Of a DNA stretch of 64,000 nt, positions 1 to 64,000 are shown piece by piece. The notes beneath the pieces were generated by a model. It saw only the letters and a list, made by a program, of their open reading frames with translations, had not been told where the DNA came from and ran no database searches. This stretch comes from a virus (lineage: Duplodnaviria; Heunggongvirae; Uroviricota; Caudoviricetes), in the IMG/VR virus record IMGVR_UViG_3300031555_002904; one strand, 5' to 3'. Every line of letters starts with the position of its first letter. The first letter of the stretch is position 1. The translations under genes and the position numbers were made by a program.

Positions 1-256
1 CATATTTAGACATTAATTCTGCTACCATTTCCTCTTCATCGTATGATAAATCTACTGCGTAGCTAAACATACAAGCATGAACAATTTCGTGGCATAGCAC
101 TTCTTTAACCTTAGCTGGTTTGAGCGTCTTGTCTATGTAAATAGTTTGCGTAACTTTATCACAAACTCCAAGAGCATGAGTCATCCAAGGGGTTAGTAGC
201 ATTGGATGAGATGGCGAGACCATTCGGACTCGCCATCTCACTCCATTGATAATCAT
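1..256 (-). CDS. Small HExxH zinc-metallopeptidase-like protein (ImmA/IrrE/M78-like), 3' end runs off the window
   Basis: Not in the ORF track. The ATG at 254-256 overlaps the upstream TGA (ATGA coupling). It reads MIINGVRWRVRMVSPSHPMLLTPWMTHALGVCDKVTQTIYIDKTLKPAKVKEVLCHEIVHACMFSYAVDLSYDEEEMVAELMSKY..., with HEIVH plus downstream acidic residues and no stop before base 1. Confidence 0.7.
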   Translation of the reverse strand, partial: MIINGVRWRVRMVSPSHPMLLTPWMTHALGVCDKVTQTIYIDKTLKPAKVKEVLCHEIVHACMFSYAVDLSYDEEEMVAELMSKY

Positions 257-888
257 TTCATTTGACCGATTTTAGAAGCCAATGCGGTAATCTTCTTTTC
301 AAGATATGCTTTCTCCTCTGGAGATGCGTCCGCAATCATTTCAGTGATGTCTTGAGATAGCTCTTGCATATACTTCTCTAACTCACGAAGTTGAGTAGCT
401 TTATCTCTCTTCATATCTTTGGCTTCCATATACATTCTGCGGCTATTGTAGCTGCGGCCCTCACGCTCATCGCGATACATGGTTCCGTTTCCACGGTCCA
501 TATGACTAGTTCCGTTATCCATATAACTGGTACCATTTCCAGACCCGCCGTCCATATACATTGGGTCATTATAGAAGGTTCCATCAGCTCTACGACGACG
601 TCCCTCGTCGGCGTACATCATTGGATAGCGAGAGCCACTATAATACATGCGGCTGTCACCATTTTCCTCTTGGTGATGGCCGCCTTTTTTCATTTCAAAC
701 TCCATTTCTGAGCCATTGCCTTTCATAGCTTCAGTGACGGTGCAATAGTAGATTGCCTCCTCTAAATCTTTAATCATATCAATAGCTTCTCCAAGCTCTT
801 TGGTATCTACCTCACCTAAATCACATAGCTGCATTTCAACAGCACACATTAGAGTTTCTTTCATATGCTTTAATCTTTCTTCATGCAT
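253..888 (-). CDS. Hypothetical protein (211 aa): helical ends and a Met/Tyr/Gly-rich repetitive middle
   Basis: ATG at 886-888 follows a GGAGG RBS (the track's TTG start at 906 includes the RBS); TGA stop. Imperfect repeats YMDGGSGNGTS/YMDNGTS/HMDRGNGT. No in-frame TAG. Confidence 0.8.
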   Translation of the reverse strand: MHEERLKHMKETLMCAVEMQLCDLGEVDTKELGEAIDMIKDLEEAIYYCTVTEAMKGNGSEMEFEMKKGGHHQEENGDSRMYYSGSRYPMMYADEGRRRRADGTFYNDPMYMDGGSGNGTSYMDNGTSHMDRGNGTMYRDEREGRSYNSRRMYMEAKDMKRDKATQLRELEKYMQELSQDITEMIADASPEEKAYLEKKITALASKIGQMK

Positions 889-902
889 ATTTATTCCTCC
901 TT

Positions 903-1322
903 TCAAGCGGTGCGGTCAACAATTAAATTAGCATTTTGAACATCAACATCATCAGTTGTAATATTCTGAACACTAATAGTTACACAGCATCCACGAGGAA
1001 CATCGACATATAAAGAAGCATATACATTGAAAAATTGCTCAACTGCCGCTGGGGTTACTGTCATAGTAGTAGCACGTACAGGCTCACCATTGATAGCAAT
1101 AACTAAAGAAATTGGGCCAACTGTTCCGTCCGCTGGTAGTCCAATGTTAGCTCCAAAAGAAACACGGAATCTAGCCCGGCATTGGTCGGTTAAACCTCTT
1201 AGAGTAACTAAACCACTATCATCACGATGACCAATCGTAGCATTACCACAAATCACAGTATCAGTGAAATAAACATTTTGATTTGCTGGAACTGTCTGAA
1301 GAGCATTAGCAATAATTTCCAT
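903..1322 (-). CDS. Beta-rich protein (139 aa), possibly BclA C-terminal / C1q-TNF-like jelly roll
   Basis: Intact ORF with RBS and TGA stop. Alternating beta-strand pattern (FRVSFGANIG, ISLVIAING, VTISVQN, ANLIVDR). The fold call is pattern recognition only. Confidence 0.6.
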   Translation of the reverse strand: MEIIANALQTVPANQNVYFTDTVICGNATIGHRDDSGLVTLRGLTDQCRARFRVSFGANIGLPADGTVGPISLVIAINGEPVRATTMTVTPAAVEQFFNVYASLYVDVPRGCCVTISVQNITTDDVDVQNANLIVDRTA

Positions 1323-1341
1323 AAATTAAACCCCCTTTAGA

Positions 1342-2064
1342 TTAGAAAGTACCGAAACCATTGCCGCATCCACCAAAGTAGGTATTGCAGCAGTAGGGAT
1401 TAGGAACGGTATAAGCGGGAACTGGGCATGGACGTAACTGATTTACCAAGTAAGCGTTCTGTGCGGCCTGGGAAGCCTGGAACTTCAAAGATTGGTTATC
1501 AGCAGTCAAAGTAGCAATCTTATCATTAGTCAAGAAGTCTAAGATAGAACGAACACCAGCATTATTAGCATCAATAATGTCACGGGTGCTGTCTGCGATT
1601 GCGCGACGAGTGTCGCAAGCCTGAGTTGCCATATTATAGTTAGTCTCTGCAAAGCCACGCTCAATTGCACGGCCAGTCTCGCAGCAACAATCACTAATCT
1701 GGTGACCTAAAGTGTTAAAGCCACTCTGAATATTGTAGCCAAGAGTGCAAACAGCAGTATCTACTCCATGGAAACCACTCATAATAGAGTTATTTAATGC
1801 GTAAGTAGAATCTGCCAAACCATAAGTCTGGTTGTCTAATTTAGAAATTAAAGTTTGCTGGTCAACTGCGGCACGGACATCAGCTTGGGTAGCACAAGGT
1901 GCTTCATAGCCGCCACCAAAGCCGCCAAATCCGCCGCGGCCCCATCCTGCGAACAAGAATAACAGGATAATCCACCAGCCATTATCGCCCCACATACCAT
2001 CGCCATTGCGATTACCAGTTACAGCAGCGATATCAGATAAATTGTAACCTTTTCCATTAAACAT
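1342..2064 (-). CDS. Gly/Cys-rich protein (240 aa) with one predicted N-terminal membrane segment
   Basis: AAGGAGG RBS, TAA stop. Hydrophobic GWWIILLFLFAGWG, then GGFGGFGGG. Cys clusters DCCCE, RPCPVP, PYCCN and GGCG. No in-frame TAG. Confidence 0.8.
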   Translation of the reverse strand: MFNGKGYNLSDIAAVTGNRNGDGMWGDNGWWIILLFLFAGWGRGGFGGFGGGYEAPCATQADVRAAVDQQTLISKLDNQTYGLADSTYALNNSIMSGFHGVDTAVCTLGYNIQSGFNTLGHQISDCCCETGRAIERGFAETNYNMATQACDTRRAIADSTRDIIDANNAGVRSILDFLTNDKIATLTADNQSLKFQASQAAQNAYLVNQLRPCPVPAYTVPNPYCCNTYFGGCGNGFGTF

Positions 2065-2084
2065 AATTGTGTCCTCCTTAAATT

Positions 2085-2339
2085 TTAATTTTGATAGCCT
2101 AATGCACGTTTAAAGGCTTCGAACTCCTGGTCGAAATTAGAACCGCCCTATTGAGCGTAAATATTACGAACTACTTTCTCTAGTTCGTCGGTTCGACCTT
2201 GTTGAGCTAAATTTAGGAGATTTTTTCCGAGGGGATTGTTATAGGCTTGTCCTTGTAAAATTGATAACATCAACTGTTGAGGATTCCGCCCGGATTTAAT
2301 CATTTGAATTAAAACATTTGGGTCTACTGGATACATCAT
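2085..2339 (-). CDS. Small helical hypothetical protein (84 aa, table 15)
   Basis: The track ORF stops at TAG 2148-2150. Read-through gives ...RNIYAQ[Q]GGSNFDQEFEAFKRALGYQN-TAA (2085-2087), which fills the gap up to the next RBS. Confidence 0.75.
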
Positions 2340-2349
2340 TCATACCTCC

Positions 2350-2790
2350 TTAGAATGATAAAATTTCTACTTTCTGTTTCTGCGGGGCGGGTGCGGCCGG
2401 CTCGGTTGGCTTTTGAAGTGATTTAATATACTCCAAGACCCGCTCAAACTCTTCTCTCGTTACAAATTTCTCAACGGATGGCAATACAGCGCTCTCTTCT
2501 TTTTCAATGGGTAATTCCCTTAATTCATACATACATAATGTAGCGGTACCATCCATATTTATTTGTTTTGTGTAGATTCGTTTGTTCGCCAAATCTGGAA
2601 AATAGAATACAGAACCATCGAAGTCAATAGAGGTTGCACGGGCCTCTTCCAATGAACTAACCAAACGGCCTTTCAGTCCTGTTTGCGGCGGCGCCTGTCG
2701 TAAATAGGGCATCTAGTACATTGATTGCTATTGGGTGACTTGTGGAGTCTGTGTAGGTTGCTGTGGATAATAATTATAGTTGGAATACAT
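2350..2790 (-). CDS. Hypothetical protein (146 aa, table 15) with a Q/Y/P low-complexity N-terminus
   Basis: ATG at 2788-2790 follows GAAAGGAG. Reads MYSNYNYYPQQPTQTPQVTQ[Q]QSMY[Q]MPYLRQ... with two in-frame TAGs, then joins track ORF 2350..2712; TAA stop. Confidence 0.8.
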
Positions 2791-2835
2791 ATGTAAGGTC
2801 TCCTTTCCATACAAAAAATTTTCATTATCCATCCC

Positions 2836-2883
2836 CTCATAGTATAGTGAAAATTAGGACCGAAAAATTAATCTAAATTGACC
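2836..2883 (-). promoter_or_regulatory. Putative promoter of the accessory operon (GGTC-N41-GAG element with TATACT -10-like hexamer)
   Basis: Minus strand reads TTGGTC...TTTTCACTATACTATGAG. The same architecture recurs upstream of six other genes (see findings). Confidence 0.45.
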
Positions 2884-3013
2884 AACCGGGGACCGAGACG
2901 AGTTCCCACTAGGACCTCGAGAATGCCATTTTAGGAGGGAATAAAGATTATTTTTGTGTTGGGACAATTCTTTTTGAGGACCTCTATTGGCGGGAAATAG
3001 GAAGAAAAAAGTC

Positions 3014-3058
3014 AAAAAAAAATACCTGAAAGATACTTTTTTAAGCATCTTTCAGGTA
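3014..3058 (-). terminator. Rho-independent terminator after the tail-fibre module
   Basis: Inverted repeat TACCTGAAAGAT / ATCTTTCAGGTA followed by T9 on the minus strand, just after the TAA at 3072. Confidence 0.85.
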
Positions 3059-3071
3059 TACAATTAATTAG

Positions 3072-6000
3072 TTAACTATATTTAAAATAAACTGAACCAG
3101 CAGGAGCTGCACCAGATGGGGCTGCAGTACCATAGCCAGTCATACCGACAATTTGTAAGAATGTAGTACTTCCTTGAGTATTATTATTGATATATAATTT
3201 ACCGTTAGAAGCAAGACCTATTTGCGCTGCAACACGTCCACTCCAATGGAAACTTAAACGAGGAGCAACTCCCCAAGTATCAGATTGAGCGCCGCCAAAA
3301 CCGTATTCACGAATTTCAACTGCTGAATCACTATAAGCAGAAGTAGATGTTGAAGTACCTCTATTTGCAAATCTTGCGCCATAAGCAAATAAATCACCAT
3401 AGAAATTCCAATGTTGTTTATAATCTACCCAATTACCAGCGATATCGCAAGCTCTAAATTGAATAGTGTCACTAGAATCATTAGCGCCCATACCAGTGTA
3501 ATTACTACCAGGTTTATCCCACATAAAAGCAGCGCCATTACTAGTTTGTTTATATCTATAGCCAAAGATTGGTCCAATATTAACTAAAATACCAGCTTTA
3601 GTTAACGTTAAATTACTTCCAACACTATTATTATTTTCAATACAGAAATCTCCAACTGCACCATAAGTACTTCCAGCTGTTCCCCTACGACCGATTAACC
3701 AACCGCCATCATGAGTGCCTTCTACAGTATTCGTTCCAGAGAAGAATAAGTTAGACCATCCATTTGATGCAGGTAAAACACGAATACCTTCATTATAAGA
3801 AGAACCATTGCCTTTTACAACCAAACGACCATCAATATAAGTTGCACCAAAAATAGTAAATGGAAAAGCTGTTGCTGAAGTCTAAGCGCCATTTACAGAA
3901 GTTTGATTATTAGTTTTATTATAATAAATAATCCAACGTCCTTTTGCTTCATTATACAATCCTTGATGAGGGTCACTTGACATCAATGTCATATAACTAG
4001 TACTATTACCAAGAATAATGCCTTCATATCCACCTCTAACATTACCATACATCATAAAACCGCCATAACCTGTTACAGTATTTGGGTATAAATGATTACC
4101 ATAAGAAGCATTATACCAACCTGTTGCGCCACTTGAACGGAACCAATTAGAACAAGATACAGAGCCAGTTACTCCAGCATCATAGCCAGTATAAATTCTA
4201 TCGCCACCAACAATTGGAGCATATAATAAACCAGATTCAACATTAAATGACATACCTTTATCATAACTATTTTCAGTACGACTCGTAGTAGAACCAATCC
4301 AATAAAATTGTTTGCCTAATGTACCAAAACTAAACCACTTAGCAACATTAGCATGACTATTAGTTGCACGTATCCAAGGATTATAGCTGCCATCATTAGA
4401 ATAAGTATTTACATTATAAGCACCGTTATTATAACGCTAACCATCAATCCAAGAAGAAGGTACTGTTTCAGATAAGTAACGACCTGAAGAATATGTCATT
4501 CCAGCTACTTCTAGTTTATAACTGGGAGTACTACCATTAGCAATTAATTTACCAATCGCAACACAATTATTTTTAATTTGTAAACCGGGAGTTATTTTAG
4601 TCCATCTATCAGCAGCCATATTAGTAATAGTGTCTTCACCATTAACAAACATAAAACTCGTAACTACGTTTTTAGTAGTAAATAACATAGCTTCATTACC
4701 ACTTGTTTGATAACTAATTACACCATCATAATCACTATGTCCAGTGCGGAAATTTAAACTTGAAATATTTCCGCTCCAACTTAACGTTCCACTCATGGAA
4801 TCGCCAGTTACATTTACAAAACGGCTATCGGCTTCTGCTTCGGTGTAATATCGAGCATCTAACTTGGTAGTATAATTTTCATCAGTAATAAAATCATACC
4901 AGCCTTTAACGGTACTAGTATTACCCTCCATGCGGCGATATTTTGGAGGATCCCAAAATGGTATAGCAATAATCTAATGATAATAACTAGAGCCATCTCC
5001 ATGATTAGAAACTAAATAAGATGCCCATCCGCTATTGCCAGCGAACTCTCCAGAAGTTTGAAACCAAGTAAAATTACCATTACCATAACCAGTACTTGCT
5101 AAGGCATTGGCAGTAGTTGCTGTTGTTGCATTACCACTTAAATTACCACTAAAAATTGGAGCAAATAATGTTCCAGTAGAAGTTTGAATTGTAAATCTAT
5201 CATCATAAGCAGGTCGACCTGTTGTATTATTATCATAACAAAACCAAATGCGTCTTTTAGTCGTACTACTAGAAGCTAAATCATTTGTAGTAATCGGAGT
5301 TAAAGCACTAGCTGTTGTAGCATTACCACTTAAAGCTCCATAAAAGGTTGTGGCATACATGGAACCCCATTTATTACCAGAAGTACCAACACTACCAGTG
5401 TTAGTTGTCTATGGATAAAAATAATTGGAGGTATTAAGAGTTACTCCATTCGTGGTGGTTGCATTATCTGCATTCGTATGAAATCTAATATTACTGTCTG
5501 CACCGAGAATTAAATCCTCAGTAGAAGTAACTTTTAGTTTTGTTGAATATAAAGTACTAGCAGCCTCACCAGCTCCAATATAAGTAGTGCCGCCAGCACC
5601 AATAACTAAGCTATGTCCATAATTTGTTCCGTCATCATATATTGCCATTGGAGTAGAAGTATAATTTGTGGTTTTATATGACACTAAGCCAGTCATTGTT
5701 CCGCCTGATAATTTTAAATATCTTCCATCGACAATGCTTGTCCAGTTTCCAGAATCAAGAATAGTTTTCCAACTACCAAAAGTTGCAGAATTATAAGCAT
5801 TGCGCATATATAAATTTCCAGTTGTGCCACCGAAACCTAACTAGGTAGCGTAATTACCAGTATGAGTATGTAAGTGAATAAGTCCCCATGCATTGTTCAT
5901 GCCAGAGGGTTTCACAGATGTTGTAATATTTCCACCTGTTGTACTAACCGTATGTACATAAGATGGAGTATTAACAACTTCAGTAGATGATATTGCAGTA

Positions 6001-6599
6001 TTACTATTGTAATATCTTAAGAATCCAGTAGAATCAATATTATCTAAAGTGTTTGCATTACCAGCAGAAGTTGCATAATTAGCGCTGGTAGCATTGCCAT
6101 TAAAAGTTGTTGCCACAAGAGTAACTCCTGCAGTTCCGCCTTTACCATTACCAAAATTATAAGTAGTAATATTACCATCAGTTGCTCCACTTGCAGTTCG
6201 ATAGTTAATCCAAATGGCTCCAGAATAAGCCGGAGATGCAAATGTATATTCATTTGTAGAATGAATCATATCATTATAAGATTTTAACTTCGCATAAGTA
6301 GAAGTGATAGTACTTCCATTTGCATCAGCGGTTGCTTTTGCGGCAAGACCACTAATACTAATAGGCCAAGTTCCAGAAGCATTAAGTCTAATTACATTAG
6401 CTGTATTCGTGGGACTAGACCAAACAACATTGCCACCATCAGCAAAAGCTTTAATACCTAAAAAATAAGGTAAAGATGTAGATTCTTCAGTTGAACTATC
6501 TACTGCAATACCGCCAAAGGCTCTTAATAATTGAGAAGAAGTTATCTCATTTAAAAAATTAGCTTTTCCAAGGACGAGTAAATCATTTACTTGTGCCAT
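3072..6599 (-). CDS. Tail fibre / receptor-binding protein (1175 aa, table 15)
   Basis: Six track ORFs share one frame and are separated only by five TAGs (5841, 5409, 4974, 4437, 3882); TAA stop. Repeated F.G.LSGNATTA motifs and W..ILDSGN joints are typical of phage fibres. N-terminus MAQVNDLLVLGKANFL. Confidence 0.85.
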
Positions 6600-6618
6600 T
6601 TAAATACTCCTTTCTCTC

Positions 6619-9045
6619 TTAAATTTCATATATCTTAAATGCTTGTAAATATTCTTTATCAAGCATACTAGTTTTTGTTAAGTTGGGTAATGTATCAATT
6701 CTTACCCACAATTCTGTTTCAGTTTGTGAAGTGCCATCTGCGGCAGGAATAAATTTAGTACTATCCCAAGCAGATTTCTGTCCAATAGGAGCAAACCAAG
6801 TTGAGCCAGTGTCACAGTTATAGACGCAAGCTGAACCATGTTTACGAATGCCTGCATTATGATTATTCCATGCTGTTGTAATAGCAGTAAAACCAGTTAC
6901 AGTACTTGCATTTGGAGAGCTTGTTTGTGTCCATCTATTATATAAAGAATTTGACAAAGACGGATAAGTTAACATAAACTCATATTTACCATCTACTTTA
7001 AAATGGTCTACTAAACCCATTCGACTAAAACGATTAGCCTAATTGCAAAAGGCAACTTCGCTAGCAGTAAACCAAGTTTTATCCGTAGTCACGTCAAGCC
7101 AATGAATACGTGCCCAAGCACTATTGTCGGATAGCACTTTAACTTTCATACCGCCAATATATCCAATTTCAGAAATGTCAGCAGCTTTTAACATACCCTA
7201 TTTAGTCATTTTAATATCAAAACTATCAGGCTCTTCAATAAATTCATAAGCCTATACAGAACCCTCTTTAGTTATTGACGCTGCAGTTTGATATAAGTCT
7301 TTAATATCAGTAGCAGACAATACAGAAGCATAAATTCTAAAATCTGACATTTTACCTTCCATCATTGTATCATCAGTTCTACTATCTTTACCAATATTAA
7401 AATCTCTTGTAAAACTTGAAGCAATATTAGTAAGAGCACCCGTATGAGTTTTTACTAAAGTTGCATTTTTATATATTTTAATACCAGTAGCAATATCTGT
7501 TGTAACAGTCCACATAGCCCATTCGTTATTAGTAATTGTACCTACTGATAAATCTGGACTACCATTCCAATATACTCGGAAAGATGTTACATTTTGTTCA
7601 ATATTAAAATTACTACCACTATAACCGCCAAAGTAAATACTTCTACTTGATGTATTTGATTCTTTTACCCAAAAATTAATAGTACACTTATCACTCAATA
7701 CTGCTTTCATTAAATCTTTAATTGGTAAATTAATGCCTGTGGTTGAACCATCAAACACAGAGCTTGCCGCATAGCGTGGAGTATCAGAGCTAAAAGTAAT
7801 ATTACCAACTGTTGTGCCATTACGACCATATCCACTACAATCATCAGCAGCATTAAAAAATGTTTCACTTAATGCTGGGCAATAAGGGGTAGCAATCGAA
7901 CCTTTTTCTAATTTTGGTAAAGCTATATCACATTTACCACCTGCCGCAAGTCTAAATAGCAAGGTTTTATTTGTAGTTGTTCCGCTTGCTGCAAAAGTCC
8001 AAGTTACTGTATATTTTTTCCATTGAGGAGTTAATGATAGAGGACAATTGCCATCACTGCCGCTTTTATTATGTCCTTCAGATGATTTAATATTAGAAAC
8101 TTGAACCACGCCAGATGTATTATTATAAAAGTACATAGTTAAAGTACTTGAAGTAGATGATTTAGCAAAGAAACTTGCTGTATATACTTCATTTATAGAA
8201 ACAGAGTGTCCTCCCCAAGAAGCAAAATCTTTATATCCAGTGCCTGCACTATTATCTGCACTACAGACAGGAAATCCATAGACCTTATCAAAAGAGGTTT
8301 GTCTATTTCCAATCGTATAAGAATTAGTTAATAAATTATTCGCATTTCCGCCATCTAATTTATAATGTAAAACTAAACCTTGACTTAATAATTTCACTTC
8401 TCTTTTGGATAAACATTCATCATATACTCGCACATCATTAATTTTACAGGCGGGTCTATATGACCCATTATTTGAATGCCCGACAGACCAATCAAATATA
8501 TTAAATTTATTTGCAGCAGATACATTCTCGCAAGTAAATTCCTTTTCGCAAATACCATCTACAAATAAACGATAAGTTTTAGTAGATTTCTTATAGGTTA
8601 AACATAAGTGATGCCAAGCTCCATAGATGTTTGTAGTTCCATAATATGAATAATATGTTCTTCCAGTAGAAGAAGAAGTATTACAACTCATATAACAAGT
8701 TGTATTACCACTATATTTTAAAGTAATTCCTGAACCACTACCTTTATCACTATTATGAGAATGATTATGATTCGTTAGAATTCCATTTGCAGAAGTAGCA
8801 TTACCAGGAGTGGTTGGATAACACCAACATGCCATAGTAAAATCTTTATTTAAATCAATTGTGGAATCACTAGTAATATGAGAAACTGTATTAATAGCTG
8901 TTCGTTGATAACAGCGCATATCTGTTTTTCCACCACTGGTGGCAGCTGCAACACCGCCACCAGTAGTATTTAAACTAAATTTTATTGGAGAAGAACCATA
9001 GTTTTCTAAATTACCATGTAATGGTAACCATATTAATAAACTCAT
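6619..9045 (-). CDS. LamG/concanavalin-like multi-domain tail spike / RBP hub, copy 2 (808 aa, table 15)
   Basis: Track ORFs 7252..9045 and 6619..7020 join through TAGs at 7252, 7198 and 7039. Two LamG-type domains (WHHLCLTY...LFVDG...INDVRVYDECLS; WAMWTVT...MSDFRIYASVLS) flank a CBM-like domain (YTASFFAK...WKKYTVTW...PKLEKGSIATPY). Confidence 0.85.
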
Positions 9046-9060
9046 ATATTAATCTCCTCC

Positions 9061-11313
9061 TTAAATAAATATAAAATCTAAACTTTCATCGGTACTATTA
9101 TACACAAATTTTACCTTAGAGTCAACTGTAATCGCTCCGTTGATAGATGTATCACCTTGCACATGGAAAGCTCCTGTGGGGGCAGCAGTTGAATTAATAG
9201 CAACCTTAGTAGCATTTGCATAATGATTGCCGCCAGAAGTCATTCTGACTGAACCGTTGTAAGCCTCAGTATAAACCAAACGTCCACTCACTAAGTTGGT
9301 ATTACCAGTACCACCTTTTGAAGGTTCAAGACAGGTAATTGCGGTCGCGACACCAGAAGCAGCAATATAAACGGGAACACTAGCATTACCTGCGGCTGTA
9401 TCAGCGGTATGTACCACCAATTCACCACTAGTTTCAGGATGCGTAACATCATAATTGGTTGTACCATTATAGTAACGCCAAACTGCTCTATGTGTTCTAT
9501 CAGCTGGTGTTAAATATAGAGTACTTCTAATACCAGAAGCACTACCTAAAGTAATACCTGCATATCCGTTAGCTGCAGGTGCAACAACAATACCTTCATC
9601 ATCACCAGAGCCATAAGGTCTACCACTAACGATAAGACCTCCGTTTAGGGTAGTAACTTTTGATACAGTTAAAGTATTTGATAATGAAGCAGCTCCAGTT
9701 ACAGATAAAGTATTACTTAAAGTTGTGGCGCCAGTAATGGCTAAAGTACTTAATCCTTTAATAGAGCCAGTAACTTGTAAATTACCACCGATATTCACAT
9801 CAGAAGCAAAAGAAGAAGCTGTGCCTACGTCTAAGCCACTAGGGAATTTAGATTTACTATTTAAATATAAAACAATCTAATTTGTGGTGGAAGAAGTAGT
9901 TGGATTAATAACTAATGCATTATCATTAGAAGATAATACGACATGATTTTCACTTGGTGTACCAAACACTAATTGAGTTGTATTACCAGTACTAGAACTA
10001 GCGTGAGAGCCTGTTAAATAAACATGACCTTTTGCATTTAGAATTCCTTTTACAGTGGTGCCAGTTGCATTAACCTATAACCAAGTATTTTCTTCTTCCC
10101 AACCAGTACCAACATACCAATAATTTAAAGTTCCTCCTGCGCCATAGGCACCCATTTCTGCTTTTACGCTTGCAGTATCACTAGATGTATTTTTCTATTT
10201 CCAATCAATATATCGTGCCCATCCACCGCTTTTTGTAACTTCAGTAGTAATACTTCCACTAGTATTCATTGTTAATTTATTTTCACTGGTTTGAATAACT
10301 AGAGGGCCAGACATGGTATCGCCTGTTTTTAAAACATATTTACCATTATAATGACCATCAAGATAATTAGTAAAATTATCTTCATCAAGAATAACTCTCC
10401 AATCTTGCCAAGTACCATTATTTTTACCACGAACCGCAAGTTGACCAGTGCGATAGTCTTGATAAATTTGAGTAATCCAAGAGTCGTTATATTTATTTAC
10501 AATAGCTACACCATCACTAATACCAAGAATACCAGAAGTATCATTAACATACCAAATACCAGTATTAGTGGCACTGCCAATCGCAATTCCTGTTGTAGCT
10601 GTTACATTAGTGCCAGCCATACGATAAGTAGTAGGCTATGGAATTCCATCAGTAGTAAAATAAACTGGTCTATCAGTACTACCACCTGATTTGGTTAAAC
10701 GATTAGCTTTATCAGCAACACCAATTAGATTACCTGTAACATCACCAGTTACATTACCAACAACATTGCCAGTTAAATTTCCAATAAAACCGCCAGTAGA
10801 AGTTACAGTTCCAGACACAGATAGTGAGCCAGAAGCGTTACCATTTACAATATATAAGTTAGCCCAACGCAAACTAGAAGTACCAAGGCTCTTTTTGTTA
10901 GTCTCACTTGGAACAACATTACCGCCAGAAGTAATAGTACTGGCAGTTGTTAAGCCATTTAGTTTACTTGTTGTGCCATTTAAATAATAAGATGTTGAGC
11001 CTAAATAAATATCACTACCAAACAAAGATTTTTTAGCTACATAAATACCGCCAGTTACTTGAATTGCTCCAGAACTTGCGGCTGTCGCTTCTGCACTGCC
11101 AGTAACAATAACTGCTGTTGATGCTCTTAGGTTTGCACCATATATATTTAACCAAGCGTTATCTGCTGTACCTAAATTATAGGTTAAGGTTTCTCCTGGT
11201 ATAATAACATCATAAGCAATTGCACCTTTATTTAGAAGTACATCTTCATTATATGTAGATACTCCAAGAAAACGAGAAGGCCCATTAACAATTAAATCTC
11301 TTAATTGTGCCAC
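9061..11313 (-). CDS. Tail fibre protein (750 aa, table 15)
   Basis: GTG start after AAGGAG. Three track ORFs join through TAGs at 10636, 10195, 10075 and 9877; TAA stop. GNLTGNVVGNVTGDVTGN repeats and a QIYQDYRTGQLAVRGKNNGTWQDWRVILD fibre-joint motif. Confidence 0.85.
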
Positions 11314-11348
11314 AATTTTTCACTCCTTTTCTTCAAAATCTATATATC

Positions 11349-11386
11349 AAAAAAAAATAGGGGTGAGGATAAATCCTCACCCCTAT
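11349..11386 (-). terminator. Rho-independent terminator
   Basis: ATAGGGGTGAGGAT / ATCCTCACCCCTAT stem followed by a T-run on the minus strand. Confidence 0.85.
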
Positions 11387-11392
11387 GAATTA

Positions 11393-11614
11393 TTAGAGTG
11401 CAATTCCGTTGATGCCCTCTAAGGCTTTATCCTTGAAATTATCAAAGTCTAATTCAACAACTTCTTTGTTACCATTATAACCATCCAAGTCAATAATAGT
11501 CATGTTGAAATATACCTCAGCACCAGAATAACTTGCGCTCATATTTGCGACTACAACATCGTCAACTACGCTAGCGCCATTAAAGTTGACATTCATATTG
11601 TCCATTCTTAACAT
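11393..11614 (-). CDS. Small acidic protein (73 aa), possibly a fibre chaperone or accessory protein
   Basis: GAAAGGAG RBS, TAA stop, located between fibre genes. Function inferred from position only. Confidence 0.7.
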   Translation of the reverse strand: MLRMDNMNVNFNGASVVDDVVVANMSASYSGAEVYFNMTIIDLDGYNGNKEVVELDFDNFKDKALEGINGIAL

Positions 11615-11703
11615 AATTGTAATCTCCTTTTCAATTCAATTTTGAGATTTATTCTCAATAATAATGATGTTTATTTCATGAACTTTAATCTTATTAGTCC
11701 AAG

Positions 11704-14121
11704 TTAAAATTCATAATAGTTTTGAGTTTCAATAGAGTCGATTAAAAAGCTTGTTCTTTTATCTAACTTTACATACACATCTAAAGACCCTTTAATAGTT
11801 TTTTTACCAAATCCAGGAATGCCTCCATTATAAGCGGTCCAGCATCCCACTGCATTCCACCAATTTCCAGTAGAGGTTGAAATTGCCCAATGAGTATTAC
11901 CCGAGCATTTTACTAATCCTCCACTCATATTAGAAATGTTTTTAAATCCTGTTACAGAAGTTGTATTGTTTGGATTATTTGTTTGAATCCATCTATATAC
12001 AGTACCTGCATCATCATCAGGTTGCAAAACTAAAAATTCAAATGCACCATCAGCTCCTCTTAACTATTCAGTTAAATAAAGCCTACTATATAAGTCTTCT
12101 TCTGTATGATTGGCGGCATTAGATGGTGTAAAATACTTAGTACCAGCTCTATTATTATGATGTAAAATTTGTACCCACAAATCACCATCATATCTCATTA
12201 TCTTATTAATATTATACTCAATAAAATTCTCAAAGTCAACTACTCCTTCTTTAAAGACTGAGTTGTCGCCCTCTTCAGTGAACTCATAAGCATAAACATT
12301 ACCACCATTATCTACAGTGGCACCATTTAAATATAATTCTTTAATCTATAGTTCATCTAGTGCTGTAGCATAAATTCTAACATCACTAGTATATAATTTA
12401 CTATTACCATATGTAGTACCATTATAATTACCAACCAATAAATTACCAGTACCACCGGATAAAGTACCTGCGGCCGCAGTAGATGTTAAAGGTATTCCAT
12501 CAACATATCTACGAATAGTTGTTCCATCAAATGTAGATGTAATCATATGCCATTTCCCATCAATAGTAGTACCATTTGTTGTTACGCACTAGCGAGTTCC
12601 ACTAATAACATATCCAGCGCGGAATTTACCAGTCGTTCCCTCCAATGAAAATTCATAATTAGCACTACCAAAGCTTAATGGAATATGATAATTACTATAT
12701 CCTGCGTTACTACCTTTAACCCAGCAACTCATAGTTATACTATCTTTTGGAAATATCATAGTATCACTTGCAATATAATTACTACGACCATCTGTGATGT
12801 ATGCAGAATATTTATTGCGACTAGAATCTGGCATCATCGATACTGCTCCTACTACACGACCGTGATGTCCAAAACCCGAACAGTCATAGACCTTAGAAGC
12901 TTCTCTACTACCAGAAACATAATCTGTTGCATGGTCATTAATTTCTAACTAAATATTTCTTACATAAGCAGTTCCTTCAATACCATAATGACCATACATA
13001 TATACTGCTCCCACATTAGAACTATCACCGTCTTGTCCAAGAGTCCAAGTGTATGAATATTTTTTCCAAGTTGTAGTTAAGCTCTACTAATGTTGTCCAT
13101 CATGGAAGTTATTTGAAGTTGCTCCATTTTTTCTATAATATAAACCAAACTGTACTGTTTTACCTTTTATATCACTTTTAGCTTCAAAAGAAATAGTATA
13201 TTTATTACCTTTACCAATCGCCTACGCTAAATTAACAGTACCCCATGAAGAAATTCCTAACCAACGGCCTTTATAATTATATGCTGAATTTAAATTTGGA
13301 AACACCATTGTAGGCACGTCATCTATAACATTCCAATAGGCATGATAACCAATTGTTGGTGAATCAACACCACTGTTATACCCTGCAGTAAATCCAGATA
13401 CATTAATAGCATTTGGATGTAAAGAAGAGTCCCATCCAGCACTTACTCTACTACCAGGGGTTGGATACAATAAATAATTAGTTGTGCTTTGTAAAGTACT
13501 ATCTCGTAAAGGATAATGAAGCATTAGACCTCTACTTAATTCATCAATTTCTTTTAGACAAAGTGGATGGTCATATAATCTAAAATCATTCATTTTTGCT
13601 GTTCCACTAATACTAATGGTACCAGGGCGTAATGTAAAATTATAATCAGCGCTATTGTATTGATGTTTTAAAGCTCCATTTACAAATACTTTTACCTATA
13701 CACCGAAATCTCCATTATTAACATTAATAACATAATGATTCCAGGTTCCAAGCTCCCATACTCCAGAAGTAGAACGAGTATCATAAATCCAAATCATTTG
13801 AGGTTTGTTATTATTGCAATGTAATTTAATAGCATAATTGGAAGTATAATCCATTTTTGCCATATTAAAAATATCATCAATACCTGTGTTAGTAATAGGA
13901 AATTTAATATTATAGCTATCTCCATTGGCAATATTCCACCAGAAACTACAACAAAAACCATCTGTTGAATTTAATTCTGCGGCAGTTCCTTGAATGGTGC
14001 CACTAGCGCAATAGCCCAACTTACCTTGAGTGTAAGAAACATTTGAGCTTTTAAAACGAATAGTATTTAATCCTTGGTTATTAATATGATTATTTAATGG
14101 TAACCATACTTGTAAACTCAT
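11704..14121 (-). CDS. LamG/concanavalin-like multi-domain tail spike / RBP hub, copy 1 (805 aa, table 15)
   Basis: Five track ORFs lie in one frame, joined by eight TAGs (13696, 13222, tandem 13084/13087, 12949, 12589, 12346, ~12064). Same start motif (MSLQVWLPL vs MSLLIWLPL), domain order and length as 6619..9045. RNI[Q]LE matches the typical IQLE motif of this CBM-like domain. Confidence 0.85.
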
Positions 14122-14133
14122 ATTGCCACCACC

Positions 14134-15018
14134 TTATGCGAATACAAAATTAAAACATTCTTTTGTATCATCATATTGAATTTTACCAGCTTTTTTAAAT
14201 TGAATAGCTCCTCCGTCAACACGCATATTCATTGTGGCGGTAATACCACCAATAACTTCTAATGAACCGACAGATTGGTCACTAGAAGAATTATAATATG
14301 CATCAATACCACCAACAATCTAAAATCCACCATTAAATTTTGCAGTACCATTAATAGTAAGACCATCATTGAAAGTTTTATGGCCTCCAATGGTTTGAAT
14401 ATCATTAGTAATAATACCAGAAGCAGTAGTTGAAGCAGAAGGAATAACTGCATCAAAATTTGTTCCATTTAATGCAAATCTAAATGTGGGACCTGCAGTT
14501 GTACCTGCAATCCAAGAAACTGCGGGAGCCGCAAATGCGGGAGTTCCATTACCACCGACTAAGATAGCAGATTTTGCGCCTTTTGCCGTTACTTTGAAAG
14601 CATTAGTTCCATTACCATATAAAATACCACCAGCTGTTGCAGTAGTAATACCGGTACCACCAACATTGACAGGCAATGTTCCAAATTGAGGTGTTAAATT
14701 TGTTCCAGTAGAATAAAAAGCACCTTTTGCACTTGCAACACTAGCAATACCATTTAAAGTAGTATTCTGAATTAAAACTGCATTTGCGGGAGTATTCTTT
14801 GATAAATCAACACCAGTACCACCGTGGTGATAACCTAACATCTATGGAATAATATTCAAAAAGTTAACGCCATCATCAAATAATAAATAAGCAGAATAAT
14901 CTTCATTAGTTGCAAGATAAAGGGTACCAGCTTCGTGTTTCAAATGATTTGCATTTGAATTATCAAACTTACCTGAAGCATATTGACCCTACTTAAACTG
15001 TAAAGCTAAATCAGCCAC
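14134..15018 (-). CDS. Short tail fibre / adaptor protein (294 aa, table 15)
   Basis: GTG start after GAAAGGAGG. Reads MADLALQFK[Q]GQY...GTLYLATNE; TAGs at ~14989, 14842 and 14320; TAA at 14134. GGTG repeats typical of fibres. Confidence 0.8.
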
Positions 15019-15096
15019 GAAACTGCCTCCTTTCCCTCTAATTTGTTCTATTAATACTGAGATTTAAAATAATCTATTTTTCCCTTTTGGGCCAAA

Positions 15097-15130
15097 TAAA
15101 AAAAAGGGAGAGATATAAAATCTCTCCCTA
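15097..15130 (-). terminator. Rho-independent terminator
   Basis: GGGAGAGAT / ATCTCTCCC stem followed by T8 on the minus strand. Confidence 0.8.
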
Positions 15131-15136
15131 AAACTA

Positions 15137-15724
15137 TCAATATAACTCTTCCCAGAAGCTACCTAAAGCTTCACTAAATTCATCCAACTTTTGGATAATT
15201 TCATCATATACAGTAGGAGCTAAATCATAATCATGATTAATTTTTTGAACATCCATACCATATAATACTTTACTCTTTGTTGGACGAGTGTTTAAGTTAT
15301 AAATAAATTGCTGTCCTACTTCATCAACCTTGTAGAATCGAATTGAATATTGGACTGTACCTGCGACCGCAGTTGCACCGCCATCAATACACCAAGGAAT
15401 CAACATTTTTTCCTCGTCAGCATAAGAAGTAACATCATAAAAAGGTACTGCATAAATGCGAGCCTTATTATCTGCGGTTACATATTGAACGATGCATACT
15501 GTTTGTGACAAGTCCATATAATCAAAGAAACGGTCTACTTTAAAATAGACCGTTTCAGATTTATGGTCATGTTCAACACTCAGATACTCTGGCGTTTCAA
15601 TTTGACGAGTTTTTAAGTCAATATTGTAGACTTTTTCAGACGAAGGTAAAATAGCAATTGTTGGCCGATTGTTTGATTGAATATAAGCAAGATACTTATA
15701 ATATTCTTCGGTTGAAATAATCAT
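15137..15724 (-). CDS. BppU N-terminal-like baseplate protein (195 aa)
   Basis: IDLKTRQI...EHDHKSETVYFKVDRFFDYMDL...IPWCI...GTVQYSIRF resembles the BppU_N pattern. TGA stop, no in-frame TAG. Confidence 0.6.
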   Translation of the reverse strand: MIISTEEYYKYLAYIQSNNRPTIAILPSSEKVYNIDLKTRQIETPEYLSVEHDHKSETVYFKVDRFFDYMDLSQTVCIVQYVTADNKARIYAVPFYDVTSYADEEKMLIPWCIDGGATAVAGTVQYSIRFYKVDEVGQQFIYNLNTRPTKSKVLYGMDVQKINHDYDLAPTVYDEIIQKLDEFSEALGSFWEELY

Positions 15725-15745
15725 TTTACCTCTCCTTTCAAGTTA

Positions 15746-17677
15746 TTAGAAACTTACAACAAAGTTACCAGAGTGAGCATCTTCTCTTGCGGAGTAGGCA
15801 CCATTTAATTCATTAGTTACATAGCAATGGATGAACATAACGTCACCATGAATGTTACTACCATCAATCAATAGCTTATTGCCATCAAAGCTAACACCAG
15901 GAGTGTCCTGAGTCAATAGCTTATCTTCATCGTACCACTCATAGATTAGTCTATCAGAGTGTAAAGCTACAGGCTCATCAAAAGCCTCATGCTCAATCAC
16001 AATTTCAACTAAGCGGTTGGGGAATGCTTGAGCCTCAAGCTGCTTAGAATATTCAGAAGAAGCAGGATATTTCAAGACTGGAGCTTCTGGAGCTCTAGTC
16101 ACACGAGCAACATTACTCTCAATAGCAATATCATCGCGGTTCAACATAGAAGTAACATAAACCTTATACCAGCCGGGTTCAGCAGTCTCTAAAGTCAAAT
16201 CATCAGTGACTTTACCAATCTTACCCTCGGTATTATTATCATAAGTGTGAGAAATAACATCAACCATGCCATCTTCTTTGTCATCGTTAACATTCTTCTT
16301 CCACAAATAAGTCATAGACTGATAAGCTGCAGCAGGCGCACCATCATTCTTAACTTCAACATTCAATGTTAAGCCATCATTTTCATCTAGTAAAATACCA
16401 TTTGCAGGCAATCCTAAAGCTTTTTCATCAGCGTCTTTATCACCAGAAACGAATTCCAAAACCTCGGGACCAGGAATAGTAACACTCAAAGACTTAGAAG
16501 CAGAAGGGAATCCTAGCTTATGTTTAGCAATTAGCTTGTAAGTACCAGTTACAACACCAGGAGCATCAGCAGCAGGACTAATGCTTTCAGTAATTCTATA
16601 AATGGCATAACGCTCATAAATAGCGATATTCTCTTCCTTAGTGGTTTCGAACTGATTATGAGGCAATTCCTCATATCCATAAGGAGTAGCACTTGCGTTT
16701 TGTACATAGTAAACCTTATACTCAACTGGAGCATCATCTTCAGTTTCCTTGAAAGCTGTAGTTTCAGCACCTTGAACATTGATACCAGCAACGACAATAT
16801 TGCCAGTTAAGTTACTGTACTCCCAATCATAAGACAAATGTCCCTGACCTTCAACCCAAGCTTGACCAGCCAAAGTTACAGCGTTATTCTTATCCAAATG
16901 AATAACATTGTTTTCAAAACCAATAGAATAGCCAGGAGCATCGAAGGAAGGTGGGTCTACAGTATCACTATCAGAAGTATGCTCACTATTTTCAATTGCT
17001 AGCTTAAATAAAGAAGCAGCATCATCATATTCAACATAATCAACTACGGGCTTTAATGCCTGCTTAATAGTGATAGTTGCAGGAACAGAGTTCCAGCTAT
17101 AAACAACCTTGTCGCCATCTCTCTTTAAGAAACGTAAAGAGAATTCAACAGGACCTTCTTGTGCGGTAACTGCACCAGTTAAAGGCCATACCAAAATCAA
17201 CTTACCTAAATGATGCTCGCTCTCATAATCCATATAAGGAATAGGAGTTGCGCCCTGCTCACCATTTTTCAGCTTCCACTGAATATAAGGCTCAGTCATC
17301 ATGAAGTCCATAGAATCGAAGAAGCGGTCAATGCGTAAGAACAAAGTCTCGGCAATTACGTCACCTTGAACGCCAGCGCCGTATTTCTTGAAACCATCAG
17401 GAATAGTAATAATTCTAGTATTAGCATTTACCTCTAAACAAGGTTCATCTAAAGGCAACATTAAATATTTAATTGGGTTATCAGCATTATCGACCAAGTC
17501 TCCCAAACGGGTAAAATACTTCTCCAAAGAAGAGAAACGATCGAATTGATTTAATTCGTCTTTTTCAGCTTGCTGCAGAGGAGTCTTCAATTTTCCCTGG
17601 CTATCCAGCTCTAACAGTAGCTTTCCAGCATCTGCAAAAAGGAATGAATAATCTGCATTTTTAATAGAAGTAATCAT
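15746..17677 (-). CDS. BppU-like baseplate protein with Ig-like domains (643 aa)
   Basis: BppU-like segment (ETLFLRIDRFFDSMDF...GPVEFSLRF) followed by Ig-type motifs (LSYDWEY, MTYLWKK...GWYKVYVT, LIYEWY...HCYVTN). TAA stop, no TAG. Confidence 0.6.
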   Translation of the reverse strand: MITSIKNADYSFLFADAGKLLLELDSQGKLKTPLQQAEKDELNQFDRFSSLEKYFTRLGDLVDNADNPIKYLMLPLDEPCLEVNANTRIITIPDGFKKYGAGVQGDVIAETLFLRIDRFFDSMDFMMTEPYIQWKLKNGEQGATPIPYMDYESEHHLGKLILVWPLTGAVTAQEGPVEFSLRFLKRDGDKVVYSWNSVPATITIKQALKPVVDYVEYDDAASLFKLAIENSEHTSDSDTVDPPSFDAPGYSIGFENNVIHLDKNNAVTLAGQAWVEGQGHLSYDWEYSNLTGNIVVAGINVQGAETTAFKETEDDAPVEYKVYYVQNASATPYGYEELPHNQFETTKEENIAIYERYAIYRITESISPAADAPGVVTGTYKLIAKHKLGFPSASKSLSVTIPGPEVLEFVSGDKDADEKALGLPANGILLDENDGLTLNVEVKNDGAPAAAYQSMTYLWKKNVNDDKEDGMVDVISHTYDNNTEGKIGKVTDDLTLETAEPGWYKVYVTSMLNRDDIAIESNVARVTRAPEAPVLKYPASSEYSKQLEAQAFPNRLVEIVIEHEAFDEPVALHSDRLIYEWYDEDKLLTQDTPGVSFDGNKLLIDGSNIHGDVMFIHCYVTNELNGAYSAREDAHSGNFVVSF

Positions 17678-17707
17678 TTCTAAATATCATCCTTTCTTTA
17701 AATTTGC

Positions 17708-17731
17708 GAGGGAGAGATTACTCTCTCCCTC
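17708..17731 (-). promoter_or_regulatory. Stem-loop without a U-tract in the 5' leader of 15746..17677
   Basis: GAGGGAGAG / CTCTCCCTC stem followed by GCAAATTT rather than a T-run. Confidence 0.45.
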
Positions 17732-17763
17732 TATTATTTTGATAATTTAATTAAATAATTAAA

Positions 17764-17973
17764 TTATTTCTGTCCAGCAACTTCTTTCCAAAGAGGAAGG
17801 TCAGCTTCTGGAATTACTACGGTATCATGGTAAGTCTTGCCATCGCAAGTCAAACGCTTACCCTGGTCTGCAGTTAGACGATATTTTCTAATATAATAAA
17901 CATCTTCTAAATGCACAGGAGAACAAATAGTACCATTAGTACCTAAGTAAGTATATAAAACTTGTTTAGTCAT
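17764..17973 (-). CDS. Small protein (69 aa), probable fibre chaperone or accessory of the giant protein
   Basis: AAGGAGG RBS, TAA stop, directly downstream of the 2683-aa gene. Confidence 0.7.
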   Translation of the reverse strand: MTKQVLYTYLGTNGTICSPVHLEDVYYIRKYRLTADQGKRLTCDGKTYHDTVVIPEADLPLWKEVAGQK

Positions 17974-17989
17974 TTTTTATCCTCCTTTA

Positions 17990-20900
17990 TTATTTTCCGA
18001 CAATAGAGATATTATCAATACTGTCAACGGTTACGAATGGTTGACCATTAGCTCCACCAACAATCCAATCATTCCAAGTGGTTTCCATACCAGATGGACA
18101 ATAAATAGTTACGACAGAAGGTCTAGAGCCTTGACCATTTTCGATACAAGCGACATCTCTCTTGTTCTTTAACCATTTTTCTTGAGTTAACTGAGAAGGA
18201 GAATTTTCTGCACCAATAGTTAAGGTTTTCAATGCAATACCCCAAGAAATTGCTCCACCTAAAATATCTCTTAGCATTGGATTCAATACGCAATCAACAG
18301 GTTCAGCTAAGTTACCAGTAGCAGAGAAAGCGTAAGTTTGAATCAATACTAATGGGTCGCAGAATGTAAAGTTACTAAAGTAAGGACAGCTTTCAAAAGC
18401 GCCATTATTAATAACTCTCAACTTCTTCATTGCGGGGAAGTCAACATATTTCAAAGCTTTCATACGAGCAAAGAAATTGTTGTAAATAATACGAACTTCA
18501 CAAGTAGCTGCACTATCAAAGAAGATATGAGTAATATACTCATCTTCAGTGAATCCACGATATTCATAGATTGGTTGTCCAGCGGTTACACCATCAATGC
18601 CAGAAGGAGTTCGAGTTGGTAAAGTAATCTTACCTTTCAAGAAGCCATTCTTATATTCAGGCTTCAAAGATAAAATGTATCCATTAGAATAATCATAAGT
18701 TCCGCCTTCACCATATGCGTCAGTATAACTAGAACCTACAGTGTAATTAAAGTATTTCACTGGGTCAGTTACATTTGCAAAAACACTTTCCTTCTTATAT
18801 ACCGCATAGAATGTATAATCTCTGGTTGCAGGATACATAGAAACATTGATTAAAGGAAGTTCTTCATCAGGAACATTTTCACCGTAAATAACTTTAGCCT
18901 TTTCAATGTCATTAGTCCAGCCCTTAAATGCATTACGCATATACAAATCATCGGCAGTTAGGTTTACAGGTGCGGGAACATTATCATTCATATAAGAACC
19001 CTTATCACTGTAAGCAACCTTAGCTACTTGTCTATATGTTGGGTCGAAGTAATCTAAGAAGACTGCTTCGTATTCATGCTCAGTTAAAATAGCATAGAAA
19101 GGATAGTCAAACTTATCAGCTGCGAACAGCTTAGATTTTGCAGCCATCCAAGCTACATTATGAGCAGCAATCTTTTCTGCGTCAGTCATATCATCGTTGA
19201 TATCACCATAAATAATTTTACTCTTGTCTGCGGCATTGGAAGAAGTAGACCAACCATAGAAATCCCAGTGGGCTCTTTCTACTTTATACAAGCTATATGG
19301 GTTAGTAAACCACAAAGTGGAATCCCCAGCCATAGCTTCTTGACTAATCTTCTGAACACTAGGTCCATATCCATCAGAACTTAAGTAATCAACGAATCCT
19401 TCTGCACCAGTATCTTTATCTACTAAAACGAATTTAGCAGAGTATGCAGGAGTAACGTTAGCAAAGAAGAATGTTAAGTTAGGATAATACATCTGTAAAG
19501 TATCCTGAATAGAACTTTCTTCAATAGGAGTAGTATTATTGATATAAATTACACCAGTAATATTAGGTCTATTTAGACCACTAGCATCCTTGAAGCGAGG
19601 ATTACTATACAAATTGGTTAACATAGTAATTGCATCATCGGCAACATTAGTAATGTCTGCTGCAAATTCGCCAGCCTCAGTGCGGCCGCCATGTCCATCG
19701 TCACGATACAAGCCACCACTCAATACATCAATATTGAACTGCTTTTCATTATAGACATAACCATCAGGATTATACAGAGTAAATCCATAGTGACCATTAT
19801 CAATGTAATACTTCTTAGAAGCATCAAATACGTCACCTTCAGTTAAATGAGTATAAGGACACCATTCAACATCAGTCATGGTTACATTGGCATTACCAGC
19901 ATTATTATTTAAAGTATACAATTGCTTTAGAATGATGTAACTATTATAACCTAATTTACCGCCAATAAATTTAACTGTATTCATCTTGGAACTACCCTCG
20001 AAGAAACCTTCTAAGTATAATCCAGGATTTGCTTCTAATTCATCGGTAGTAACATTTAAAGTGGGAATTTCATATGCATGGTCTTCATCATGGCCAATTA
20101 ATTCAGTTAACAAGTTAGCTTGAGTTAAGGCCAAAGAACCAACGGATGCAGGCAAATACAAAGTATTTAACGCAACACCATCTGCAAATGTAACAGAAGT
20201 TAAGTTACTTGCACCAGTAGCTCTGAAGTTTTCCATCTTTTCAGAAGAGCTAAAATCAAGAGCAGTTTCATTTACTAGACCAATATTACAGAAGTTAACT
20301 TCTTTTAATAGAGGTAGTGAAGTAGGTACTGTAATACCATTTAACTTCTTATTATACCAACCAATTTCAGTCTTAGTACTTGCATTACTATCTTTATAGT
20401 CAATGGTAGTACCATCATGACCAAGCTTCAAGCGAGTTAGCTTATCAGCCTTACCCTCAAGTTTAAACTCAGTCCAATACATCTTACTTAAGTCACCGAA
20501 ATCAGACATTTGGTTAGTACCATAAATATATAACAACTGTTCAGGATAGTTGTCACTATTTTTAATACCATTTTCCAATTCATTTAATACGAATTGCATC
20601 TTATGGATACCATCATATTTCTTAGAAGGATAGTTCATACTGTCATCACCAGCAGTAACATATGCGCTTCGAATTGGAGTAGGTTCAATCCAATATTCAG
20701 AGTCAAACTCGTGAGTCTTGGTTCCAAAAGGTACATTGTTTACCCAATATGGGTCATCAACGCTATTGGTCCATTTATCAGAGTGAACATCAGTAATATC
20801 AGAGTCAAGGTCACTTCTGTTGTTAGCAGAAATACGACCCCATAGACGGTTCGCACCACCACGAGCATAGTTACCTTGGGTCAACCAAGAGTCAATGTAC

Positions 20901-23900
20901 TCAAGACGATTTCCAACGAACTGCTGACGAGATTGAGAACGGTCACCTTGTAAAGCATAGAAGTAAGTGCCGGTGTCTGGTTCAGCGAACGCACCACCAG
21001 AACCTTCGCCGCCCAAGTGAGCAACGCCCTCTTCTTTTGCTTTGGGGTTACAAATAGTAATATACTTAAAGTACATATCCAAATTAGTAGCTAATAATGG
21101 ACGCTCGCCTTCACAAGCAATATTATTAGTTGCATCAGGATTAAAAGTATACCACTTTTCAATATAATCAACAGACTGTAAAGGAGCTTTACTAGTTCCG
21201 TCTGCATTTAATAATTTAGCAAACTTAGGAGTATCATTACCTCTTAAGTTTCTATATTTAGGAACAATCCAAGTGTCTTTAAAGAACTTATAGAAGTTGT
21301 TCCACAAGATACTATCAGAAGTAGAGAAGTTACCTGCTTCAGTAGCATCAACATTGAATTCGAATGAAGGAATACCAGTATTGTTAATACCTAACTGAGT
21401 ATCAATATCATAGAAGATTGGATACCAGATGTACTCTCCACCAGCTTCATGAGGACCCCAAGAGGCCATCATACAGTTCTTACCACGAGAGTCGTATAAC
21501 TCCATAACTTCAGTCATTACGAAGTAAGTAGCAACGTACTCAGGGTCGAAGTGGTCTTCAAATTCATTAGTAAATTTAGCAGCACGATATTCTTTAGTAT
21601 CGTGAGTATAAACCTTACCAGCATATTCTTTTGGAGCTGCTACATAATATAATCCCTTAGCCCAATCCTCTTGAGAAGGAGTTTCGACCGCGCGGACTGC
21701 ACCGGTTGGATGACCTGGGTTAATAACAACACCATTAGCAGCGTCGTTCATATCATAGTCCATACCATGCCAAGTATAATACTGAGTATTAGCATCATAA
21801 GTAGCATTCTCAATATCTACTGGAGCAATCAGTAAGTCAAAACGAGAATTTAGAGTGTCTAGAGTATCATCTTTAAATTCGTAGTAAGTAGTACCACCAG
21901 CAAATTCTTCATTAGATAATGCATAAACATCATCAGTAGTGCTTACAGTGTTTCCACCAGCAGTTAATACATAGAACTTACCTTTTACATATACATACTC
22001 AGCAGGACATACATTAACTGGAATGTAGCGGTCTTCAATAACCTGCTCATAATAAATCTTATTTGCATCAAAAGTGCTTGCATCAATTACATATTCACCA
22101 TCAGCATTTAAGATGTAATATTTACCAGAAATATAAGTCTCTGCAGTTAAAGAGATAACATCATAGTTGACTTCACTCTTTACATAGTAGGTAGTGTTTT
22201 CATCAAAGTCGGCATTACTAATAGCGTAAGAATCACCATCAACTACATAGTAAACACCAGGCTCATATGCGGTATCACCGACAGGAACTTTAGAGTAAGT
22301 ACCTTGAGAAACAACTGCATCAAGATTAGTACTCCACAACCATTTACATACTTTTTCCCAGTTAGTATGAGTAGATAGCAATGCCTTAGCACCGGCCTCT
22401 AAATCGCCCTTAGGAATTGTACCAGTTCCTAACTCTTCAGCAACTTCATCAAGTTCACCTTGAGTAGCTTGCTTAAAGTTGTAAAGAATATCAATATAAT
22501 CATCCTTGCTGTGATAGCGATATTCAAAGCTATTAGCCACAACAGGAGCTTCATTAGCATTGTAACCACCATTAGATACAGTGGAATTAGTAGGAGGTGT
22601 GAAACTTAATTCAACACGGCTCCATGGGTCACGATAAGAGCAATAACCACGAGCATTGTTAGAGAACTCCCAACATTCTGCTACGTCTCGTACTGCCTTA
22701 TATTCCATTTTACCTTCATCATTTAAACCCTTAGGGAATAACTTATTAGTAACTTTCTTACTAGGTTTAAATCCTAAGACCTGAGTAGAGCTCTTATCCA
22801 ATAGCATACGATAAAAACCGATGAAAGTGTACTTAGCATTATCACCAGAACCAGTCTTTTGGAAAGCCATAACTGGGAAGCCCAATAGAGAAGTACGATA
22901 ATCGCCCCATTGAATACCCTTAATTACAGAGCTATCAACAACAGGTTCCAATTTATTGGTATTATTTAATAAAGCTAAATAGTCTTGTAAAGGATGCTTA
23001 GTATAACCATTACCAACCATAGATGCGAAACCTGCATTATAAGAACCAGAAGATTCCATATAGTCAACTTTCATAGTCCATCTATCAGTTCCGTTAGTAT
23101 AGTTATTCATATACCAACCATCAGCACAACGACACTCTTCATGTCCAAGATATTTACTATCTTGTGCTAACTTAGCTTTATCAGAAACGAAAACTTCAGC
23201 ATAAGGTCCACGGTTTAAGAAGATATTTAAAGAATCTTCTTCCATATATAAACCGCTCTCAGCATTTAATTTTTCAAGCTCTTCTGGTTTTAATTCAGCC
23301 TTCTCCTTATCGGTAAAGTCTGCGATTGGTTTCCAGTTAAATTCTCCTTCTACCTTAGTCTTAATCTTGTAATTACGACGAGGATAGAACTCAGAAGAAG
23401 TACCCTGAACAGCAAATTCAACCTTATCTCCAGAAGTCATAGTGGAAATCCAAGATGGGCAATGATGCTTGTAGTACAAGCGAACGCCTTCTTTAATTTT
23501 ATCACTATCAGTTTCGCCTTCTGCGATTAAGCCATCGGCACGAGCCAAAGTCTCTAATTCACCATTAGCATATGCTCTTTCCAAATTGGTATTAACAAAT
23601 TCAACACTAATGTATTTAGTATCGTCTTTACTATATGGTAAAGTAGCATTACCAGTATCGTAAATGATATAAGGCATCAAAGGTTCATTAGGATGAGCTT
23701 CATTATATCTTAGCATAGCTTCATAAGAGAACTGGAACTCTTTCAAGTTATTATTCTCCTCAGCCAATGCATAAGCATTACTTTGGTCAAAGATTTTTAC
23801 GTTCTTGCGGTCAACAGAGAAATTTTGTACAATCTGATTAACATTTAAATCAGAATTATAAATTCTCAATTTATATAAATCAATGTCACAATTACTAGAA

Positions 23901-26041
23901 TCAAAAACAAAGTTTCCACTATTAATTGTAAAGGCGTCAGGGTCAGTAGACTTAATAACACCAGTAATAACACCATTGATATAGATATATAAATATTTTA
24001 AGCTATCTTGATATACAAAACTTAAATTAATTAACTCATCTTCAACGAAGTTTACGTTAACAGTATTTTCACCGTTTGAGAAGAAAGCGTCCTGAGTGCC
24101 TACGCAGAAACCAGTAGCTTTAACATTGGTTGCATCATAATCATATAGACCTGCGGCAACATTAGTAATGTTAATATTCTTTTCAACAGTTTGGAATTTT
24201 AAATTATCATAAGTGTCTGGGTCTAAAGTTGCTTGTAAGTAAGCATCATAGTTAGAATAGCCAGTATCTTTTTGAGCTTTAAAAGCTTCATACCAAACAC
24301 CGTCACCTTGATAACGAGTAATATTGGTAATTAAATTATCATATTTTTGAACATTGCGAATGCGGAATTGCATTTCAACAGTGTGAGACTCTTGTCCACT
24401 AACACCGGCAGCAAATACCATCTGCTGGAATGGAATAGTTAATCTAGCACCATTACTAATTCTTAAACAAGACTGGTTAATGCTTGAATCCATCATCCAA
24501 CCGTTATTATACCAGTTAAAGTTTTCGAAAATGGCGTTTTTCTTTTCACCATTCAAAGTGTAGCTCCACAACTGTCTCTTAGCTGCGGACTCAGAATTAG
24601 AACGTCCAGTAGCAGAGAAGTCTAATAACAATCCTGCTTGCTCAACAGTCATATCACGATTAGGGTCTTTAACAACCTTAAACTCAATTTCTCTCTTTAC
24701 AAATTTTTCATCAGTCTCGCCGCAAGAAATTTGATAGCTATTTAAAGCATTCATTTCTGCATCAGCGATTTCCCAATAATCAAATTTAGAGAAATCCTTA
24801 ACTTCACGAGGAGAGCTTTCTAATTCAATATTATTTTTATACAAATGCACTTTAGTAGAGTTGGTATTTGCGGGGTCCCATACTAAGAATGGGATTTGAA
24901 TAGTATCGTAATTATAATATTCAGCCTTATAATCACCCAACCAAATTACTGGTTTAGCATTTGCGTTACTTGTTTCAATAACTGCGATTTCGTACTGTAG
25001 TGGAGCAACTCCTAAGCCTCTCTTAGGATTACTGGAAGTACCAGTGTTCTGCCACAGCTCAATACGAACAGTGTGATATCCGTGAGTTGCTTTGTCTGTA
25101 CCTACTGTAAATGTCTGAGTACTATTAGCTACGTTAGCCTCGATAACACGAGTTTCAGCAGGAGTATTCATATCATCATAGTAGAAATCTAAGACCTTAG
25201 ATAAAGAACCAACAACTCCGCACTTAATTTGGAATCCAGAAGTAGGATATCTAGTAGCTGGGTTATAACCGGAAACTTGAGATAACTTTAATGCAGAAGT
25301 TGATAAGTCAACAGTTCTAGTACGGCTCTTTTCGTCATGATTTGCACCTTGAACATAAACAGACAACACACTAGAAGAGGACTCTCTTAATAGAGAACCA
25401 ATTTCAATATAGTCATCAATAATACCGGGAACGCCCTCATAGTCAGATTCACCAGTCTTATAAGTACGAGTTTGAGTAGTATAGTTATCAATAACCTCGT
25501 CGGAAATACGAGTACCCAAAGAATATACAACATTCAATGTAGTATCTACAGGAGTCACACCATCTGCCTCTAAAGCAGACTCTGCATGGATATGGAAATA
25601 AGCCTCTTGACCATTAATGAAGTTAGTATTGTCAAGAGTTAAAGTGATTGATGGACGAGTAGTAGTAGAAACACCGGGACCACCGCCTGTGCCGCTAATA
25701 GAAAGCAATTCACAAGTATAGTTTTCTTCACCAATTAATTCAACTTTATAGAAACCGCCATCGGAATTTAAGATTAGGTCGCCTTTCTTAGGGTCGCCTT
25801 TAACAGCGCTCTTAGGAAGTGTTGCATAGCCCGTATCTTCATTTACTTCTGGTTTCTCAACTTCACCATAGTAAATTGCGGCGCCCGCAGAACCCATAAT
25901 AGTTCTTTGGCCCTGGCTATCGACATAAATCTTACCTGAGTCAGTAGCAAAATAAATCCATCCATCTTTTACTTCAGCACGCTGAATCTTACTGTCATAA
26001 CCACGGACGGGAATAAATTTTACGCCATAATTTTCACTCAT
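17990..26041 (-). CDS. Giant tail-associated protein (2683 aa): fibre head + LamG + CotH-kinase-like domain + LRR + Listeria-Bacteroides-type repeats + BspA-like LRR
   Basis: Uninterrupted ORF, TAA stop. LamG motif (YIYINGVITG...DIDLYKLRIYNSDL). CotH-type motifs QGTSSEFYPRRNYKIK, KVDYMESSGSYN, YDSRGKN and WYPIFYDIDTQLG. LRR runs (LTRLKLG, LKEVNFCN, LNTLYLP), FYGWST/FKGWT repeats, and LRVINNGAFESCP. Confidence 0.75.
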   Translation of the reverse strand: MSENYGVKFIPVRGYDSKIQRAEVKDGWIYFATDSGKIYVDSQGQRTIMGSAGAAIYYGEVEKPEVNEDTGYATLPKSAVKGDPKKGDLILNSDGGFYKVELIGEENYTCELLSISGTGGGPGVSTTTRPSITLTLDNTNFINGQEAYFHIHAESALEADGVTPVDTTLNVVYSLGTRISDEVIDNYTTQTRTYKTGESDYEGVPGIIDDYIEIGSLLRESSSSVLSVYVQGANHDEKSRTRTVDLSTSALKLSQVSGYNPATRYPTSGFQIKCGVVGSLSKVLDFYYDDMNTPAETRVIEANVANSTQTFTVGTDKATHGYHTVRIELWQNTGTSSNPKRGLGVAPLQYEIAVIETSNANAKPVIWLGDYKAEYYNYDTIQIPFLVWDPANTNSTKVHLYKNNIELESSPREVKDFSKFDYWEIADAEMNALNSYQISCGETDEKFVKREIEFKVVKDPNRDMTVEQAGLLLDFSATGRSNSESAAKRQLWSYTLNGEKKNAIFENFNWYNNGWMMDSSINQSCLRISNGARLTIPFQQMVFAAGVSGQESHTVEMQFRIRNVQKYDNLITNITRYQGDGVWYEAFKAQKDTGYSNYDAYLQATLDPDTYDNLKFQTVEKNINITNVAAGLYDYDATNVKATGFCVGTQDAFFSNGENTVNVNFVEDELINLSFVYQDSLKYLYIYINGVITGVIKSTDPDAFTINSGNFVFDSSNCDIDLYKLRIYNSDLNVNQIVQNFSVDRKNVKIFDQSNAYALAEENNNLKEFQFSYEAMLRYNEAHPNEPLMPYIIYDTGNATLPYSKDDTKYISVEFVNTNLERAYANGELETLARADGLIAEGETDSDKIKEGVRLYYKHHCPSWISTMTSGDKVEFAVQGTSSEFYPRRNYKIKTKVEGEFNWKPIADFTDKEKAELKPEELEKLNAESGLYMEEDSLNIFLNRGPYAEVFVSDKAKLAQDSKYLGHEECRCADGWYMNNYTNGTDRWTMKVDYMESSGSYNAGFASMVGNGYTKHPLQDYLALLNNTNKLEPVVDSSVIKGIQWGDYRTSLLGFPVMAFQKTGSGDNAKYTFIGFYRMLLDKSSTQVLGFKPSKKVTNKLFPKGLNDEGKMEYKAVRDVAECWEFSNNARGYCSYRDPWSRVELSFTPPTNSTVSNGGYNANEAPVVANSFEYRYHSKDDYIDILYNFKQATQGELDEVAEELGTGTIPKGDLEAGAKALLSTHTNWEKVCKWLWSTNLDAVVSQGTYSKVPVGDTAYEPGVYYVVDGDSYAISNADFDENTTYYVKSEVNYDVISLTAETYISGKYYILNADGEYVIDASTFDANKIYYEQVIEDRYIPVNVCPAEYVYVKGKFYVLTAGGNTVSTTDDVYALSNEEFAGGTTYYEFKDDTLDTLNSRFDLLIAPVDIENATYDANTQYYTWHGMDYDMNDAANGVVINPGHPTGAVRAVETPSQEDWAKGLYYVAAPKEYAGKVYTHDTKEYRAAKFTNEFEDHFDPEYVATYFVMTEVMELYDSRGKNCMMASWGPHEAGGEYIWYPIFYDIDTQLGINNTGIPSFEFNVDATEAGNFSTSDSILWNNFYKFFKDTWIVPKYRNLRGNDTPKFAKLLNADGTSKAPLQSVDYIEKWYTFNPDATNNIACEGERPLLATNLDMYFKYITICNPKAKEEGVAHLGGEGSGGAFAEPDTGTYFYALQGDRSQSRQQFVGNRLEYIDSWLTQGNYARGGANRLWGRISANNRSDLDSDITDVHSDKWTNSVDDPYWVNNVPFGTKTHEFDSEYWIEPTPIRSAYVTAGDDSMNYPSKKYDGIHKMQFVLNELENGIKNSDNYPEQLLYIYGTNQMSDFGDLSKMYWTEFKLEGKADKLTRLKLGHDGTTIDYKDSNASTKTEIGWYNKKLNGITVPTSLPLLKEVNFCNIGLVNETALDFSSSEKMENFRATGASNLTSVTFADGVALNTLYLPASVGSLALTQANLLTELIGHDEDHAYEIPTLNVTTDELEANPGLYLEGFFEGSSKMNTVKFIGGKLGYNSYIILKQLYTLNNNAGNANVTMTDVEWCPYTHLTEGDVFDASKKYYIDNGHYGFTLYNPDGYVYNEKQFNIDVLSGGLYRDDGHGGRTEAGEFAADITNVADDAITMLTNLYSNPRFKDASGLNRPNITGVIYINNTTPIEESSIQDTLQMYYPNLTFFFANVTPAYSAKFVLVDKDTGAEGFVDYLSSDGYGPSVQKISQEAMAGDSTLWFTNPYSLYKVERAHWDFYGWSTSSNAADKSKIIYGDINDDMTDAEKIAAHNVAWMAAKSKLFAADKFDYPFYAILTEHEYEAVFLDYFDPTYRQVAKVAYSDKGSYMNDNVPAPVNLTADDLYMRNAFKGWTNDIEKAKVIYGENVPDEELPLINVSMYPATRDYTFYAVYKKESVFANVTDPVKYFNYTVGSSYTDAYGEGGTYDYSNGYILSLKPEYKNGFLKGKITLPTRTPSGIDGVTAGQPIYEYRGFTEDEYITHIFFDSAATCEVRIIYNNFFARMKALKYVDFPAMKKLRVINNGAFESCPYFSNFTFCDPLVLIQTYAFSATGNLAEPVDCVLNPMLRDILGGAISWGIALKTLTIGAENSPSQLTQEKWLKNKRDVACIENGQGSRPSVVTIYCPSGMETTWNDWIVGGANGQPFVTVDSIDNISIVGK
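21590..22320 (-). repeat. Imperfect Tyr-rich coding repeats ((F/Y)D/ExxxxYY) inside the giant protein
   Basis: AYEPGVYY, DFDENTTYY, TYISGKYY, TFDANKIYY, YVKGKFY, EFAGGTTYY, TYDANTQYY, DWAKGLYY. Confidence 0.7.
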
Positions 26042-26072
26042 TTATTTAAACTCCTTTCTTTCCTTTATAAAC

Positions 26073-26111
26073 AAAAAAATAGGTGAGAAGAATAATCTTC
26101 TTCCCACCTAT
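26073..26111 (-). terminator. Rho-independent terminator
   Basis: ATAGGTGGGAAGAAG / CTTCTCACCTAT stem followed by T7 on the minus strand. Confidence 0.8.
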
Positions 26112-26174
26112 TAGATTATCCTCTATTTTTAATTAAAAATCGAAATAATCTTCTTAATACCTTTTGTCCTCAAA

Positions 26175-27896
26175 TTAGAAAGTGCCCCAAACCAGAGACA
26201 TCTGAACGCTAGAGCCAGAGCTACTTACCTGCAAGTTACTATGAGTAGACTCAACATAGAAAGTAGCAGTTTGCTCACTCTTTTGATTCTTAGAGCCAGT
26301 TACTTGACCCTTAATAGAAACAGTAGCCTTAGTCTTAGCAGTGTCACTAGATACACTGGAAGTCATTCCAGTTAAACGAGCATTAGTATCATAGACTTTA
26401 ACGGTCTTGGTATATACTTTCTGTACATGACCATAATTGTCTCTATCAATACCATTTTCGCCCTTAGAGGCATCAATAATAACAATATCTTCTGACTTAG
26501 CAACATAATCGGTGCCAAGAGTAGGATTATTTAAAGTACCAGTGGTATCTCTAGCTGGGTCAGTAGTACTTACCGCATTATGATTAATAGTCAGTGACAT
26601 TGCCTTAGAAGCAGTGTCTGAACTTGGACTTACAGTAATACAATTTCCACTTAATACAGAAATAGAGCCAGCATTAGTACCAGTAGTAGTGCCAGTTTTC
26701 TTTTCTAATAATTGAATACCACCACCATTTGCTGGAGTCAATAAACCAACAGAGTAAGTGGTATCTTCATTACCAGAAGGAACATAACCCCATTGTACAG
26801 TAGTTAAGAATCCATTGGTACCTTCAGTGCCTTCTGCAATCAATAAGTCACCAGGCTGTACTGTAATCTCTTCAGTACCAGTATCGGTTTTAACTGTTAC
26901 ATCAAAAGCTTGACCAACTTTATAAGTATAACCTTTCTTAATGGAACCAGTAGGAATGCTATTAACAACACCCTGATATTCCATTGCGTCAAAGTCTGCT
27001 CTTAAAGCATCAACTTCTGCTTTAGTATATACATCTAAAGTCGCAGTACCATTGCTGAACTTAGCAGTAGAAGTGCCACTACCACCATATTTAATTGCAG
27101 GATTAAATGTGCTACTAGAACTTCTATTAGCAGTATCTTTAACTGTTACAGTAAATCCACCAGGCTTATTGGTCTCATCTTTGGGGTCCCAAGCATGAGC
27201 GGTTGCTGTATGAGTGTTACCATCTAATTTAGTGTCAGCAGCAGTGATTCCAATTACGCCATTATCTTCGCTAACAGTAACATTGGTACCACCCTGAATA
27301 ACAACTGCACTTTGCTGTACGCCAGCTTCATTAACTAACTTAATCTTTGCAGCATTATCTTGAGCCATATTTTCGCTGGCTAATTTAGTACCATATACTT
27401 CAATAGTACCATCTGTTGTACCTTCAACAATAGTAATACCATTTTTACCAGTTAAAGAGAAAGCGAAAGAAGGTTTTCTATTACCTTCACCAATTTCTGT
27501 TAAAGTAGTTGTTACAGTAACAGTTCCTGTCTGCTCTCCTGTGACTAGACCGCCATAAGTATAATTGGTATCTGTATTGGCATTAATTTGAACCCAATTT
27601 TGACCATTGGAAACAGCTAAAATAGAATCAGCTGTAATATAAACGAATTGACCAGCATTTAAAGCAGTTGCAGTTGGTAAGACCTCCACGGTAGCGTAAG
27701 TAGTAATACCTTCATTAACAGCTTCGATGCTACCATCACTTAAACCAACATATAATCTATGAGTATCATTGGTTAAGTAGAAAGTGCCGCTTTCGCCAGA
27801 ACGGGCGGTTCTCTTAGCATCTAATGCGGTTTGTAAACCATGTAAAAACTTAATCTGAGAATTATCAGCAATAGTGATAACATTAGTATCTGCCAT
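26175..27896 (-). CDS. Tail fibre protein (573 aa)
   Basis: N-terminal IKFLHG...GTFYLTNDTHRLYVG (hyaluronidase/Mtd-N-like fibre head) and a Thr/Gly-rich body. TAA stop, no TAG. Confidence 0.75.
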   Translation of the reverse strand: MADTNVITIADNSQIKFLHGLQTALDAKRTARSGESGTFYLTNDTHRLYVGLSDGSIEAVNEGITTYATVEVLPTATALNAGQFVYITADSILAVSNGQNWVQINANTDTNYTYGGLVTGEQTGTVTVTTTLTEIGEGNRKPSFAFSLTGKNGITIVEGTTDGTIEVYGTKLASENMAQDNAAKIKLVNEAGVQQSAVVIQGGTNVTVSEDNGVIGITAADTKLDGNTHTATAHAWDPKDETNKPGGFTVTVKDTANRSSSSTFNPAIKYGGSGTSTAKFSNGTATLDVYTKAEVDALRADFDAMEYQGVVNSIPTGSIKKGYTYKVGQAFDVTVKTDTGTEEITVQPGDLLIAEGTEGTNGFLTTVQWGYVPSGNEDTTYSVGLLTPANGGGIQLLEKKTGTTTGTNAGSISVLSGNCITVSPSSDTASKAMSLTINHNAVSTTDPARDTTGTLNNPTLGTDYVAKSEDIVIIDASKGENGIDRDNYGHVQKVYTKTVKVYDTNARLTGMTSSVSSDTAKTKATVSIKGQVTGSKNQKSEQTATFYVESTHSNLQVSSSGSSVQMSLVWGTF

Positions 27897-27913
27897 TATA
27901 GTTTTCCCCTTTC

Positions 27914-29431
27914 TTAAGCATTAATTTTAATTTCACCCCAAGTAATAGCTTCTTGAATTTCTTTTACCTGAGTGTGAAGTGTCTTTTGATTTTGTTGTAA
28001 TTCTTCAAGGTTACCAACTGTAGCTTGGAAAATTTCAGTAGTAACATATTTAGTTAAATCAATTGCATTTACCTTAGTTTTTAAATCACTAACATCTTTT
28101 TGCAATAAAGTAATAGCATTACCCTACGTTGCTACCGTACCTTCTAAGGTTAAAATTTTTCCTGCATTAGTTGAAATATTATCAGTGTTAGTTTGAACAG
28201 CAACACTTAAATTATTTACTTTAGTAATCAAACCAGGAGTAACAATACCATCAATCTCTGTATCATTCAATACATTTTCAATGGTAATAATTTTATTACC
28301 TTGAGTTTGAATATTAGCAGTATTACCTTGAATAATTTGAATATGTTCATCTGTGAAATCATTAGAAGATAATCCTTTACCCTCTTCTTTATTTACCTTC
28401 GCGTCCAAAAGTGATTGTAAATTTTGAACTTGTGCAACAGTAATTCCTTGCAATAAAAGCTTACCAGCTTCAACTGCAAAATTTGTAGAATCAACAGATG
28501 TAATATAATTCTTTTGCGCGCCTTCCTAAATGCCTTCTAATTTAGCTTTCTCTTCATCAGAAATTAAAGAATAGCCTTCTTCAGCATCAACTTTCTTATT
28601 AAGTTCGGTTTGTAGCGCATTTTTAGTAACATAATTACTTAAATCAACTTCCCAAGAACCAACTTTTTCAGCATAACGAACTTCTGTACCAGTTTCATCC
28701 TCATAGATAATAACCATGTATTCATCATACTTGTCAGCTTCATCCTCAGGAGAAGTTAATACCATATAAATATATTGGTCAGCATCTGCGGCATTAACAT
28801 TAATATCATCCACAGAATTAACGATAATTCGCTTTAAATGACCAGCATCCGCAATCTTCTCATCAACTTCAGTTTTAGTATAAGTATTCTTTTGTAAATC
28901 GCTTACAGAAGTTTGTAAAGAAGATAACTAACTGCCTAAACCTTCAATGGTAGTTGGGTTTGGTTGATACCAAGCTAATACCATTTGTCCATTTTCGCTG
29001 GCGACTTTTGGCTCTAAACCACTAATCCAAGGATTCTCATCGTCAACGACTTGAAGGACATATTCAGCTTCAGTAGTTTCAGTTGCGGCAACATATTTAT
29101 AATATTGCACACCCCAGTTCTTTAAGGCAATAATTTCATTGCTAATAACAATAGAAGAATTATCTCCTTTTAAAGATGGAATATCAACAGATGCTCCAAT
29201 CTCTTGGAGTTCACCTGCGGTATTTAGAATGATATACGCAGTAGCGGTGCCTGCGGCCTCGTCTACTAAACCTAGAATCTGACCTACATATGCGACAGGG
29301 TCGGTTTGCGCATATAATTCCATTGCATCATAAGAGTACCAAATTTCACTTTTATCAAGAGGAATTGGATTACCTCTCGCAACATTCATAGGAAGGCCCA
29401 TGAAGTTGCCGTCTTTTTTAATTACAGCCAT
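27914..29431 (-). CDS. Tail fibre / collar protein with coiled coil (505 aa, table 15)
   Basis: Four track ORFs join through TAGs at 28928, 28526 and 28124. KLEGI[Q]EGAQKN and KEEGKGLSSNDFT are common fibre-neck motifs. TAA stop. Confidence 0.8.
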
Positions 29432-29445
29432 ATCTCAGGTCCTCC

Positions 29446-30927
29446 TTATCCAATTGTAACACTATGCACTTCTGTACTTGCAATAGAAGCAGGTGCATAA
29501 ATCCAAATATTATAATCGACTGCAGTATATCCATTTGCACCTTCAACCTCAACAGTTGCGGTTTGTTTTACATAATCTGCAGTAGCATCTGCATTCATAC
29601 TTGAAGTAATAATTGCAGATGTAACGCTCTTACCACCGCTCACAGGAAGCGCAATAATATAACGCTTCATACCAGCTAAATCACTTGCGGCCCAAGTAAT
29701 AGTTCTATTAGAAGCGCCGTTGCCTTTTCCAGCTAAATTGTCTCGGATAAAAGCAGAAGTTAATTCACTTCCAGTAGAATCTCCACCAGCGAAACATTGT
29801 CTATATCCAGTAATGGATTTAGAAGTTTTAGAACTGGTGGTTCCAGCTTTAATTTGTCCATCAGCATATTCCTTGCCTAAATTGGTAGAAGGAATAATAC
29901 CATCTGAATAAGTAGCTGTTGCAGTCATTTTATAATTCATATTATCAATAACTTGAATTTCTTCCATTGTACCACTTTGAGTAGTACGAGTGGTTGTTCC
30001 ATCACTAACATTCCATCCAGTAGCAGTAACACCAGTGCTTGTATTATAAGTATAAGAGCCGCTATTGAAACTTAATGCATATTCTGGAGTTACTTTAGTT
30101 CCAACTTCATAAGAAGCATCACTAGAAGGTTTAGTGAAAGCAATAGAGGGTTTTGTCGTAGTAGGATTTTGTTCTTCTGCAAAAATACTTGCTAAGAAAT
30201 CCTTAATATTCATTCCTGCGGCATCCACTACTTTACTACCAGTAGAAGGAATAGTGACTGTACCAACTGGAGTTGTAAATGTGAAATCAGAATCAAAATA
30301 CACATTTTCAGCATTATAGTTTCCATCCATGGCTGCCCATGTAGAACCATTATATACATAAGAAGTATATTGCCATTTATCATTGATAATAATATCTTTA
30401 ATAATGATAATATCACCAGCACATGGCAACCATCCTTGTGTGGTTTGGTCAATTAACTCTTGATGCATGACTTCACTATCTTCATTTTCAATAGTGATAA
30501 TAGTTGCTTCTGAACTGTCAATAGATACCCAAGTGCCGTCACTACGTAAAAACTTATTGGTTTCTCCATATCCAGGAGCAGGAACAAGTCCAGCTGTACC
30601 TGCGGCATCTTTACTAGCACCGATAAAAACAGAAATAGCTTGTTCTAATGTAGAATCAACCCATTTACCAGAAGCAGTATCATATACTAAAATAGACTTA
30701 TCAGCTAAATCTGTACTTAAAGCAATATCAGTTAATTCACTTAAACTAATTTTACCTGCGGCTCCCCCTCCGCCCGCAATTAGCTTTTCACCCAAATATA
30801 AAACCGCATTAGTTGAATCTGCTTCGGAAATAAAATACAGAGTATCAACATTTGGTTTCTCTGGACTGGCTAAAAGCATTTCATAGGCTTTTGGAGTACC
30901 ACGCATAAATTTTACATAATTTGCCAA
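29446..30927 (-). CDS. Tail fibre protein (493 aa)
   Basis: TTG start after GAAAGGAG. N-terminus YVKFMRG...DTLYFISE; AGTAGLVPAP...KFLRSDGTW fibre motif. TAA stop, no TAG. Confidence 0.75.
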   Translation of the reverse strand: MANYVKFMRGTPKAYEMLLASPEKPNVDTLYFISEADSTNAVLYLGEKLIAGGGGAAGKISLSELTDIALSTDLADKSILVYDTASGKWVDSTLEQAISVFIGASKDAAGTAGLVPAPGYGETNKFLRSDGTWVSIDSSEATIITIENEDSEVMHQELIDQTTQGWLPCAGDIIIIKDIIINDKWQYTSYVYNGSTWAAMDGNYNAENVYFDSDFTFTTPVGTVTIPSTGSKVVDAAGMNIKDFLASIFAEEQNPTTTKPSIAFTKPSSDASYEVGTKVTPEYALSFNSGSYTYNTSTGVTATGWNVSDGTTTRTTQSGTMEEIQVIDNMNYKMTATATYSDGIIPSTNLGKEYADGQIKAGTTSSKTSKSITGYRQCFAGGDSTGSELTSAFIRDNLAGKGNGASNRTITWAASDLAGMKRYIIALPVSGGKSVTSAIITSSMNADATADYVKQTATVEVEGANGYTAVDYNIWIYAPASIASTEVHSVTIG

Positions 30928-30992
30928 AATATTCTCTCCTTTCTTAAAAGTATATTATATCTTAATTTCTTAAAAGAAAGAAATTACGCATA

Positions 30993-32180
30993 TTAGCTTC
31001 TCTTTGGAGGCTCATAATCGGTAAACTTACCATCTAAATAATCTTCAATAGCAATAATACGAGAATAGAAGTTACGCATTTCATTATCTAAATCAGTATT
31101 ATTAGAAGATAATTTTTCAAGTACTGCAGAAAGAGCTCCTGATAAAGATTGATAATTTTGAGTTGTTCCTGTAAAAGCCTTAACCCAAGCATTAAAAGAA
31201 TCTTCTTTTGCGGCTTGGTCTCCTCTACCAAACTCAGCATCAGTACCAACCATTTCATTTGCTCTTTGTACATCTTTTATAGCATCTTCTAAATCTTCAG
31301 TTAAAGTCTCAATATCTCCTGCCATATTTTCAAGGTCGCCTTGAATTTCAGCAACAGTATTTTCTAATACTTCAATACGAGAATCAACTTCACTAATTGG
31401 TAATTGATAATAAATTTTTTCTAATGTAGTTAAATGACCCGCTTTATCGTAAACCGTATGATAAGTTGAAATAAAATCACCAGGTTGCAATACAATTTCA
31501 ACTTCATATTGAGTACCATCTTTACTACCTTCGTATAAAAATGGAGTAAAGTCAGGCTCTTCGTTGTCATTGAAGTTTGTTTTATGCTAAAAAGTTAATT
31601 TATTTTTTGCGTCATTTAATAATAGTTCAATTAAACCATCTGTGTTCGCAAAATGGAATTTCTTTTCAGCTGTTAGAACTAAGTCATTACCAGATTGATT
31701 AATTTGAATCAATTGCTCTGGCATTTTAAAATAGGTTGGCTCTATATGGTCCTCACCTACGAAATGTCCTGCCTAATCAAAGGCAGGACAAGCAATCTTA
31801 AAGCATTCTCCACTCTCAAGGGTTTCAATTGTTGCGCCTTGAGGTGGAACTGTTATTTCAAAAATTGGGAGAGTATAGGTGTTTTCCAAGCTTGGTTTAT
31901 TATGAAAAATTGAAAAACCAACATAAGTTGTTTTTTCATCCCCCTAAGAATCAATTGGCGCAAATTTAATCCAATGATTTGCTGCATTAAATCTAAATGT
32001 GGCAAAATCTTCATTGGGTTGAATATATGCCTTCATAGTCGAATCAATTGTCATTTGATTTTCATATGGAGGGGAAGTGTTAAAAATATTATCAATTGAG
32101 AAATGTTTATTCTCAAGAGTGAAATTTAAGAAGAACTATTGAAAATCTTGCCATCGCATCTAACCATAAAAGCTGCTCAT
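30993..32180 (-). CDS. Tail-associated structural protein (395 aa, table 15)
   Basis: The ATG overlaps the upstream TGA. Reads MSSFYG[Q]MRWQDFQ[Q]FF...; five TAGs link it in frame to track ORF 30993..31490. C-terminal coiled coil, TAA stop. Confidence 0.75.
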
Positions 32181-32515
32181 TCGATAGTACCTCCTTCATA
32201 TATAATATCAATAATAATTCCATTATCTTCATTTACTAATGCTAGTGTATCATCACTAAACATAATGCTTGTAATATAACCATAACCAGTAACATCTATC
32301 TCGTAGATGCCAGTTTTTCCAATTTGAATTGGATTATCACAACGATTCAAAAAAAATGTAGTCCCTGGAGAAGCTTGTAAACCCAAATGAGTAATGGAAC
32401 CCTTACTGGTTTGATTAAAAATTTCACCATTGGTTAATTGTACTGCATTTAGAGTTTTCGGATAATTCTTATCAGAATTACCATAATAACGATATTGATA
32501 TATCTTTTTCATCAA
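32177..32515 (-). CDS. Small beta-rich baseplate/tail protein (112 aa)
   Basis: Intact ORF with RBS; TGA overlaps the next ATG. Function inferred from position. Confidence 0.7.
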   Translation of the reverse strand: MMKKIYQYRYYGNSDKNYPKTLNAVQLTNGEIFNQTSKGSITHLGLQASPGTTFFLNRCDNPIQIGKTGIYEIDVTGYGYITSIMFSDDTLALVNEDNGIIIDIIYEGGTIE

Positions 32516-32527
32516 ACCTCTCCTCTC

Positions 32528-35170
32528 TTAAAAGAATAGTGTCTATGCAGCTTTCGTTGTAGTTAACTACATAGTTCCGTTATGTGCTAAAGGAATTGTA
32601 AGTTTACTTACAATGTATTCTCCATCAATTTTAGTTTTTTCATCAGATACTTTAATACGAGTGTTTGGTTGTAAATAATATACTGGAATTGTTGTAATAG
32701 TTGCACTTTCTGTACAATAACCATGATTGTAAAGAAGTTCATCTAAGCGCTCTTTTGCGGATTTACCTTGCGCACTAATACTAAACATTTTATCCATTTC
32801 AAATTCTGGAATTTGAATATATTTATAACCACTCATTTTTTCGTCATCAGTAATATCTGGTGCGAAAATAACTGGTGGAGTTTCCCTAAAATAAATGGAT
32901 TTTACGGTATTTTCATTAATAGCTTTCGTCCGTGCTCCAATAGCTCGTACGCTATATTGGCTTAGCTCTCCTGCGGTATCTAAAAAGTCAAACCAATAAT
33001 TTAAATTGCCAGGATTCTCAAAAACATTTTTATGCCAATGTAGACGAGATTTATCATAATATGCAATTATTACATAATCATCAAAACTATTAATAACAGA
33101 AAAATAACTATCATCTTCTTTAAAGTAAAGGATATCACTAACTTTAATAGCAATTGGTTCACCGGTTTTCTCATCTAAAAGTTCATCAATTAAATTTTTT
33201 GGAACTCTAAATCTATCTAAAATATCAATAGTAATCTAACTGTCAGATAAGGGGAATTGAGTAGTAAATAAATTTACATCTAATTCTATTAATTCTTGAG
33301 CTTGATAATAATTTAAAATATCTTCATTATAAGAATCTAAGCTTTCCTATTTTTGTTCGATAAGATATTCTTTTTGAGATTTTAATGCTTTTTTATCAGT
33401 GCGAGATTGTTGCTCTGATAAAATTGATAAAACAATACTATCAATTGAACTCTGAGTTGTAGCAGTATTTAATTGATTATTCAACTCAATAATTCTATTC
33501 TCAATATCTTTAATTTCTTTATCTAATTGAGTCACTTCATTCGTTAATGCCGCAACTTCTTCTGTATAATCCGCAATTTTATTTCGTAATTCAGGATTAT
33601 ATAGCTAACGCCAGCAAACTTGAATATCAGTATAATATTGTTCATAGCCTGTGCGGCCAGAGGGATAGAGCGTTGGATTAGCTTCGCGCACACGAATTTC
33701 AAAATCACTTAAAGTATTATATCTAAAATAATCTTTTGCCATTTGGAACAATACTTCTCGCCAATCGGTTACATAAACATAATTCTTAGCTCTACTTATA
33801 TTTGGGTGAATAGAATAAGTAATTGAAGTAGGATTATTATTTAAATTAGTTCCATATTTTAAATTATATTCATCCACTTCATTCTTATCAAAATCAGTTA
33901 AAGAAATAGTTGTATAAGCAGTTGGTTTTTCATCAATGGCATATCTTAAATGAATGGGAATCTGCGCGCCGCTAATGCCTGTGCGCTCACCCCAAATTGA
34001 AAAATCATTTCTTAAATTCAAAAGATTAGGATTATTATTAAAACCAGTGATTAATTCGCTGCCACTAAAAGTATATGCGGCTGCATCACTCCATAACAAA
34101 CCTTCTGTGATTCCCTCTTCTCCATCACCACTTGGAGACCATAGAGTCTGAGTATAAGATTGTTTCTTCTGGAATATAAAACGTCCATCAACATCATAAA
34201 AATATTCAAATTCAACAAGCATATTTTTAATTTTATCAAGAACTGAAGTAATTGATTCACCTACGTTTGCAATCAAGTCTCCAGCATATGTTAATTCAGT
34301 TGTTCGATAACCTGCGGTATCTCCGTATTGAAGCTTAGTTAATTTATAACCAACTTTATCATCATCATAATATACAATAGGGTCACTTGTATGAATACCA
34401 TCAATTAATTGTTCAAAATGTGTATCGGGAATATCTTTTAAATATACTCGTCTATCTACATTTCCGACATCATTTTTATTAGCATATAAATACATATCAC
34501 TATCTAAAAAAGCAATATTTGTATATGTATTACTTTCAGCTTTACGATACATAACTAAAGGCATATTTTCATATCGATATTCTAAAAGCTCTAAGCCTAA
34601 AGTATCCAAATCTTTAATAATAATATTATGATAAGGCTCTCCGCCATATGCATGAACCATATTACGGATAATTTCAGGAATAGGAATTTGTCTAATAGTC
34701 CAAGTTCCTTCATTATCTTCTTCTTCAATTGTACCAAAATCTGTTTGTACTCCAATAGTACCACTTACTTCTCCATTCAAAAGACACATCTTATCTTTTC
34801 CTTGAATAGTAATAGTAAAGTTATTGGTAGTTCTAGATGTATTAAAAGATGTTATGATATAAATTCCCTGGTTAAACCAAATAATCTTGGGAAAATTATC
34901 ATTTATATCATTTTGTAAACCAACTTCTAACTTAAATTTTGTATTCATTCCCCATAAATAATCTGAATAATCAAAATTCTCTGCTACAATTGATAAAGAA
35001 CAAGAACGACGAACCGCAGAAGCTCCATCTAAGTTGATGGAGCCCTGGGTTACACGACCTTCAATGCTTTCAATGGGGGACTCCTCTACTGTTAATGCAG
35101 TAACTTTTGCATAGACAATTTTATTTTTTGTTTTGTCTAATTCTTTCAAAAATTCTTTATCATAAAGCAT
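32528..35170 (-). CDS. Putative baseplate hub (Tal-like) protein (~880 aa, table 15)
   Basis: Track ORFs 33605..35185, 33347..33535 and 32567..32836 join through five TAGs; TAA at 32528. VTQGSINLDGASAVRRSCSLS at the N-terminus and IPVYYLQPNTRIKV...GEYIVSKLTIPL at the C-terminus fit hub-type proteins. The start could be 35185. Confidence 0.7.
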
Positions 35171-38123
35171 AATAAGTCTCACCATCCATTTGCAACTTAT
35201 TTAGAATATATTCTAACTGATTTAAATACTAATGATAACTTTGTTCCATATTCATACGAGCGCGTTCGACATCAGCACTAAATCTACTATATCCAGCTTT
35301 TAACATACTCTTATATTGACGTTGCTGATTTTGCCAAGTATTATATCTATCAACCAATTCACTATATTGAATATTATCTTCAGCTTCATAATGAATTGTA
35401 TTTAAATTATAACAAATTTCACATACAACTCCTGAGCCAATATATAAACTTTCTACTTTATCCAAATCAAAATAAAGTTCATATCGTCCAGTAGTAATAG
35501 GAGCATTACCTCCGCTACCGCCCTTTAAACTTAAATCCACAAACTCTTCTTGAGCAGGGTCAATACCATTATTGGGTTTTGCATTTAATTTAATGAGATA
35601 ACTTGGCTCTGGTAATAAGATATTATTTGAAGGACGTCCACTATATTGATTCGTAGGTTCCCAAGTGCCATCACTTTCTTCGAAAACTTTATAAATATAA
35701 GTATCATCCCATTGACGAACCTCATAATCACATTTTGAAGTTTCATAATATTTATTTTCTTTTTTATAAACGAAAGTAATCTCTCTGGGTTCAGCTTTTA
35801 AGTAATAAAATTTACCAAGAGTACAACGAGGAATTTCATCTTCGCCATAAACCTTTTGTAAATCTGTAGCCAAGTCTCTATATCCAATGCCATTTAAAAT
35901 AGTTGGAACATAATTAATTTTAAAACTATCTATACGGTAAGAAGTTTGCGGATGACCGATAATTTGGTCTACTACTGTTTCTCTTGTAACACTTGCAATC
36001 AAAGAGAAAGCAATATCTGATGTATCATAATATCCATAAAGAATTTTACTACCAACATCTGGCGCACCTTCTTGATAAGTTACTGAAACAATTGGGTTAT
36101 TTTTTAATGCTTCTCTGTCAAACAAATATTGTCCAGTAGAGTTACCAACATCAATAACTTGTGATGTACCATTTACATAAGTAATTCTCAATGCCAAATA
36201 ACTCCATTGGTCTATTACTGCAAAGTAATAAGCACCACCCTCAATAATAATTTGTCTATTATGAATGTCAGCAAAAGTATTATTGCAATCAAGCATTTTA
36301 AATTTCAATTCCTAATAACTAGTATCGAGAGCATGAATAAATTTATATTTTTCCAAATTTTCATAATTACATTCCGCAATTTCATATGCAGTACATTGGA
36401 AAGTATGTAATAATCGTCCAAGCTAATCATTTGGAGTTAATGATGTATTCATTAAACGAACAATAAAATTACCTTCACTTGGAGAACGGAATAGCTTTGG
36501 TTGTCCATTTGTTAACCAATCCAACACTTCCATTTTAAATTCACGCTCTTTGCGGAAGTTGCTAGCGGTTAATGCTGTGGGAGAACCACTTAACTCTTTT
36601 TCTTGGGTCTTACGAACTTCATACTCCGTCATACCAGTTCGGCTGACCCACCAATCCGCATTATCATTACCATATGGCGGATGTGTACTGTACTGACGAG
36701 CTTTTGGATTCTCTTTGGAATACTCCATAAATAAAGCATTTTCATCGCTAATCATTGTAATTAAACCAGAAATTGGGAATTCTTTATATTCAACATTTCC
36801 GTTACGGAAAATAAAAGGATATTTACCTCCAATAGTATCCATTTTAGTTTCAAGCACAGTTGATTTAAAAGAACTAATTTTTGGATTATATCTAATTCTC
36901 AATTGGCGTTTTCCATCATAAAGAAAAGCATCTTCAAAATCTACTGGCAATCCGCTTTGAGTTGGAGACCCATCAATTTCTTGTAAATAATTCCAATTTA
37001 AGTTAGTATTTTCAATAGGGTCTTTTGCTTCTGCGTTCCAATTCTAACGGTTAATGTCATCATTGCGCTCATCAAATTCACTAGCATAATATTTACATTC
37101 TAATCGATTAGAATAAACACCTTTAGAATTATAGGCTTGTACAGCATATTTATATGAATATCCTTGTTGCACCGTAAAATCTTTCCACAGTGTCATTAAA
37201 GGATAGTTATTAATCAAAGTGAAACGATAAATTTCATTCCAGCTACCAAATCCATCTTCACTGGATGCTCTAACTAAAATAAAATTACCAGTAATTGCTT
37301 TAATATTTGCATCAATATCTTTTGGCATAATATGAACATGAATATAAGCATCATCACTATATAATGTTGCAATAAATTCTGTGTTTCTAGAAACTAAATC
37401 TAAAGTTTCAACTGCCATTATTCCATAAGCTGGAGTTTCCATCACTAAACCATTAATAGTAGTGATTTTATAACATATAGAATATTGACGCTCATTAATT
37501 AAAGTTTTATAAGATGTCCAAGTGTCAAAAGATTTTCCTCGTTCAACATCTGTGCTACTATTATGAATCATAACTCCGCTTGTGTCATGCAAAATACCAG
37601 TTTCACAATCATAAATATTAAATTCATATGAGTATACTTTTTCAGTAACATCAGTAGTTGAAAATGTACCTGTATAAACATATTGAGCAGCATTTGTTCC
37701 ACTTGCTAAATCGGCAATACCTATAACAGGAATTGCAGTAAATTTTACAATAGTCACATCTGAAAAATATCCAATAGTATCATCAGAATCTATGAAAGCG
37801 ATTTGAGCTTTATAAAACTATCCTGCAACAGGATTAAAAGTAGTTTTAGGAATTTCAAATTCTGCGGCAGGTGTTCCAGTAGGTTCATAATGAGTTAAAA
37901 CGTTTCCTTTATAACAATCTAATAAAACTTTTCCTGTTGATACCGTTTTCAAAATCAAAGCGATATTATTTTTTGATTTTAAATCTACCCAACTTACTGC
38001 CTTATTTAATTGAAATGGAATAGTAAGTGTTACAGTTGTTTCTGATGTACTTTCATCGGGAACCAACTGCGCAGGAACTGCGGCATCCACATAAGGAGGG
38101 TATAACTTAGTAGTTGACATCAT
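35160..38123 (-). CDS. Putative distal-tail (Dit)-like protein with FN3-like domains (987 aa, table 15)
   Basis: Four track ORFs join through TAGs at 37818, 37044, 36423, ~36312 and 35229. The TGA at 35160 overlaps the next gene. YKYAVQAYNSKGVYSNR is FN3-like. Dit call is from position and pattern. Confidence 0.65.
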
Positions 38124-38148
38124 TAATCTCCTTTCTCTCTGCAATAAG

Positions 38149-38178
38149 TTAGGCCAGGTAAGAATTTACCTGGCCTAA
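38149..38178. terminator. Perfect hairpin between genes (terminator or RNA stabiliser)
   Basis: TTAGGCCAGGTAA / TTACCTGGCCTAA with only a weak U-tract. Confidence 0.55.
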
Positions 38179-38184
38179 TATTTA

Positions 38185-38553
38185 TTAGTCAATCATAAAC
38201 ATTAAAGCTTCCATTTGAGCAGTGGTTAGATTAATATCTTCGGGGAAAGAATCAATGCTTACCTTACGAATATCAACTTCCTGCTCAATATTAAACAGGT
38301 CCATCAACTCTGCGTTAGCAGCTTCAATCTTATCTTCTGGTACAATAAACTGATTGGATTCTTCATCCATAGTACCATAATTCTTAACAATCTCAATACG
38401 AGAATTATCAATATCTTGTGCTAAAGACATTAAAGTAGCTTTATTCTTCTGAATGAAAAAATTTACTTTAACGGGTAGATACTGAGTGCCATCCTGGAAG
38501 GCGTCACTCATAGCTTTAGCGATATTGTAAATTTCAAAGTTTGTCATAGTCAT
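38185..38553 (-). CDS. DUF1617-like phage protein, paralog A (122 aa)
   Basis: Intact, TAA stop, no TAG. LPVKVNFFIQKN...RIEIVKNYG...ANAELMDLFNIEQEV. The family call is from recall. Confidence 0.7.
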   Translation of the reverse strand: MTMTNFEIYNIAKAMSDAFQDGTQYLPVKVNFFIQKNKATLMSLAQDIDNSRIEIVKNYGTMDEESNQFIVPEDKIEAANAELMDLFNIEQEVDIRKVSIDSFPEDINLTTAQMEALMFMID

Positions 38554-38567
38554 AACCTTTTTCTCCT

Positions 38568-38936
38568 TTATTTATTTTCATCAATCATAATCCATAATAA
38601 TTTCATATGCTTTGGATTAAGATTGATATTATCAAACCATGAAAGAGGAATTAAAAAAAAATTAATTTCCTATTCCATTTTTAAAACTTCTTCTAATTCC
38701 TTATTAGCTTCATTTACTAATTCTGGAGGAATTTGAATAGTATCTTTTGATTCATCAATTAAACCATATTTACGAATAATACTATTTCTAGTATTTTCAA
38801 TATGATGTAATGATATTTCAATTAATGATAAATTTTTATAAATATAAAACAAAATTTTTGCTGGTAATAATTCATCAAATTCTTGAAAATTTTGTTTATA
38901 TAATTCATTAAAATTTAAAATTTCTAAATTTGTCAT
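38568..38936 (-). CDS. DUF1617-like phage protein, paralog B (122 aa, table 15)
   Basis: Reading through TAG 38670 gives exactly 369 nt, the same length as paralog A, and aligns KME[Q]EINF with NIEQEVDI. Confidence 0.8.
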
Positions 38937-38945
38937 AAATCCTCC

Positions 38946-41900
38946 TTATGCTGGTGTAAATACAACTGCAGACTCTTGACCTTCTTCTCCATATCCATTA
39001 TAAATCATTTTTACATAACCAATTCTATAACCTACATCTTCAGTAGTATTTCCACTAGCAGAGCATGAGCCATAATAAGTAGCTCCATCAATTTCGATTG
39101 AGCAACTACCGCTAACACTTACTGGTATTTTTTTTGTCCATAAAGACATATAGCGCACTGAATCATAAGTTTTCTTTTCCATTGCTTTTCCATTATGACT
39201 TAATCCATTAGAACTAAAATTCCAATCTCCTGCAGTAATGCCTCCAGTAGTGAAGTCCATACCTGCAATTGTGCCAGAAGTAATATCAACATCATAAATA
39301 TTAGCACTGCCGATAGACATCCAACTTAAAACACCACCATTAGCATTCAAACGATTAAACGTAGCAGTACCACTTGCATCAATACTCCAACCATAAATAC
39401 TACCGCCCTTTAAACTACCATCCCAACCAATTTGGAAATTATAATCTCCAATTTCTCCTAGCTAAATTGGATATGTATCATGTAATGAATTAATTAATAA
39501 TTCTTTACCCGCATTATTGGCATTGTATGCAGTAATACGACCATCATTTAAATCAATTTCCATGCCAGTGCCATAAGTTTTATTTGCGGTTCCACCTTCT
39601 TGAAAATCAGTTAAACCTTCATACCAAATCCACTAGTCTTCTCCGATACAGTACCAATCTCCCTGCTTTTCATATACAACCACTCTTTTTCCACTTGAAG
39701 AATAACCGATAATAGAATAATCCATACCAGGACCGCTTCTAATATTCCAGCCGCCGTCCATCTTAGCTGTCCGCTAAGTGGTGACTTGAGTAGTAGTTTC
39801 TAACCAATTTGCAGAATGTAAATAAAATTCATCTGGAGAAATTTTAATTAAATCTAAATCAATTATACCATCACTGTCTGGAGTAGTTAAATGAACTACA
39901 AATTGCGGAGTCTAACTATCTAATAATAAATAAGAACCTGCAGTGGGGTCTGTGCTAGATTCACCTCGAATAATAAAATCATAAGCATCAATATAGCCAC
40001 CCTACAAATCCAATCTAATACCAGAACCATAAGAACCAGTTTTAATAGAATAATCAGGTAGCCAATGTTCAACTTCAAGTACTTCAATAGCATACCACTC
40101 TACTCCATCAACTGCTCTAGTTGCCTAAATATTAACACCTGCAACATGAGAATCTTTGGTAAAACCAACTTTAATAGAATTATAATCAGAATCGCTATAA
40201 ATAATTTGGTTTAAATAAGTTATACCAGTACCAATACCTTCATCATTTACCTCAATCGATTCAAAAGATAATGCTGGTATCCATTGCTCAGTGTTAATTT
40301 TATACCACATTATTCCATCAATTTTTTTACTTTCATATAAAGTAATAGAAGTATGTTCTTCAGTCGTAACATTTTCACTTTTTTTATTAAAATTTGGTGC
40401 AGTATAAATAATATGTCCTTTTTCAGCTTTACCGACCTGTATATCAAAACTCATACTATAATCTTGATTATAACACTTTGTTATAGTAATATATTCTCGA
40501 ATTTTATAATTATCAGTTTGCAGGAAAAATTCATCCTTATTAATATTTACTATTGATTGATAATTACCTCTAATATCAAATAAAAAATTATTTCCATCAG
40601 TATCAATTTTCATACCTGGATAATAATATTGTTTACCATTATCATCAGTTAGCCTATCTCCAAGAGCATATCTTGAATATGTATGAGATTGAATATAAAA
40701 ATCCTATTGTCCAGCATAAATTAAATTACATCCATCATTATCTTTAATAATAAAAAATGGGTCAGCATTTTTACCAGAATCAATAAATACATTTTTTGAA
40801 GCAATGCTTAAATTTGCTGCATTAATGTGTCCATTTGTTAAATCAAGTAAAAAGCCTGAACCTTGACCGCTTGCAATACCATCCTCTTTACTAAAAGCAG
40901 TATAAGTAAAATCATTAGATTTTAAATAATAACCTTTAGAAAGGTTTCTTCCATAAGGTTCAAGCCAATTCGTTTTTTGTGTACCAGTACCAATAAAACC
41001 AGTTTTTTGAATATATTCAACTTCATAAGTCTTATCAATAAAAGTTTCAGCATTTTCTTCTGTCCAAGTATTTAAATATGCTAATTTCTTAGTACGATAA
41101 TCCTCAATATCTAAACAAATATTATCATAATCTTTTTGAGTAATGCTCTTTTTTATCTAAAAACGATTATAAGCATCACTTCTTAAAATTGAACATTCAG
41201 AATTTAATAATTCTTTAGCCTCATCTATATCTTCAATTTTAATAGTTGAACCAGTTTCATCAGTTAAATTAACTAAAAGAATTGTTCCATCTTTATCTCG
41301 CTGGAACTTTTCAATTGAATATTGTAAATATGGATAATCTTCAAAGTCAAATCCAGTGCCATCACCAATATTTAAAATACGTTTACCCTATTCGCTAATA
41401 ATATAGAAATAAGGAGATTTAACATCTAAACGAATATGACTTTGATTTGTAACCTCAACTTCAGTTAAAGTAACATCACTAGCTTCTTCTGAATCTCCAA
41501 GAACTTTATGACCTTGAGCCTCAAACTCTTGTAAAGCTTTAGAAAGAGTACCATATCTACTCTTATAATTAAATTTTCTACCTTCAGCATCAGTTTTTAA
41601 TTCACCATCATAAGTTTCTGCTAAAATATATTCATCTAATTCATTTAAAATAGCATTATATTGTTCTATGGTTAATTCATAATCTTTGTCATTAATAGAG
41701 AAACCTCTTCCAATACTAGCAGTTTTTAATGTAGTCATTGCATAGTATTTTTTCTCTTGCTCTTTAGCATAAAGCTCATCAAATAACTTTTGATATTCTT
41801 CTTGAGTTATCTCTCCGTTATCTTTAGCTTTTTTGGCAATGGCTCGACCCTCAATATACATATTTGCTTGATGAGCAGCATCATACTTAATCTTTTCAAG

Positions 41901-44900
41901 CAATGCTTCTTGAACATCCAAATCCATTATATCTCTATCAATAATATATTTTGTAGTTGCTACTAATGCTTGAGTATTTTCATCAACTTTATATACTTTT
42001 GCGGCAAGGATTTCCTTATAATGATTGACAACCTCATTTGCCCAATCATCATTATCATACTCTAGGCCGCCTCGCATTTCAAGCCAACCATCATCAAAGT
42101 CAAGTTTCATACCATAAGGTTTATCTTCATTTGCTGTATAAGAAGCGCTTTGAATAATACCTTCATTACCATTAAATAAAATTCTACCTCTACCAGATTT
42201 ACCAATAAAACCTGTACCATCGACATTAAAACCAAAACTTTGAGCGCCATCATTAAAACCATAAATACCTAAACCAGATTTATTACCAGCATTTACGATT
42301 CCGGCACTGCCTTCGATATCTCCCATGAGTACACCTTCAAAAGTATTATCACGAGTTTTTCGACCAGCACCTACTAATGATGATAATATTGTACCATTTT
42401 TTTTGTCAATTGTCAAGCTTCCATCCCAAGAGTTCAGCATTGGAGACGGATAGCGATTTTGTAAGATAAAAATAGGTTGAACCCAAATTAAAGAATATTT
42501 AGTATCATAAGTAGCAGTTTCAAGGTCTTTTAACCAACACTCAACTGCGCACCAACAATCCATATTGCCCATGTACATATTTGATGCATTTAAACCATTT
42601 TTCTCATTTAAAGTGGGCATATAACTACGACAAATATTATAATCAGCATGGATATTTTTATCTAGTTTTACAACCTTACCATCTTTATCTTTTTTATAAT
42701 AAACAATTCGCCACAGGATATCATATTTTGGCTTATCAGATTCCACACCTGCACGAATAATCTTCTTGTCTGCAAGGTTTTCATTTGTATTACAAGTAAA
42801 AATCTTATATGGGTCTTTATAATAAGAAGGATTACTTCCCATACTATCATAAACAATAGTTGTTGCACCTTCAATATAGTAATTACCAGCACTGTATGGA
42901 ATTGGATAATAAGAAGTTAAAGTTGCATTTCTACTTGCTGTTTTATTAGCGTTTTCCTTATTTTCTTGTTCATCCTCTTCTGTATTTACAGTGTATTCGA
43001 TAGGGCAATCAACAGTTGCTTTTAAAACACCATAAATTAAACTATTATTATCCTATGGCTAAGTTGTTAATTGAATATTCGCTCCAACGATATTATCATC
43101 GGCATCAGATAATGTAGCAAAATCATAGGAGTGTGGTCCTTCCCAACCTAACTTAAAGTTAGATGCTCCATCTTTTACTGTCGATAATAAATTTGTAGTC
43201 ATAGGAATAGTATTATTTTTATAATCATATAAAACAATATTTAATGGCAAATATCCAGAAGCATAAGTTGCAATTTGAGTTGTAGAAGGAGTAATTGCCA
43301 ATGTATAATCAGTACCACTGGTTCCAAGAGACGTAAATGCCAAAACAATACTTGTCTCAAATGTATATTCATCCTTTACTACCTTACAGAAAATTTCATT
43401 GCGGCTTGAGGTAGATAAATAATAATCTTTAATCTTATAAGTGAATGTTAAATCACTTGCTTTTGCAGTAACTTTTTCTCCAGATTCAACCTCTTCTGTT
43501 TCTGGGTCATCTGTAATTTGCACTGTTTCTACACCAATTGTTTTATAATAACAAGTATAACCATTTCTACTATAATCAGGTTTTTCTCCGTCTGAAATAT
43601 TTAAATCAGAATAAAAACCTAAAGTTTCAGTTAAATGCTTATCATCGCAAGTTAACATAGTAGCAGTATTTGGAATATACCAATATACTTGTGTATTAGC
43701 TAAAGCTTCATCTCCTGCAAGAATACCTTCATAATGCACAGATAATTCTCGCACCTTACTTGCGTCGGCCGCATTTACCAAGAAATTACTTAAACCATAA
43801 CTCTGGTAAGTATCTTGTGAATTCGTGCCGTGAGTAATAACAATAGCATCATTCTTATCTGCTGTGGTTGGGTCAACTACATCATCTAAATTAGTAAATT
43901 CTACTTCATTACTTTCATACATTTCGTGATTATAGAATAAAACAATTTTATATTTTTCATTTACTCTCTGTCCATCCATCATGCGAATTGCAGAGACATT
44001 GGTTCCTTGAACCTTATCAGAAAAATAGTATTGTCCATCTCTTAAAACAAAATCATCATAAATTGGTAATCCAAAGTTATATACTAATTCATCAGACTCA
44101 TCAATACCGAAATCAGCTTTTGTCGTTAAACGTTTCCATTCAGTTGGATATAATCTATCATCACTTGTGTATCCAGGCTCATATCTATACCAATAGATTG
44201 CATAACGATTATCATAGTTAGATAAATCTTTTTTATTATAATCTAAATATACGCGGCCATTATTATAAGGTCTCATGTCTACCATAATAGCATTATTGTC
44301 ATCAACAATTGCCCACATTTTATTTAAATTCTCATTAATTTGAACAATTATTTTATCAGCCTTAGTTTTATAAGTATCATAAATACCTTGATAACCACTA
44401 TAATTTGCATCAATTGTAGTTTGAGCATTTGTAAAAAAGTTAGTTATCATTGGAATTAAAGAAGACTTAAAACTATTTTGAATATTTAAATATAAATCAG
44501 ATTTATTCCAAGCTTGTAAATGCTCTCCCATTTTCTCTCTAAGGATAGCATCAGTTTCTTGCTCTGCAGGAAGTTTCTTTAAATTTTCCTAATGTAAATA
44601 ATTATATTCTAGAAGTTCTGTATAAACACCATACATTTCTTCTCTCATTGCATCAGTAAAATCATACCAAGCAAGAATGTTATTTCTTTCCGTACCGTGG
44701 ATTTGTCCTGCGGCATCCTTGGTAGGAGTTAATAGTAATGCATTTAAAGCCGTAGTGATATCTGCGATAGAGTTCGTGCGGTCGCGCATTTGACGGAGCA
44801 CCGCAGTTAAATCTTTGGTAACTAAATCAAAAGTTTTAGTCATTAAAGGCTTAACTTCAGCCAAATCTGCAGATAATTTTAAACTCTTAGCATCAGAAGG

Positions 44901-46589
44901 AACGCCTTCTTTGCCGGCTTGTGCGGTTAAACGAGCATCTGTTTCGCTTTCTTCCATATATTTAAACTCATCATATGGAGCGACTTTTTGTATCATTACA
45001 TCTTGCTATTTCTTCTAAAGAACATAGGTTTTTTGAACTCTATAATTTCTTAATTCAGCACGCTTATTGTTATATAAATCATTAACTTTTGCTATTTCTT
45101 TATTATATCTCTAATTTGCTTCATCGCCTTCGCCAAAAGCACCAGCTTCGAATTGTAATCTTAAACCCTCCAATTCTGCACTACGCTGGCTCTCAATAGC
45201 TTGCTCAAGCTCTTCATTAGAATAATTAGTATTAAGATAAGTCCGTTTAACTCGCTCATAATTATCAATATCTGATTTACGAGCTATGAACTCATTAAAA
45301 CCAATTTCTTCATTGTCATATTGAATTTGTAATTGGAGTTTTAAATTACTAACCTCATTTGCTAAAATGATTAAAGCATCGTCAATAGTGATTTTTAAAT
45401 CATCAAAAGAAATTTCATATCCATCATCATCTAATACAGAGACTAGGATAACATTATCCTTATCATCCTTAGCAAATTCTAAAATAGCTCGTTTCTTTTC
45501 ATCAAGAACATCTTGAGTTACTTTATTCTAATTTTTATCAAGCTTATTGGTATAAACAACATTTCCATCCTTATATTCAAAATCAACAATGCCATCGCTG
45601 TATCCCAAATATTGATTGTTTTCATCTTTGTTATACCACAAAAATCCTAATCCTTTTTCATTATCTGCTTTAGTAACAATTAATCTATAAGTAGAAGAAT
45701 TGGTTGTAAAAGCTTGAATTGTATTATCTTGAACAATAGTCAAATCGCTACCAAATCCAATTTTAATATCTCTCAATAAAATATTTTCTCTTGGAATTTT
45801 TTTATAATCAATATTAACTGTTTGTCTTTGATTTGAATCATAATAAGAAAAATCTCCTCGTTGATAAAACCATAAACTTAATTTTTCAACGGCACCAAGC
45901 TGACTTAAATCATATTTTCTACTCTGGGGAGAATATAGTGTAAAAGCATATGGATTACCAAACATTTCAGAACTATCCATATACACAGAGCGAACAATAT
46001 ATTTTTCACTACTTGGATTTAATTTTACATATACATCTAGGCGCAATCCAAAAGAGCCTGAACGCATATCATAGTTATCTAATAAAGTTTTAAAATTAGC
46101 AGATAAACTAATAGTATTATAAATGCCACTGGCTTGTAAATCTTTATAAGATTGGTCTAAAGCCAAATCCGCACTCCAAATCGGAATTTCTGATACTGTA
46201 CCATTTGAAATTAAACCATATTGAGCATTAGCTTTGGCTTCACTAATCATATTTCCAGTAACATCAATAACCGTATCTAGAGGAGAAACATAAGTAATGG
46301 GAGTAATAGCATCATCTACTACATATTTACCTACGATAAATTTCTTTTGAGTATAATCTCCATTTAAAATAGAAACTCTGACACTCTCACCTTTTTTATA
46401 TTCTTCTGACTCACTAAATGCTTCATATCTAGTTTCACCATTGTTTGGAGAAACCCAATAGTGACCATTTTTAGCATCTCTATCATCAGTAATAATACAA
46501 ACATCGGTTTTATCATAATTCATATTTTGCAAGCGCTAATCTAAAATAATATCTAGTGCTTGAAATAGATTATCAACTTCAATTGCCAT
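38946..46589 (-). CDS. Giant tail-tip / central fibre protein with C-proximal SH3b-like domains (2547 aa, table 15)
   Basis: ATG at 46587-46589 after GAAAGGAG. Six track ORFs lie in one frame. I translated the gaps and found only TAG (17 counted), never TAA or TGA, until the TAA at 38946. GVLMGD...GIYGFNDGAQSFGF tail-tip-type region; SH3b motif WNIRSGPGMDYSII...WYCIGED[Q]WI. Confidence 0.8.
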
Positions 46590-46622
46590 AAATACTCAAA
46601 CTCTCCTTTCTCTCCTTAATCT

Positions 46623-46651
46623 ATTATACTATAAAATTTGTGAAAAGTCAA
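46623..46651 (-). promoter_or_regulatory. Sigma-A/sigma-70 consensus promoter for the tail-tip gene
   Basis: TTGACT (46651-46646), 17 nt, TATAAT (46628-46623), lying 34 nt upstream of the ATG. Confidence 0.75.
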
Positions 46652-46672
46652 TTTTTTTAATTAGACCAAATA

Positions 46673-46712
46673 AAGAAAAGGGTAGGTTATATTTCTATAA
46701 CCTACCCAAAAA
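46673..46712. terminator. Terminator after the tape measure gene (possibly bidirectional)
   Basis: GGGTAGGTTAT / ATAACCTACCC stem flanked by A/T runs on both sides. Confidence 0.8.
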
Positions 46713-46713
46713 T

Positions 46714-49700
46714 TTATTTACGATTAGCATATTGAGATGCTCTATTGATAAGAGTATTAAATGCTTCTTCGATTTCGTTTCTATCTTGTACTCCTGGGAA
46801 ACTAGCTTCAATATGTACTTGTTGTTCAAGGACATCTCCACCGCCCATATTTCCAAGAGACGGACTAGATAAAGCTCCACCAAGCTGAGAATTCATACTA
46901 TACAAATCAATAGCAGAAACAATCTTATCAAGAATATCCATTGCTTGCAAGAAGTTTTCAGTATCATTTGCATTTAGCACCAATTCTTTTTGGTGTAACA
47001 TTGCTAACTTACCATAAGAACCTTCCCAGTCTCCAGTGTAGCCACCAGTAGCAAAGCCCTCTAGGTCAGTTTTCTTAATCCAACCTGTAATGCCAGAAGC
47101 ACTATAGTTAGGACCTGAAGGGTCTCCAATAAGAACTTTTTCTCCATTAATTTTCTTAACTTTGAAATTGTTGCCCTTAACTGGATTCCAAATACCTTCT
47201 CCAGTAGCCCATCTGCTTGCGCTCTTCTTAACGGTAACTGTAGAACCAACCTTTAATTCAGGAACAGTGGCCTCCTCAGGTTCAGGCTCTGGTTCAGGAA
47301 CTGGTTCTTCTGGCTCGGGTTCAGGGTCTGGAGTAATCGCAGGAGTAACTTCAGGAGTATTTTCATTGGTATAATCTTCATTAATTACACCCATCATTTC
47401 TTCATACTTCTTAATAACTTCATCAATTTGATTTTGAATGCCAATATAAGCTTCACTTAACTTACCCGCAGCTTCAACTTCAGACATCATTGCACCAACA
47501 ACGCCGCTCTCGCCATCTTCACCAATTAGAGTATTTTTCAAATTCTCACTCTTGGTATTGATTTCTTCAACCTTTTTACTTACGTCATCAAGACCAGATT
47601 CCTCAAGAACGGTTCCACAAACTTCAGCCCAGGTCTTCATGCTTTCAGCAGCTCCGGCAAAGTAATCATCAGTTGCGACTTTCCAATCTTCAGTCTTATA
47701 CATCATATCACTAAAGTCAGTACTCCAAGCATCTTTGATAACATTACTATCAGTAGTTAATGCTACTTGATATAAGCTTGAATATTGCTTTAATTTCTCA
47801 TAATAATAATCCTGAATTTCAGCCTTGCGTCTTTGATATTCTTCTTCAGACTCAATTTCACCATTCATCCACATTTCTGTTAATTCAGTAATAGCATCTT
47901 GAGCTTCTTGCATGGTTTCAGCATACTTTTGACTATAATCATTAGCACCTTCTAATCCAAGATTATAAAGAGCATTTTGCTTATCTGCCAATTCTTGTTC
48001 GGCCTCACCGACCGCAGACTGGTCCGCAGTATAAACATAACCAAAATTGCCTTCACTATCGCGCTGTAAGCGAACAGTAGATTTAGCACTTTGAGCTTCC
48101 TCTAATGCAATTTCAGCCAAAAGTAAATCATACTTGGCCTACTGGATATCTAACTCATATTGACTTAACTCAGTTTGATTTTGCATCTATTCTGTTTCAT
48201 TAATGAAATTAGCCAACTTTCGCTTTGCTACAGAGTTAGTAGTTTTATCAATTTCTTGTTGAGCTTGACGCATCAATTTATTAGTTTCATAAATTTGATT
48301 TGTAGTTGTTAGATATTCTTCTTGTAGACTACTGCGGCGCTCCATAGAAGTTAATAACTCATCAAATGAAGTTCCGCCCGTTAAAGACTCTTCCATGGTC
48401 TTAGCTAATCCAGCTAATTCATTTTCAATAACTGCCTTCATTGCTTCAGCCCACTCTTCAGTCTTACTTAACATATTTTCTTGAGCTTCATTAGCTGCCT
48501 CTTGGGCCGCAATCCAATTCTTTTTATAAGTTTCATACTCATTAGAACCTTCAATTGCTGTTGCCATTTTAGCAGCCCAATCTTCAGCTTCGGCATTAGA
48601 CTTTTCATAAAGTTTTTGTTGGACTTGCATTTCATTGCGAAGATTTGCGGCTTTGGATTGTAAAACTTTACCCTTGGTTGCATAATCTTCTTGCTTACCA
48701 ACTAATTCAAGAATATTAGAATAATGGTCGAGAACAGAATTTAACTCTTCCATTTCATCTGTATACAAAGAAATTTCTTCAAGAGCCATATCCATTACTT
48801 CACCATAATACTCTTGCATAGCTTTCTTTTGTTCTTCTAATGCCTATAAGTTTTCAATGGTTGCACTTTGAGCTTCACGCAAACCTTCCTTATATGCATC
48901 CATAGAAATTTCACCAGCATAATAAGCCCTAGTTAATTCATTAACATATTCTTCTTGATGCTTTAAATTATCAGTATAAATATCGGCTTGTCCAGCTAAA
49001 TATCCAAAAGCTTCTGCAGTTTTATAAATATTACCTTCAGCTTTGCCCATATAATATTCTAATAATTCAAGTTCAGAATCATTAATTTCAATTTCATATT
49101 CAAGTTTATAATTTAATTGTTCATAATTGTTATCTTGCCATTCGTAAATTTTATCTTGAATATCATTGTCTAAATCTTCAATTAATTCACGAGTTTCATC
49201 ATATTGGTCAATTGCTTCTTTTACTTTATCAATACGCTCTTGAATTTTATCAATTTTTTCTTGTTCATCTTCATCAGCATTACCATCAGCATTGGCCGCT
49301 TCTATAGCAGCATCAATTTCATTATATAAATCAGTTAAAACTTCATCATATCTAGTGAAATTGCCTTCTGCGTCAAAATCTGCGTCTGTAATTGTAACTC
49401 CTGCTTCTGCACTAATAGTATCTTTCAAAGCTTTTTTATCAATATCAAGATTATCTTGTGCTTCTTTTCGTTTTTTCTTTAATGCATCAATTTCTTCTTC
49501 TAAAGCATCATTAACTTTTTTCATTTGCTTTAAACGTGCAGGACCCCATAGACGGTCAGCAGCCTTAGAAGCATCATCCATTTTATCTGCAATGTCATCA
49601 AGTTTATCGTCAATTTCTTTATATCGGTCAACAACATCAGTTTTCTTTACTTTGTCGGCTTTCTTTGGCTTGGAGCCGCCACCGCCTCCTCCGCCACCGC

Positions 49701-52700
49701 CTTTATTGGCTTTAGCATCAGCGACACCACCACCGCCGCCTTTATATTTAGAACTACCGATTTTTGGAACATATACATATTGTTCACCACTAATATCCAT
49801 GTCAGATGTAATTGGCACATATTCAATGCTTCCATCAACACCTGCAACTTGAATATAACCCTATTGGCTTTGACGGGCAAAAGAACTAACTGCTACTTGT
49901 TCATATTCAATAATTGGTTCATAACCAATACCTGATAAAATGTCATTCATTTGTTCTACAGTTACTGCGCCAGAATCCAATAATCCCTATAAACCAGCTG
50001 CAAATCCAGTGGAATCTAAAGTTGCTCCAACTTCAATATCATCCAAATTAACATTGGCTAAAAAATTATTAACTTCTGTCATAACTTGACCCTAAGCAGA
50101 TTCATCAAGTACAACCTTCATAACAATTTCTTCTGTTATTTTTGCTCTTAAAGCTTCATAAGCTCCATCAACTTCATTATAAACGTCTTGAATTAAATTC
50201 CAATTATCTTGAGCAAAATTATCTGGTAATAAAGCAAATTCTTCATCAGATAAGTCCATCATATCTTGTAACATAGAATTTACTTTTGGCATAACTTTAT
50301 TAATATCTTTTAAACTAGCTTCATTATCTGATAAAACTTTGTCCCAATCTTCATAACTTTCAACCAACTCAGTGCATCCTTTTTCCATCCGATACTGAGC
50401 TAAAGCAAATTTTTGAGCTTCTTGTCGATTTTCTTCTAAGAATTTACCAGATTCAATTAATGCATCAACATAATTATTAAGTTCTTCAGTGTCGAAACCC
50501 TCAGCTTCAACTTCTTTTTCAAAAGCACCCTAGGCAGCTTTATCATATGCTTCTACAGAAATCTTACCATCTTGCAACATCTAATCTAATTCATCTAAAG
50601 ATGTAGCCGTAGATGCAATAGCCTCTTTACTTTGTTCAATTTCTGTATTATTAGCATCCAGCTATTGTGTTAAATATTCTTCTGCAGCTGCTGCTCCGCC
50701 AAGAGACGTTGTTTGTTCATTCACAGCAGTTGTCAATGCTTTAACATCTAAAGTGCCAGCCTACATATCATCACGCCATTGTTGAACTTGAGCGGGGTCA
50801 TAGCCAGTCTACTCTAAGAAATTTAATTGAGCATTAGCTACATCAGTATTCTAAACAAATTGTCCATTTCCAGTGTAAACATGACCACCCATTGTAGTAC
50901 TATCCATCTTACCCAAAGAGCTAATATCATGATTTAATACATTTTCAATTTCTGCATTATCTTCAGTTTTTGCAGTAATTGTATTTTCAAAACCTTCCAA
51001 CTACTATTCATTAACAGCAGCATAGAAAGCTTCTGCATCACCAATTAATTTATAAGTACCATCAGCCATTCGCATGAAATAATCTTCCATACCTGGACCC
51101 AATTCTTTAAATTGCTCAGCTGTAATAGTATCACCAGATTTTAATGAATCAACAATCTCAGATAATGTTTTATATTTATTTGCAGCATTTTCGAAGCCCA
51201 TAGCTCCTTCGTTCATTACATTAATTAAATTATTTAATTCATCAGCAGTATAATGAGTAGCAACACCCGCGGCATCCAATGCGTCTTGTAAAGTCTCTGG
51301 GGTAGCAGTGCTCCAGTCTATAGTTCCAAGAGCATTTGCAAATTCGTCAGAATATTCACCAGCATCAGTAAACATCTTAGCCAATACATCCATACCAGCC
51401 TATCCACTAGTTGCATATGCAGTTTCAAAAGCATTTGCTAAATTTTCTGACTGTCCAAGAGTTAGATTATCTAACTCTCCATTATCAAACATGGTTTGCA
51501 TCTAATCAGAAACGGAGTCAACATAATTTCCCATTAAAGATTGCCATTCACCAGCAAAGCTCTCTGTAGCAGAAGCAAATGATTCTCCAAAAGCTGCCGC
51601 ACTTTCAAAGCCCATCGCTTGAGCTTCTTCATCAGTAACCATAGCAGCAACTTCATCTGCACTCATACCCTACTAACCAATAGTTAATTTTTCTGTATCT
51701 CCAGTAATAGCAGTACTAATAACACCTTTATTTTCATCAGCTCGTGCCATTACTTGATTCATAGTATCTACAAGATTTAATGCATTTTCTTCCATACCCT
51801 CTTGCGCGTACATTTCACGCATTTGAGCTTCTACTTGCTCTGGAGTTAACTCAATTGGATTTCCGTCAGCATCCAAGAACTCTTGCTTACCATCTAACCA
51901 AGTACCTATACCATTATTGGTATAGCCCATCATTTCAGCATAAGCATCATACATTTGGTCTTGAGTCATTCCGTCAAGCTTATCTTGAGCTTCTGATTCC
52001 TCAGTCCCTTGAGTATTTAATGCAGCTTCTAATAACTCATCTTGATATTCACTGTCCTAAAATGCAGTTTCATCACTCAAATTTTGCGCCAACTATGCTT
52101 TTGTAGCAGCTTCATTGGCCGCTGCGTTTGCTAAAATTGCTGCATTTGCTTCAGATAGGGCCGCGGAATTTTCCATTAATGCATTTATAAAATCTTGCTA
52201 ATAAGTTGTTAATGCATCTGGGTCCCATCCCATTGTTGCTGCAATATTTTTTTCACCTTCAGCGAAATAAGCATCAGAACCACCTTCTGCATTTCTGGCC
52301 GCAGCTAATACAGTTTCAATATTAGTATCAGAGATTAAATAATTCTAATAATCAGACCCATAATACATGGAATCCTTATTAGCTTCTTTTCGAATATTAG
52401 AAATAGTAACATCGTCTTCTTTTTCATTCTCATATTTCTAAGCGCCTGTTAATGCACTAGAAGTTTTTTCAACTCTTTCACGATGTTCATCTTTCTTTGT
52501 CTAAAGAGCATTTTCATCAATTTGAATTAAACCATTTTCATCCACATGGAACTAATCACTTGTTAATTCATAAGTATCAATTAATTCTCTTGCCGCAGCA
52601 TTAGCCTCCATGAGAGCTTCCGTATATTCCTCGGTACCCTTAGCTAATCCTTCTAACGATTCTTTTGCACTATCATATCTATTGATAGTAGCTAACAATT

Positions 52701-55700
52701 CTTCATAAGCACTTTTTGCATTTTGTGCCGCTTGTGCAGTTTTTTCAGTGGCTTCTTGTGCACTCTTCAGCTATCCTTCTGGAGAATTTGCTGCTATCGC
52801 AGAACCTAAAGCAATAAAAATTGCAATCAATGCTGTTACTGCTAAAATAATCCAACCAATTGAACCTAACGCAGCGGTCATACCCGCACTCGCAGTTGCA
52901 CCTGCTGTTGCTGCAGTAGTACCAAACATTGTCATTAAAGTTGATGCAACTGGTAAAATACCGATTACAACACTGATTACTGCACTAATTTTATCCCAAG
53001 CTGTTGCATCAGGATTATTAAAAACATCAATAGCTCCCTATACTGAACTGATTGCAGAGCCTAGTCCCATAATTAAATCAGTAGTATTAGTAATCTAATC
53101 GGCCCAATCTGTTAAACCGCTCTTATTAAAAGATTCATTTAAACCTTCTTCACTACCGCCAACATTTAAATTAGCGTTTTCGCTATCCATTTGTTTCTAA
53201 GCAGCTTGCTTAGAACGAAGATAATCTTCTCCTCCACGAGTTTTTGCATCTGCGCTTGTTTCTCCACCATAAGGCGTTCCTGCTGCATCCACTGTCAACA
53301 TTTGAGCCTAATCTTCAAGAACTGAAGTAATACCGCCTTCCTCTTCACTAGATAGCTATCCTAAAATTTCTTCAAGACGTTCAGCACTAGCAGTAGTACT
53401 ATTTAATTCTTGTGTCATATTTTCTAAATCTGCAATTCTACCATCTAATACACTATCAGATTTACCCAAAGCAGCTAATGCAGCCTATAATTCTTTAGCT
53501 TCAGCAGCTGTCGCAGCAAGCTTTTGTTTTAATGTATCCTATACTTTACCTAATCCAGTATCGGCAGTTTTATAAACTTCATTACCATTATCGTCTTTAG
53601 TTTTTACTGAAAGTTTAGAAGCAGTTTCTCTTAAATCTTTGGCACGGACTTCCGTCATAGCACCTTTATCCACTGCTTTTCCAATATTTTCAATTTTTTC
53701 GCTAGCCTATCTTTCAGCATCTCTCATTGCTTCATCTAGCTCAGACTTCATAGCTTCACCATATGCCTAAGCAGCTTCTTCTCCAGCAGCTTTAACTTTA
53801 TCAAAAATAGCTTTCGCCATTTCATCTCTACTGTCGGCCGCCTCTCTTAATCCAGCTAAAAATTCTCCTCGAACAGCATCAGCTGTTACTGTTTCACCAG
53901 AATCTACTACCCTCTACCGAGCCTAAGCATATTGCTAATTAATATAATCTCCCTACTCACCAAATCGATGATGTTTTGTCTTTCTGTGATTTGCTCCATA
54001 ATCTATTACATCGTCAAAGGCTTGAGATATTGCGTCATTTCGTTTTTGATTTTCTTCACCCTAATGTTTCTTCTAAAAATCTTCCTTGGCCTTATCTCTA
54101 GCCTCAATTTTCTCATAGGCTTTTGCTAAATCTCGAGCGTCTTCAACTTCTTCCCTTGCTGCATCCGCTGCTTTACCAGCAGCAATTGCTCTCTTATCCA
54201 TTGCTCGTACTAAATCCATTTGAACTTGAAGCTATTTAAGCTCTTCTTCAGTTACGCGACCAGCAGCTGCACGTAGCTATTCTTGCATACGAATTTCTCT
54301 ATCAAGAGAAGCATTTTCTGCATCGCCTTCACGACCACGCATATTAGATTTTAAGTTACGAATACCCTCAAGAGCATCTTCTTTAGTCTTTTCATGTTCT
54401 TTTTTACCCGCTGGAGTAAATTGCTTAATACTATAAGCAGCATTTCTTAAACCCTAAGCAATTTCTTTATGGAAAACTTTTGTGGCAATAGCTCCAATAG
54501 TTGCTAGAACGCCACCTAAACCTCCAAAAGCATCAACTAAACTACCTACTCCATCAATAACATGGCTTAAACCATCTAAAAAACCAATGAAAAAATCGTC
54601 ATCTAAAATTTTAGTATATAAATTTTCTGCTGCTGCTGTTACTCTGTCTCGAGCAGCCTCCCAGCTTTCAGCATAAATCTCAGCTTGTTTATTAAGTTCT
54701 CCATCCGCTGCGCCAGCAGTTGCAAGATTTTCTTCCATAAAATCCCAATTATCCATCAAAGTAACCATTTGGTTATATTGACGAACACCAGCAACAGTTT
54801 GAGCCAATGCCAACTATTGGTCTTTATTTAAAGTTACCCATTTTGCGGCCATTTCTTCAAGAATACTATCCATATTCTTCAATTCGCCAGTTTGGTCAAA
54901 AATACTAATACCGACTTTTTGCAAAGCTTCAGAGTATTTATTTAAAGTAGTACCATCTTCAAGGGTGTCTCCTTGCTTTAAACCTTGAATACGTGCAAAG
55001 ATTGTTTTTAATGCTGTACCAACAACTTCTTCACTTTCACGAGATGTTGCAGTAATTGTTGCCAAAGCAGATGCAGCATATTCATAACTCAAACCAATAG
55101 TATCTGCAATACCGGCAAATTTCTCTAATCCACCAGCAATTTCATCAGTGCTAGACGCAGTTGCAGCACCTAATTTTGTTAATACATCGGCATAATGTTC
55201 ATAAGCAACATCGCCTTCTTTGTTAAAATTATTCCAAATAGCAGTTAATTGATTAGAAACAACATCTGCGCTTTGTCCAGTTACATTTGCCATTTTTGCA
55301 GTAACAGCAGCTTTTTGCATAGCTTCAGATTGAGTATCACCCTATTGGAAATAGATTAAAGAAGCTTTAGCATATTCATTAGTTGTTGTACTTAATGCCC
55401 GCGCTGCCTTATTTGCCTTAGCTGCAAATGCATCCATTTCAGCAACACTAGCACCAGTAACAATGCGAATATCATTTAAAGATTTATTTAAATCTTGAGC
55501 ATATCCATAAGCAGACTATACGGTTCCCATAAAACCATGTAAAATACTAGAAGATAACTGCCATCTTGCAGTATTTGCTAATGTAGTACCAAGCTCTCTA
55601 ACCCTTTGACTGCATCTAATTAAAGGAGCTTCTGCCTATAAAACAGACTAAGCTAAATTCGTAAATGCTTGACGACCGGCCGGACCAAGAGCATTTAATT

Positions 55701-55989
55701 GATTAGCATATTGCTGAAGAGAAACTCCGCCTTTTTTTAAGGAATCAGAAAATTGACCTAAATCTAATTTTCCTGTTTTTAAATTTGTAGCCGCTTCTAG
55801 TTTAGCCTATAACTCTCCTGCTGCGGTCATAGCTCTTTGAATTTCAGGTGTAATTTGTGAAATTCCACTATTTTTCAATGCAGAACCAGTAGCCAATCCA
55901 TTAAGCTCTTTTTGCAAATTTTTAATTGCGGCAATAGCCTCATTCGTATTCGCAGTAAAAGCTAAACTAACATTAAGATTTTTTGCCAT
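46714..55989 (-). CDS. Tail tape measure protein (3091 aa, table 15)
   Basis: Eight track ORFs lie in one frame; the gaps contain TAG only (about 50 counted). TP901-type TMP core ([Q]SAYGYAQDLNKSLNDIRIVTG, ASLIYFQ[Q]G, GTALKTIFARIQ, KDQ[Q]LALAQTVAGVRQY). Hydrophobic TM block near 52780-53000, long helical Ala/Glu-rich body, C-terminal FATGGYTG motif, TAA stop. Confidence 0.9.
47270..47350 (-). repeat. Pro-Glu low-complexity linker in the tape measure C-terminus
   Basis: TPDPEPEPEEPVPEPEPEPEE. Confidence 0.85.
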
Positions 55990-56030
55990 ACAAATTTTTA
56001 TCTCCTTTCTCTCCTAATTTTTTATTTTGC

Positions 56031-56076
56031 AAAATAAAAAATCGGGGATGAGAATAATCAAATTCTCATCCCCGAC
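56031..56076 (-). terminator. Rho-independent terminator between the chaperone and tape measure genes
   Basis: TCGGGGATGAGAAT / ATTCTCATCCCCGA stem followed by TTTTTATTTT. Confidence 0.8.
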
Positions 56077-56121
56077 TATTCCTATTAAAATTTAAAAATC
56101 TAAATAATAAGAATAATTTAA

Positions 56122-56661
56122 TTAGCCCAATTTAGTTAGGACTTCACGCAATAAAGCCATATTCTCTGGGTCCCCAATCTTCTTTTGGATTTCAGTAGCA
56201 TCAAAATTTAAATTATCATAATCAGCTTTTAATGTATCTAAAATTCCCATTACAGAATTATTATATTGATAAATATTATTAATAGTAGACCAAACATTTT
56301 CTTGAATTTCTTGCCAATCTTTTTCACGAATAACATCAACAATATCTGTAAAAATACCAGTGCTTACTAAAATATCATATAATTTAAATGGGTCTTCTTT
56401 CATTTTTTCAGTGAAACTTAAATTAGTATAAGCATAAGTAATTTCTAATACCATATTAAATTTTACTCTCATTGGATTGTAAAATCCATTATCATCAATA
56501 GACTTATTAATAATGTTTGATACTAATTCAAGCTTTTCCTTAAAAGGTAAATAATGTTTTACTTCATAATAAACTTCTTCTCCTGCTAAATTATAATAAA
56601 AGACACTTGTTGCCCCTCCGTCTACTTTAGCTTGAAGTTTTGAAAATGGTACTTTAGCCAT
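56122..56661 (-). CDS. Probable tail assembly chaperone (179 aa)
   Basis: Immediately upstream of the TMP, helical, TAA stop, no TAG. Assignment is positional. Confidence 0.6.
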   Translation of the reverse strand: MAKVPFSKLQAKVDGGATSVFYYNLAGEEVYYEVKHYLPFKEKLELVSNIINKSIDDNGFYNPMRVKFNMVLEITYAYTNLSFTEKMKEDPFKLYDILVSTGIFTDIVDVIREKDWQEIQENVWSTINNIYQYNNSVMGILDTLKADYDNLNFDATEIQKKIGDPENMALLREVLTKLG

Positions 56662-56696
56662 AGCTAAACTCCTCCTTTATCTCATTTTACAATTAT

Positions 56697-56725
56697 ATTA
56701 TACCAGAAAATTTCTGATTTGTCAA
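56697..56725 (-). promoter_or_regulatory. Perfect sigma-A promoter with extended -10
   Basis: TTGACA (56725-56720), 17 nt ending in TGG, then TATAAT (56702-56697), upstream of an AAGGAGGAG RBS. Confidence 0.85.
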
Positions 56726-56728
56726 ATT

Positions 56729-57898
56729 TTATACATTAAACTTTATATTGATTGGAGCTAAATTTAAGTTTTTACGCACAGTATTATAAGCTTCAGTCTC
56801 CATAAAAGATTCGCTTTTAGCAACATCATTGCTACTAGTAGTTTTTAAAGACTTATACATTATATTAGCTAAAGACTTAGGTTTTAATCTTGGATTTTCA
56901 TGCATTCTTTCCATTCTTTTAATAAGTCTATTAATTAAACTCTCAAGTCTTGTTAATGCTAATTCAAAGTTTTTACCTGAATCTGCTAATGTTGATTTAA
57001 TCTAAATATTATAAATTACGGCTCCAGACTCATCAATAACAACAACGTCTCCTCCTGTCAACCAACTAGCTGAGTTTAATGATGCTAATAACCAAGGCTA
57101 TACTACTTGTGGAGAACTAAAAATCCCTGAAAATCCACCGTGGTCATCTATTTTTAAATTTACAAGCTAATTACTATTAACAGCACTAGCAGACATTAAA
57201 CCAAATAATTGTTTATTGTATTGAGCCACATGATTCATAAAAGCATCTAACTATTTACCTTCGGCATTGCCCTAAGAAGCAAAAATAATTTCTCCATAAC
57301 TACGTCCAGTAAAAGATTCATGTCTAGACTAATACAAAGGAGATTTTGAAGAAATTGTTTTATGTAATAATTGAGCATCTGTATTATTCATTTTATAGCC
57401 AGAAAGTTGATTACACATATCACTATAATGTCGTCTAAAAAAATTCTAAATCTCTTGAGCGGCCGCATATGCAGCTAAATCTTTATCCAAAGAACCAACT
57501 GCCGTATTTAATTGAGTTTTAGTAACATTAATACCACCCTCAGTCATTACACTTGCTTCTTCTATATTCTAGGACCAAGTCAATTCTTTTTCTCCAAATT
57601 TAGTAATAGCAATTAAGGTAACAGCATTATTACCAAAATATTTTTTTTGAATCTATTCCCATCTTTCATATATCTTTTTTGCACTATAAGATGACTGACG
57701 TCTCATAGCATTTTTCCATACTCCTGGATGAGACTGACTCTCTCTTAATTCCATAGTATACATTTGAGATATTTCATCTTTTAATATTACTAAATCGTGA
57801 TAAAATTCTTGATTTTTTTCATTATACCATTCTTCAAATATTTGAATAAAAGTATCTTTATCCAATAAATGTCCACCAAAAATAATACCTTCAGCCAT
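56729..57898 (-). CDS. Hypothetical protein (389 aa, table 15) with a possible PD-(D/E)XK nuclease-like motif
   Basis: Only two short fragments appear in the track. Nine in-frame TAGs join them into one ORF (AAGGAGG RBS, TAA stop). Contains TGGDVVVIDESGAVIYNI[Q]IKST (D...Q-x-K). Confidence 0.7.
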
Positions 57899-57925
57899 TC
57901 TATTCCTCCTTTTACTACAAATGAC

Positions 57926-57960
57926 AAAAAGGGGAGAGATTAATTTCTTAATCTCTCCCC
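57926..57960 (-). terminator. Rho-independent terminator after the tail tube gene
   Basis: GGGGAGAGATTAA / TTAATCTCTCCCC stem followed by T5. Confidence 0.85.
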
Positions 57961-57981
57961 TTAAATTTATTTAATTGTCAA

Positions 57982-58986
57982 TTATTCCTCAGTTGCAAAA
58001 CCTGCAAAGGGACGAGTACCAGCTACCATGCCATTGAAGTCAATAGTATCAGTAGAATGAGTGCTTACACGGTCGATAGCGCTATCGGTATCAGCAGATT
58101 CAATAATCTGAATAGCTGCCAGAACCTTCTTAGTGCGGTCGAAACGAGTATAATCTGGGAATGCATCCATAGTGAAAGTGAAAGTGGATGGGTCGCCAGA
58201 AGATGCCATAGTGAAAGTAAAGTTAGACTGAATCTTGCAGTTAGGAATTACGAACTCTGCAGGCATATCAACACCCTCAGTATTACGGAACAGAGTAGAA
58301 GCCTCTAGGTAATAGTTACCACCGAACTTGTCGGGAGTGATATCAATCTGCTGTGCCATAGACTTACGAGCAACATAGTAGTCAACCAATACAACACAAC
58401 CAGCATAGAAAGGACTCAAATCGTTAGCACGAGCCTGCTGATTAACCTCACTACGAGCTTCATCAGTCCAAGTTTCAGTTAACTTAATTACATTGCCTTC
58501 AACAGAACTAGGAATGAAAGGCTCAGTAACGATTTCACCATTCTGCATTAACATAACATAAATGAAATCTTCACCATAGCCACTCTTACCCAACTCAGGT
58601 ACATAAGGAGCTTCCTGTAGAGTAATAGTTACTTCACCATCGCCAACAACAACAGCATCAGTCTGCTCAGTAGTATGAACCATAATGGGCTTAGCATCAC
58701 TAGCCTCAATCAAACCTGCGCCAGATAGAATCATGAAGCCAGCGGGAGAGATTAGAGCATCTTCCATAGTGAAAGTAATGGTACGCTCACCTTCCCAAGC
58801 CATCAAACGAGAGTTACCACGGCCGCCCTGTGCATAAACGGTAGTAGCAGCACCCTCCATGCTAGAAGTCTTCAGAGTATCAAAATAGATAACAGGTTCG
58901 TTCTTATAGAAAATCTTGTTACCAACCTTCTGGTTAGCCTTTGCCTTTAAGACAACATCACAAATTTCGCGAACGCCAAATTTCAT
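57982..58986 (-). CDS. Major tail (tube) protein (334 aa)
   Basis: Start MKFGVREICDVVLK after AAGGAGG (the track start at 59034 lies in the upstream gene). AQGGRGNSRLMAWEG and FTMASSGDPSTFTFTMD resemble tube proteins. High-expression codon style, followed by a terminator, no TAG. Confidence 0.75.
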   Translation of the reverse strand: MKFGVREICDVVLKAKANQKVGNKIFYKNEPVIYFDTLKTSSMEGAATTVYAQGGRGNSRLMAWEGERTITFTMEDALISPAGFMILSGAGLIEASDAKPIMVHTTEQTDAVVVGDGEVTITLQEAPYVPELGKSGYGEDFIYVMLMQNGEIVTEPFIPSSVEGNVIKLTETWTDEARSEVNQQARANDLSPFYAGCVVLVDYYVARKSMAQQIDITPDKFGGNYYLEASTLFRNTEGVDMPAEFVIPNCKIQSNFTFTMASSGDPSTFTFTMDAFPDYTRFDRTKKVLAAIQIIESADTDSAIDRVSTHSTDTIDFNGMVAGTRPFAGFATEE

Positions 58987-59012
58987 GGTTTGTATCCTCC
59001 TTAAAATTTTAG

Positions 59013-59735
59013 TTAGTGAATATTTTTCATCCAATTGTCAGGTTGATTGTCGGGTTTGCCTCCAGCCAAACGACAACGGACGTCCATATCCCAATTAATA
59101 TATAGCATATATCTTTCAACTAAGTCATATAATTGGAACATGGTTAAATCCATTAGCTCCTACATAGGAATATGTAATCCCACTGTAAGTATTGAAAGAT
59201 ACTGGCTAAATATACTGATATTACTTTGACCCTTTTCAGCAGCAACCTTAGCTCGTCCTCGCATAAGTTTTTCTGCTATCTCTCGAGCTTTAGCATTTGC
59301 TGGATTAAAACTCTACTAATCCATAGGGCCAGTTTTCAGACAACAGATATTTGTCAACGCTGCTTGTAATGACTCAAAATTCTTTTCATCAATTTGAATT
59401 GTCATTCCATCTCCACTAAGTAGCACAGAGCGTGGAGTCATCATTACTTTATATTTTGGAAATATTAAAGTAAAGACTTGCTGCACCGCAAACTTTTTAT
59501 CTGCCGCTTCTTTTTCTGACATTATCGTCATAAATATTTGAAAATTATTTGTATCTCTTAAAAGAGATTCGTCCTTGATAAACATGGATTTATTTAAGCA
59601 CAAACACTAAATACCTGTAAAAAAATCTGCTTCCCCTATAAATGCAATCTCTTTGATGCGAGGTTGATGAATAACTAACTAACATTCAGGAACGGGATAA
59701 TCCGTTCCGCACATTAAAGATAATCGAGTATCCAT
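59013..59735 (-). CDS. Conserved tail-associated protein (240 aa, table 15)
   Basis: The ATG overlaps the upstream TGA. Five TAGs including a tandem pair (GPMD[QQ]SFNP at 59313-59318); TAA at 59013. Confidence 0.75.
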
Positions 59736-60319
59736 CAATTATTAAACATTGCATCAAAGTTTTTGATGAAGTCTTCTTCATCATTAGGATTAGGCATTTT
59801 CTTTTTATCCTCTTCTCCATGGATAGCTTGATACATTAAACACAATCCACCAAATTCATCCGTAAGAATCATTTGATTTGCGCCTAAAAATTCCAACTCA
59901 CCAATTCCAGTTAAATGTTTTCCATTGAACATAGAATCAATCTCTGCCGCAATCTTATAAGGACGCAACTCAAAGTCTTTCATTTTCCATTGGTCAAAAT
60001 GACAAATAATGTCAAACTCAATAATATTATCTCTAAACTCGGGATTCTTACGATTACCAGTAAAATTATCAAAACTAACAATAATATAATTCAATACTGA
60101 ACCATCAACAGTTAGCTTAGGTACAATCTTAATCTATTCACCAAATAAACCAAGAGTTTCATCCTCGGTTAAATTAGGCTTATTCATACAATCACGAGTT
60201 GTGTAGTATAACATTTTTTTCAGACGCTCATTTTTCATAATCATCTGAACAATCAAATTCATATCTTTTTCAGTAGACAAAAAACTTGATTTAGGATAAG
60301 AATAAACTTCTCTTTTCAT
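59735..60319 (-). CDS. Probable tail terminator / neck protein (194 aa, table 15)
   Basis: Two track ORFs join through TAG 60134 (LFGE[Q]IKIVPK); TGA stop. Function is positional. Confidence 0.65.
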
Positions 60320-60346
60320 ATCTATATCTCCTTTATCACTTAATTA

Positions 60347-61564
60347 TTAAAATAAAGACTCAACAACAATTGTTTTACTATAATCTCCATATAGTAATTC
60401 AAATTGTCCACTATAAGAACTAACCCATCGAACAGATACTCGTCTTGGGTCAGTTGGGTCAGGAATTAATTCAACAGGATATTTCTTGTCGACATACCAT
60501 TCATCAGCTTTTGTACCATTAAATTCATAATCATACAATTTCTTAACCTTAATAAATGTTTCTCCAATAATATCCATTTCATCAACAGTTCCTTCATTTG
60601 GGTCTTTAATTGGTTCAATTAAACCACCAACGATACCAGCATCTACATCATCCTCAGTTTCATTAGCATAATACTCTACTGCGATAACTTCCAAGATTCC
60701 AGGAGTCGAAATCCAATCAGAAGCTTCAACACGCCAACAAGTATCATCGCCTTGAAGATAAAACTTACTATATCGTTTAAAATAATTCATTGTGTATTCA
60801 TTTTTTGGCATTAAAATACTCAATGAGTGATTAGGAGTGTCAACACTAATTCCATGTTTTTGAATGAAGTTAATTTTAGTTTCCACTGGACCGCGCACGG
60901 CCGCATATGTGGTATGAATACCATCTTCATCCTCCCAAGCAATCTAATAAGAGCACTTGCGAATATCACCACGGAAATAAGCTAATTCAGTTAAATCTTG
61001 TAAATAAACTAACCAGTGAGTTTTTGTACCTAACCACTCAAACACATCGCCGCATTTGAAATTATATTCAAAACCCACAGAAATGATTTTATCATCATAG
61101 TCTTGTTTTAGTTTATTTGGATTAATAAGTGCGCGAACTGGCTTGCGGTTCTCCGCATCCACTCGCACGACCTCAGCAGCCTGATAAGAATTCCAAACTG
61201 CATGGTCTAAAGAACGACGCTTGTCTTTAATCATACGTTCTTGCTGTCTGTTACCGCCCGCCTGACGAAAACGAGTAGCTTGTTCCCAAATACCAGTAAT
61301 TTTGGGGTCTAGTTGCGTCAATACGATACCAGCCTCATCAATTTTATCTTGTGACAACAAATTCTCAATCTTTTGGATTGTTACAGTATCTAAATCAATG
61401 TTCATATTTTTAATTACTTTCATCAATTCTTCTACACGATTTTGCTATTCAAGTTGTTCGGCAGTAGAACCAGCTGGGTCAAACGGTCTTTTATCGTAAA
61501 CTCCTAATCGACCTTTCATTAATCTAAAAGGGACACGGCTACTTAAATCATAACCTGATGCCAT
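60347..61564 (-). CDS. Probable head-closure / neck protein (405 aa, table 15)
   Basis: ATG at 61562-61564; TAGs at ~61445 and 60944 join two track ORFs; TAA stop. Function is positional. Confidence 0.65.
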
Positions 61565-61856
61565 GGCTTAACTCCTACAAAAGACTAATGCTTTCAAACA
61601 CAGTCTTGCGGTATAGTTCAAAATTCGTCTCTTGAGCTTTCAGTCCCTCTAATTTACATAGCAGCTGTAAAAATTGCGGGTTCATGAATACTTCATTCAT
61701 GCCCGCAATTTCTAAAATAACTGTATCTAATTGTTTAGGCCAATCTTCTTCATGCTCGCGCATTGGAATTAATTTCCAAAGTTGGTTGGTTAAACGACGA
61801 ACATTTACATCAATGCTTCTATCATCAAAATCAAATCCATATTTAGTCAAGAGCAC
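61548..61856 (-). CDS. Small head-tail region protein (~102 aa, table 15)
   Basis: Read-through of TAG 61575 gives SISLL[Q]ELSHGIRL-TGA, overlapping the next start. Confidence 0.65.
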
Positions 61857-62421
61857 TAACCTCCATTAAGCTAGACCAGTTGCTCTTATAACCGCCTTCC
61901 GCAGGTTTTCTGCGTTTATATAAGCGTTGCATATGGAACGAATCTCTGCGAGCCTCAGTCAATAAAGACAATAGCTTAGATAAGTGGTTCGCTTGAGAAG
62001 TCATTTTAAAATCAGAGCCACTATATTTCATTCGAGTATTTTCGATAGAAGCAACCTGGCGCTGAACCCAACCTTGCTTCATTAAAAGCGCCAGGATGTT
62101 GATTTCTTCTTGAGTAAGCTCAACATTAAATCGAGACTTATCAACTAAAACATTTGGAGTCTACAATGTGTCACTTGGTAACTCTCCCCAAACAGTTCCC
62201 AATACAAAATCATCGGGAGTTAATTCATCCGCTCCCATAGTTCTAACTTCAATCGTATAATTGTATAAATCTTGACGAGGAAATTCAAAACCAGGAATTG
62301 CATTAATTAAAAGATTTTGCAAATCTTTTAAAGTATCTTCGGGAGTTAATTCCAAGTATAAATCATCGGTAACTTGTCCAAGAAAGCGATTATAAACAGC
62401 CGAAAATTGTGTCTCAGCCAT
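61843..62421 (-). CDS. Probable head-tail adaptor (192 aa, table 15)
   Basis: Track ORFs 62161..62421 and 61843..62082 join through TAG 62161; AAGGAGG RBS, TAA stop. Function is positional. Confidence 0.65.
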
Positions 62422-62440
62422 ATAATTGCCTCCTTATTTA

Positions 62441-63061
62441 TTATTCAGCAGATTCAGCAGGAGCCTCAACTGCAGGTTTAGTAACAATATTATATTTAGG
62501 TGCGGCCGCAGGAGCAGTTACAGTAGGTGCTGTACGACGTCCGGCAGGAGCTGCAGCAGGCTGTACTCTACGCTCGCCACCATTATTAGTTTTCAAGATT
62601 GTCTTCTGGTCATCTTCTTTATCTTCCTCATTGTGCTTCAATGCGGCTTCCACATCAAAACCAGTCTTTTCCTTCAAAGCCTTACGCTTTGGGATATCAA
62701 CCATAGGAATAGAAATACTCAACTTCTTAATTAAATCAATAACTCCAATGGGAGCAAAGTCAAGTGCATCCAAGAAAGCATCCAAGGAACCACTAGTAAT
62801 CAACTTGGCAACATCAGCTTCACTCATATGATATTCAGGTTCAGTCTTAATACGAGCAGCTTGAATTCCTTCAAGGTCCAAAATCTGCAAGAATTGACTT
62901 AACATAGTAACTCCACCAGGCTGGAAAGTTAATTCTTCTAACTCTTCAGAACTAATTGGAATAATCTGACCAGGCTTGAATTCTCTACGAATTCCCTTGT
63001 CTGGAATCTTATAAACAACGGTGCTTGCACCACGGTTTTTTACTCTATACATTGTACTCAT
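62441..63061 (-). CDS. Conserved hypothetical protein downstream of the capsid gene (206 aa, Pro/Ala-rich tail)
   Basis: Start MSTMYRVKNR after AAGGAG (the track extension runs through a terminator). No TAG. Confidence 0.75.
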   Translation of the reverse strand: MSTMYRVKNRGASTVVYKIPDKGIRREFKPGQIIPISSEELEELTFQPGGVTMLSQFLQILDLEGIQAARIKTEPEYHMSEADVAKLITSGSLDAFLDALDFAPIGVIDLIKKLSISIPMVDIPKRKALKEKTGFDVEAALKHNEEDKEDDQKTILKTNNGGERRVQPAAAPAGRRTAPTVTAPAAAPKYNIVTKPAVEAPAESAE

Positions 63062-63094
63062 TTTTATATCTCCTTTTTCTCTGTTTTTAAAATG

Positions 63095-63133
63095 AAAAAA
63101 AGGGGGAAGAGGGGATATCCCCACTTCCCCCTC
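63095..63133 (-). terminator. Rho-independent terminator after the major capsid gene
   Basis: GC-rich hairpin GGGGAAG-TGGGGATATCCCC-TCTTCCCC followed by T7. Confidence 0.8.
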
Positions 63134-63155
63134 TTAGTTATATATTAATATTTAA

Positions 63156-64000
63156 TTAGGCATTAACGTCCTTAACGTTATAGGACATATCAACATAGTT
63201 AGAGCTGTCCCAAATAGAGTCAGCCAAATCATACTGACCTAGCAACTCAGTATCAGCATAAGCGCAGATGTTATTAGCTAACATAGCAGTTACGCCAACC
63301 TTCTTGTAAACCTGAATCTCACGAGAACGGTCAGCATTTACATACTCGTCAACGATTGTACCACCCTCGAAAGCAATCTTAACAGGCTTGCTATCAGCAC
63401 CACTTGGGATGATATAGCAATAACCAGGATTGATTACCTTACGAGTATTGGTCTCGTCTTCCAAGCCCTGAGGTAGGATGATAACCTTACGTCCCTTGTA
63501 CATAGCCAAGTGACCAGTATCCCACAACTCTTGCTTCATATTCTCAGTCCAACGCCAACCCTGCTCAGGAACCATCTTAACTGCGAACTCATAAGTGCAG
63601 TAAATAGAAGGCTCACCATAAGCGGAAGCGATAACCAACAAGTTGTCGAAAGCCTTTTCATCGAAGCCAGTAGCAACAACAATATTTGCAGGAGGTAACT
63701 GGTTAACAGAAGCAGCTAGAGCATGTCCAACTTCCTTCATAATTAACTCATCCATACCTTCCATAACAATATTAGTTACTTCAGCGAAGTCCACACGACC
63801 GTCTAGGAACTCCTCGAATCCAATCTGAGCAGCTCCACCGATAGCAGAAGTACGAACTTCGAAGCTCTCTTCTTCTGCAGGACCTAGCTTAAATACTTCG
63901 TAAATACCAGCCAATCCAACACGAGTGATGAACTGCTTAGCACGAGAACGAACGTCTCTCTTACGACGGAAAATAGGCTTGTCGCCCTGAGCGAACTGCT
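63156..64000 (-). CDS. Major capsid protein (5' part outside the window)
   Basis: The open frame continues to the window edge (...QFAQGDKPIFRRKRDVRSRAKQFITRVGLAGIYEVFKL...). High-expression codon style, strong terminator, followed by neck genes, no TAG. Confidence 0.75.
   Translation of the reverse strand, partial: QFAQGDKPIFRRKRDVRSRAKQFITRVGLAGIYEVFKLGPAEEESFEVRTSAIGGAAQIGFEEFLDGRVDFAEVTNIVMEGMDELIMKEVGHALAASVNQLPPANIVVATGFDEKAFDNLLVIASAYGEPSIYCTYEFAVKMVPEQGWRWTENMKQELWDTGHLAMYKGRKVIILPQGLEDETNTRKVINPGYCYIIPSGADSKPVKIAFEGGTIVDEYVNADRSREIQVYKKVGVTAMLANNICAYADTELLGQYDLADSIWDSSNYVDMSYNVKDVNA

Follow-up and report, generated by a model that had tools for sequence, protein, structure and literature searches.

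Several groups of bacteriophages, among them crAss-like, Lak, Garnet, Topaz and some Agate phages, read the amber stop codon TAG as glutamine (genetic code 15) with the help of a suppressor tRNA (Borges et al., 10.1101/2021.08.26.457843), and code 15 has been validated by proteomics (Peters et al. 2022, PMC9523058). The same recoding is known from the human-gut siphophages of the phAss-1 group (proposed genus Phassvirus; Babkin et al. 2023, PMC10607447; GenBank OQ749652). Here, we describe one more lineage with TAG-to-Gln recoding, a large gut phage from animal faecal samples, through a 64,000-nucleotide stretch (the window) of a 105.8-kb contig that is ~56% complete. The phage shares core genes and architecture with the phAss-1-like siphophages: both read TAG as Gln in the terminase, portal, tape measure and fibre genes, have a tape measure protein of similar length (3,091 aa here, ~3,100-3,200 aa in phAss-1), have large tRNA arrays (28-36 genes in phAss-1) with tRNA-Sup(CUA), which are known here from relatives, appear to lack a dedicated synthetase (here judged from about half of the contig ORFs) and have standard-code relatives in the same broad group, and the portal proteins are 37% identical over 88% of their length. 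The two differ in genome size (178-240 kb in complete relatives of our phage, 133-138 kb in phAss-1) and in source; they are only distantly related, and ours is a separate lineage of genus level or higher. No nucleotide match to any GenBank phage was found, which excludes membership of the genus Phassvirus.

An earlier note, made from the letters of the window alone, had counted about 130 in-frame TAGs splitting 20 genes, whose fragments rejoin in frame and end in TAA or TGA. This was borne out. All 33 gene-sized open reading frames (ORFs) of the window lie on the minus strand, and 20 of them hold 131 in-frame TAGs, with not one in-frame TAA or TGA in 20,335 codons; the other two frames of the same strand contain 885 and 2,654 TAA+TGA. 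Longest-ORF calls with TAG as sense gave 132, and the count was corrected to 131 because the TAG at 56014-56016 precedes the true start of the tape measure gene (ATG 55989) and falls in its ribosome-binding-site region. The genes terminate in TAA (26) or TGA (7) and never in TAG (0/33 in the window); 6-17% of ORFs in standard-code relatives end in TAG. Where a TAG falls close to the 3' end, as it does in five genes, the alignments with homologs continue beyond it. Three TAGs near 5' ends that have no homolog cover (codons 7 and 15 of 30993-32180, codon 10 of 14134-15018) could lie upstream of the true starts. Tandem TAG-TAG pairs (CTACTA on the plus strand) occur at exactly the four places reported before (13084-13089, 51001-51006, 51670-51675 and 59313-59318), and the span given for the TAG-bearing genes, 2085-62421, is likewise correct, from the first (2085-2339) to the last (61843-62421). 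The features of the window are:

63156..64000, minus strand, last 280 codons of the major capsid gene (TAG-free; 370-aa protein with HK97 fold), which starts beyond the window end
61843..62421, minus strand, 192-aa virion-module gene, 1 TAG (phrog_3853)
61548..61856, minus strand, 102-aa gene, 1 TAG at codon 94
60347..61564, minus strand, 405-aa gene, 2 TAG
59735..60319, minus strand, 194-aa virion structural protein, 1 TAG (phrog_6123)
59013..59738, minus strand, 241-aa gene, 5 TAG including the tandem at 59313-59318
57982..59034, minus strand, 350-aa virion protein without TAG, by position the probable major tail protein
56729..57898, minus strand, 389-aa gene, denser in TAG (9) than any other of the window
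46714..55989, minus strand, tape measure protein, 3,091 aa from ATG 55989, 50 TAG including the tandems at 51670-51675 and 51001-51006 (phrog_4211, PF10145)
38946..46589, minus strand, 2,547-aa tail protein with SH3b domain, 17 TAG
38568..38936, minus strand, 122-aa gene, 1 TAG (38670-38672), with a TAG-free paralog at 38185-38553
35160..38144, minus strand, 994-aa tail gene, 5 TAG
32528..35185, minus strand, 885-aa tail protein, 5 TAG (phrog_32343, phrog_1887)
30993..32180, minus strand, 395-aa gene, 5 TAG, the two 5'-most without homolog cover
27914..29431, minus strand, 505-aa gene, 3 TAG
15137..27896, minus strand, block of four TAG-free genes spanning 12.8 kb (573, 2,683, 643 and 195 aa), including an LRR-bearing giant tail protein
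14134..15018, minus strand, 294-aa fibre-like gene, 3 TAG
11704..14121, minus strand, 805-aa gene, 8 TAG including the tandem at 13084-13089
9061..11313, minus strand, 750-aa gene, 4 TAG
6619..9045, minus strand, 808-aa virion structural protein, 3 TAG (phrog_26670)
3072..6599, minus strand, 1,175-aa gene, 5 TAG
2350..2832, minus strand, 160-aa Q-rich gene, 2 TAG
2085..2339, minus strand, 84-aa gene, 1 TAG, with a TAG in the same column of the relative G001

Re-calling genes with TAG as sense raised the coding density of the window from 75.2% (table 11; 64 ORFs, median 165 aa) to 96.5% (34 ORFs on one strand only, median 351 aa), and that of the whole contig from 75.0% to 93.6%. As a control, reading TGA as sense gave 76.9% for the window, and the standard-code relatives G002 and G003 gained only ~1.5 points with the same TAG relaxation. 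Standard-code annotation had been expected to ruin about half of the genes, which understates the damage, as table 11 shatters 20/33 genes with ~70% of the codons, including every large tail protein; annotation of, or protein searches on, this contig must use code 15. The field of short ORFs under table 11 is what would be expected if the TAGs were true stops, in decayed or fragmented genes or through assembly error or C-to-T damage of CAG, but this explanation has virtually no probability: 131 TAGs stand beside 0 in-frame TAA or TGA, the rejoined proteins match phage families end to end, the same TAG columns recur in dozens of independently assembled relatives, and the Gln codon facing TAG is in most cases CAA, two changes away. 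Assembly artefacts, which the earlier note had allowed for, are contradicted by Logan assemblies made independently from three further faecal runs (X7, X8, X9), which reproduce the tape measure gene with 0 differing letters, one piece spanning the tandem TAG at 51001-51006.

To identify the residue, the TAG columns were aligned with 80 related IMG/VR loci and four whole relatives. Opposite TAG, the relatives have Gln 457 times, an in-frame TAG 208 times, Glu 186 times and Lys 137 times, and under empirical profiles the log-likelihood of Gln (-2962) exceeds that of the next residue, Glu (-3978), by ~1000 units and that of Tyr by ~3400. The Gln codons facing TAG are CAA (298) more often than CAG (119), so the signal acts at the amino-acid level and is no one-base-neighbour effect. 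When only dereplicated columns with good coverage are counted, Gln ranks first in 48% of those at TAG and 63% of those at true Gln, and in at most 2% of the columns of nine other residue types (E, K, N, T, S, D, R, A, Y); reciprocally, in-frame TAGs of relatives stand opposite Gln of the window phage at 10% and opposite any other residue at no more than 1%. Conserved TAG columns are pure Gln/TAG. Individual positions include 118 of the terminase-like gene (Gln 61, TAG 10 in relatives) and column 44 of 59013..59738 (Gln 30, TAG 24, Arg 1). The TAG at codon 94 of 61548..61856 is sense and no terminator, since its column is occupied by TAG (32) or Gln (13) in relatives and alignments continue past it. 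Within the window, the TAG at 38670-38672 aligns to Gln in the TAG-free paralog. Most of the sequence motifs that had first suggested Gln exist (with * for TAG, YFQ*G and KDQ*LAL in the tape measure protein, RNI*LE, and IGED*WI beside INTEQWI), while the supposed poly-Q run is only a Q-rich TQ*QS in 2350-2832. TAG is a sense codon in 20 genes of the window as well as in others on the contig, and its residue is Gln, as the earlier note had proposed; that the phage uses code 15 and translates every TAG as Gln is very probable. For the 23 TAG sites of the receptor-binding module (3072-15018) that have no informative homologs, Gln rests on the assumption that one tRNA decodes all TAGs.

Could TAG be a sense codon for Tyr, Glu, Lys or pyrrolysine instead? 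Many TAG columns are variable, with Glu or Lys the commonest residue; ARAGORN labels every tRNA(CUA) 'Pyl', although by default; and the wider clade is not uniform, as in one relative (G006, locus L066) Tyr is the residue facing in-frame TAGs and the genome encodes a tRNA(CUA) with a long arm. Against this, true Gln columns show the same Glu/Lys spill-over, all conserved TAG columns are Gln, and the likelihoods favor Gln over both Glu and Tyr. A tree of portal and terminase-like proteins places the phage far from L066, in a fully supported clade of 20 that all share the TAG-to-Gln trait, and its closest relatives have short tRNA(CUA)s whose acceptor end is Gln-like. Another residue is therefore extremely unlikely, and the alignment of TAG columns with Gln speaks against pyrrolysine.

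No tRNA gene of any kind was found in the window or in the 105.8-kb contig, in keeping with the earlier proposal that the suppressor lies outside the window. All seven TAG-to-Gln relatives examined (G001, G004, G005, G010, G011, G012, G014) carry one tRNA(CUA), which sits inside an array of 25-40 tRNA genes; G001-G004 have 29-40 tRNAs each, and tRNA(CUA) is absent from the standard-code relatives (0/2; G002, G003). The match between the contig and the closest relative, G001, runs over 42-134.5 kb of the latter, whose tRNA array lies at 9-28 kb; from this synteny we infer that the array with its tRNA(CUA) would lie beyond the left end of the contig, in the missing part of the genome. E. coli supE, the classical Gln-inserting amber suppressor, is a tRNA-Gln with anticodon CUA, and Gln identity follows from U1, a weak or open 1-72 pair and G73, with charging by the host's own enzyme. 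Like supE, the tRNA(CUA) of the five relatives with parsed ends has a Gln-type acceptor end (U1, unpaired 1-72, G73); in G001 and G004, U1 faces U72. Elsewhere in G001, G002 and G004 the combination of U1 and G73 occurs only in tRNA-Gln and in one tRNA called Asn (G003 was left out of this comparison, its aligned ends not being parsable likewise). In G010, the tRNA(CUA) has an extra arm with a 7-nt loop, CUUUGAA, that copies the anticodon loop of tRNA-Gln(UUG). In contrast to supE, which suppresses weakly and in a cell where TAG still serves as a stop, the phage appears to have reassigned TAG fully and never to need it as a terminator.

We propose that the phage carries a tRNA(CUA) like that of its relatives, which host enzymes would charge with Gln, either by GlnRS or by a non-discriminating GluRS followed by GatCAB. 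Suppression would have to be near-complete, with the suppressor strongly outcompeting host RF1, because, with 50 TAGs to pass in the tape measure gene, even an efficiency of 0.98 per TAG would leave a full-length yield of only ~36% (0.98^50). The TAG codons probably came from neutral CAG-to-TAG transitions after the suppressor arose, toward which the depletion of CAG counts: the share of CAG among CAG+CAA is 0.11 for the window genes that bear TAG and 0.43 for those without it. Neither a release-factor gene nor an RF1 antagonist turned up, release-factor genes having been sought in the contig and four relatives; that no RF2 gene was found is a difference from other code-15 phages. No synthetase gene was found among the ~45 of 91 contig ORFs whose proteins were scanned. 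Alternatively, TAG might be read as Gln without a phage suppressor, through a host suppressor or through near-cognate tRNA-Gln(CUG) after RF1 is disabled. The absence of tRNAs from the contig would fit, as would the presence of a Sup-CTA tRNA in only ~52% of predicted code-15 phages (PMC11210395), but the distribution of tRNA(CUA) among relatives (7/7 recoded, 0/2 standard-code), the correspondence of the missing part with the array location in the closest relative, and the difficulty of carrying near-cognate reading past 50 sites and tandem TAGs make this very unlikely.

Recoding had been described as running throughout the structural region; this holds for the 20 window genes, but recoding is genome-wide, and some virion genes are TAG-free. 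Outside the window, TAG is used in a sigma-factor-like gene, an HNH nuclease, a guanylate kinase, a replication-module gene and, just beyond the window, the portal and terminase-like genes. As in other code-15 phages, a TAG-free subset of genes suggests a standard-code host, and the code state flips among close relatives; here, however, there is no clean early/late split, since sigma-factor-like, guanylate kinase and replication-module genes use TAG and the late capsid and probable tail-tube genes exclude it. Across more than 40 recoded relatives, three abundant-protein genes stand out, namely the capsid gene, the one preceding it and the probable tail-tube gene (57982..59034): their orthologs have a TAG/(TAG+Gln) of 0.01, against 0.18-0.48 in most of the neighbors. 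The capsid gene of this phage has CAG 11/CAA 1 and AAG 22/AAA 0, and 57982..59034 has CAG 11/CAA 1 and AAG 14/AAA 3; TAG is dense in low-copy proteins of this genome such as the tape measure protein. Clade-wide avoidance suggests that decoding the reassigned stop stays costly and may tune protein dosage. One possible reading, which we hold tentatively and at somewhat less than even weight, is that TAG acts as a graded brake on protein dosage, beyond an on/off lock on late genes, in a clade that holds four code states.

The relatives include standard-code and TGA-to-Trp phages and one TAG-to-Tyr phage. Portal identity among relatives holding the four code states (standard, TAG-to-Gln, TGA-to-Trp, TAG-to-Tyr) is 52-76%, which makes them a natural experiment and, together with the large tRNA arrays, a good system for code change over short evolutionary distances. 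Borges et al. saw only Gln and Trp as stop-codon readings in phages (10.1101/2021.08.26.457843), and we found no published report of TAG-to-Tyr in phages. The mixed code states and the avoidance of TAG in three genes may outweigh the recoding itself in worth. Within the TAG-free block, the 2,683-aa protein shares 42-43% identity over ~2,700 aa with its counterparts in the standard-code relatives G002 and G003, versus only 22% over 818 aa in G001, the closest, recoded relative.

The window corresponds, in reverse complement, to positions 32,412-96,411 of contig G000, a single linear IMG/VR virus contig of 105,768 bp with a completeness of 56% (CheckV). Family matches indicate a tailed phage whose tail is long and non-contractile. 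They include sigma-factor-like and terminase-like genes, an HNH nuclease, the portal, virion proteins, a tape measure protein of great length (phrog_4211 and PF10145) and giant tail proteins in which SH3b and LRR domains occur. Genes for DNA polymerase, NrdD and guanylate kinase lie on the opposite strand at the contig end. The sequence occurs in sequencing runs of animal faecal or gut metagenomes, with no RNA run listed among them, and Logan contigs of 135-140 kb from runs X1 and X9 touch this region. Megablast of 24 kb of sequence gave no match to GenBank phages, Pfam gave no match for nine virion proteins, and a search for related loci with the 808-aa virion structural protein (6619-9045) was negative. 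Recoding of TAG to Gln has been described repeatedly in gut phages (10.1101/2021.08.26.457843; PMC11210395), with proteomic proof in phages (PMC9523058). Among published groups phAss-1 comes nearest; it has tRNA arrays with Sup-CTA and mixes recoded with standard-code relatives (PMC10607447). The phAss-1 tape measure is the same size as that of this phage, the relatives described here likewise carry tRNA arrays with tRNA(CUA), a candidate amber suppressor, and have mixed code states, and the phAss-1 portal is 37% identical to this one. This likeness, together with the lack of a GenBank nucleotide match, marks the phage as a new lineage with a known phenomenon.

The earlier note reported about 130 in-frame TAGs splitting 20 genes, and the presence of in-frame TAG is confirmed. 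Under table 11, ORFs of 80 aa or more number 64 in the window (median 165 aa) and cover 75.2% of it; with TAG as a sense codon there are 34, every one on the minus strand (median 351 aa), covering 96.5%, and ORFs of at least 700 aa increase from one to nine. The control, reading TGA as sense, covers 76.9%. Across 33 gene frames (20,335 codons) there are 132 TAGs and no TAA or TGA, and the same-strand off-frames contain each in the hundreds. The tape measure frame runs for about 3,100 codons free of TAA and TGA, of which its off-frames have 131 and 415. This gene truly starts at ATG 55989, preceded by a stretch with two elements:

55990-56075, upstream of ATG 55989: terminator-like element (GC-rich hairpin, then a T-run) and AGGAG ribosome-binding site

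The TAG at 56014-56016 falls within the AGGAG ribosome-binding region, upstream of this start and untranslated, so the corrected count is 131 TAGs in 20 genes. Four tandem TAG-TAG sites (13084, 51001, 51670 and 59313) and the peptide motifs cited around TAG codons were recovered exactly where they had been placed. Assembly artefact or DNA damage, which the earlier note had named among the findings that would overturn its reading, is excluded because the tape measure gene, tandem TAG included, has no differing letter in independent Logan assemblies of three other runs.

A portal-protein scan of IMG/VR returned 80 related loci (52-76% identity), which were used together with four whole relatives: G001, the closest, and G004, both recoded, and G002 and G003, both standard-code. 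Searching these by tblastn with the proteins of this phage, each TAG marked X, yielded 1,505 cells in 102 TAG columns. The residues opposite TAG were Gln (457 cells), in-frame TAG (208), Glu (186), Lys (137) and Asn (104), followed by others. An empirical substitution profile was taken from the same alignments for every one of the 20 amino acids; scored by these profiles, the residues facing TAG gave Gln a log-likelihood of -2962 and the runner-up, Glu, -3978. Gln codons facing TAG were CAA in 298 cases and CAG in 119 (first tally, portal-anchored loci); this excess of CAA shows that the match arises at the protein level and not from one-base neighbours. The main residue tally used in-frame gene queries, since six-frame ORF queries gave spurious TAA and TGA "columns" filled with one-base-neighbour residues. 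Conserved TAG columns contain only Gln or TAG. After dereplication, 21 TAG columns were well covered, and Gln was the leading residue in 10 of them; it led in 63% of true Gln columns, but in no more than 2% of those of nine other tabulated residue types. Reciprocally, in-frame TAGs of relatives face 10% of this phage's Gln cells, a share that never exceeds 1% for other residues. A paralog pair agrees, the TAG of gene 38568-38936 facing a Gln of gene 38185-38553. The receptor-binding module (3072-15018) holds 23 TAG sites with no informative homologs, and its paralogs, only 24% identical, are uninformative on the residue there. Taken together, the alignments support the reading of TAG as Gln proposed in the earlier note. 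Pyrrolysine, suggested by the ARAGORN label "tRNA-Pyl" for anticodon CUA, is ruled out by the same alignment evidence.

Recoding had been described as a feature of the structural region, and this limit does not hold, as several genes beyond the window also use TAG:

outside the window: sigma-factor-like gene, four TAGs
outside the window: two genes between the sigma-factor-like gene and the portal, three TAGs and one TAG
outside the window: HNH nuclease, one TAG, in a Gln/TAG column
outside the window: portal, three TAGs
contig G000 102883-103452, minus strand: guanylate kinase (PF00625), four TAGs (IMG/VR locus L003)
contig G000 97729-98214, minus strand: 161-aa replication-module gene, three TAGs (L003)

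Of four relatives, three have Gln opposite the three TAGs of the 161-aa gene, and the TAGs of this gene and of guanylate kinase extend the recoding to non-structural genes. Four groups of genes are free of TAG:

neighbours of the guanylate kinase and 161-aa genes: DNA polymerase and NrdD
15137-27896: 12.8-kb tail block of four tail genes
253-2064: small operon
three strongly codon-biased virion genes, of 294 aa, 370 aa and 350 aa

Within the tail block, the 2,683-aa LRR protein aligns to standard-code relatives at 42-43% identity over about 2,700 aa, and to G001, the nearest recoded relative, at 22% over 818 aa. This suggests that the block may have been acquired by module exchange with a standard-code lineage.

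The three TAG-free virion genes are placed as follows:

contig G000 31242-33256: 294-aa gene and 370-aa capsid gene, TAG-free
63156-64000, continuing past the window: predicted major capsid protein, 370 aa, with the 294-aa gene upstream
57982-59034: 350-aa protein, candidate major tail protein by gene order only

All three favour CAG over CAA (11-12 against 1) and AAG over AAA (14-22 against 0-3). The AlphaFold model of the 370-aa protein (pLDDT 70) has structural matches only to HK97-fold capsids and encapsulins, and on this predicted structure the protein is the major capsid protein, of HK97 fold. The model of the 350-aa protein (pLDDT 50) was too poor to search; from its place in the gene order it is probably the major tail protein. 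PDB sequence searches with the capsid and tail-tube candidates gave no matches. In orthologs of the three genes from 41-56 recoded relatives, TAG/(TAG+Gln) is 0.01, and this low value across recoded relatives argues that avoidance of TAG is selected clade-wide and is not the chance of one genome. Most neighbouring genes have values of 0.18-0.48; the 227-aa gene that follows the capsid gene is lower, at 0.06. Among window genes, CAG/(CAG+CAA) is 0.11 in those bearing TAG against 0.43 in those free of it; this poverty in CAG fits an origin of TAG from CAG by C-to-T change after a suppressor was gained.

No tRNA gene was detected in the window or the whole contig by ARAGORN (default or with introns) or Rfam RF00005, and ARAGORN at a lowered threshold gave only noise (54-329 calls). 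No Rfam family reached its gathering threshold on the whole contig, and no gene with an RF-1 domain was found in the contig or in G001-G004. The relatives are 178-240 kb when complete and carry 25-40 tRNA genes in arrays, with one tRNA(CUA) in each TAG-to-Gln relative examined (G001, G004, G005, G010, G011, G012 and G014) and none in standard-code G002 and G003. G003 (locus L137) has a tRNA with the ochre-suppressor-type anticodon UUA (G003:123974-124046), yet neither TAA nor TAG was seen in frame in the 16,500 codons that were aligned. By gene-by-gene synteny the contig corresponds to 42 kb-134.5 kb of G001, whose tRNA array lies at 9-28 kb with its tRNA(CUA) at 12.8 kb. The array would thus sit beyond the left end of the contig, in agreement with the earlier proposal that the tRNA lies outside the window. 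An exact 40-mer taken from this end matched no longer record of the phage, in a search that may leave out near-identical records. The array of G001 also contains a full-length ROOL RNA (RF03087, 323 bits; L114:16959-17584, minus strand) and a partial OLE-like match (L114:11294-11383, minus strand).

Identity of tRNA-Gln depends on a weak 1-72 pair and G73. The tRNA(CUA) of G001 and G004 is 74-75 nt long, with U1 opposite U72 unpaired and discriminator G73. Elsewhere in G001, G002 and G004, which the acceptor-end comparison covers (aligned ends of G003 could not be parsed the same way), the combination of U1 and G73 is confined to tRNA-Gln and a single tRNA called Asn. The acceptor ends of these putative suppressors thus fit the tRNA-Gln identity set. 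One further suppressor candidate carries an extra arm:

G010 (locus L164), complement 16283-16372: tRNA(CUA), 90 nt, with extra arm

The 7-nt loop of this arm, CUUUGAA, is a copy of the tRNA-Gln(UUG) anticodon loop.

Most likely, a Gln-type tRNA(CUA) supplied by the phage tRNA array would be charged by a host enzyme and would outcompete RF1, the release factor that reads TAG as stop, well enough to read through a gene with 50 TAGs and through tandem TAGs. Such a mechanism is known and ordinary for phages of this kind. The late-gene lock of Borges et al. fits only in part, as some non-structural genes here need the suppressor whereas the most abundant late proteins do not, and genome-wide reassignment is therefore favoured. 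Under genome-wide reassignment TAG would still be decoded more slowly or at greater risk; low-copy proteins would tolerate it, and high-copy ones would have been cleared of it.

This dosage-linked avoidance of TAG is worth following, as is the clade itself, with its four codes. In a 58-row tree of portal plus terminase-like proteins, the phage falls within a fully supported clade of 20, all with TAG to Gln, and the whole tree requires at least five changes of code state. Standard-code members have no in-frame TAG in 16-18 thousand aligned codons. In-frame TGA faces Trp in three loci (L072, L073 and L078) and in the record G007 (L054), which has 29 such cells, pointing to use of code 4 in all four; the G007 fragment (36% complete) contains no tRNA(UCA). 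In another relative, G006 (L066, IMGVR_UViG_3300028591_000104; 150 kb, 93% complete), 56 TAGs lie in frame, and opposite them standard-code relatives show not Gln but Tyr (46 cells) or Phe (9). Borges et al. (10.1101/2021.08.26.457843) state that they saw no reassignments other than to Gln and Trp, and we came across no publication that describes TAG to Tyr in phages. This relative has its own tRNA(CUA), and its tRNA array includes a tmRNA gene:

G006:42607-42697: tRNA(CUA), long-arm, 91 nt, with C1-G72 and A73
L151:8982-9352, plus strand: tmRNA gene

The extra-arm loop of the G006 tRNA(CUA), AGUAGCUAA, contains GUA, the Tyr anticodon.

What the first reader, a model, noticed from the sequence alone, without database searches (positions are those of the whole stretch)
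3072..64000. TAG load is graded by protein role: a possible codon-encoded stoichiometry and timing control for virion assembly
Seen in sequence (TAG codons / aa): capsid 0, tail tube 0/334, chaperone 0/179, post-capsid protein 0/206; neck genes 1-5 each; hub 5/880, Dit-like 5/987, tail tip 17/2547, tape measure ~50/3091, nuclease-like 9/389; fibres 3-8 each. High-copy proteins avoid TAG while low-copy proteins that nucleate assembly carry it. Inference: if host RF1 still competes at UAG, full-length yield scales as (read-through)^n. Bulk subunits could then accumulate while tail completion is withheld until the suppressor system is fully on. A simpler alternative is selection against a rare-tRNA codon in highly expressed genes.
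Basis: partly seen in the sequence, partly recalled or inferred. Interest (0 to 1): 0.75.

Follow-up and report, generated by a model that had tools for sequence, protein, structure and literature searches.

The report
Abundant virion genes avoid recoded TAG
In this gut phage, which reads the stop codon TAG as glutamine, the most heavily made virion proteins almost never use TAG; this holds across its relatives and looks like ordinary selection against a costly codon, not a built-in dial for protein ratios.

Summary
The counts are right. Capsid, tail tube, chaperone and the post-capsid gene have no TAG. The tape measure has 51, the tail tip 17, and neck, hub and fibre genes 1-9 each.

The pattern is not chance. 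In 35 dereplicated recoded relatives, TAG makes up 1-2% of glutamine codons in capsid, scaffold-like and tube genes, against 29-49% in portal-position, neck and tape-measure genes. GC3, other codon bias and protein conservation do not remove the effect.

A 12.8-kb block (15137-27896), including a 2683-aa protein, also has no TAG.

The dial idea is not supported:
- Among this phage's TAG-using genes, TAG count simply follows glutamine count (r=0.96, homogeneity P=0.15).
- TAG sites turn over like ordinary synonymous codons.
- Low-copy genes lose all TAGs as often as chance predicts.
- A 51-TAG essential protein needs about 96-99% read-through, which leaves little range for genes with 1-9 TAGs.
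- Codon adaptation in standard-code relatives predicts TAG share (rho -0.53).

Best reading: expression-linked selection against a costly codon, on top of the published late-gene TAG gate. This scan has reported the same pattern in several other recoded phages, and a 2026 preprint notes a TAG-free capsid gene in a crAss-like phage.

The parts
63156..64000 (-). Major capsid protein gene (370 aa; its 5' end lies 268 nt beyond the window). 0 TAG, CAA/CAG 1/11, AAG share 1.0.
   Evidence: Homologs are annotated major capsid protein in Bacillus phages. Its orthologs have a TAG share of 0.019 in 32 recoded relatives.
62441..63124 (-). Post-capsid protein (227 aa), 0 TAG. Function unknown.
   Evidence: TAG share 0.076 in relatives.
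59013..62421 (-). Five genes in the head-tail ('neck') position (192, 102, 405, 194, 241 aa) with 1, 1, 2, 1, 5 TAG. The last one (59013-59738) is the most TAG-rich family across the lineage.
   Evidence: +0.15 above the locus mean, higher in 28 of 34 loci. The fold has no named match.
57982..59034 (-). Tail tube / major tail protein (350 aa), 0 TAG, CAA/CAG 1/11. A terminator-like hairpin follows at 57962-57929.
   Evidence: TAG share 0.018, and 30 of 35 relatives have zero TAG.
56729..57898 (-). Accessory 389-aa gene with 9 TAG (41% of its Gln codons). Present in only 4 of 80 related loci. No family match.
56122..56661 (-). Tail-assembly-chaperone-position gene (179 aa), 0 TAG. A perfect TTGACA-17-TATAAT promoter-like site lies upstream at 56725-56697.
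   Evidence: TAG share 0.10 in relatives.
46714..56061 (-). Tape measure protein (3115 aa), 51 TAG. Residues 1-2070 hold 48 TAG in 127 Gln codons; residues 2071-3115 hold 3 in 55.
   Evidence: PHROG tape-measure matches. Orthologs carry 45-64 TAG. Its share is average for its locus.
38946..46589 (-). 2547-aa 'tail tip' protein, 17 TAG. A near-consensus promoter-like site lies at 46651-46623.
32528..38144 (-). 'Dit-like' (994 aa, 5 TAG) and 'hub' (885 aa, 5 TAG) genes. Roles not verified.
15137..27896 (-). TAG-free block of 573, 2683, 69, 643 and 195 aa genes: 0 TAG in 118 Gln codons, with higher CAG and AAG use than the flanking genes. Terminator-like hairpins at 26112-26078 and 15129-15105.
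   Evidence: The matching block in sister phage G012 is also TAG-free (0/148), and it is TAG-poor in other relatives.
3072..15018 (-). Fibre / LamG-type receptor-binding genes (294, 805, 750, 808, 1175 aa) with 3, 8, 4, 3, 5 TAG.

Best explanation
This phage belongs to a family of large siphovirus-like phages in which many lineages read TAG as glutamine, served by a phage tRNA(CUA). In most late genes TAG behaves as a nearly neutral third glutamine codon. It drifts to about 20-40% of Gln codons under AT-biased mutation (CAG to TAG is one synonymous step under this code). Each TAG probably carries a small cost every time it is translated, through competition from release factor 1 and/or slow decoding by a limited suppressor tRNA. 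Selection therefore removes TAG in proportion to how heavily a gene is translated. Capsid, scaffold-like and tube genes are almost cleared, several others (chaperone, 573-aa, 643-aa, 512-aa, the giant protein) are partly cleared, and the least codon-adapted genes hold the most. The gradient is thus a by-product of mutation-selection balance, the same logic as ordinary codon-usage bias. It sits on top of the already published on/off gate that keeps TAG-bearing late genes silent until suppression is active. Shown here: the distribution, its conservation across the lineage, site turnover, and the link to codon adaptation. Inferred: the cost of TAG and the expression levels.
For: (1) TAG means Gln: TAG sites align with Q in standard-code relatives 35% of the time, against 40% for CAA and 50% for CAG. 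Complete recoded relatives carry tRNA(CUA) and standard-code relatives do not. (2) In 35 dereplicated recoded relatives the TAG share of Gln codons is 0.013-0.019 in scaffold-like, capsid and tube genes, 0.08-0.19 in three others, and 0.29-0.49 in portal-position, neck and tape-measure genes. The tree forces at least 5 changes of code state, so the pattern recurs in separated lineages. (3) The same genes show CAG preference (0.54-0.73 against 0.18-0.37) in 14 standard-code relatives, so selection on their codons is seen without any TAG recoding. (4) A codon adaptation index computed in standard-code relatives, with the three reference genes left out, predicts TAG share of orthologs in recoded phages (Spearman -0.53, P=0.003, n=29). 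(5) TAG sites turn over like synonymous codons: the odds ratio for two sequences sharing the codon at a conserved Gln column is 1.85 for TAG, 2.05 for CAG and 1.48 for CAA, and no column is always TAG. (6) Zero-TAG orthologs of low-copy genes: 11 observed against 10.9 expected. (7) In the window, TAG count follows Gln count (r=0.96) and shows no 5' bias once the tape measure is set aside (KS P=0.84). (8) Conservation is not the cause: the 128-aa family (82% identity) has share 0.33, while the scaffold-like family (50% identity) has 0.013. (9) A 2026 preprint reports a TAG-free capsid gene in a crAss-like phage and gives the same explanation (10.64898/2026.08.21.746148).
Against: No expression, read-through or proteome data exist for this phage, so both 'highly expressed' and 'costly' are inferred. 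TAG falls about 20-fold in the top genes while CAA falls only about 2-fold, and the role class still explains most deviance after the codon-bias covariates. The effect is therefore TAG-specific, which a timing model would also predict. The chaperone and the 573-aa gene avoid TAG without a CAG preference. The complete absence of TAG from the 12.8-kb block here and in sister phage G012, and the step inside the tape-measure ORF, are stronger and sharper than a smooth expression effect predicts. Near-consensus host-type promoters ahead of the chaperone/tape-measure and tail-tip genes would suit a real translational lock on those genes.
Confidence: 0.62

Rival explanations
1. TAG number per gene is an evolved dial: full-length yield scales as (read-through)^n, so bulk subunits build up while low-copy nucleators, above all the 51-TAG tape measure, are held back until suppression is fully on.
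For: TAG-free bulk genes sit among TAG-bearing low-copy genes in one co-directional array. Family-level TAG share is conserved between this phage and its relatives (rho 0.61). One gene just upstream of the tube is consistently enriched, and it holds 4 of the 7 TAGs in the lightly recoded relative L053. Host-type promoter-like sites precede the chaperone/tape-measure and tail-tip genes. r^51 would make a very steep switch.
Against: The tape measure's TAG share is average (P=0.63); its 51 TAGs follow from its length and Gln richness, both shared by standard-code orthologs. There are no conserved TAG sites. Nothing suggests selection to keep at least one TAG. An essential 51-TAG protein needs r of about 0.956 for 10% yield and 0.987 for 50%; at that r, genes with 1-9 TAGs lose only 1-33%, far less than the 10- to 100-fold copy-number differences. 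The giant protein ranges from 0 to 23 TAG among orthologs. TAG share varies about 7-fold inside one ORF. The portal-position gene always carries TAG. From established knowledge of P22, SPP1 and T4, coat plus scaffold made without portal assemble into dead-end shells, so early build-up of head subunits would be harmful. Terminator-like hairpins after the tube gene and ahead of the tape-measure gene already offer a conventional way to set ratios.
Confidence: 0.12
2. Temporal classes. TAG-free late genes are 'dual-coded' so that their translation can begin before the code switch. The pattern would then reflect when proteins are needed, not a per-codon cost.
For: The replication genes in the same record (NrdD, DNA polymerase III alpha) are TAG-free (0 of 57 Gln codons). 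TAG is concentrated in the structural module of complete relatives. The TAG-free block is bracketed by terminator-like hairpins and could be its own transcription unit. Published models propose early genes readable in the standard code (Borges et al.; Peters et al.).
Against: TAG-free and TAG-bearing genes alternate at gaps of 10-30 nt within one array, which argues against separate transcription timing for capsid and tube. The gradient is continuous and tracks codon adaptation. The giant protein carries TAG in most relatives.
Confidence: 0.14
3. Mosaic history. TAG-free stretches are pieces imported recently from standard-code relatives, or this lineage was recoded recently, and TAG has not yet built up there.
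For: Recoded and standard-code phages are interleaved on the tree (at least 5 changes). This phage and its sister L022 have lower TAG shares (0.16-0.18) than other clades. The nearest complete homologs of the giant protein (47-50% identity) are in standard-code phages. There is a sharp step in TAG share inside the tape-measure ORF.
Against: Capsid, scaffold-like and tube genes are TAG-poor in all 35 recoded relatives despite 50-75% protein divergence, which is far too old for 'not yet accumulated'. The block is TAG-free in sister phage G012 even though its giant protein shares only 22% identity. No close donor was found. The standard-code phages nearest for the giant protein are also the nearest complete genomes for head genes, so vertical descent explains that similarity.
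Confidence: 0.1

Closest known systems
Stop-codon recoding of late genes in gut phages (Borges et al., bioRxiv 10.1101/2021.08.26.457843; proteomic support in Peters et al. 2022, PMC9523058)
   Same: TAG is read as Gln and a phage tRNA(CUA) is present in complete relatives. TAG is concentrated in structural genes and absent from replication genes. Code state changes often among close relatives. Those authors also ran a per-family test of TAG against CAA/CAG preference.
   Different: That work looked for families enriched in TAG (lysis genes and a crAss 'tail tube' family) and proposed an on/off timing gate. It did not describe depletion in the highest-copy virion genes or a link to codon adaptation. 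This lineage is a large siphovirus-like group, not crAss-like or Agate.
TAG-free major capsid gene in an amber-reassigned Crassvirales genus (bioRxiv 10.64898/2026.08.21.746148)
   Same: It reports that the capsid gene shows no TAG use and attributes this to pressure for efficient translation.
   Different: That is a single genome from another phage order, with no lineage-wide numbers, no tube or scaffold genes, and no standard-code controls.
phAss-1 / Phassvirus code-15 phages (Babkin et al. 2023, PMC10607447; OQ749652)
   Same: A related phage (capsid 45% and tube about 50% identity) with TAG in terminase, portal, tape-measure and fibre genes and with tRNA-Sup(CTA) genes. Its capsid and tube homologs are uninterrupted ORFs even under the standard code.
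   Different: It belongs to a different genus, has a different gene order downstream of the tube, and the paper does not analyse TAG load by gene.
Classical codon-usage bias from translational selection (the CAI concept; my own knowledge, not checked here)
   Same: A disfavoured synonymous codon is removed in proportion to expression. Its sites are not conserved. Its frequency follows an independent adaptation index.
   Different: Here the disfavoured codon is a reassigned stop, so its likely cost includes premature termination. Its depletion (about 20-fold) is much steeper than that of the ordinary minor codon CAA (about 2-fold).

Membership tests
Code-15 (TAG to Gln) recoded phage | In-frame TAGs that join fragments into full-length conserved ORFs ending in TAA or TGA | tested here: met
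   for example the tape measure is fragmented under table 11 but is one 3115-aa ORF under TAG=Q, with PHROG tape-measure matches.
Code-15 (TAG to Gln) recoded phage | TAG positions align with glutamine in standard-code homologs | tested here: met
   35% Q at 106 aligned TAG sites, a profile like that of CAA (40%) and CAG (50%).
Code-15 (TAG to Gln) recoded phage | Phage-encoded suppressor tRNA(CUA) | tested here: inconclusive
   None was found in the 105.8-kb record, which is only about 56% complete. It is present in the complete recoded relatives G002, G005 and G004 and absent from standard-code G008 and G006. An earlier scan note places two such tRNAs elsewhere in this genome; I did not check that.
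Code-15 (TAG to Gln) recoded phage | Early/replication genes readable in the standard code, TAG concentrated in late genes | tested here: met
   NrdD and DNA polymerase III alpha have 0 TAG in 57 Gln codons.
Codon-usage bias under translational selection | Depletion of the codon in the most highly expressed genes, conserved across relatives | tested here: met
   Expression is inferred from protein role, not measured.
Codon-usage bias under translational selection | Codon frequency tracks an independent adaptation index | tested here: met
   rho -0.53, P=0.003, using an index computed in standard-code relatives.
Codon-usage bias under translational selection | Individual sites not conserved (synonymous turnover) | tested here: met
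Codon-usage bias under translational selection | Measured expression level correlates with codon use | not testable with these tools
   No transcriptome, ribosome-profiling or proteome data for this phage.
Programmed read-through that sets protein ratios (for example Q-beta A1, retroviral gag-pol) | Recoding site at a conserved position | tested here: not met
   no invariant TAG column; TAG fraction per conserved Gln column ranges from 0 to 0.85.
Programmed read-through that sets protein ratios (for example Q-beta A1, retroviral gag-pol) | Special local sequence context at the site | tested here: not met
   the base following TAG is distributed like the base following CAA or CAG.
Programmed read-through that sets protein ratios (for example Q-beta A1, retroviral gag-pol) | Both the terminated and the read-through products are functional | not testable with these tools
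   This needs protein data.

The most novel reading that the evidence does not exclude
TAG density is a functional translational rheostat in this phage family. Genes behind host-type promoters (chaperone/tape measure, tail tip, a fibre gene) are locked by TAG, and the 45-64 TAGs of the tape measure make tail initiation an ultrasensitive read-out of suppressor activity. TAG-free modules, such as the 12.8-kb block, stay readable under both codes and can therefore move between recoded and standard-code relatives.
Probability: 0.12. Interest if true: 0.7.

Novelty: new member of a known kind. Interest (0 to 1): 0.3.

Why it matters
The result shows that a reassigned stop codon is not equal to the ordinary glutamine codons. 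Selection keeps it out of the most heavily translated genes, which implies that suppression has a per-codon cost even in phages that depend on it. This family mixes recoded and standard-code phages on one tree. That makes it a natural experiment for how a codon reassignment spreads through a genome: first and furthest in weakly expressed, AT-rich tail and neck genes, last or never in capsid and tube genes. In practice, TAG share could flag highly expressed genes of unknown function, such as the 573-aa and 240-aa proteins here. It also warns annotators that TAG-free genes inside a recoded module are not evidence of a different code or of foreign origin.

Tried and rejected
- GC3 or evolutionary rate as the full explanation: rejected. 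The role class keeps an odds ratio of 0.09 after those covariates, and a highly conserved 128-aa family is TAG-rich while the poorly conserved scaffold-like family is TAG-free.
- A 5' bias of TAG, as might be expected for a gate: none once the tape measure is set aside.
- Tandem repeats inflating the tape measure's TAG count: the spacing of its TAGs is irregular.
- A close donor for the TAG-free block: scans with the 643-aa, hub and giant proteins gave 0, 4 and 2 distant loci.
- Pfam, PHROGs and PDB sequence searches gave no names for most head, neck and distal tail proteins.
- A good model of the TAG-richest neck-position protein (pLDDT 78) matched no solved structure and only unnamed siphovirus proteins, so its role remains unknown.
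- An Atlas look-up of the 573-aa protein gave only weak fibre-like leads.
- Suppressor tRNA in the window's own record: not found, but the record is incomplete.
Full report
WHAT IS THERE

The window is the reverse complement of bases 32412-96411 of a 105.8-kb IMG/VR phage record. The record is linear and CheckV rates it about 56% complete. All late genes lie on the window's minus strand.

Reading TAG as a sense codon joins many table-11 fragments into long ORFs. One example is a single 3115-aa tape measure with strong PHROG tape-measure matches.

At 106 TAG sites that can be aligned to two standard-code relatives, the partner residue is Gln 35% of the time. The figures for CAA and CAG sites are 40% and 50%, so TAG means glutamine.

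No tRNA is present in this incomplete record. The complete recoded relatives G002, G005 and G004 each carry a tRNA(CUA), and the standard-code relatives G008 and G006 carry none.

The replication genes in the same record, NrdD and DNA polymerase III alpha, have no TAG in 57 Gln codons. This is therefore a code-15 phage of the published kind (Borges et al.; Peters et al.). It is related to phAss-1 and more distantly to large siphoviruses of Enterococcus, Lactococcus and Bacillus.

CHECKING THE OBSERVATION

The capsid and tube roles are supported by homologs annotated as major capsid and major tail or tail tube protein. The labels 'hub', 'Dit-like', 'tail tip' and 'nuclease-like' are unverified.

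TAG use is heterogeneous across the 44 late genes (G=124, df 43, P about 1e-9). Two things need correcting:
- Among the 25 genes that do use TAG, the share is uniform (0.21; G=31, df 24, P=0.15). TAG count simply follows Gln count (r=0.96).

In this one genome the pattern is therefore two-state rather than graded.

RELATIVES

A scan with the tube protein returned 80 loci: 51 recoded (TAG is 17-41% of Gln codons), 28 standard-code, and one lightly recoded locus, L053.

After dereplication to 35 recoded loci, TAG's share of Gln codons per gene family is as follows:

| Gene family | TAG share |
|---|---|
| Scaffold-like | 0.013 |
| Capsid | 0.019 (26 of 32 have none) |
| Tube | 0.018 (30 of 35 have none) |
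| Post-capsid | 0.076 |
| Chaperone | 0.10 |
| 512-aa head protein | 0.19 |
| Portal-position, neck and tape-measure genes | 0.29-0.49 |

The tree interleaves recoded and standard-code phages and forces at least five changes of code state, so this is not one inherited accident.

A binomial model gives the high-copy class an odds ratio of 0.09 after GC3, K/E codon bias, CAG share and protein identity. The cells in that model are not phylogenetically independent, so its P value overstates the evidence, but the effect is large.

Pooled over loci, some families differ consistently from their locus mean. The gene just upstream of the tube (59013-59738) is enriched in 28 of 34 loci, the 512-aa protein is depleted in 29 of 29, and the tape measure is average. 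A role-linked gradient is therefore real at the level of the lineage.

WHY IT IS PROBABLY NOT A DIAL

1. TAG sites are not conserved. At conserved Gln columns the TAG fraction ranges from 0 to 0.85. The odds ratio that two sequences share TAG (1.85) matches the values for CAG (2.05) and CAA (1.48).
2. Low-copy genes lose all their TAGs exactly as often as chance predicts: 11 cases observed, 10.9 expected.
3. The tape measure's large count comes from its length and Gln richness. Standard-code orthologs share both, with 185-193 Gln codons.
4. An essential protein with 51 TAGs needs per-codon read-through of about 0.956 for 10% yield and 0.987 for 50%. At those values, genes with 1-9 TAGs lose only 1-33%. 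That is small against 10- to 100-fold differences in copy number.
5. The giant protein has 0 TAG here and 9-23 in orthologs.
6. Inside the single tape-measure ORF, TAG share falls from 48/127 to 3/55 after residue 2070 (P=2e-6). Copy number cannot explain that.
7. The portal-position gene always carries TAG. From established work on P22, SPP1 and T4, coat and scaffold made without portal assemble into dead-end shells, so early build-up of head subunits would be harmful.
8. Terminator-like hairpins directly after the tube gene and ahead of the tape-measure gene already provide a conventional way to set ratios.

WHAT FITS BETTER

The same capsid, scaffold-like and tube genes prefer CAG in the standard-code relatives (0.54-0.73, against 0.18-0.37 elsewhere). 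Selection on their codons is thus seen without any TAG recoding.

A codon adaptation index computed only in standard-code relatives, with those three reference genes left out, predicts TAG share of orthologs in recoded phages (rho -0.53, P=0.003, n=29). It also predicts TAG share in this phage (rho -0.39, P=0.036).

TAG therefore behaves as the worst glutamine codon. It is tolerated where translation is light and removed where it is heavy. Its depletion (about 20-fold) is much steeper than CAA's (about 2-fold). This suggests a cost specific to TAG, most plausibly release-factor competition; that cost is inferred, not shown.

WHAT REMAINS UNEXPLAINED

The total absence of TAG from 15137-27896 is shared by sister phage G012 (0 of 148 Gln codons), even though its giant protein is only 22% identical. 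The block is also TAG-poor in every other recoded relative examined.

The block has higher CAG and AAG use, which standard-code relatives share for the giant and 643-aa genes. It is bracketed by terminator-like hairpins. Higher expression, a separate transcription unit and import from standard-code phages all remain possible.

Near-consensus host-type promoter-like sites sit 34-36 nt upstream of the chaperone/tape-measure operon and the tail-tip gene. These would suit the published on/off translational lock.

PRIOR KNOWLEDGE

Three points are already in the literature:
- The on/off timing idea and per-family tests of TAG preference are published.
- A 2026 preprint notes a TAG-free capsid gene in a crAss-like phage and gives the translational-efficiency explanation.
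- phAss-1 shows uninterrupted capsid and tube ORFs.

This scan has itself reported TAG avoidance in high-copy virion genes in several other recoded phages, with the same reading. The finding is therefore a well-documented new instance of a known pattern. The codon-encoded stoichiometry idea stays an untested hypothesis that the sequence evidence does not favour.

Noticed in passing
window 15137-27896: A TAG-free 12.8-kb block of five genes, including a 2683-aa protein with a BspA-type LRR. The matching block in sister phage G012 is also TAG-free (0 of 148 Gln codons) although its giant protein is only 22% identical. The block is TAG-poor (0.09-0.20 against 0.28-0.40 in the flanks) in other recoded relatives.
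   Followed up: partly
window 46714-56061: TAG share changes sharply inside the tape-measure ORF: 48 of 127 Gln codons in residues 1-2070, then 3 of 55 afterwards (P=2e-6). A similar TAG-poor fifth sextile occurs in the orthologs of G002 and G005 but not G004.
   Followed up: partly
window 56725-56697, 46651-46623, 9125-9097 (minus strand): Perfect or near-perfect TTGACA-17-TATAAT promoter-like sites lie 34-52 nt upstream of the chaperone/tape-measure operon, the tail-tip gene and a fibre gene. Eight sites scoring at least 11 of 12 were found on the gene strand, against about 2 expected in shuffles.
   Followed up: partly
window 57962-57929, 56077-56040, 26112-26078, 15129-15105 (minus strand): Strong terminator-like hairpins directly after the tube gene, between the chaperone and the tape-measure start, after the 573-aa gene and after the 195-aa gene. 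They could act as conventional attenuators that set ratios.
   Followed up: no
window 56729-57898: A 389-aa accessory gene sits between the tube and chaperone genes. It has the highest TAG share in the window (9 of 22 Gln codons), very low GC3 (0.16) and homologs in only 4 of 80 related loci. There is no Pfam or PHROG match, so 'nuclease-like' is unverified.
   Followed up: partly
L002-L081 (tube-centred related loci): Recoded and standard-code phages are interleaved on a four-protein tree, with at least 5 forced changes of code state. Locus L053 is only lightly recoded (7 TAGs), and 4 of them lie in the ortholog of window 59013-59738.
   Followed up: partly
G004:C1:144282-144608: One complete recoded relative encodes a 358-aa ORF with a release-factor (PF00472) domain. 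The other four complete relatives searched do not. Whether it is RF1- or RF2-type was not determined.
   Followed up: no
window 59013-59738: The most TAG-enriched family in the lineage folds confidently (pLDDT 78) into a mostly helical protein. It has no match among solved structures and matches only unnamed siphovirus proteins.
   Followed up: yes
window 1342-2064 and 26175-27896: Two proteins of unknown function (240 aa and 573 aa, the latter with weak fibre-like leads) are TAG-free here and nearly so in all recoded relatives, which would mark them as probably abundant.
   Followed up: partly
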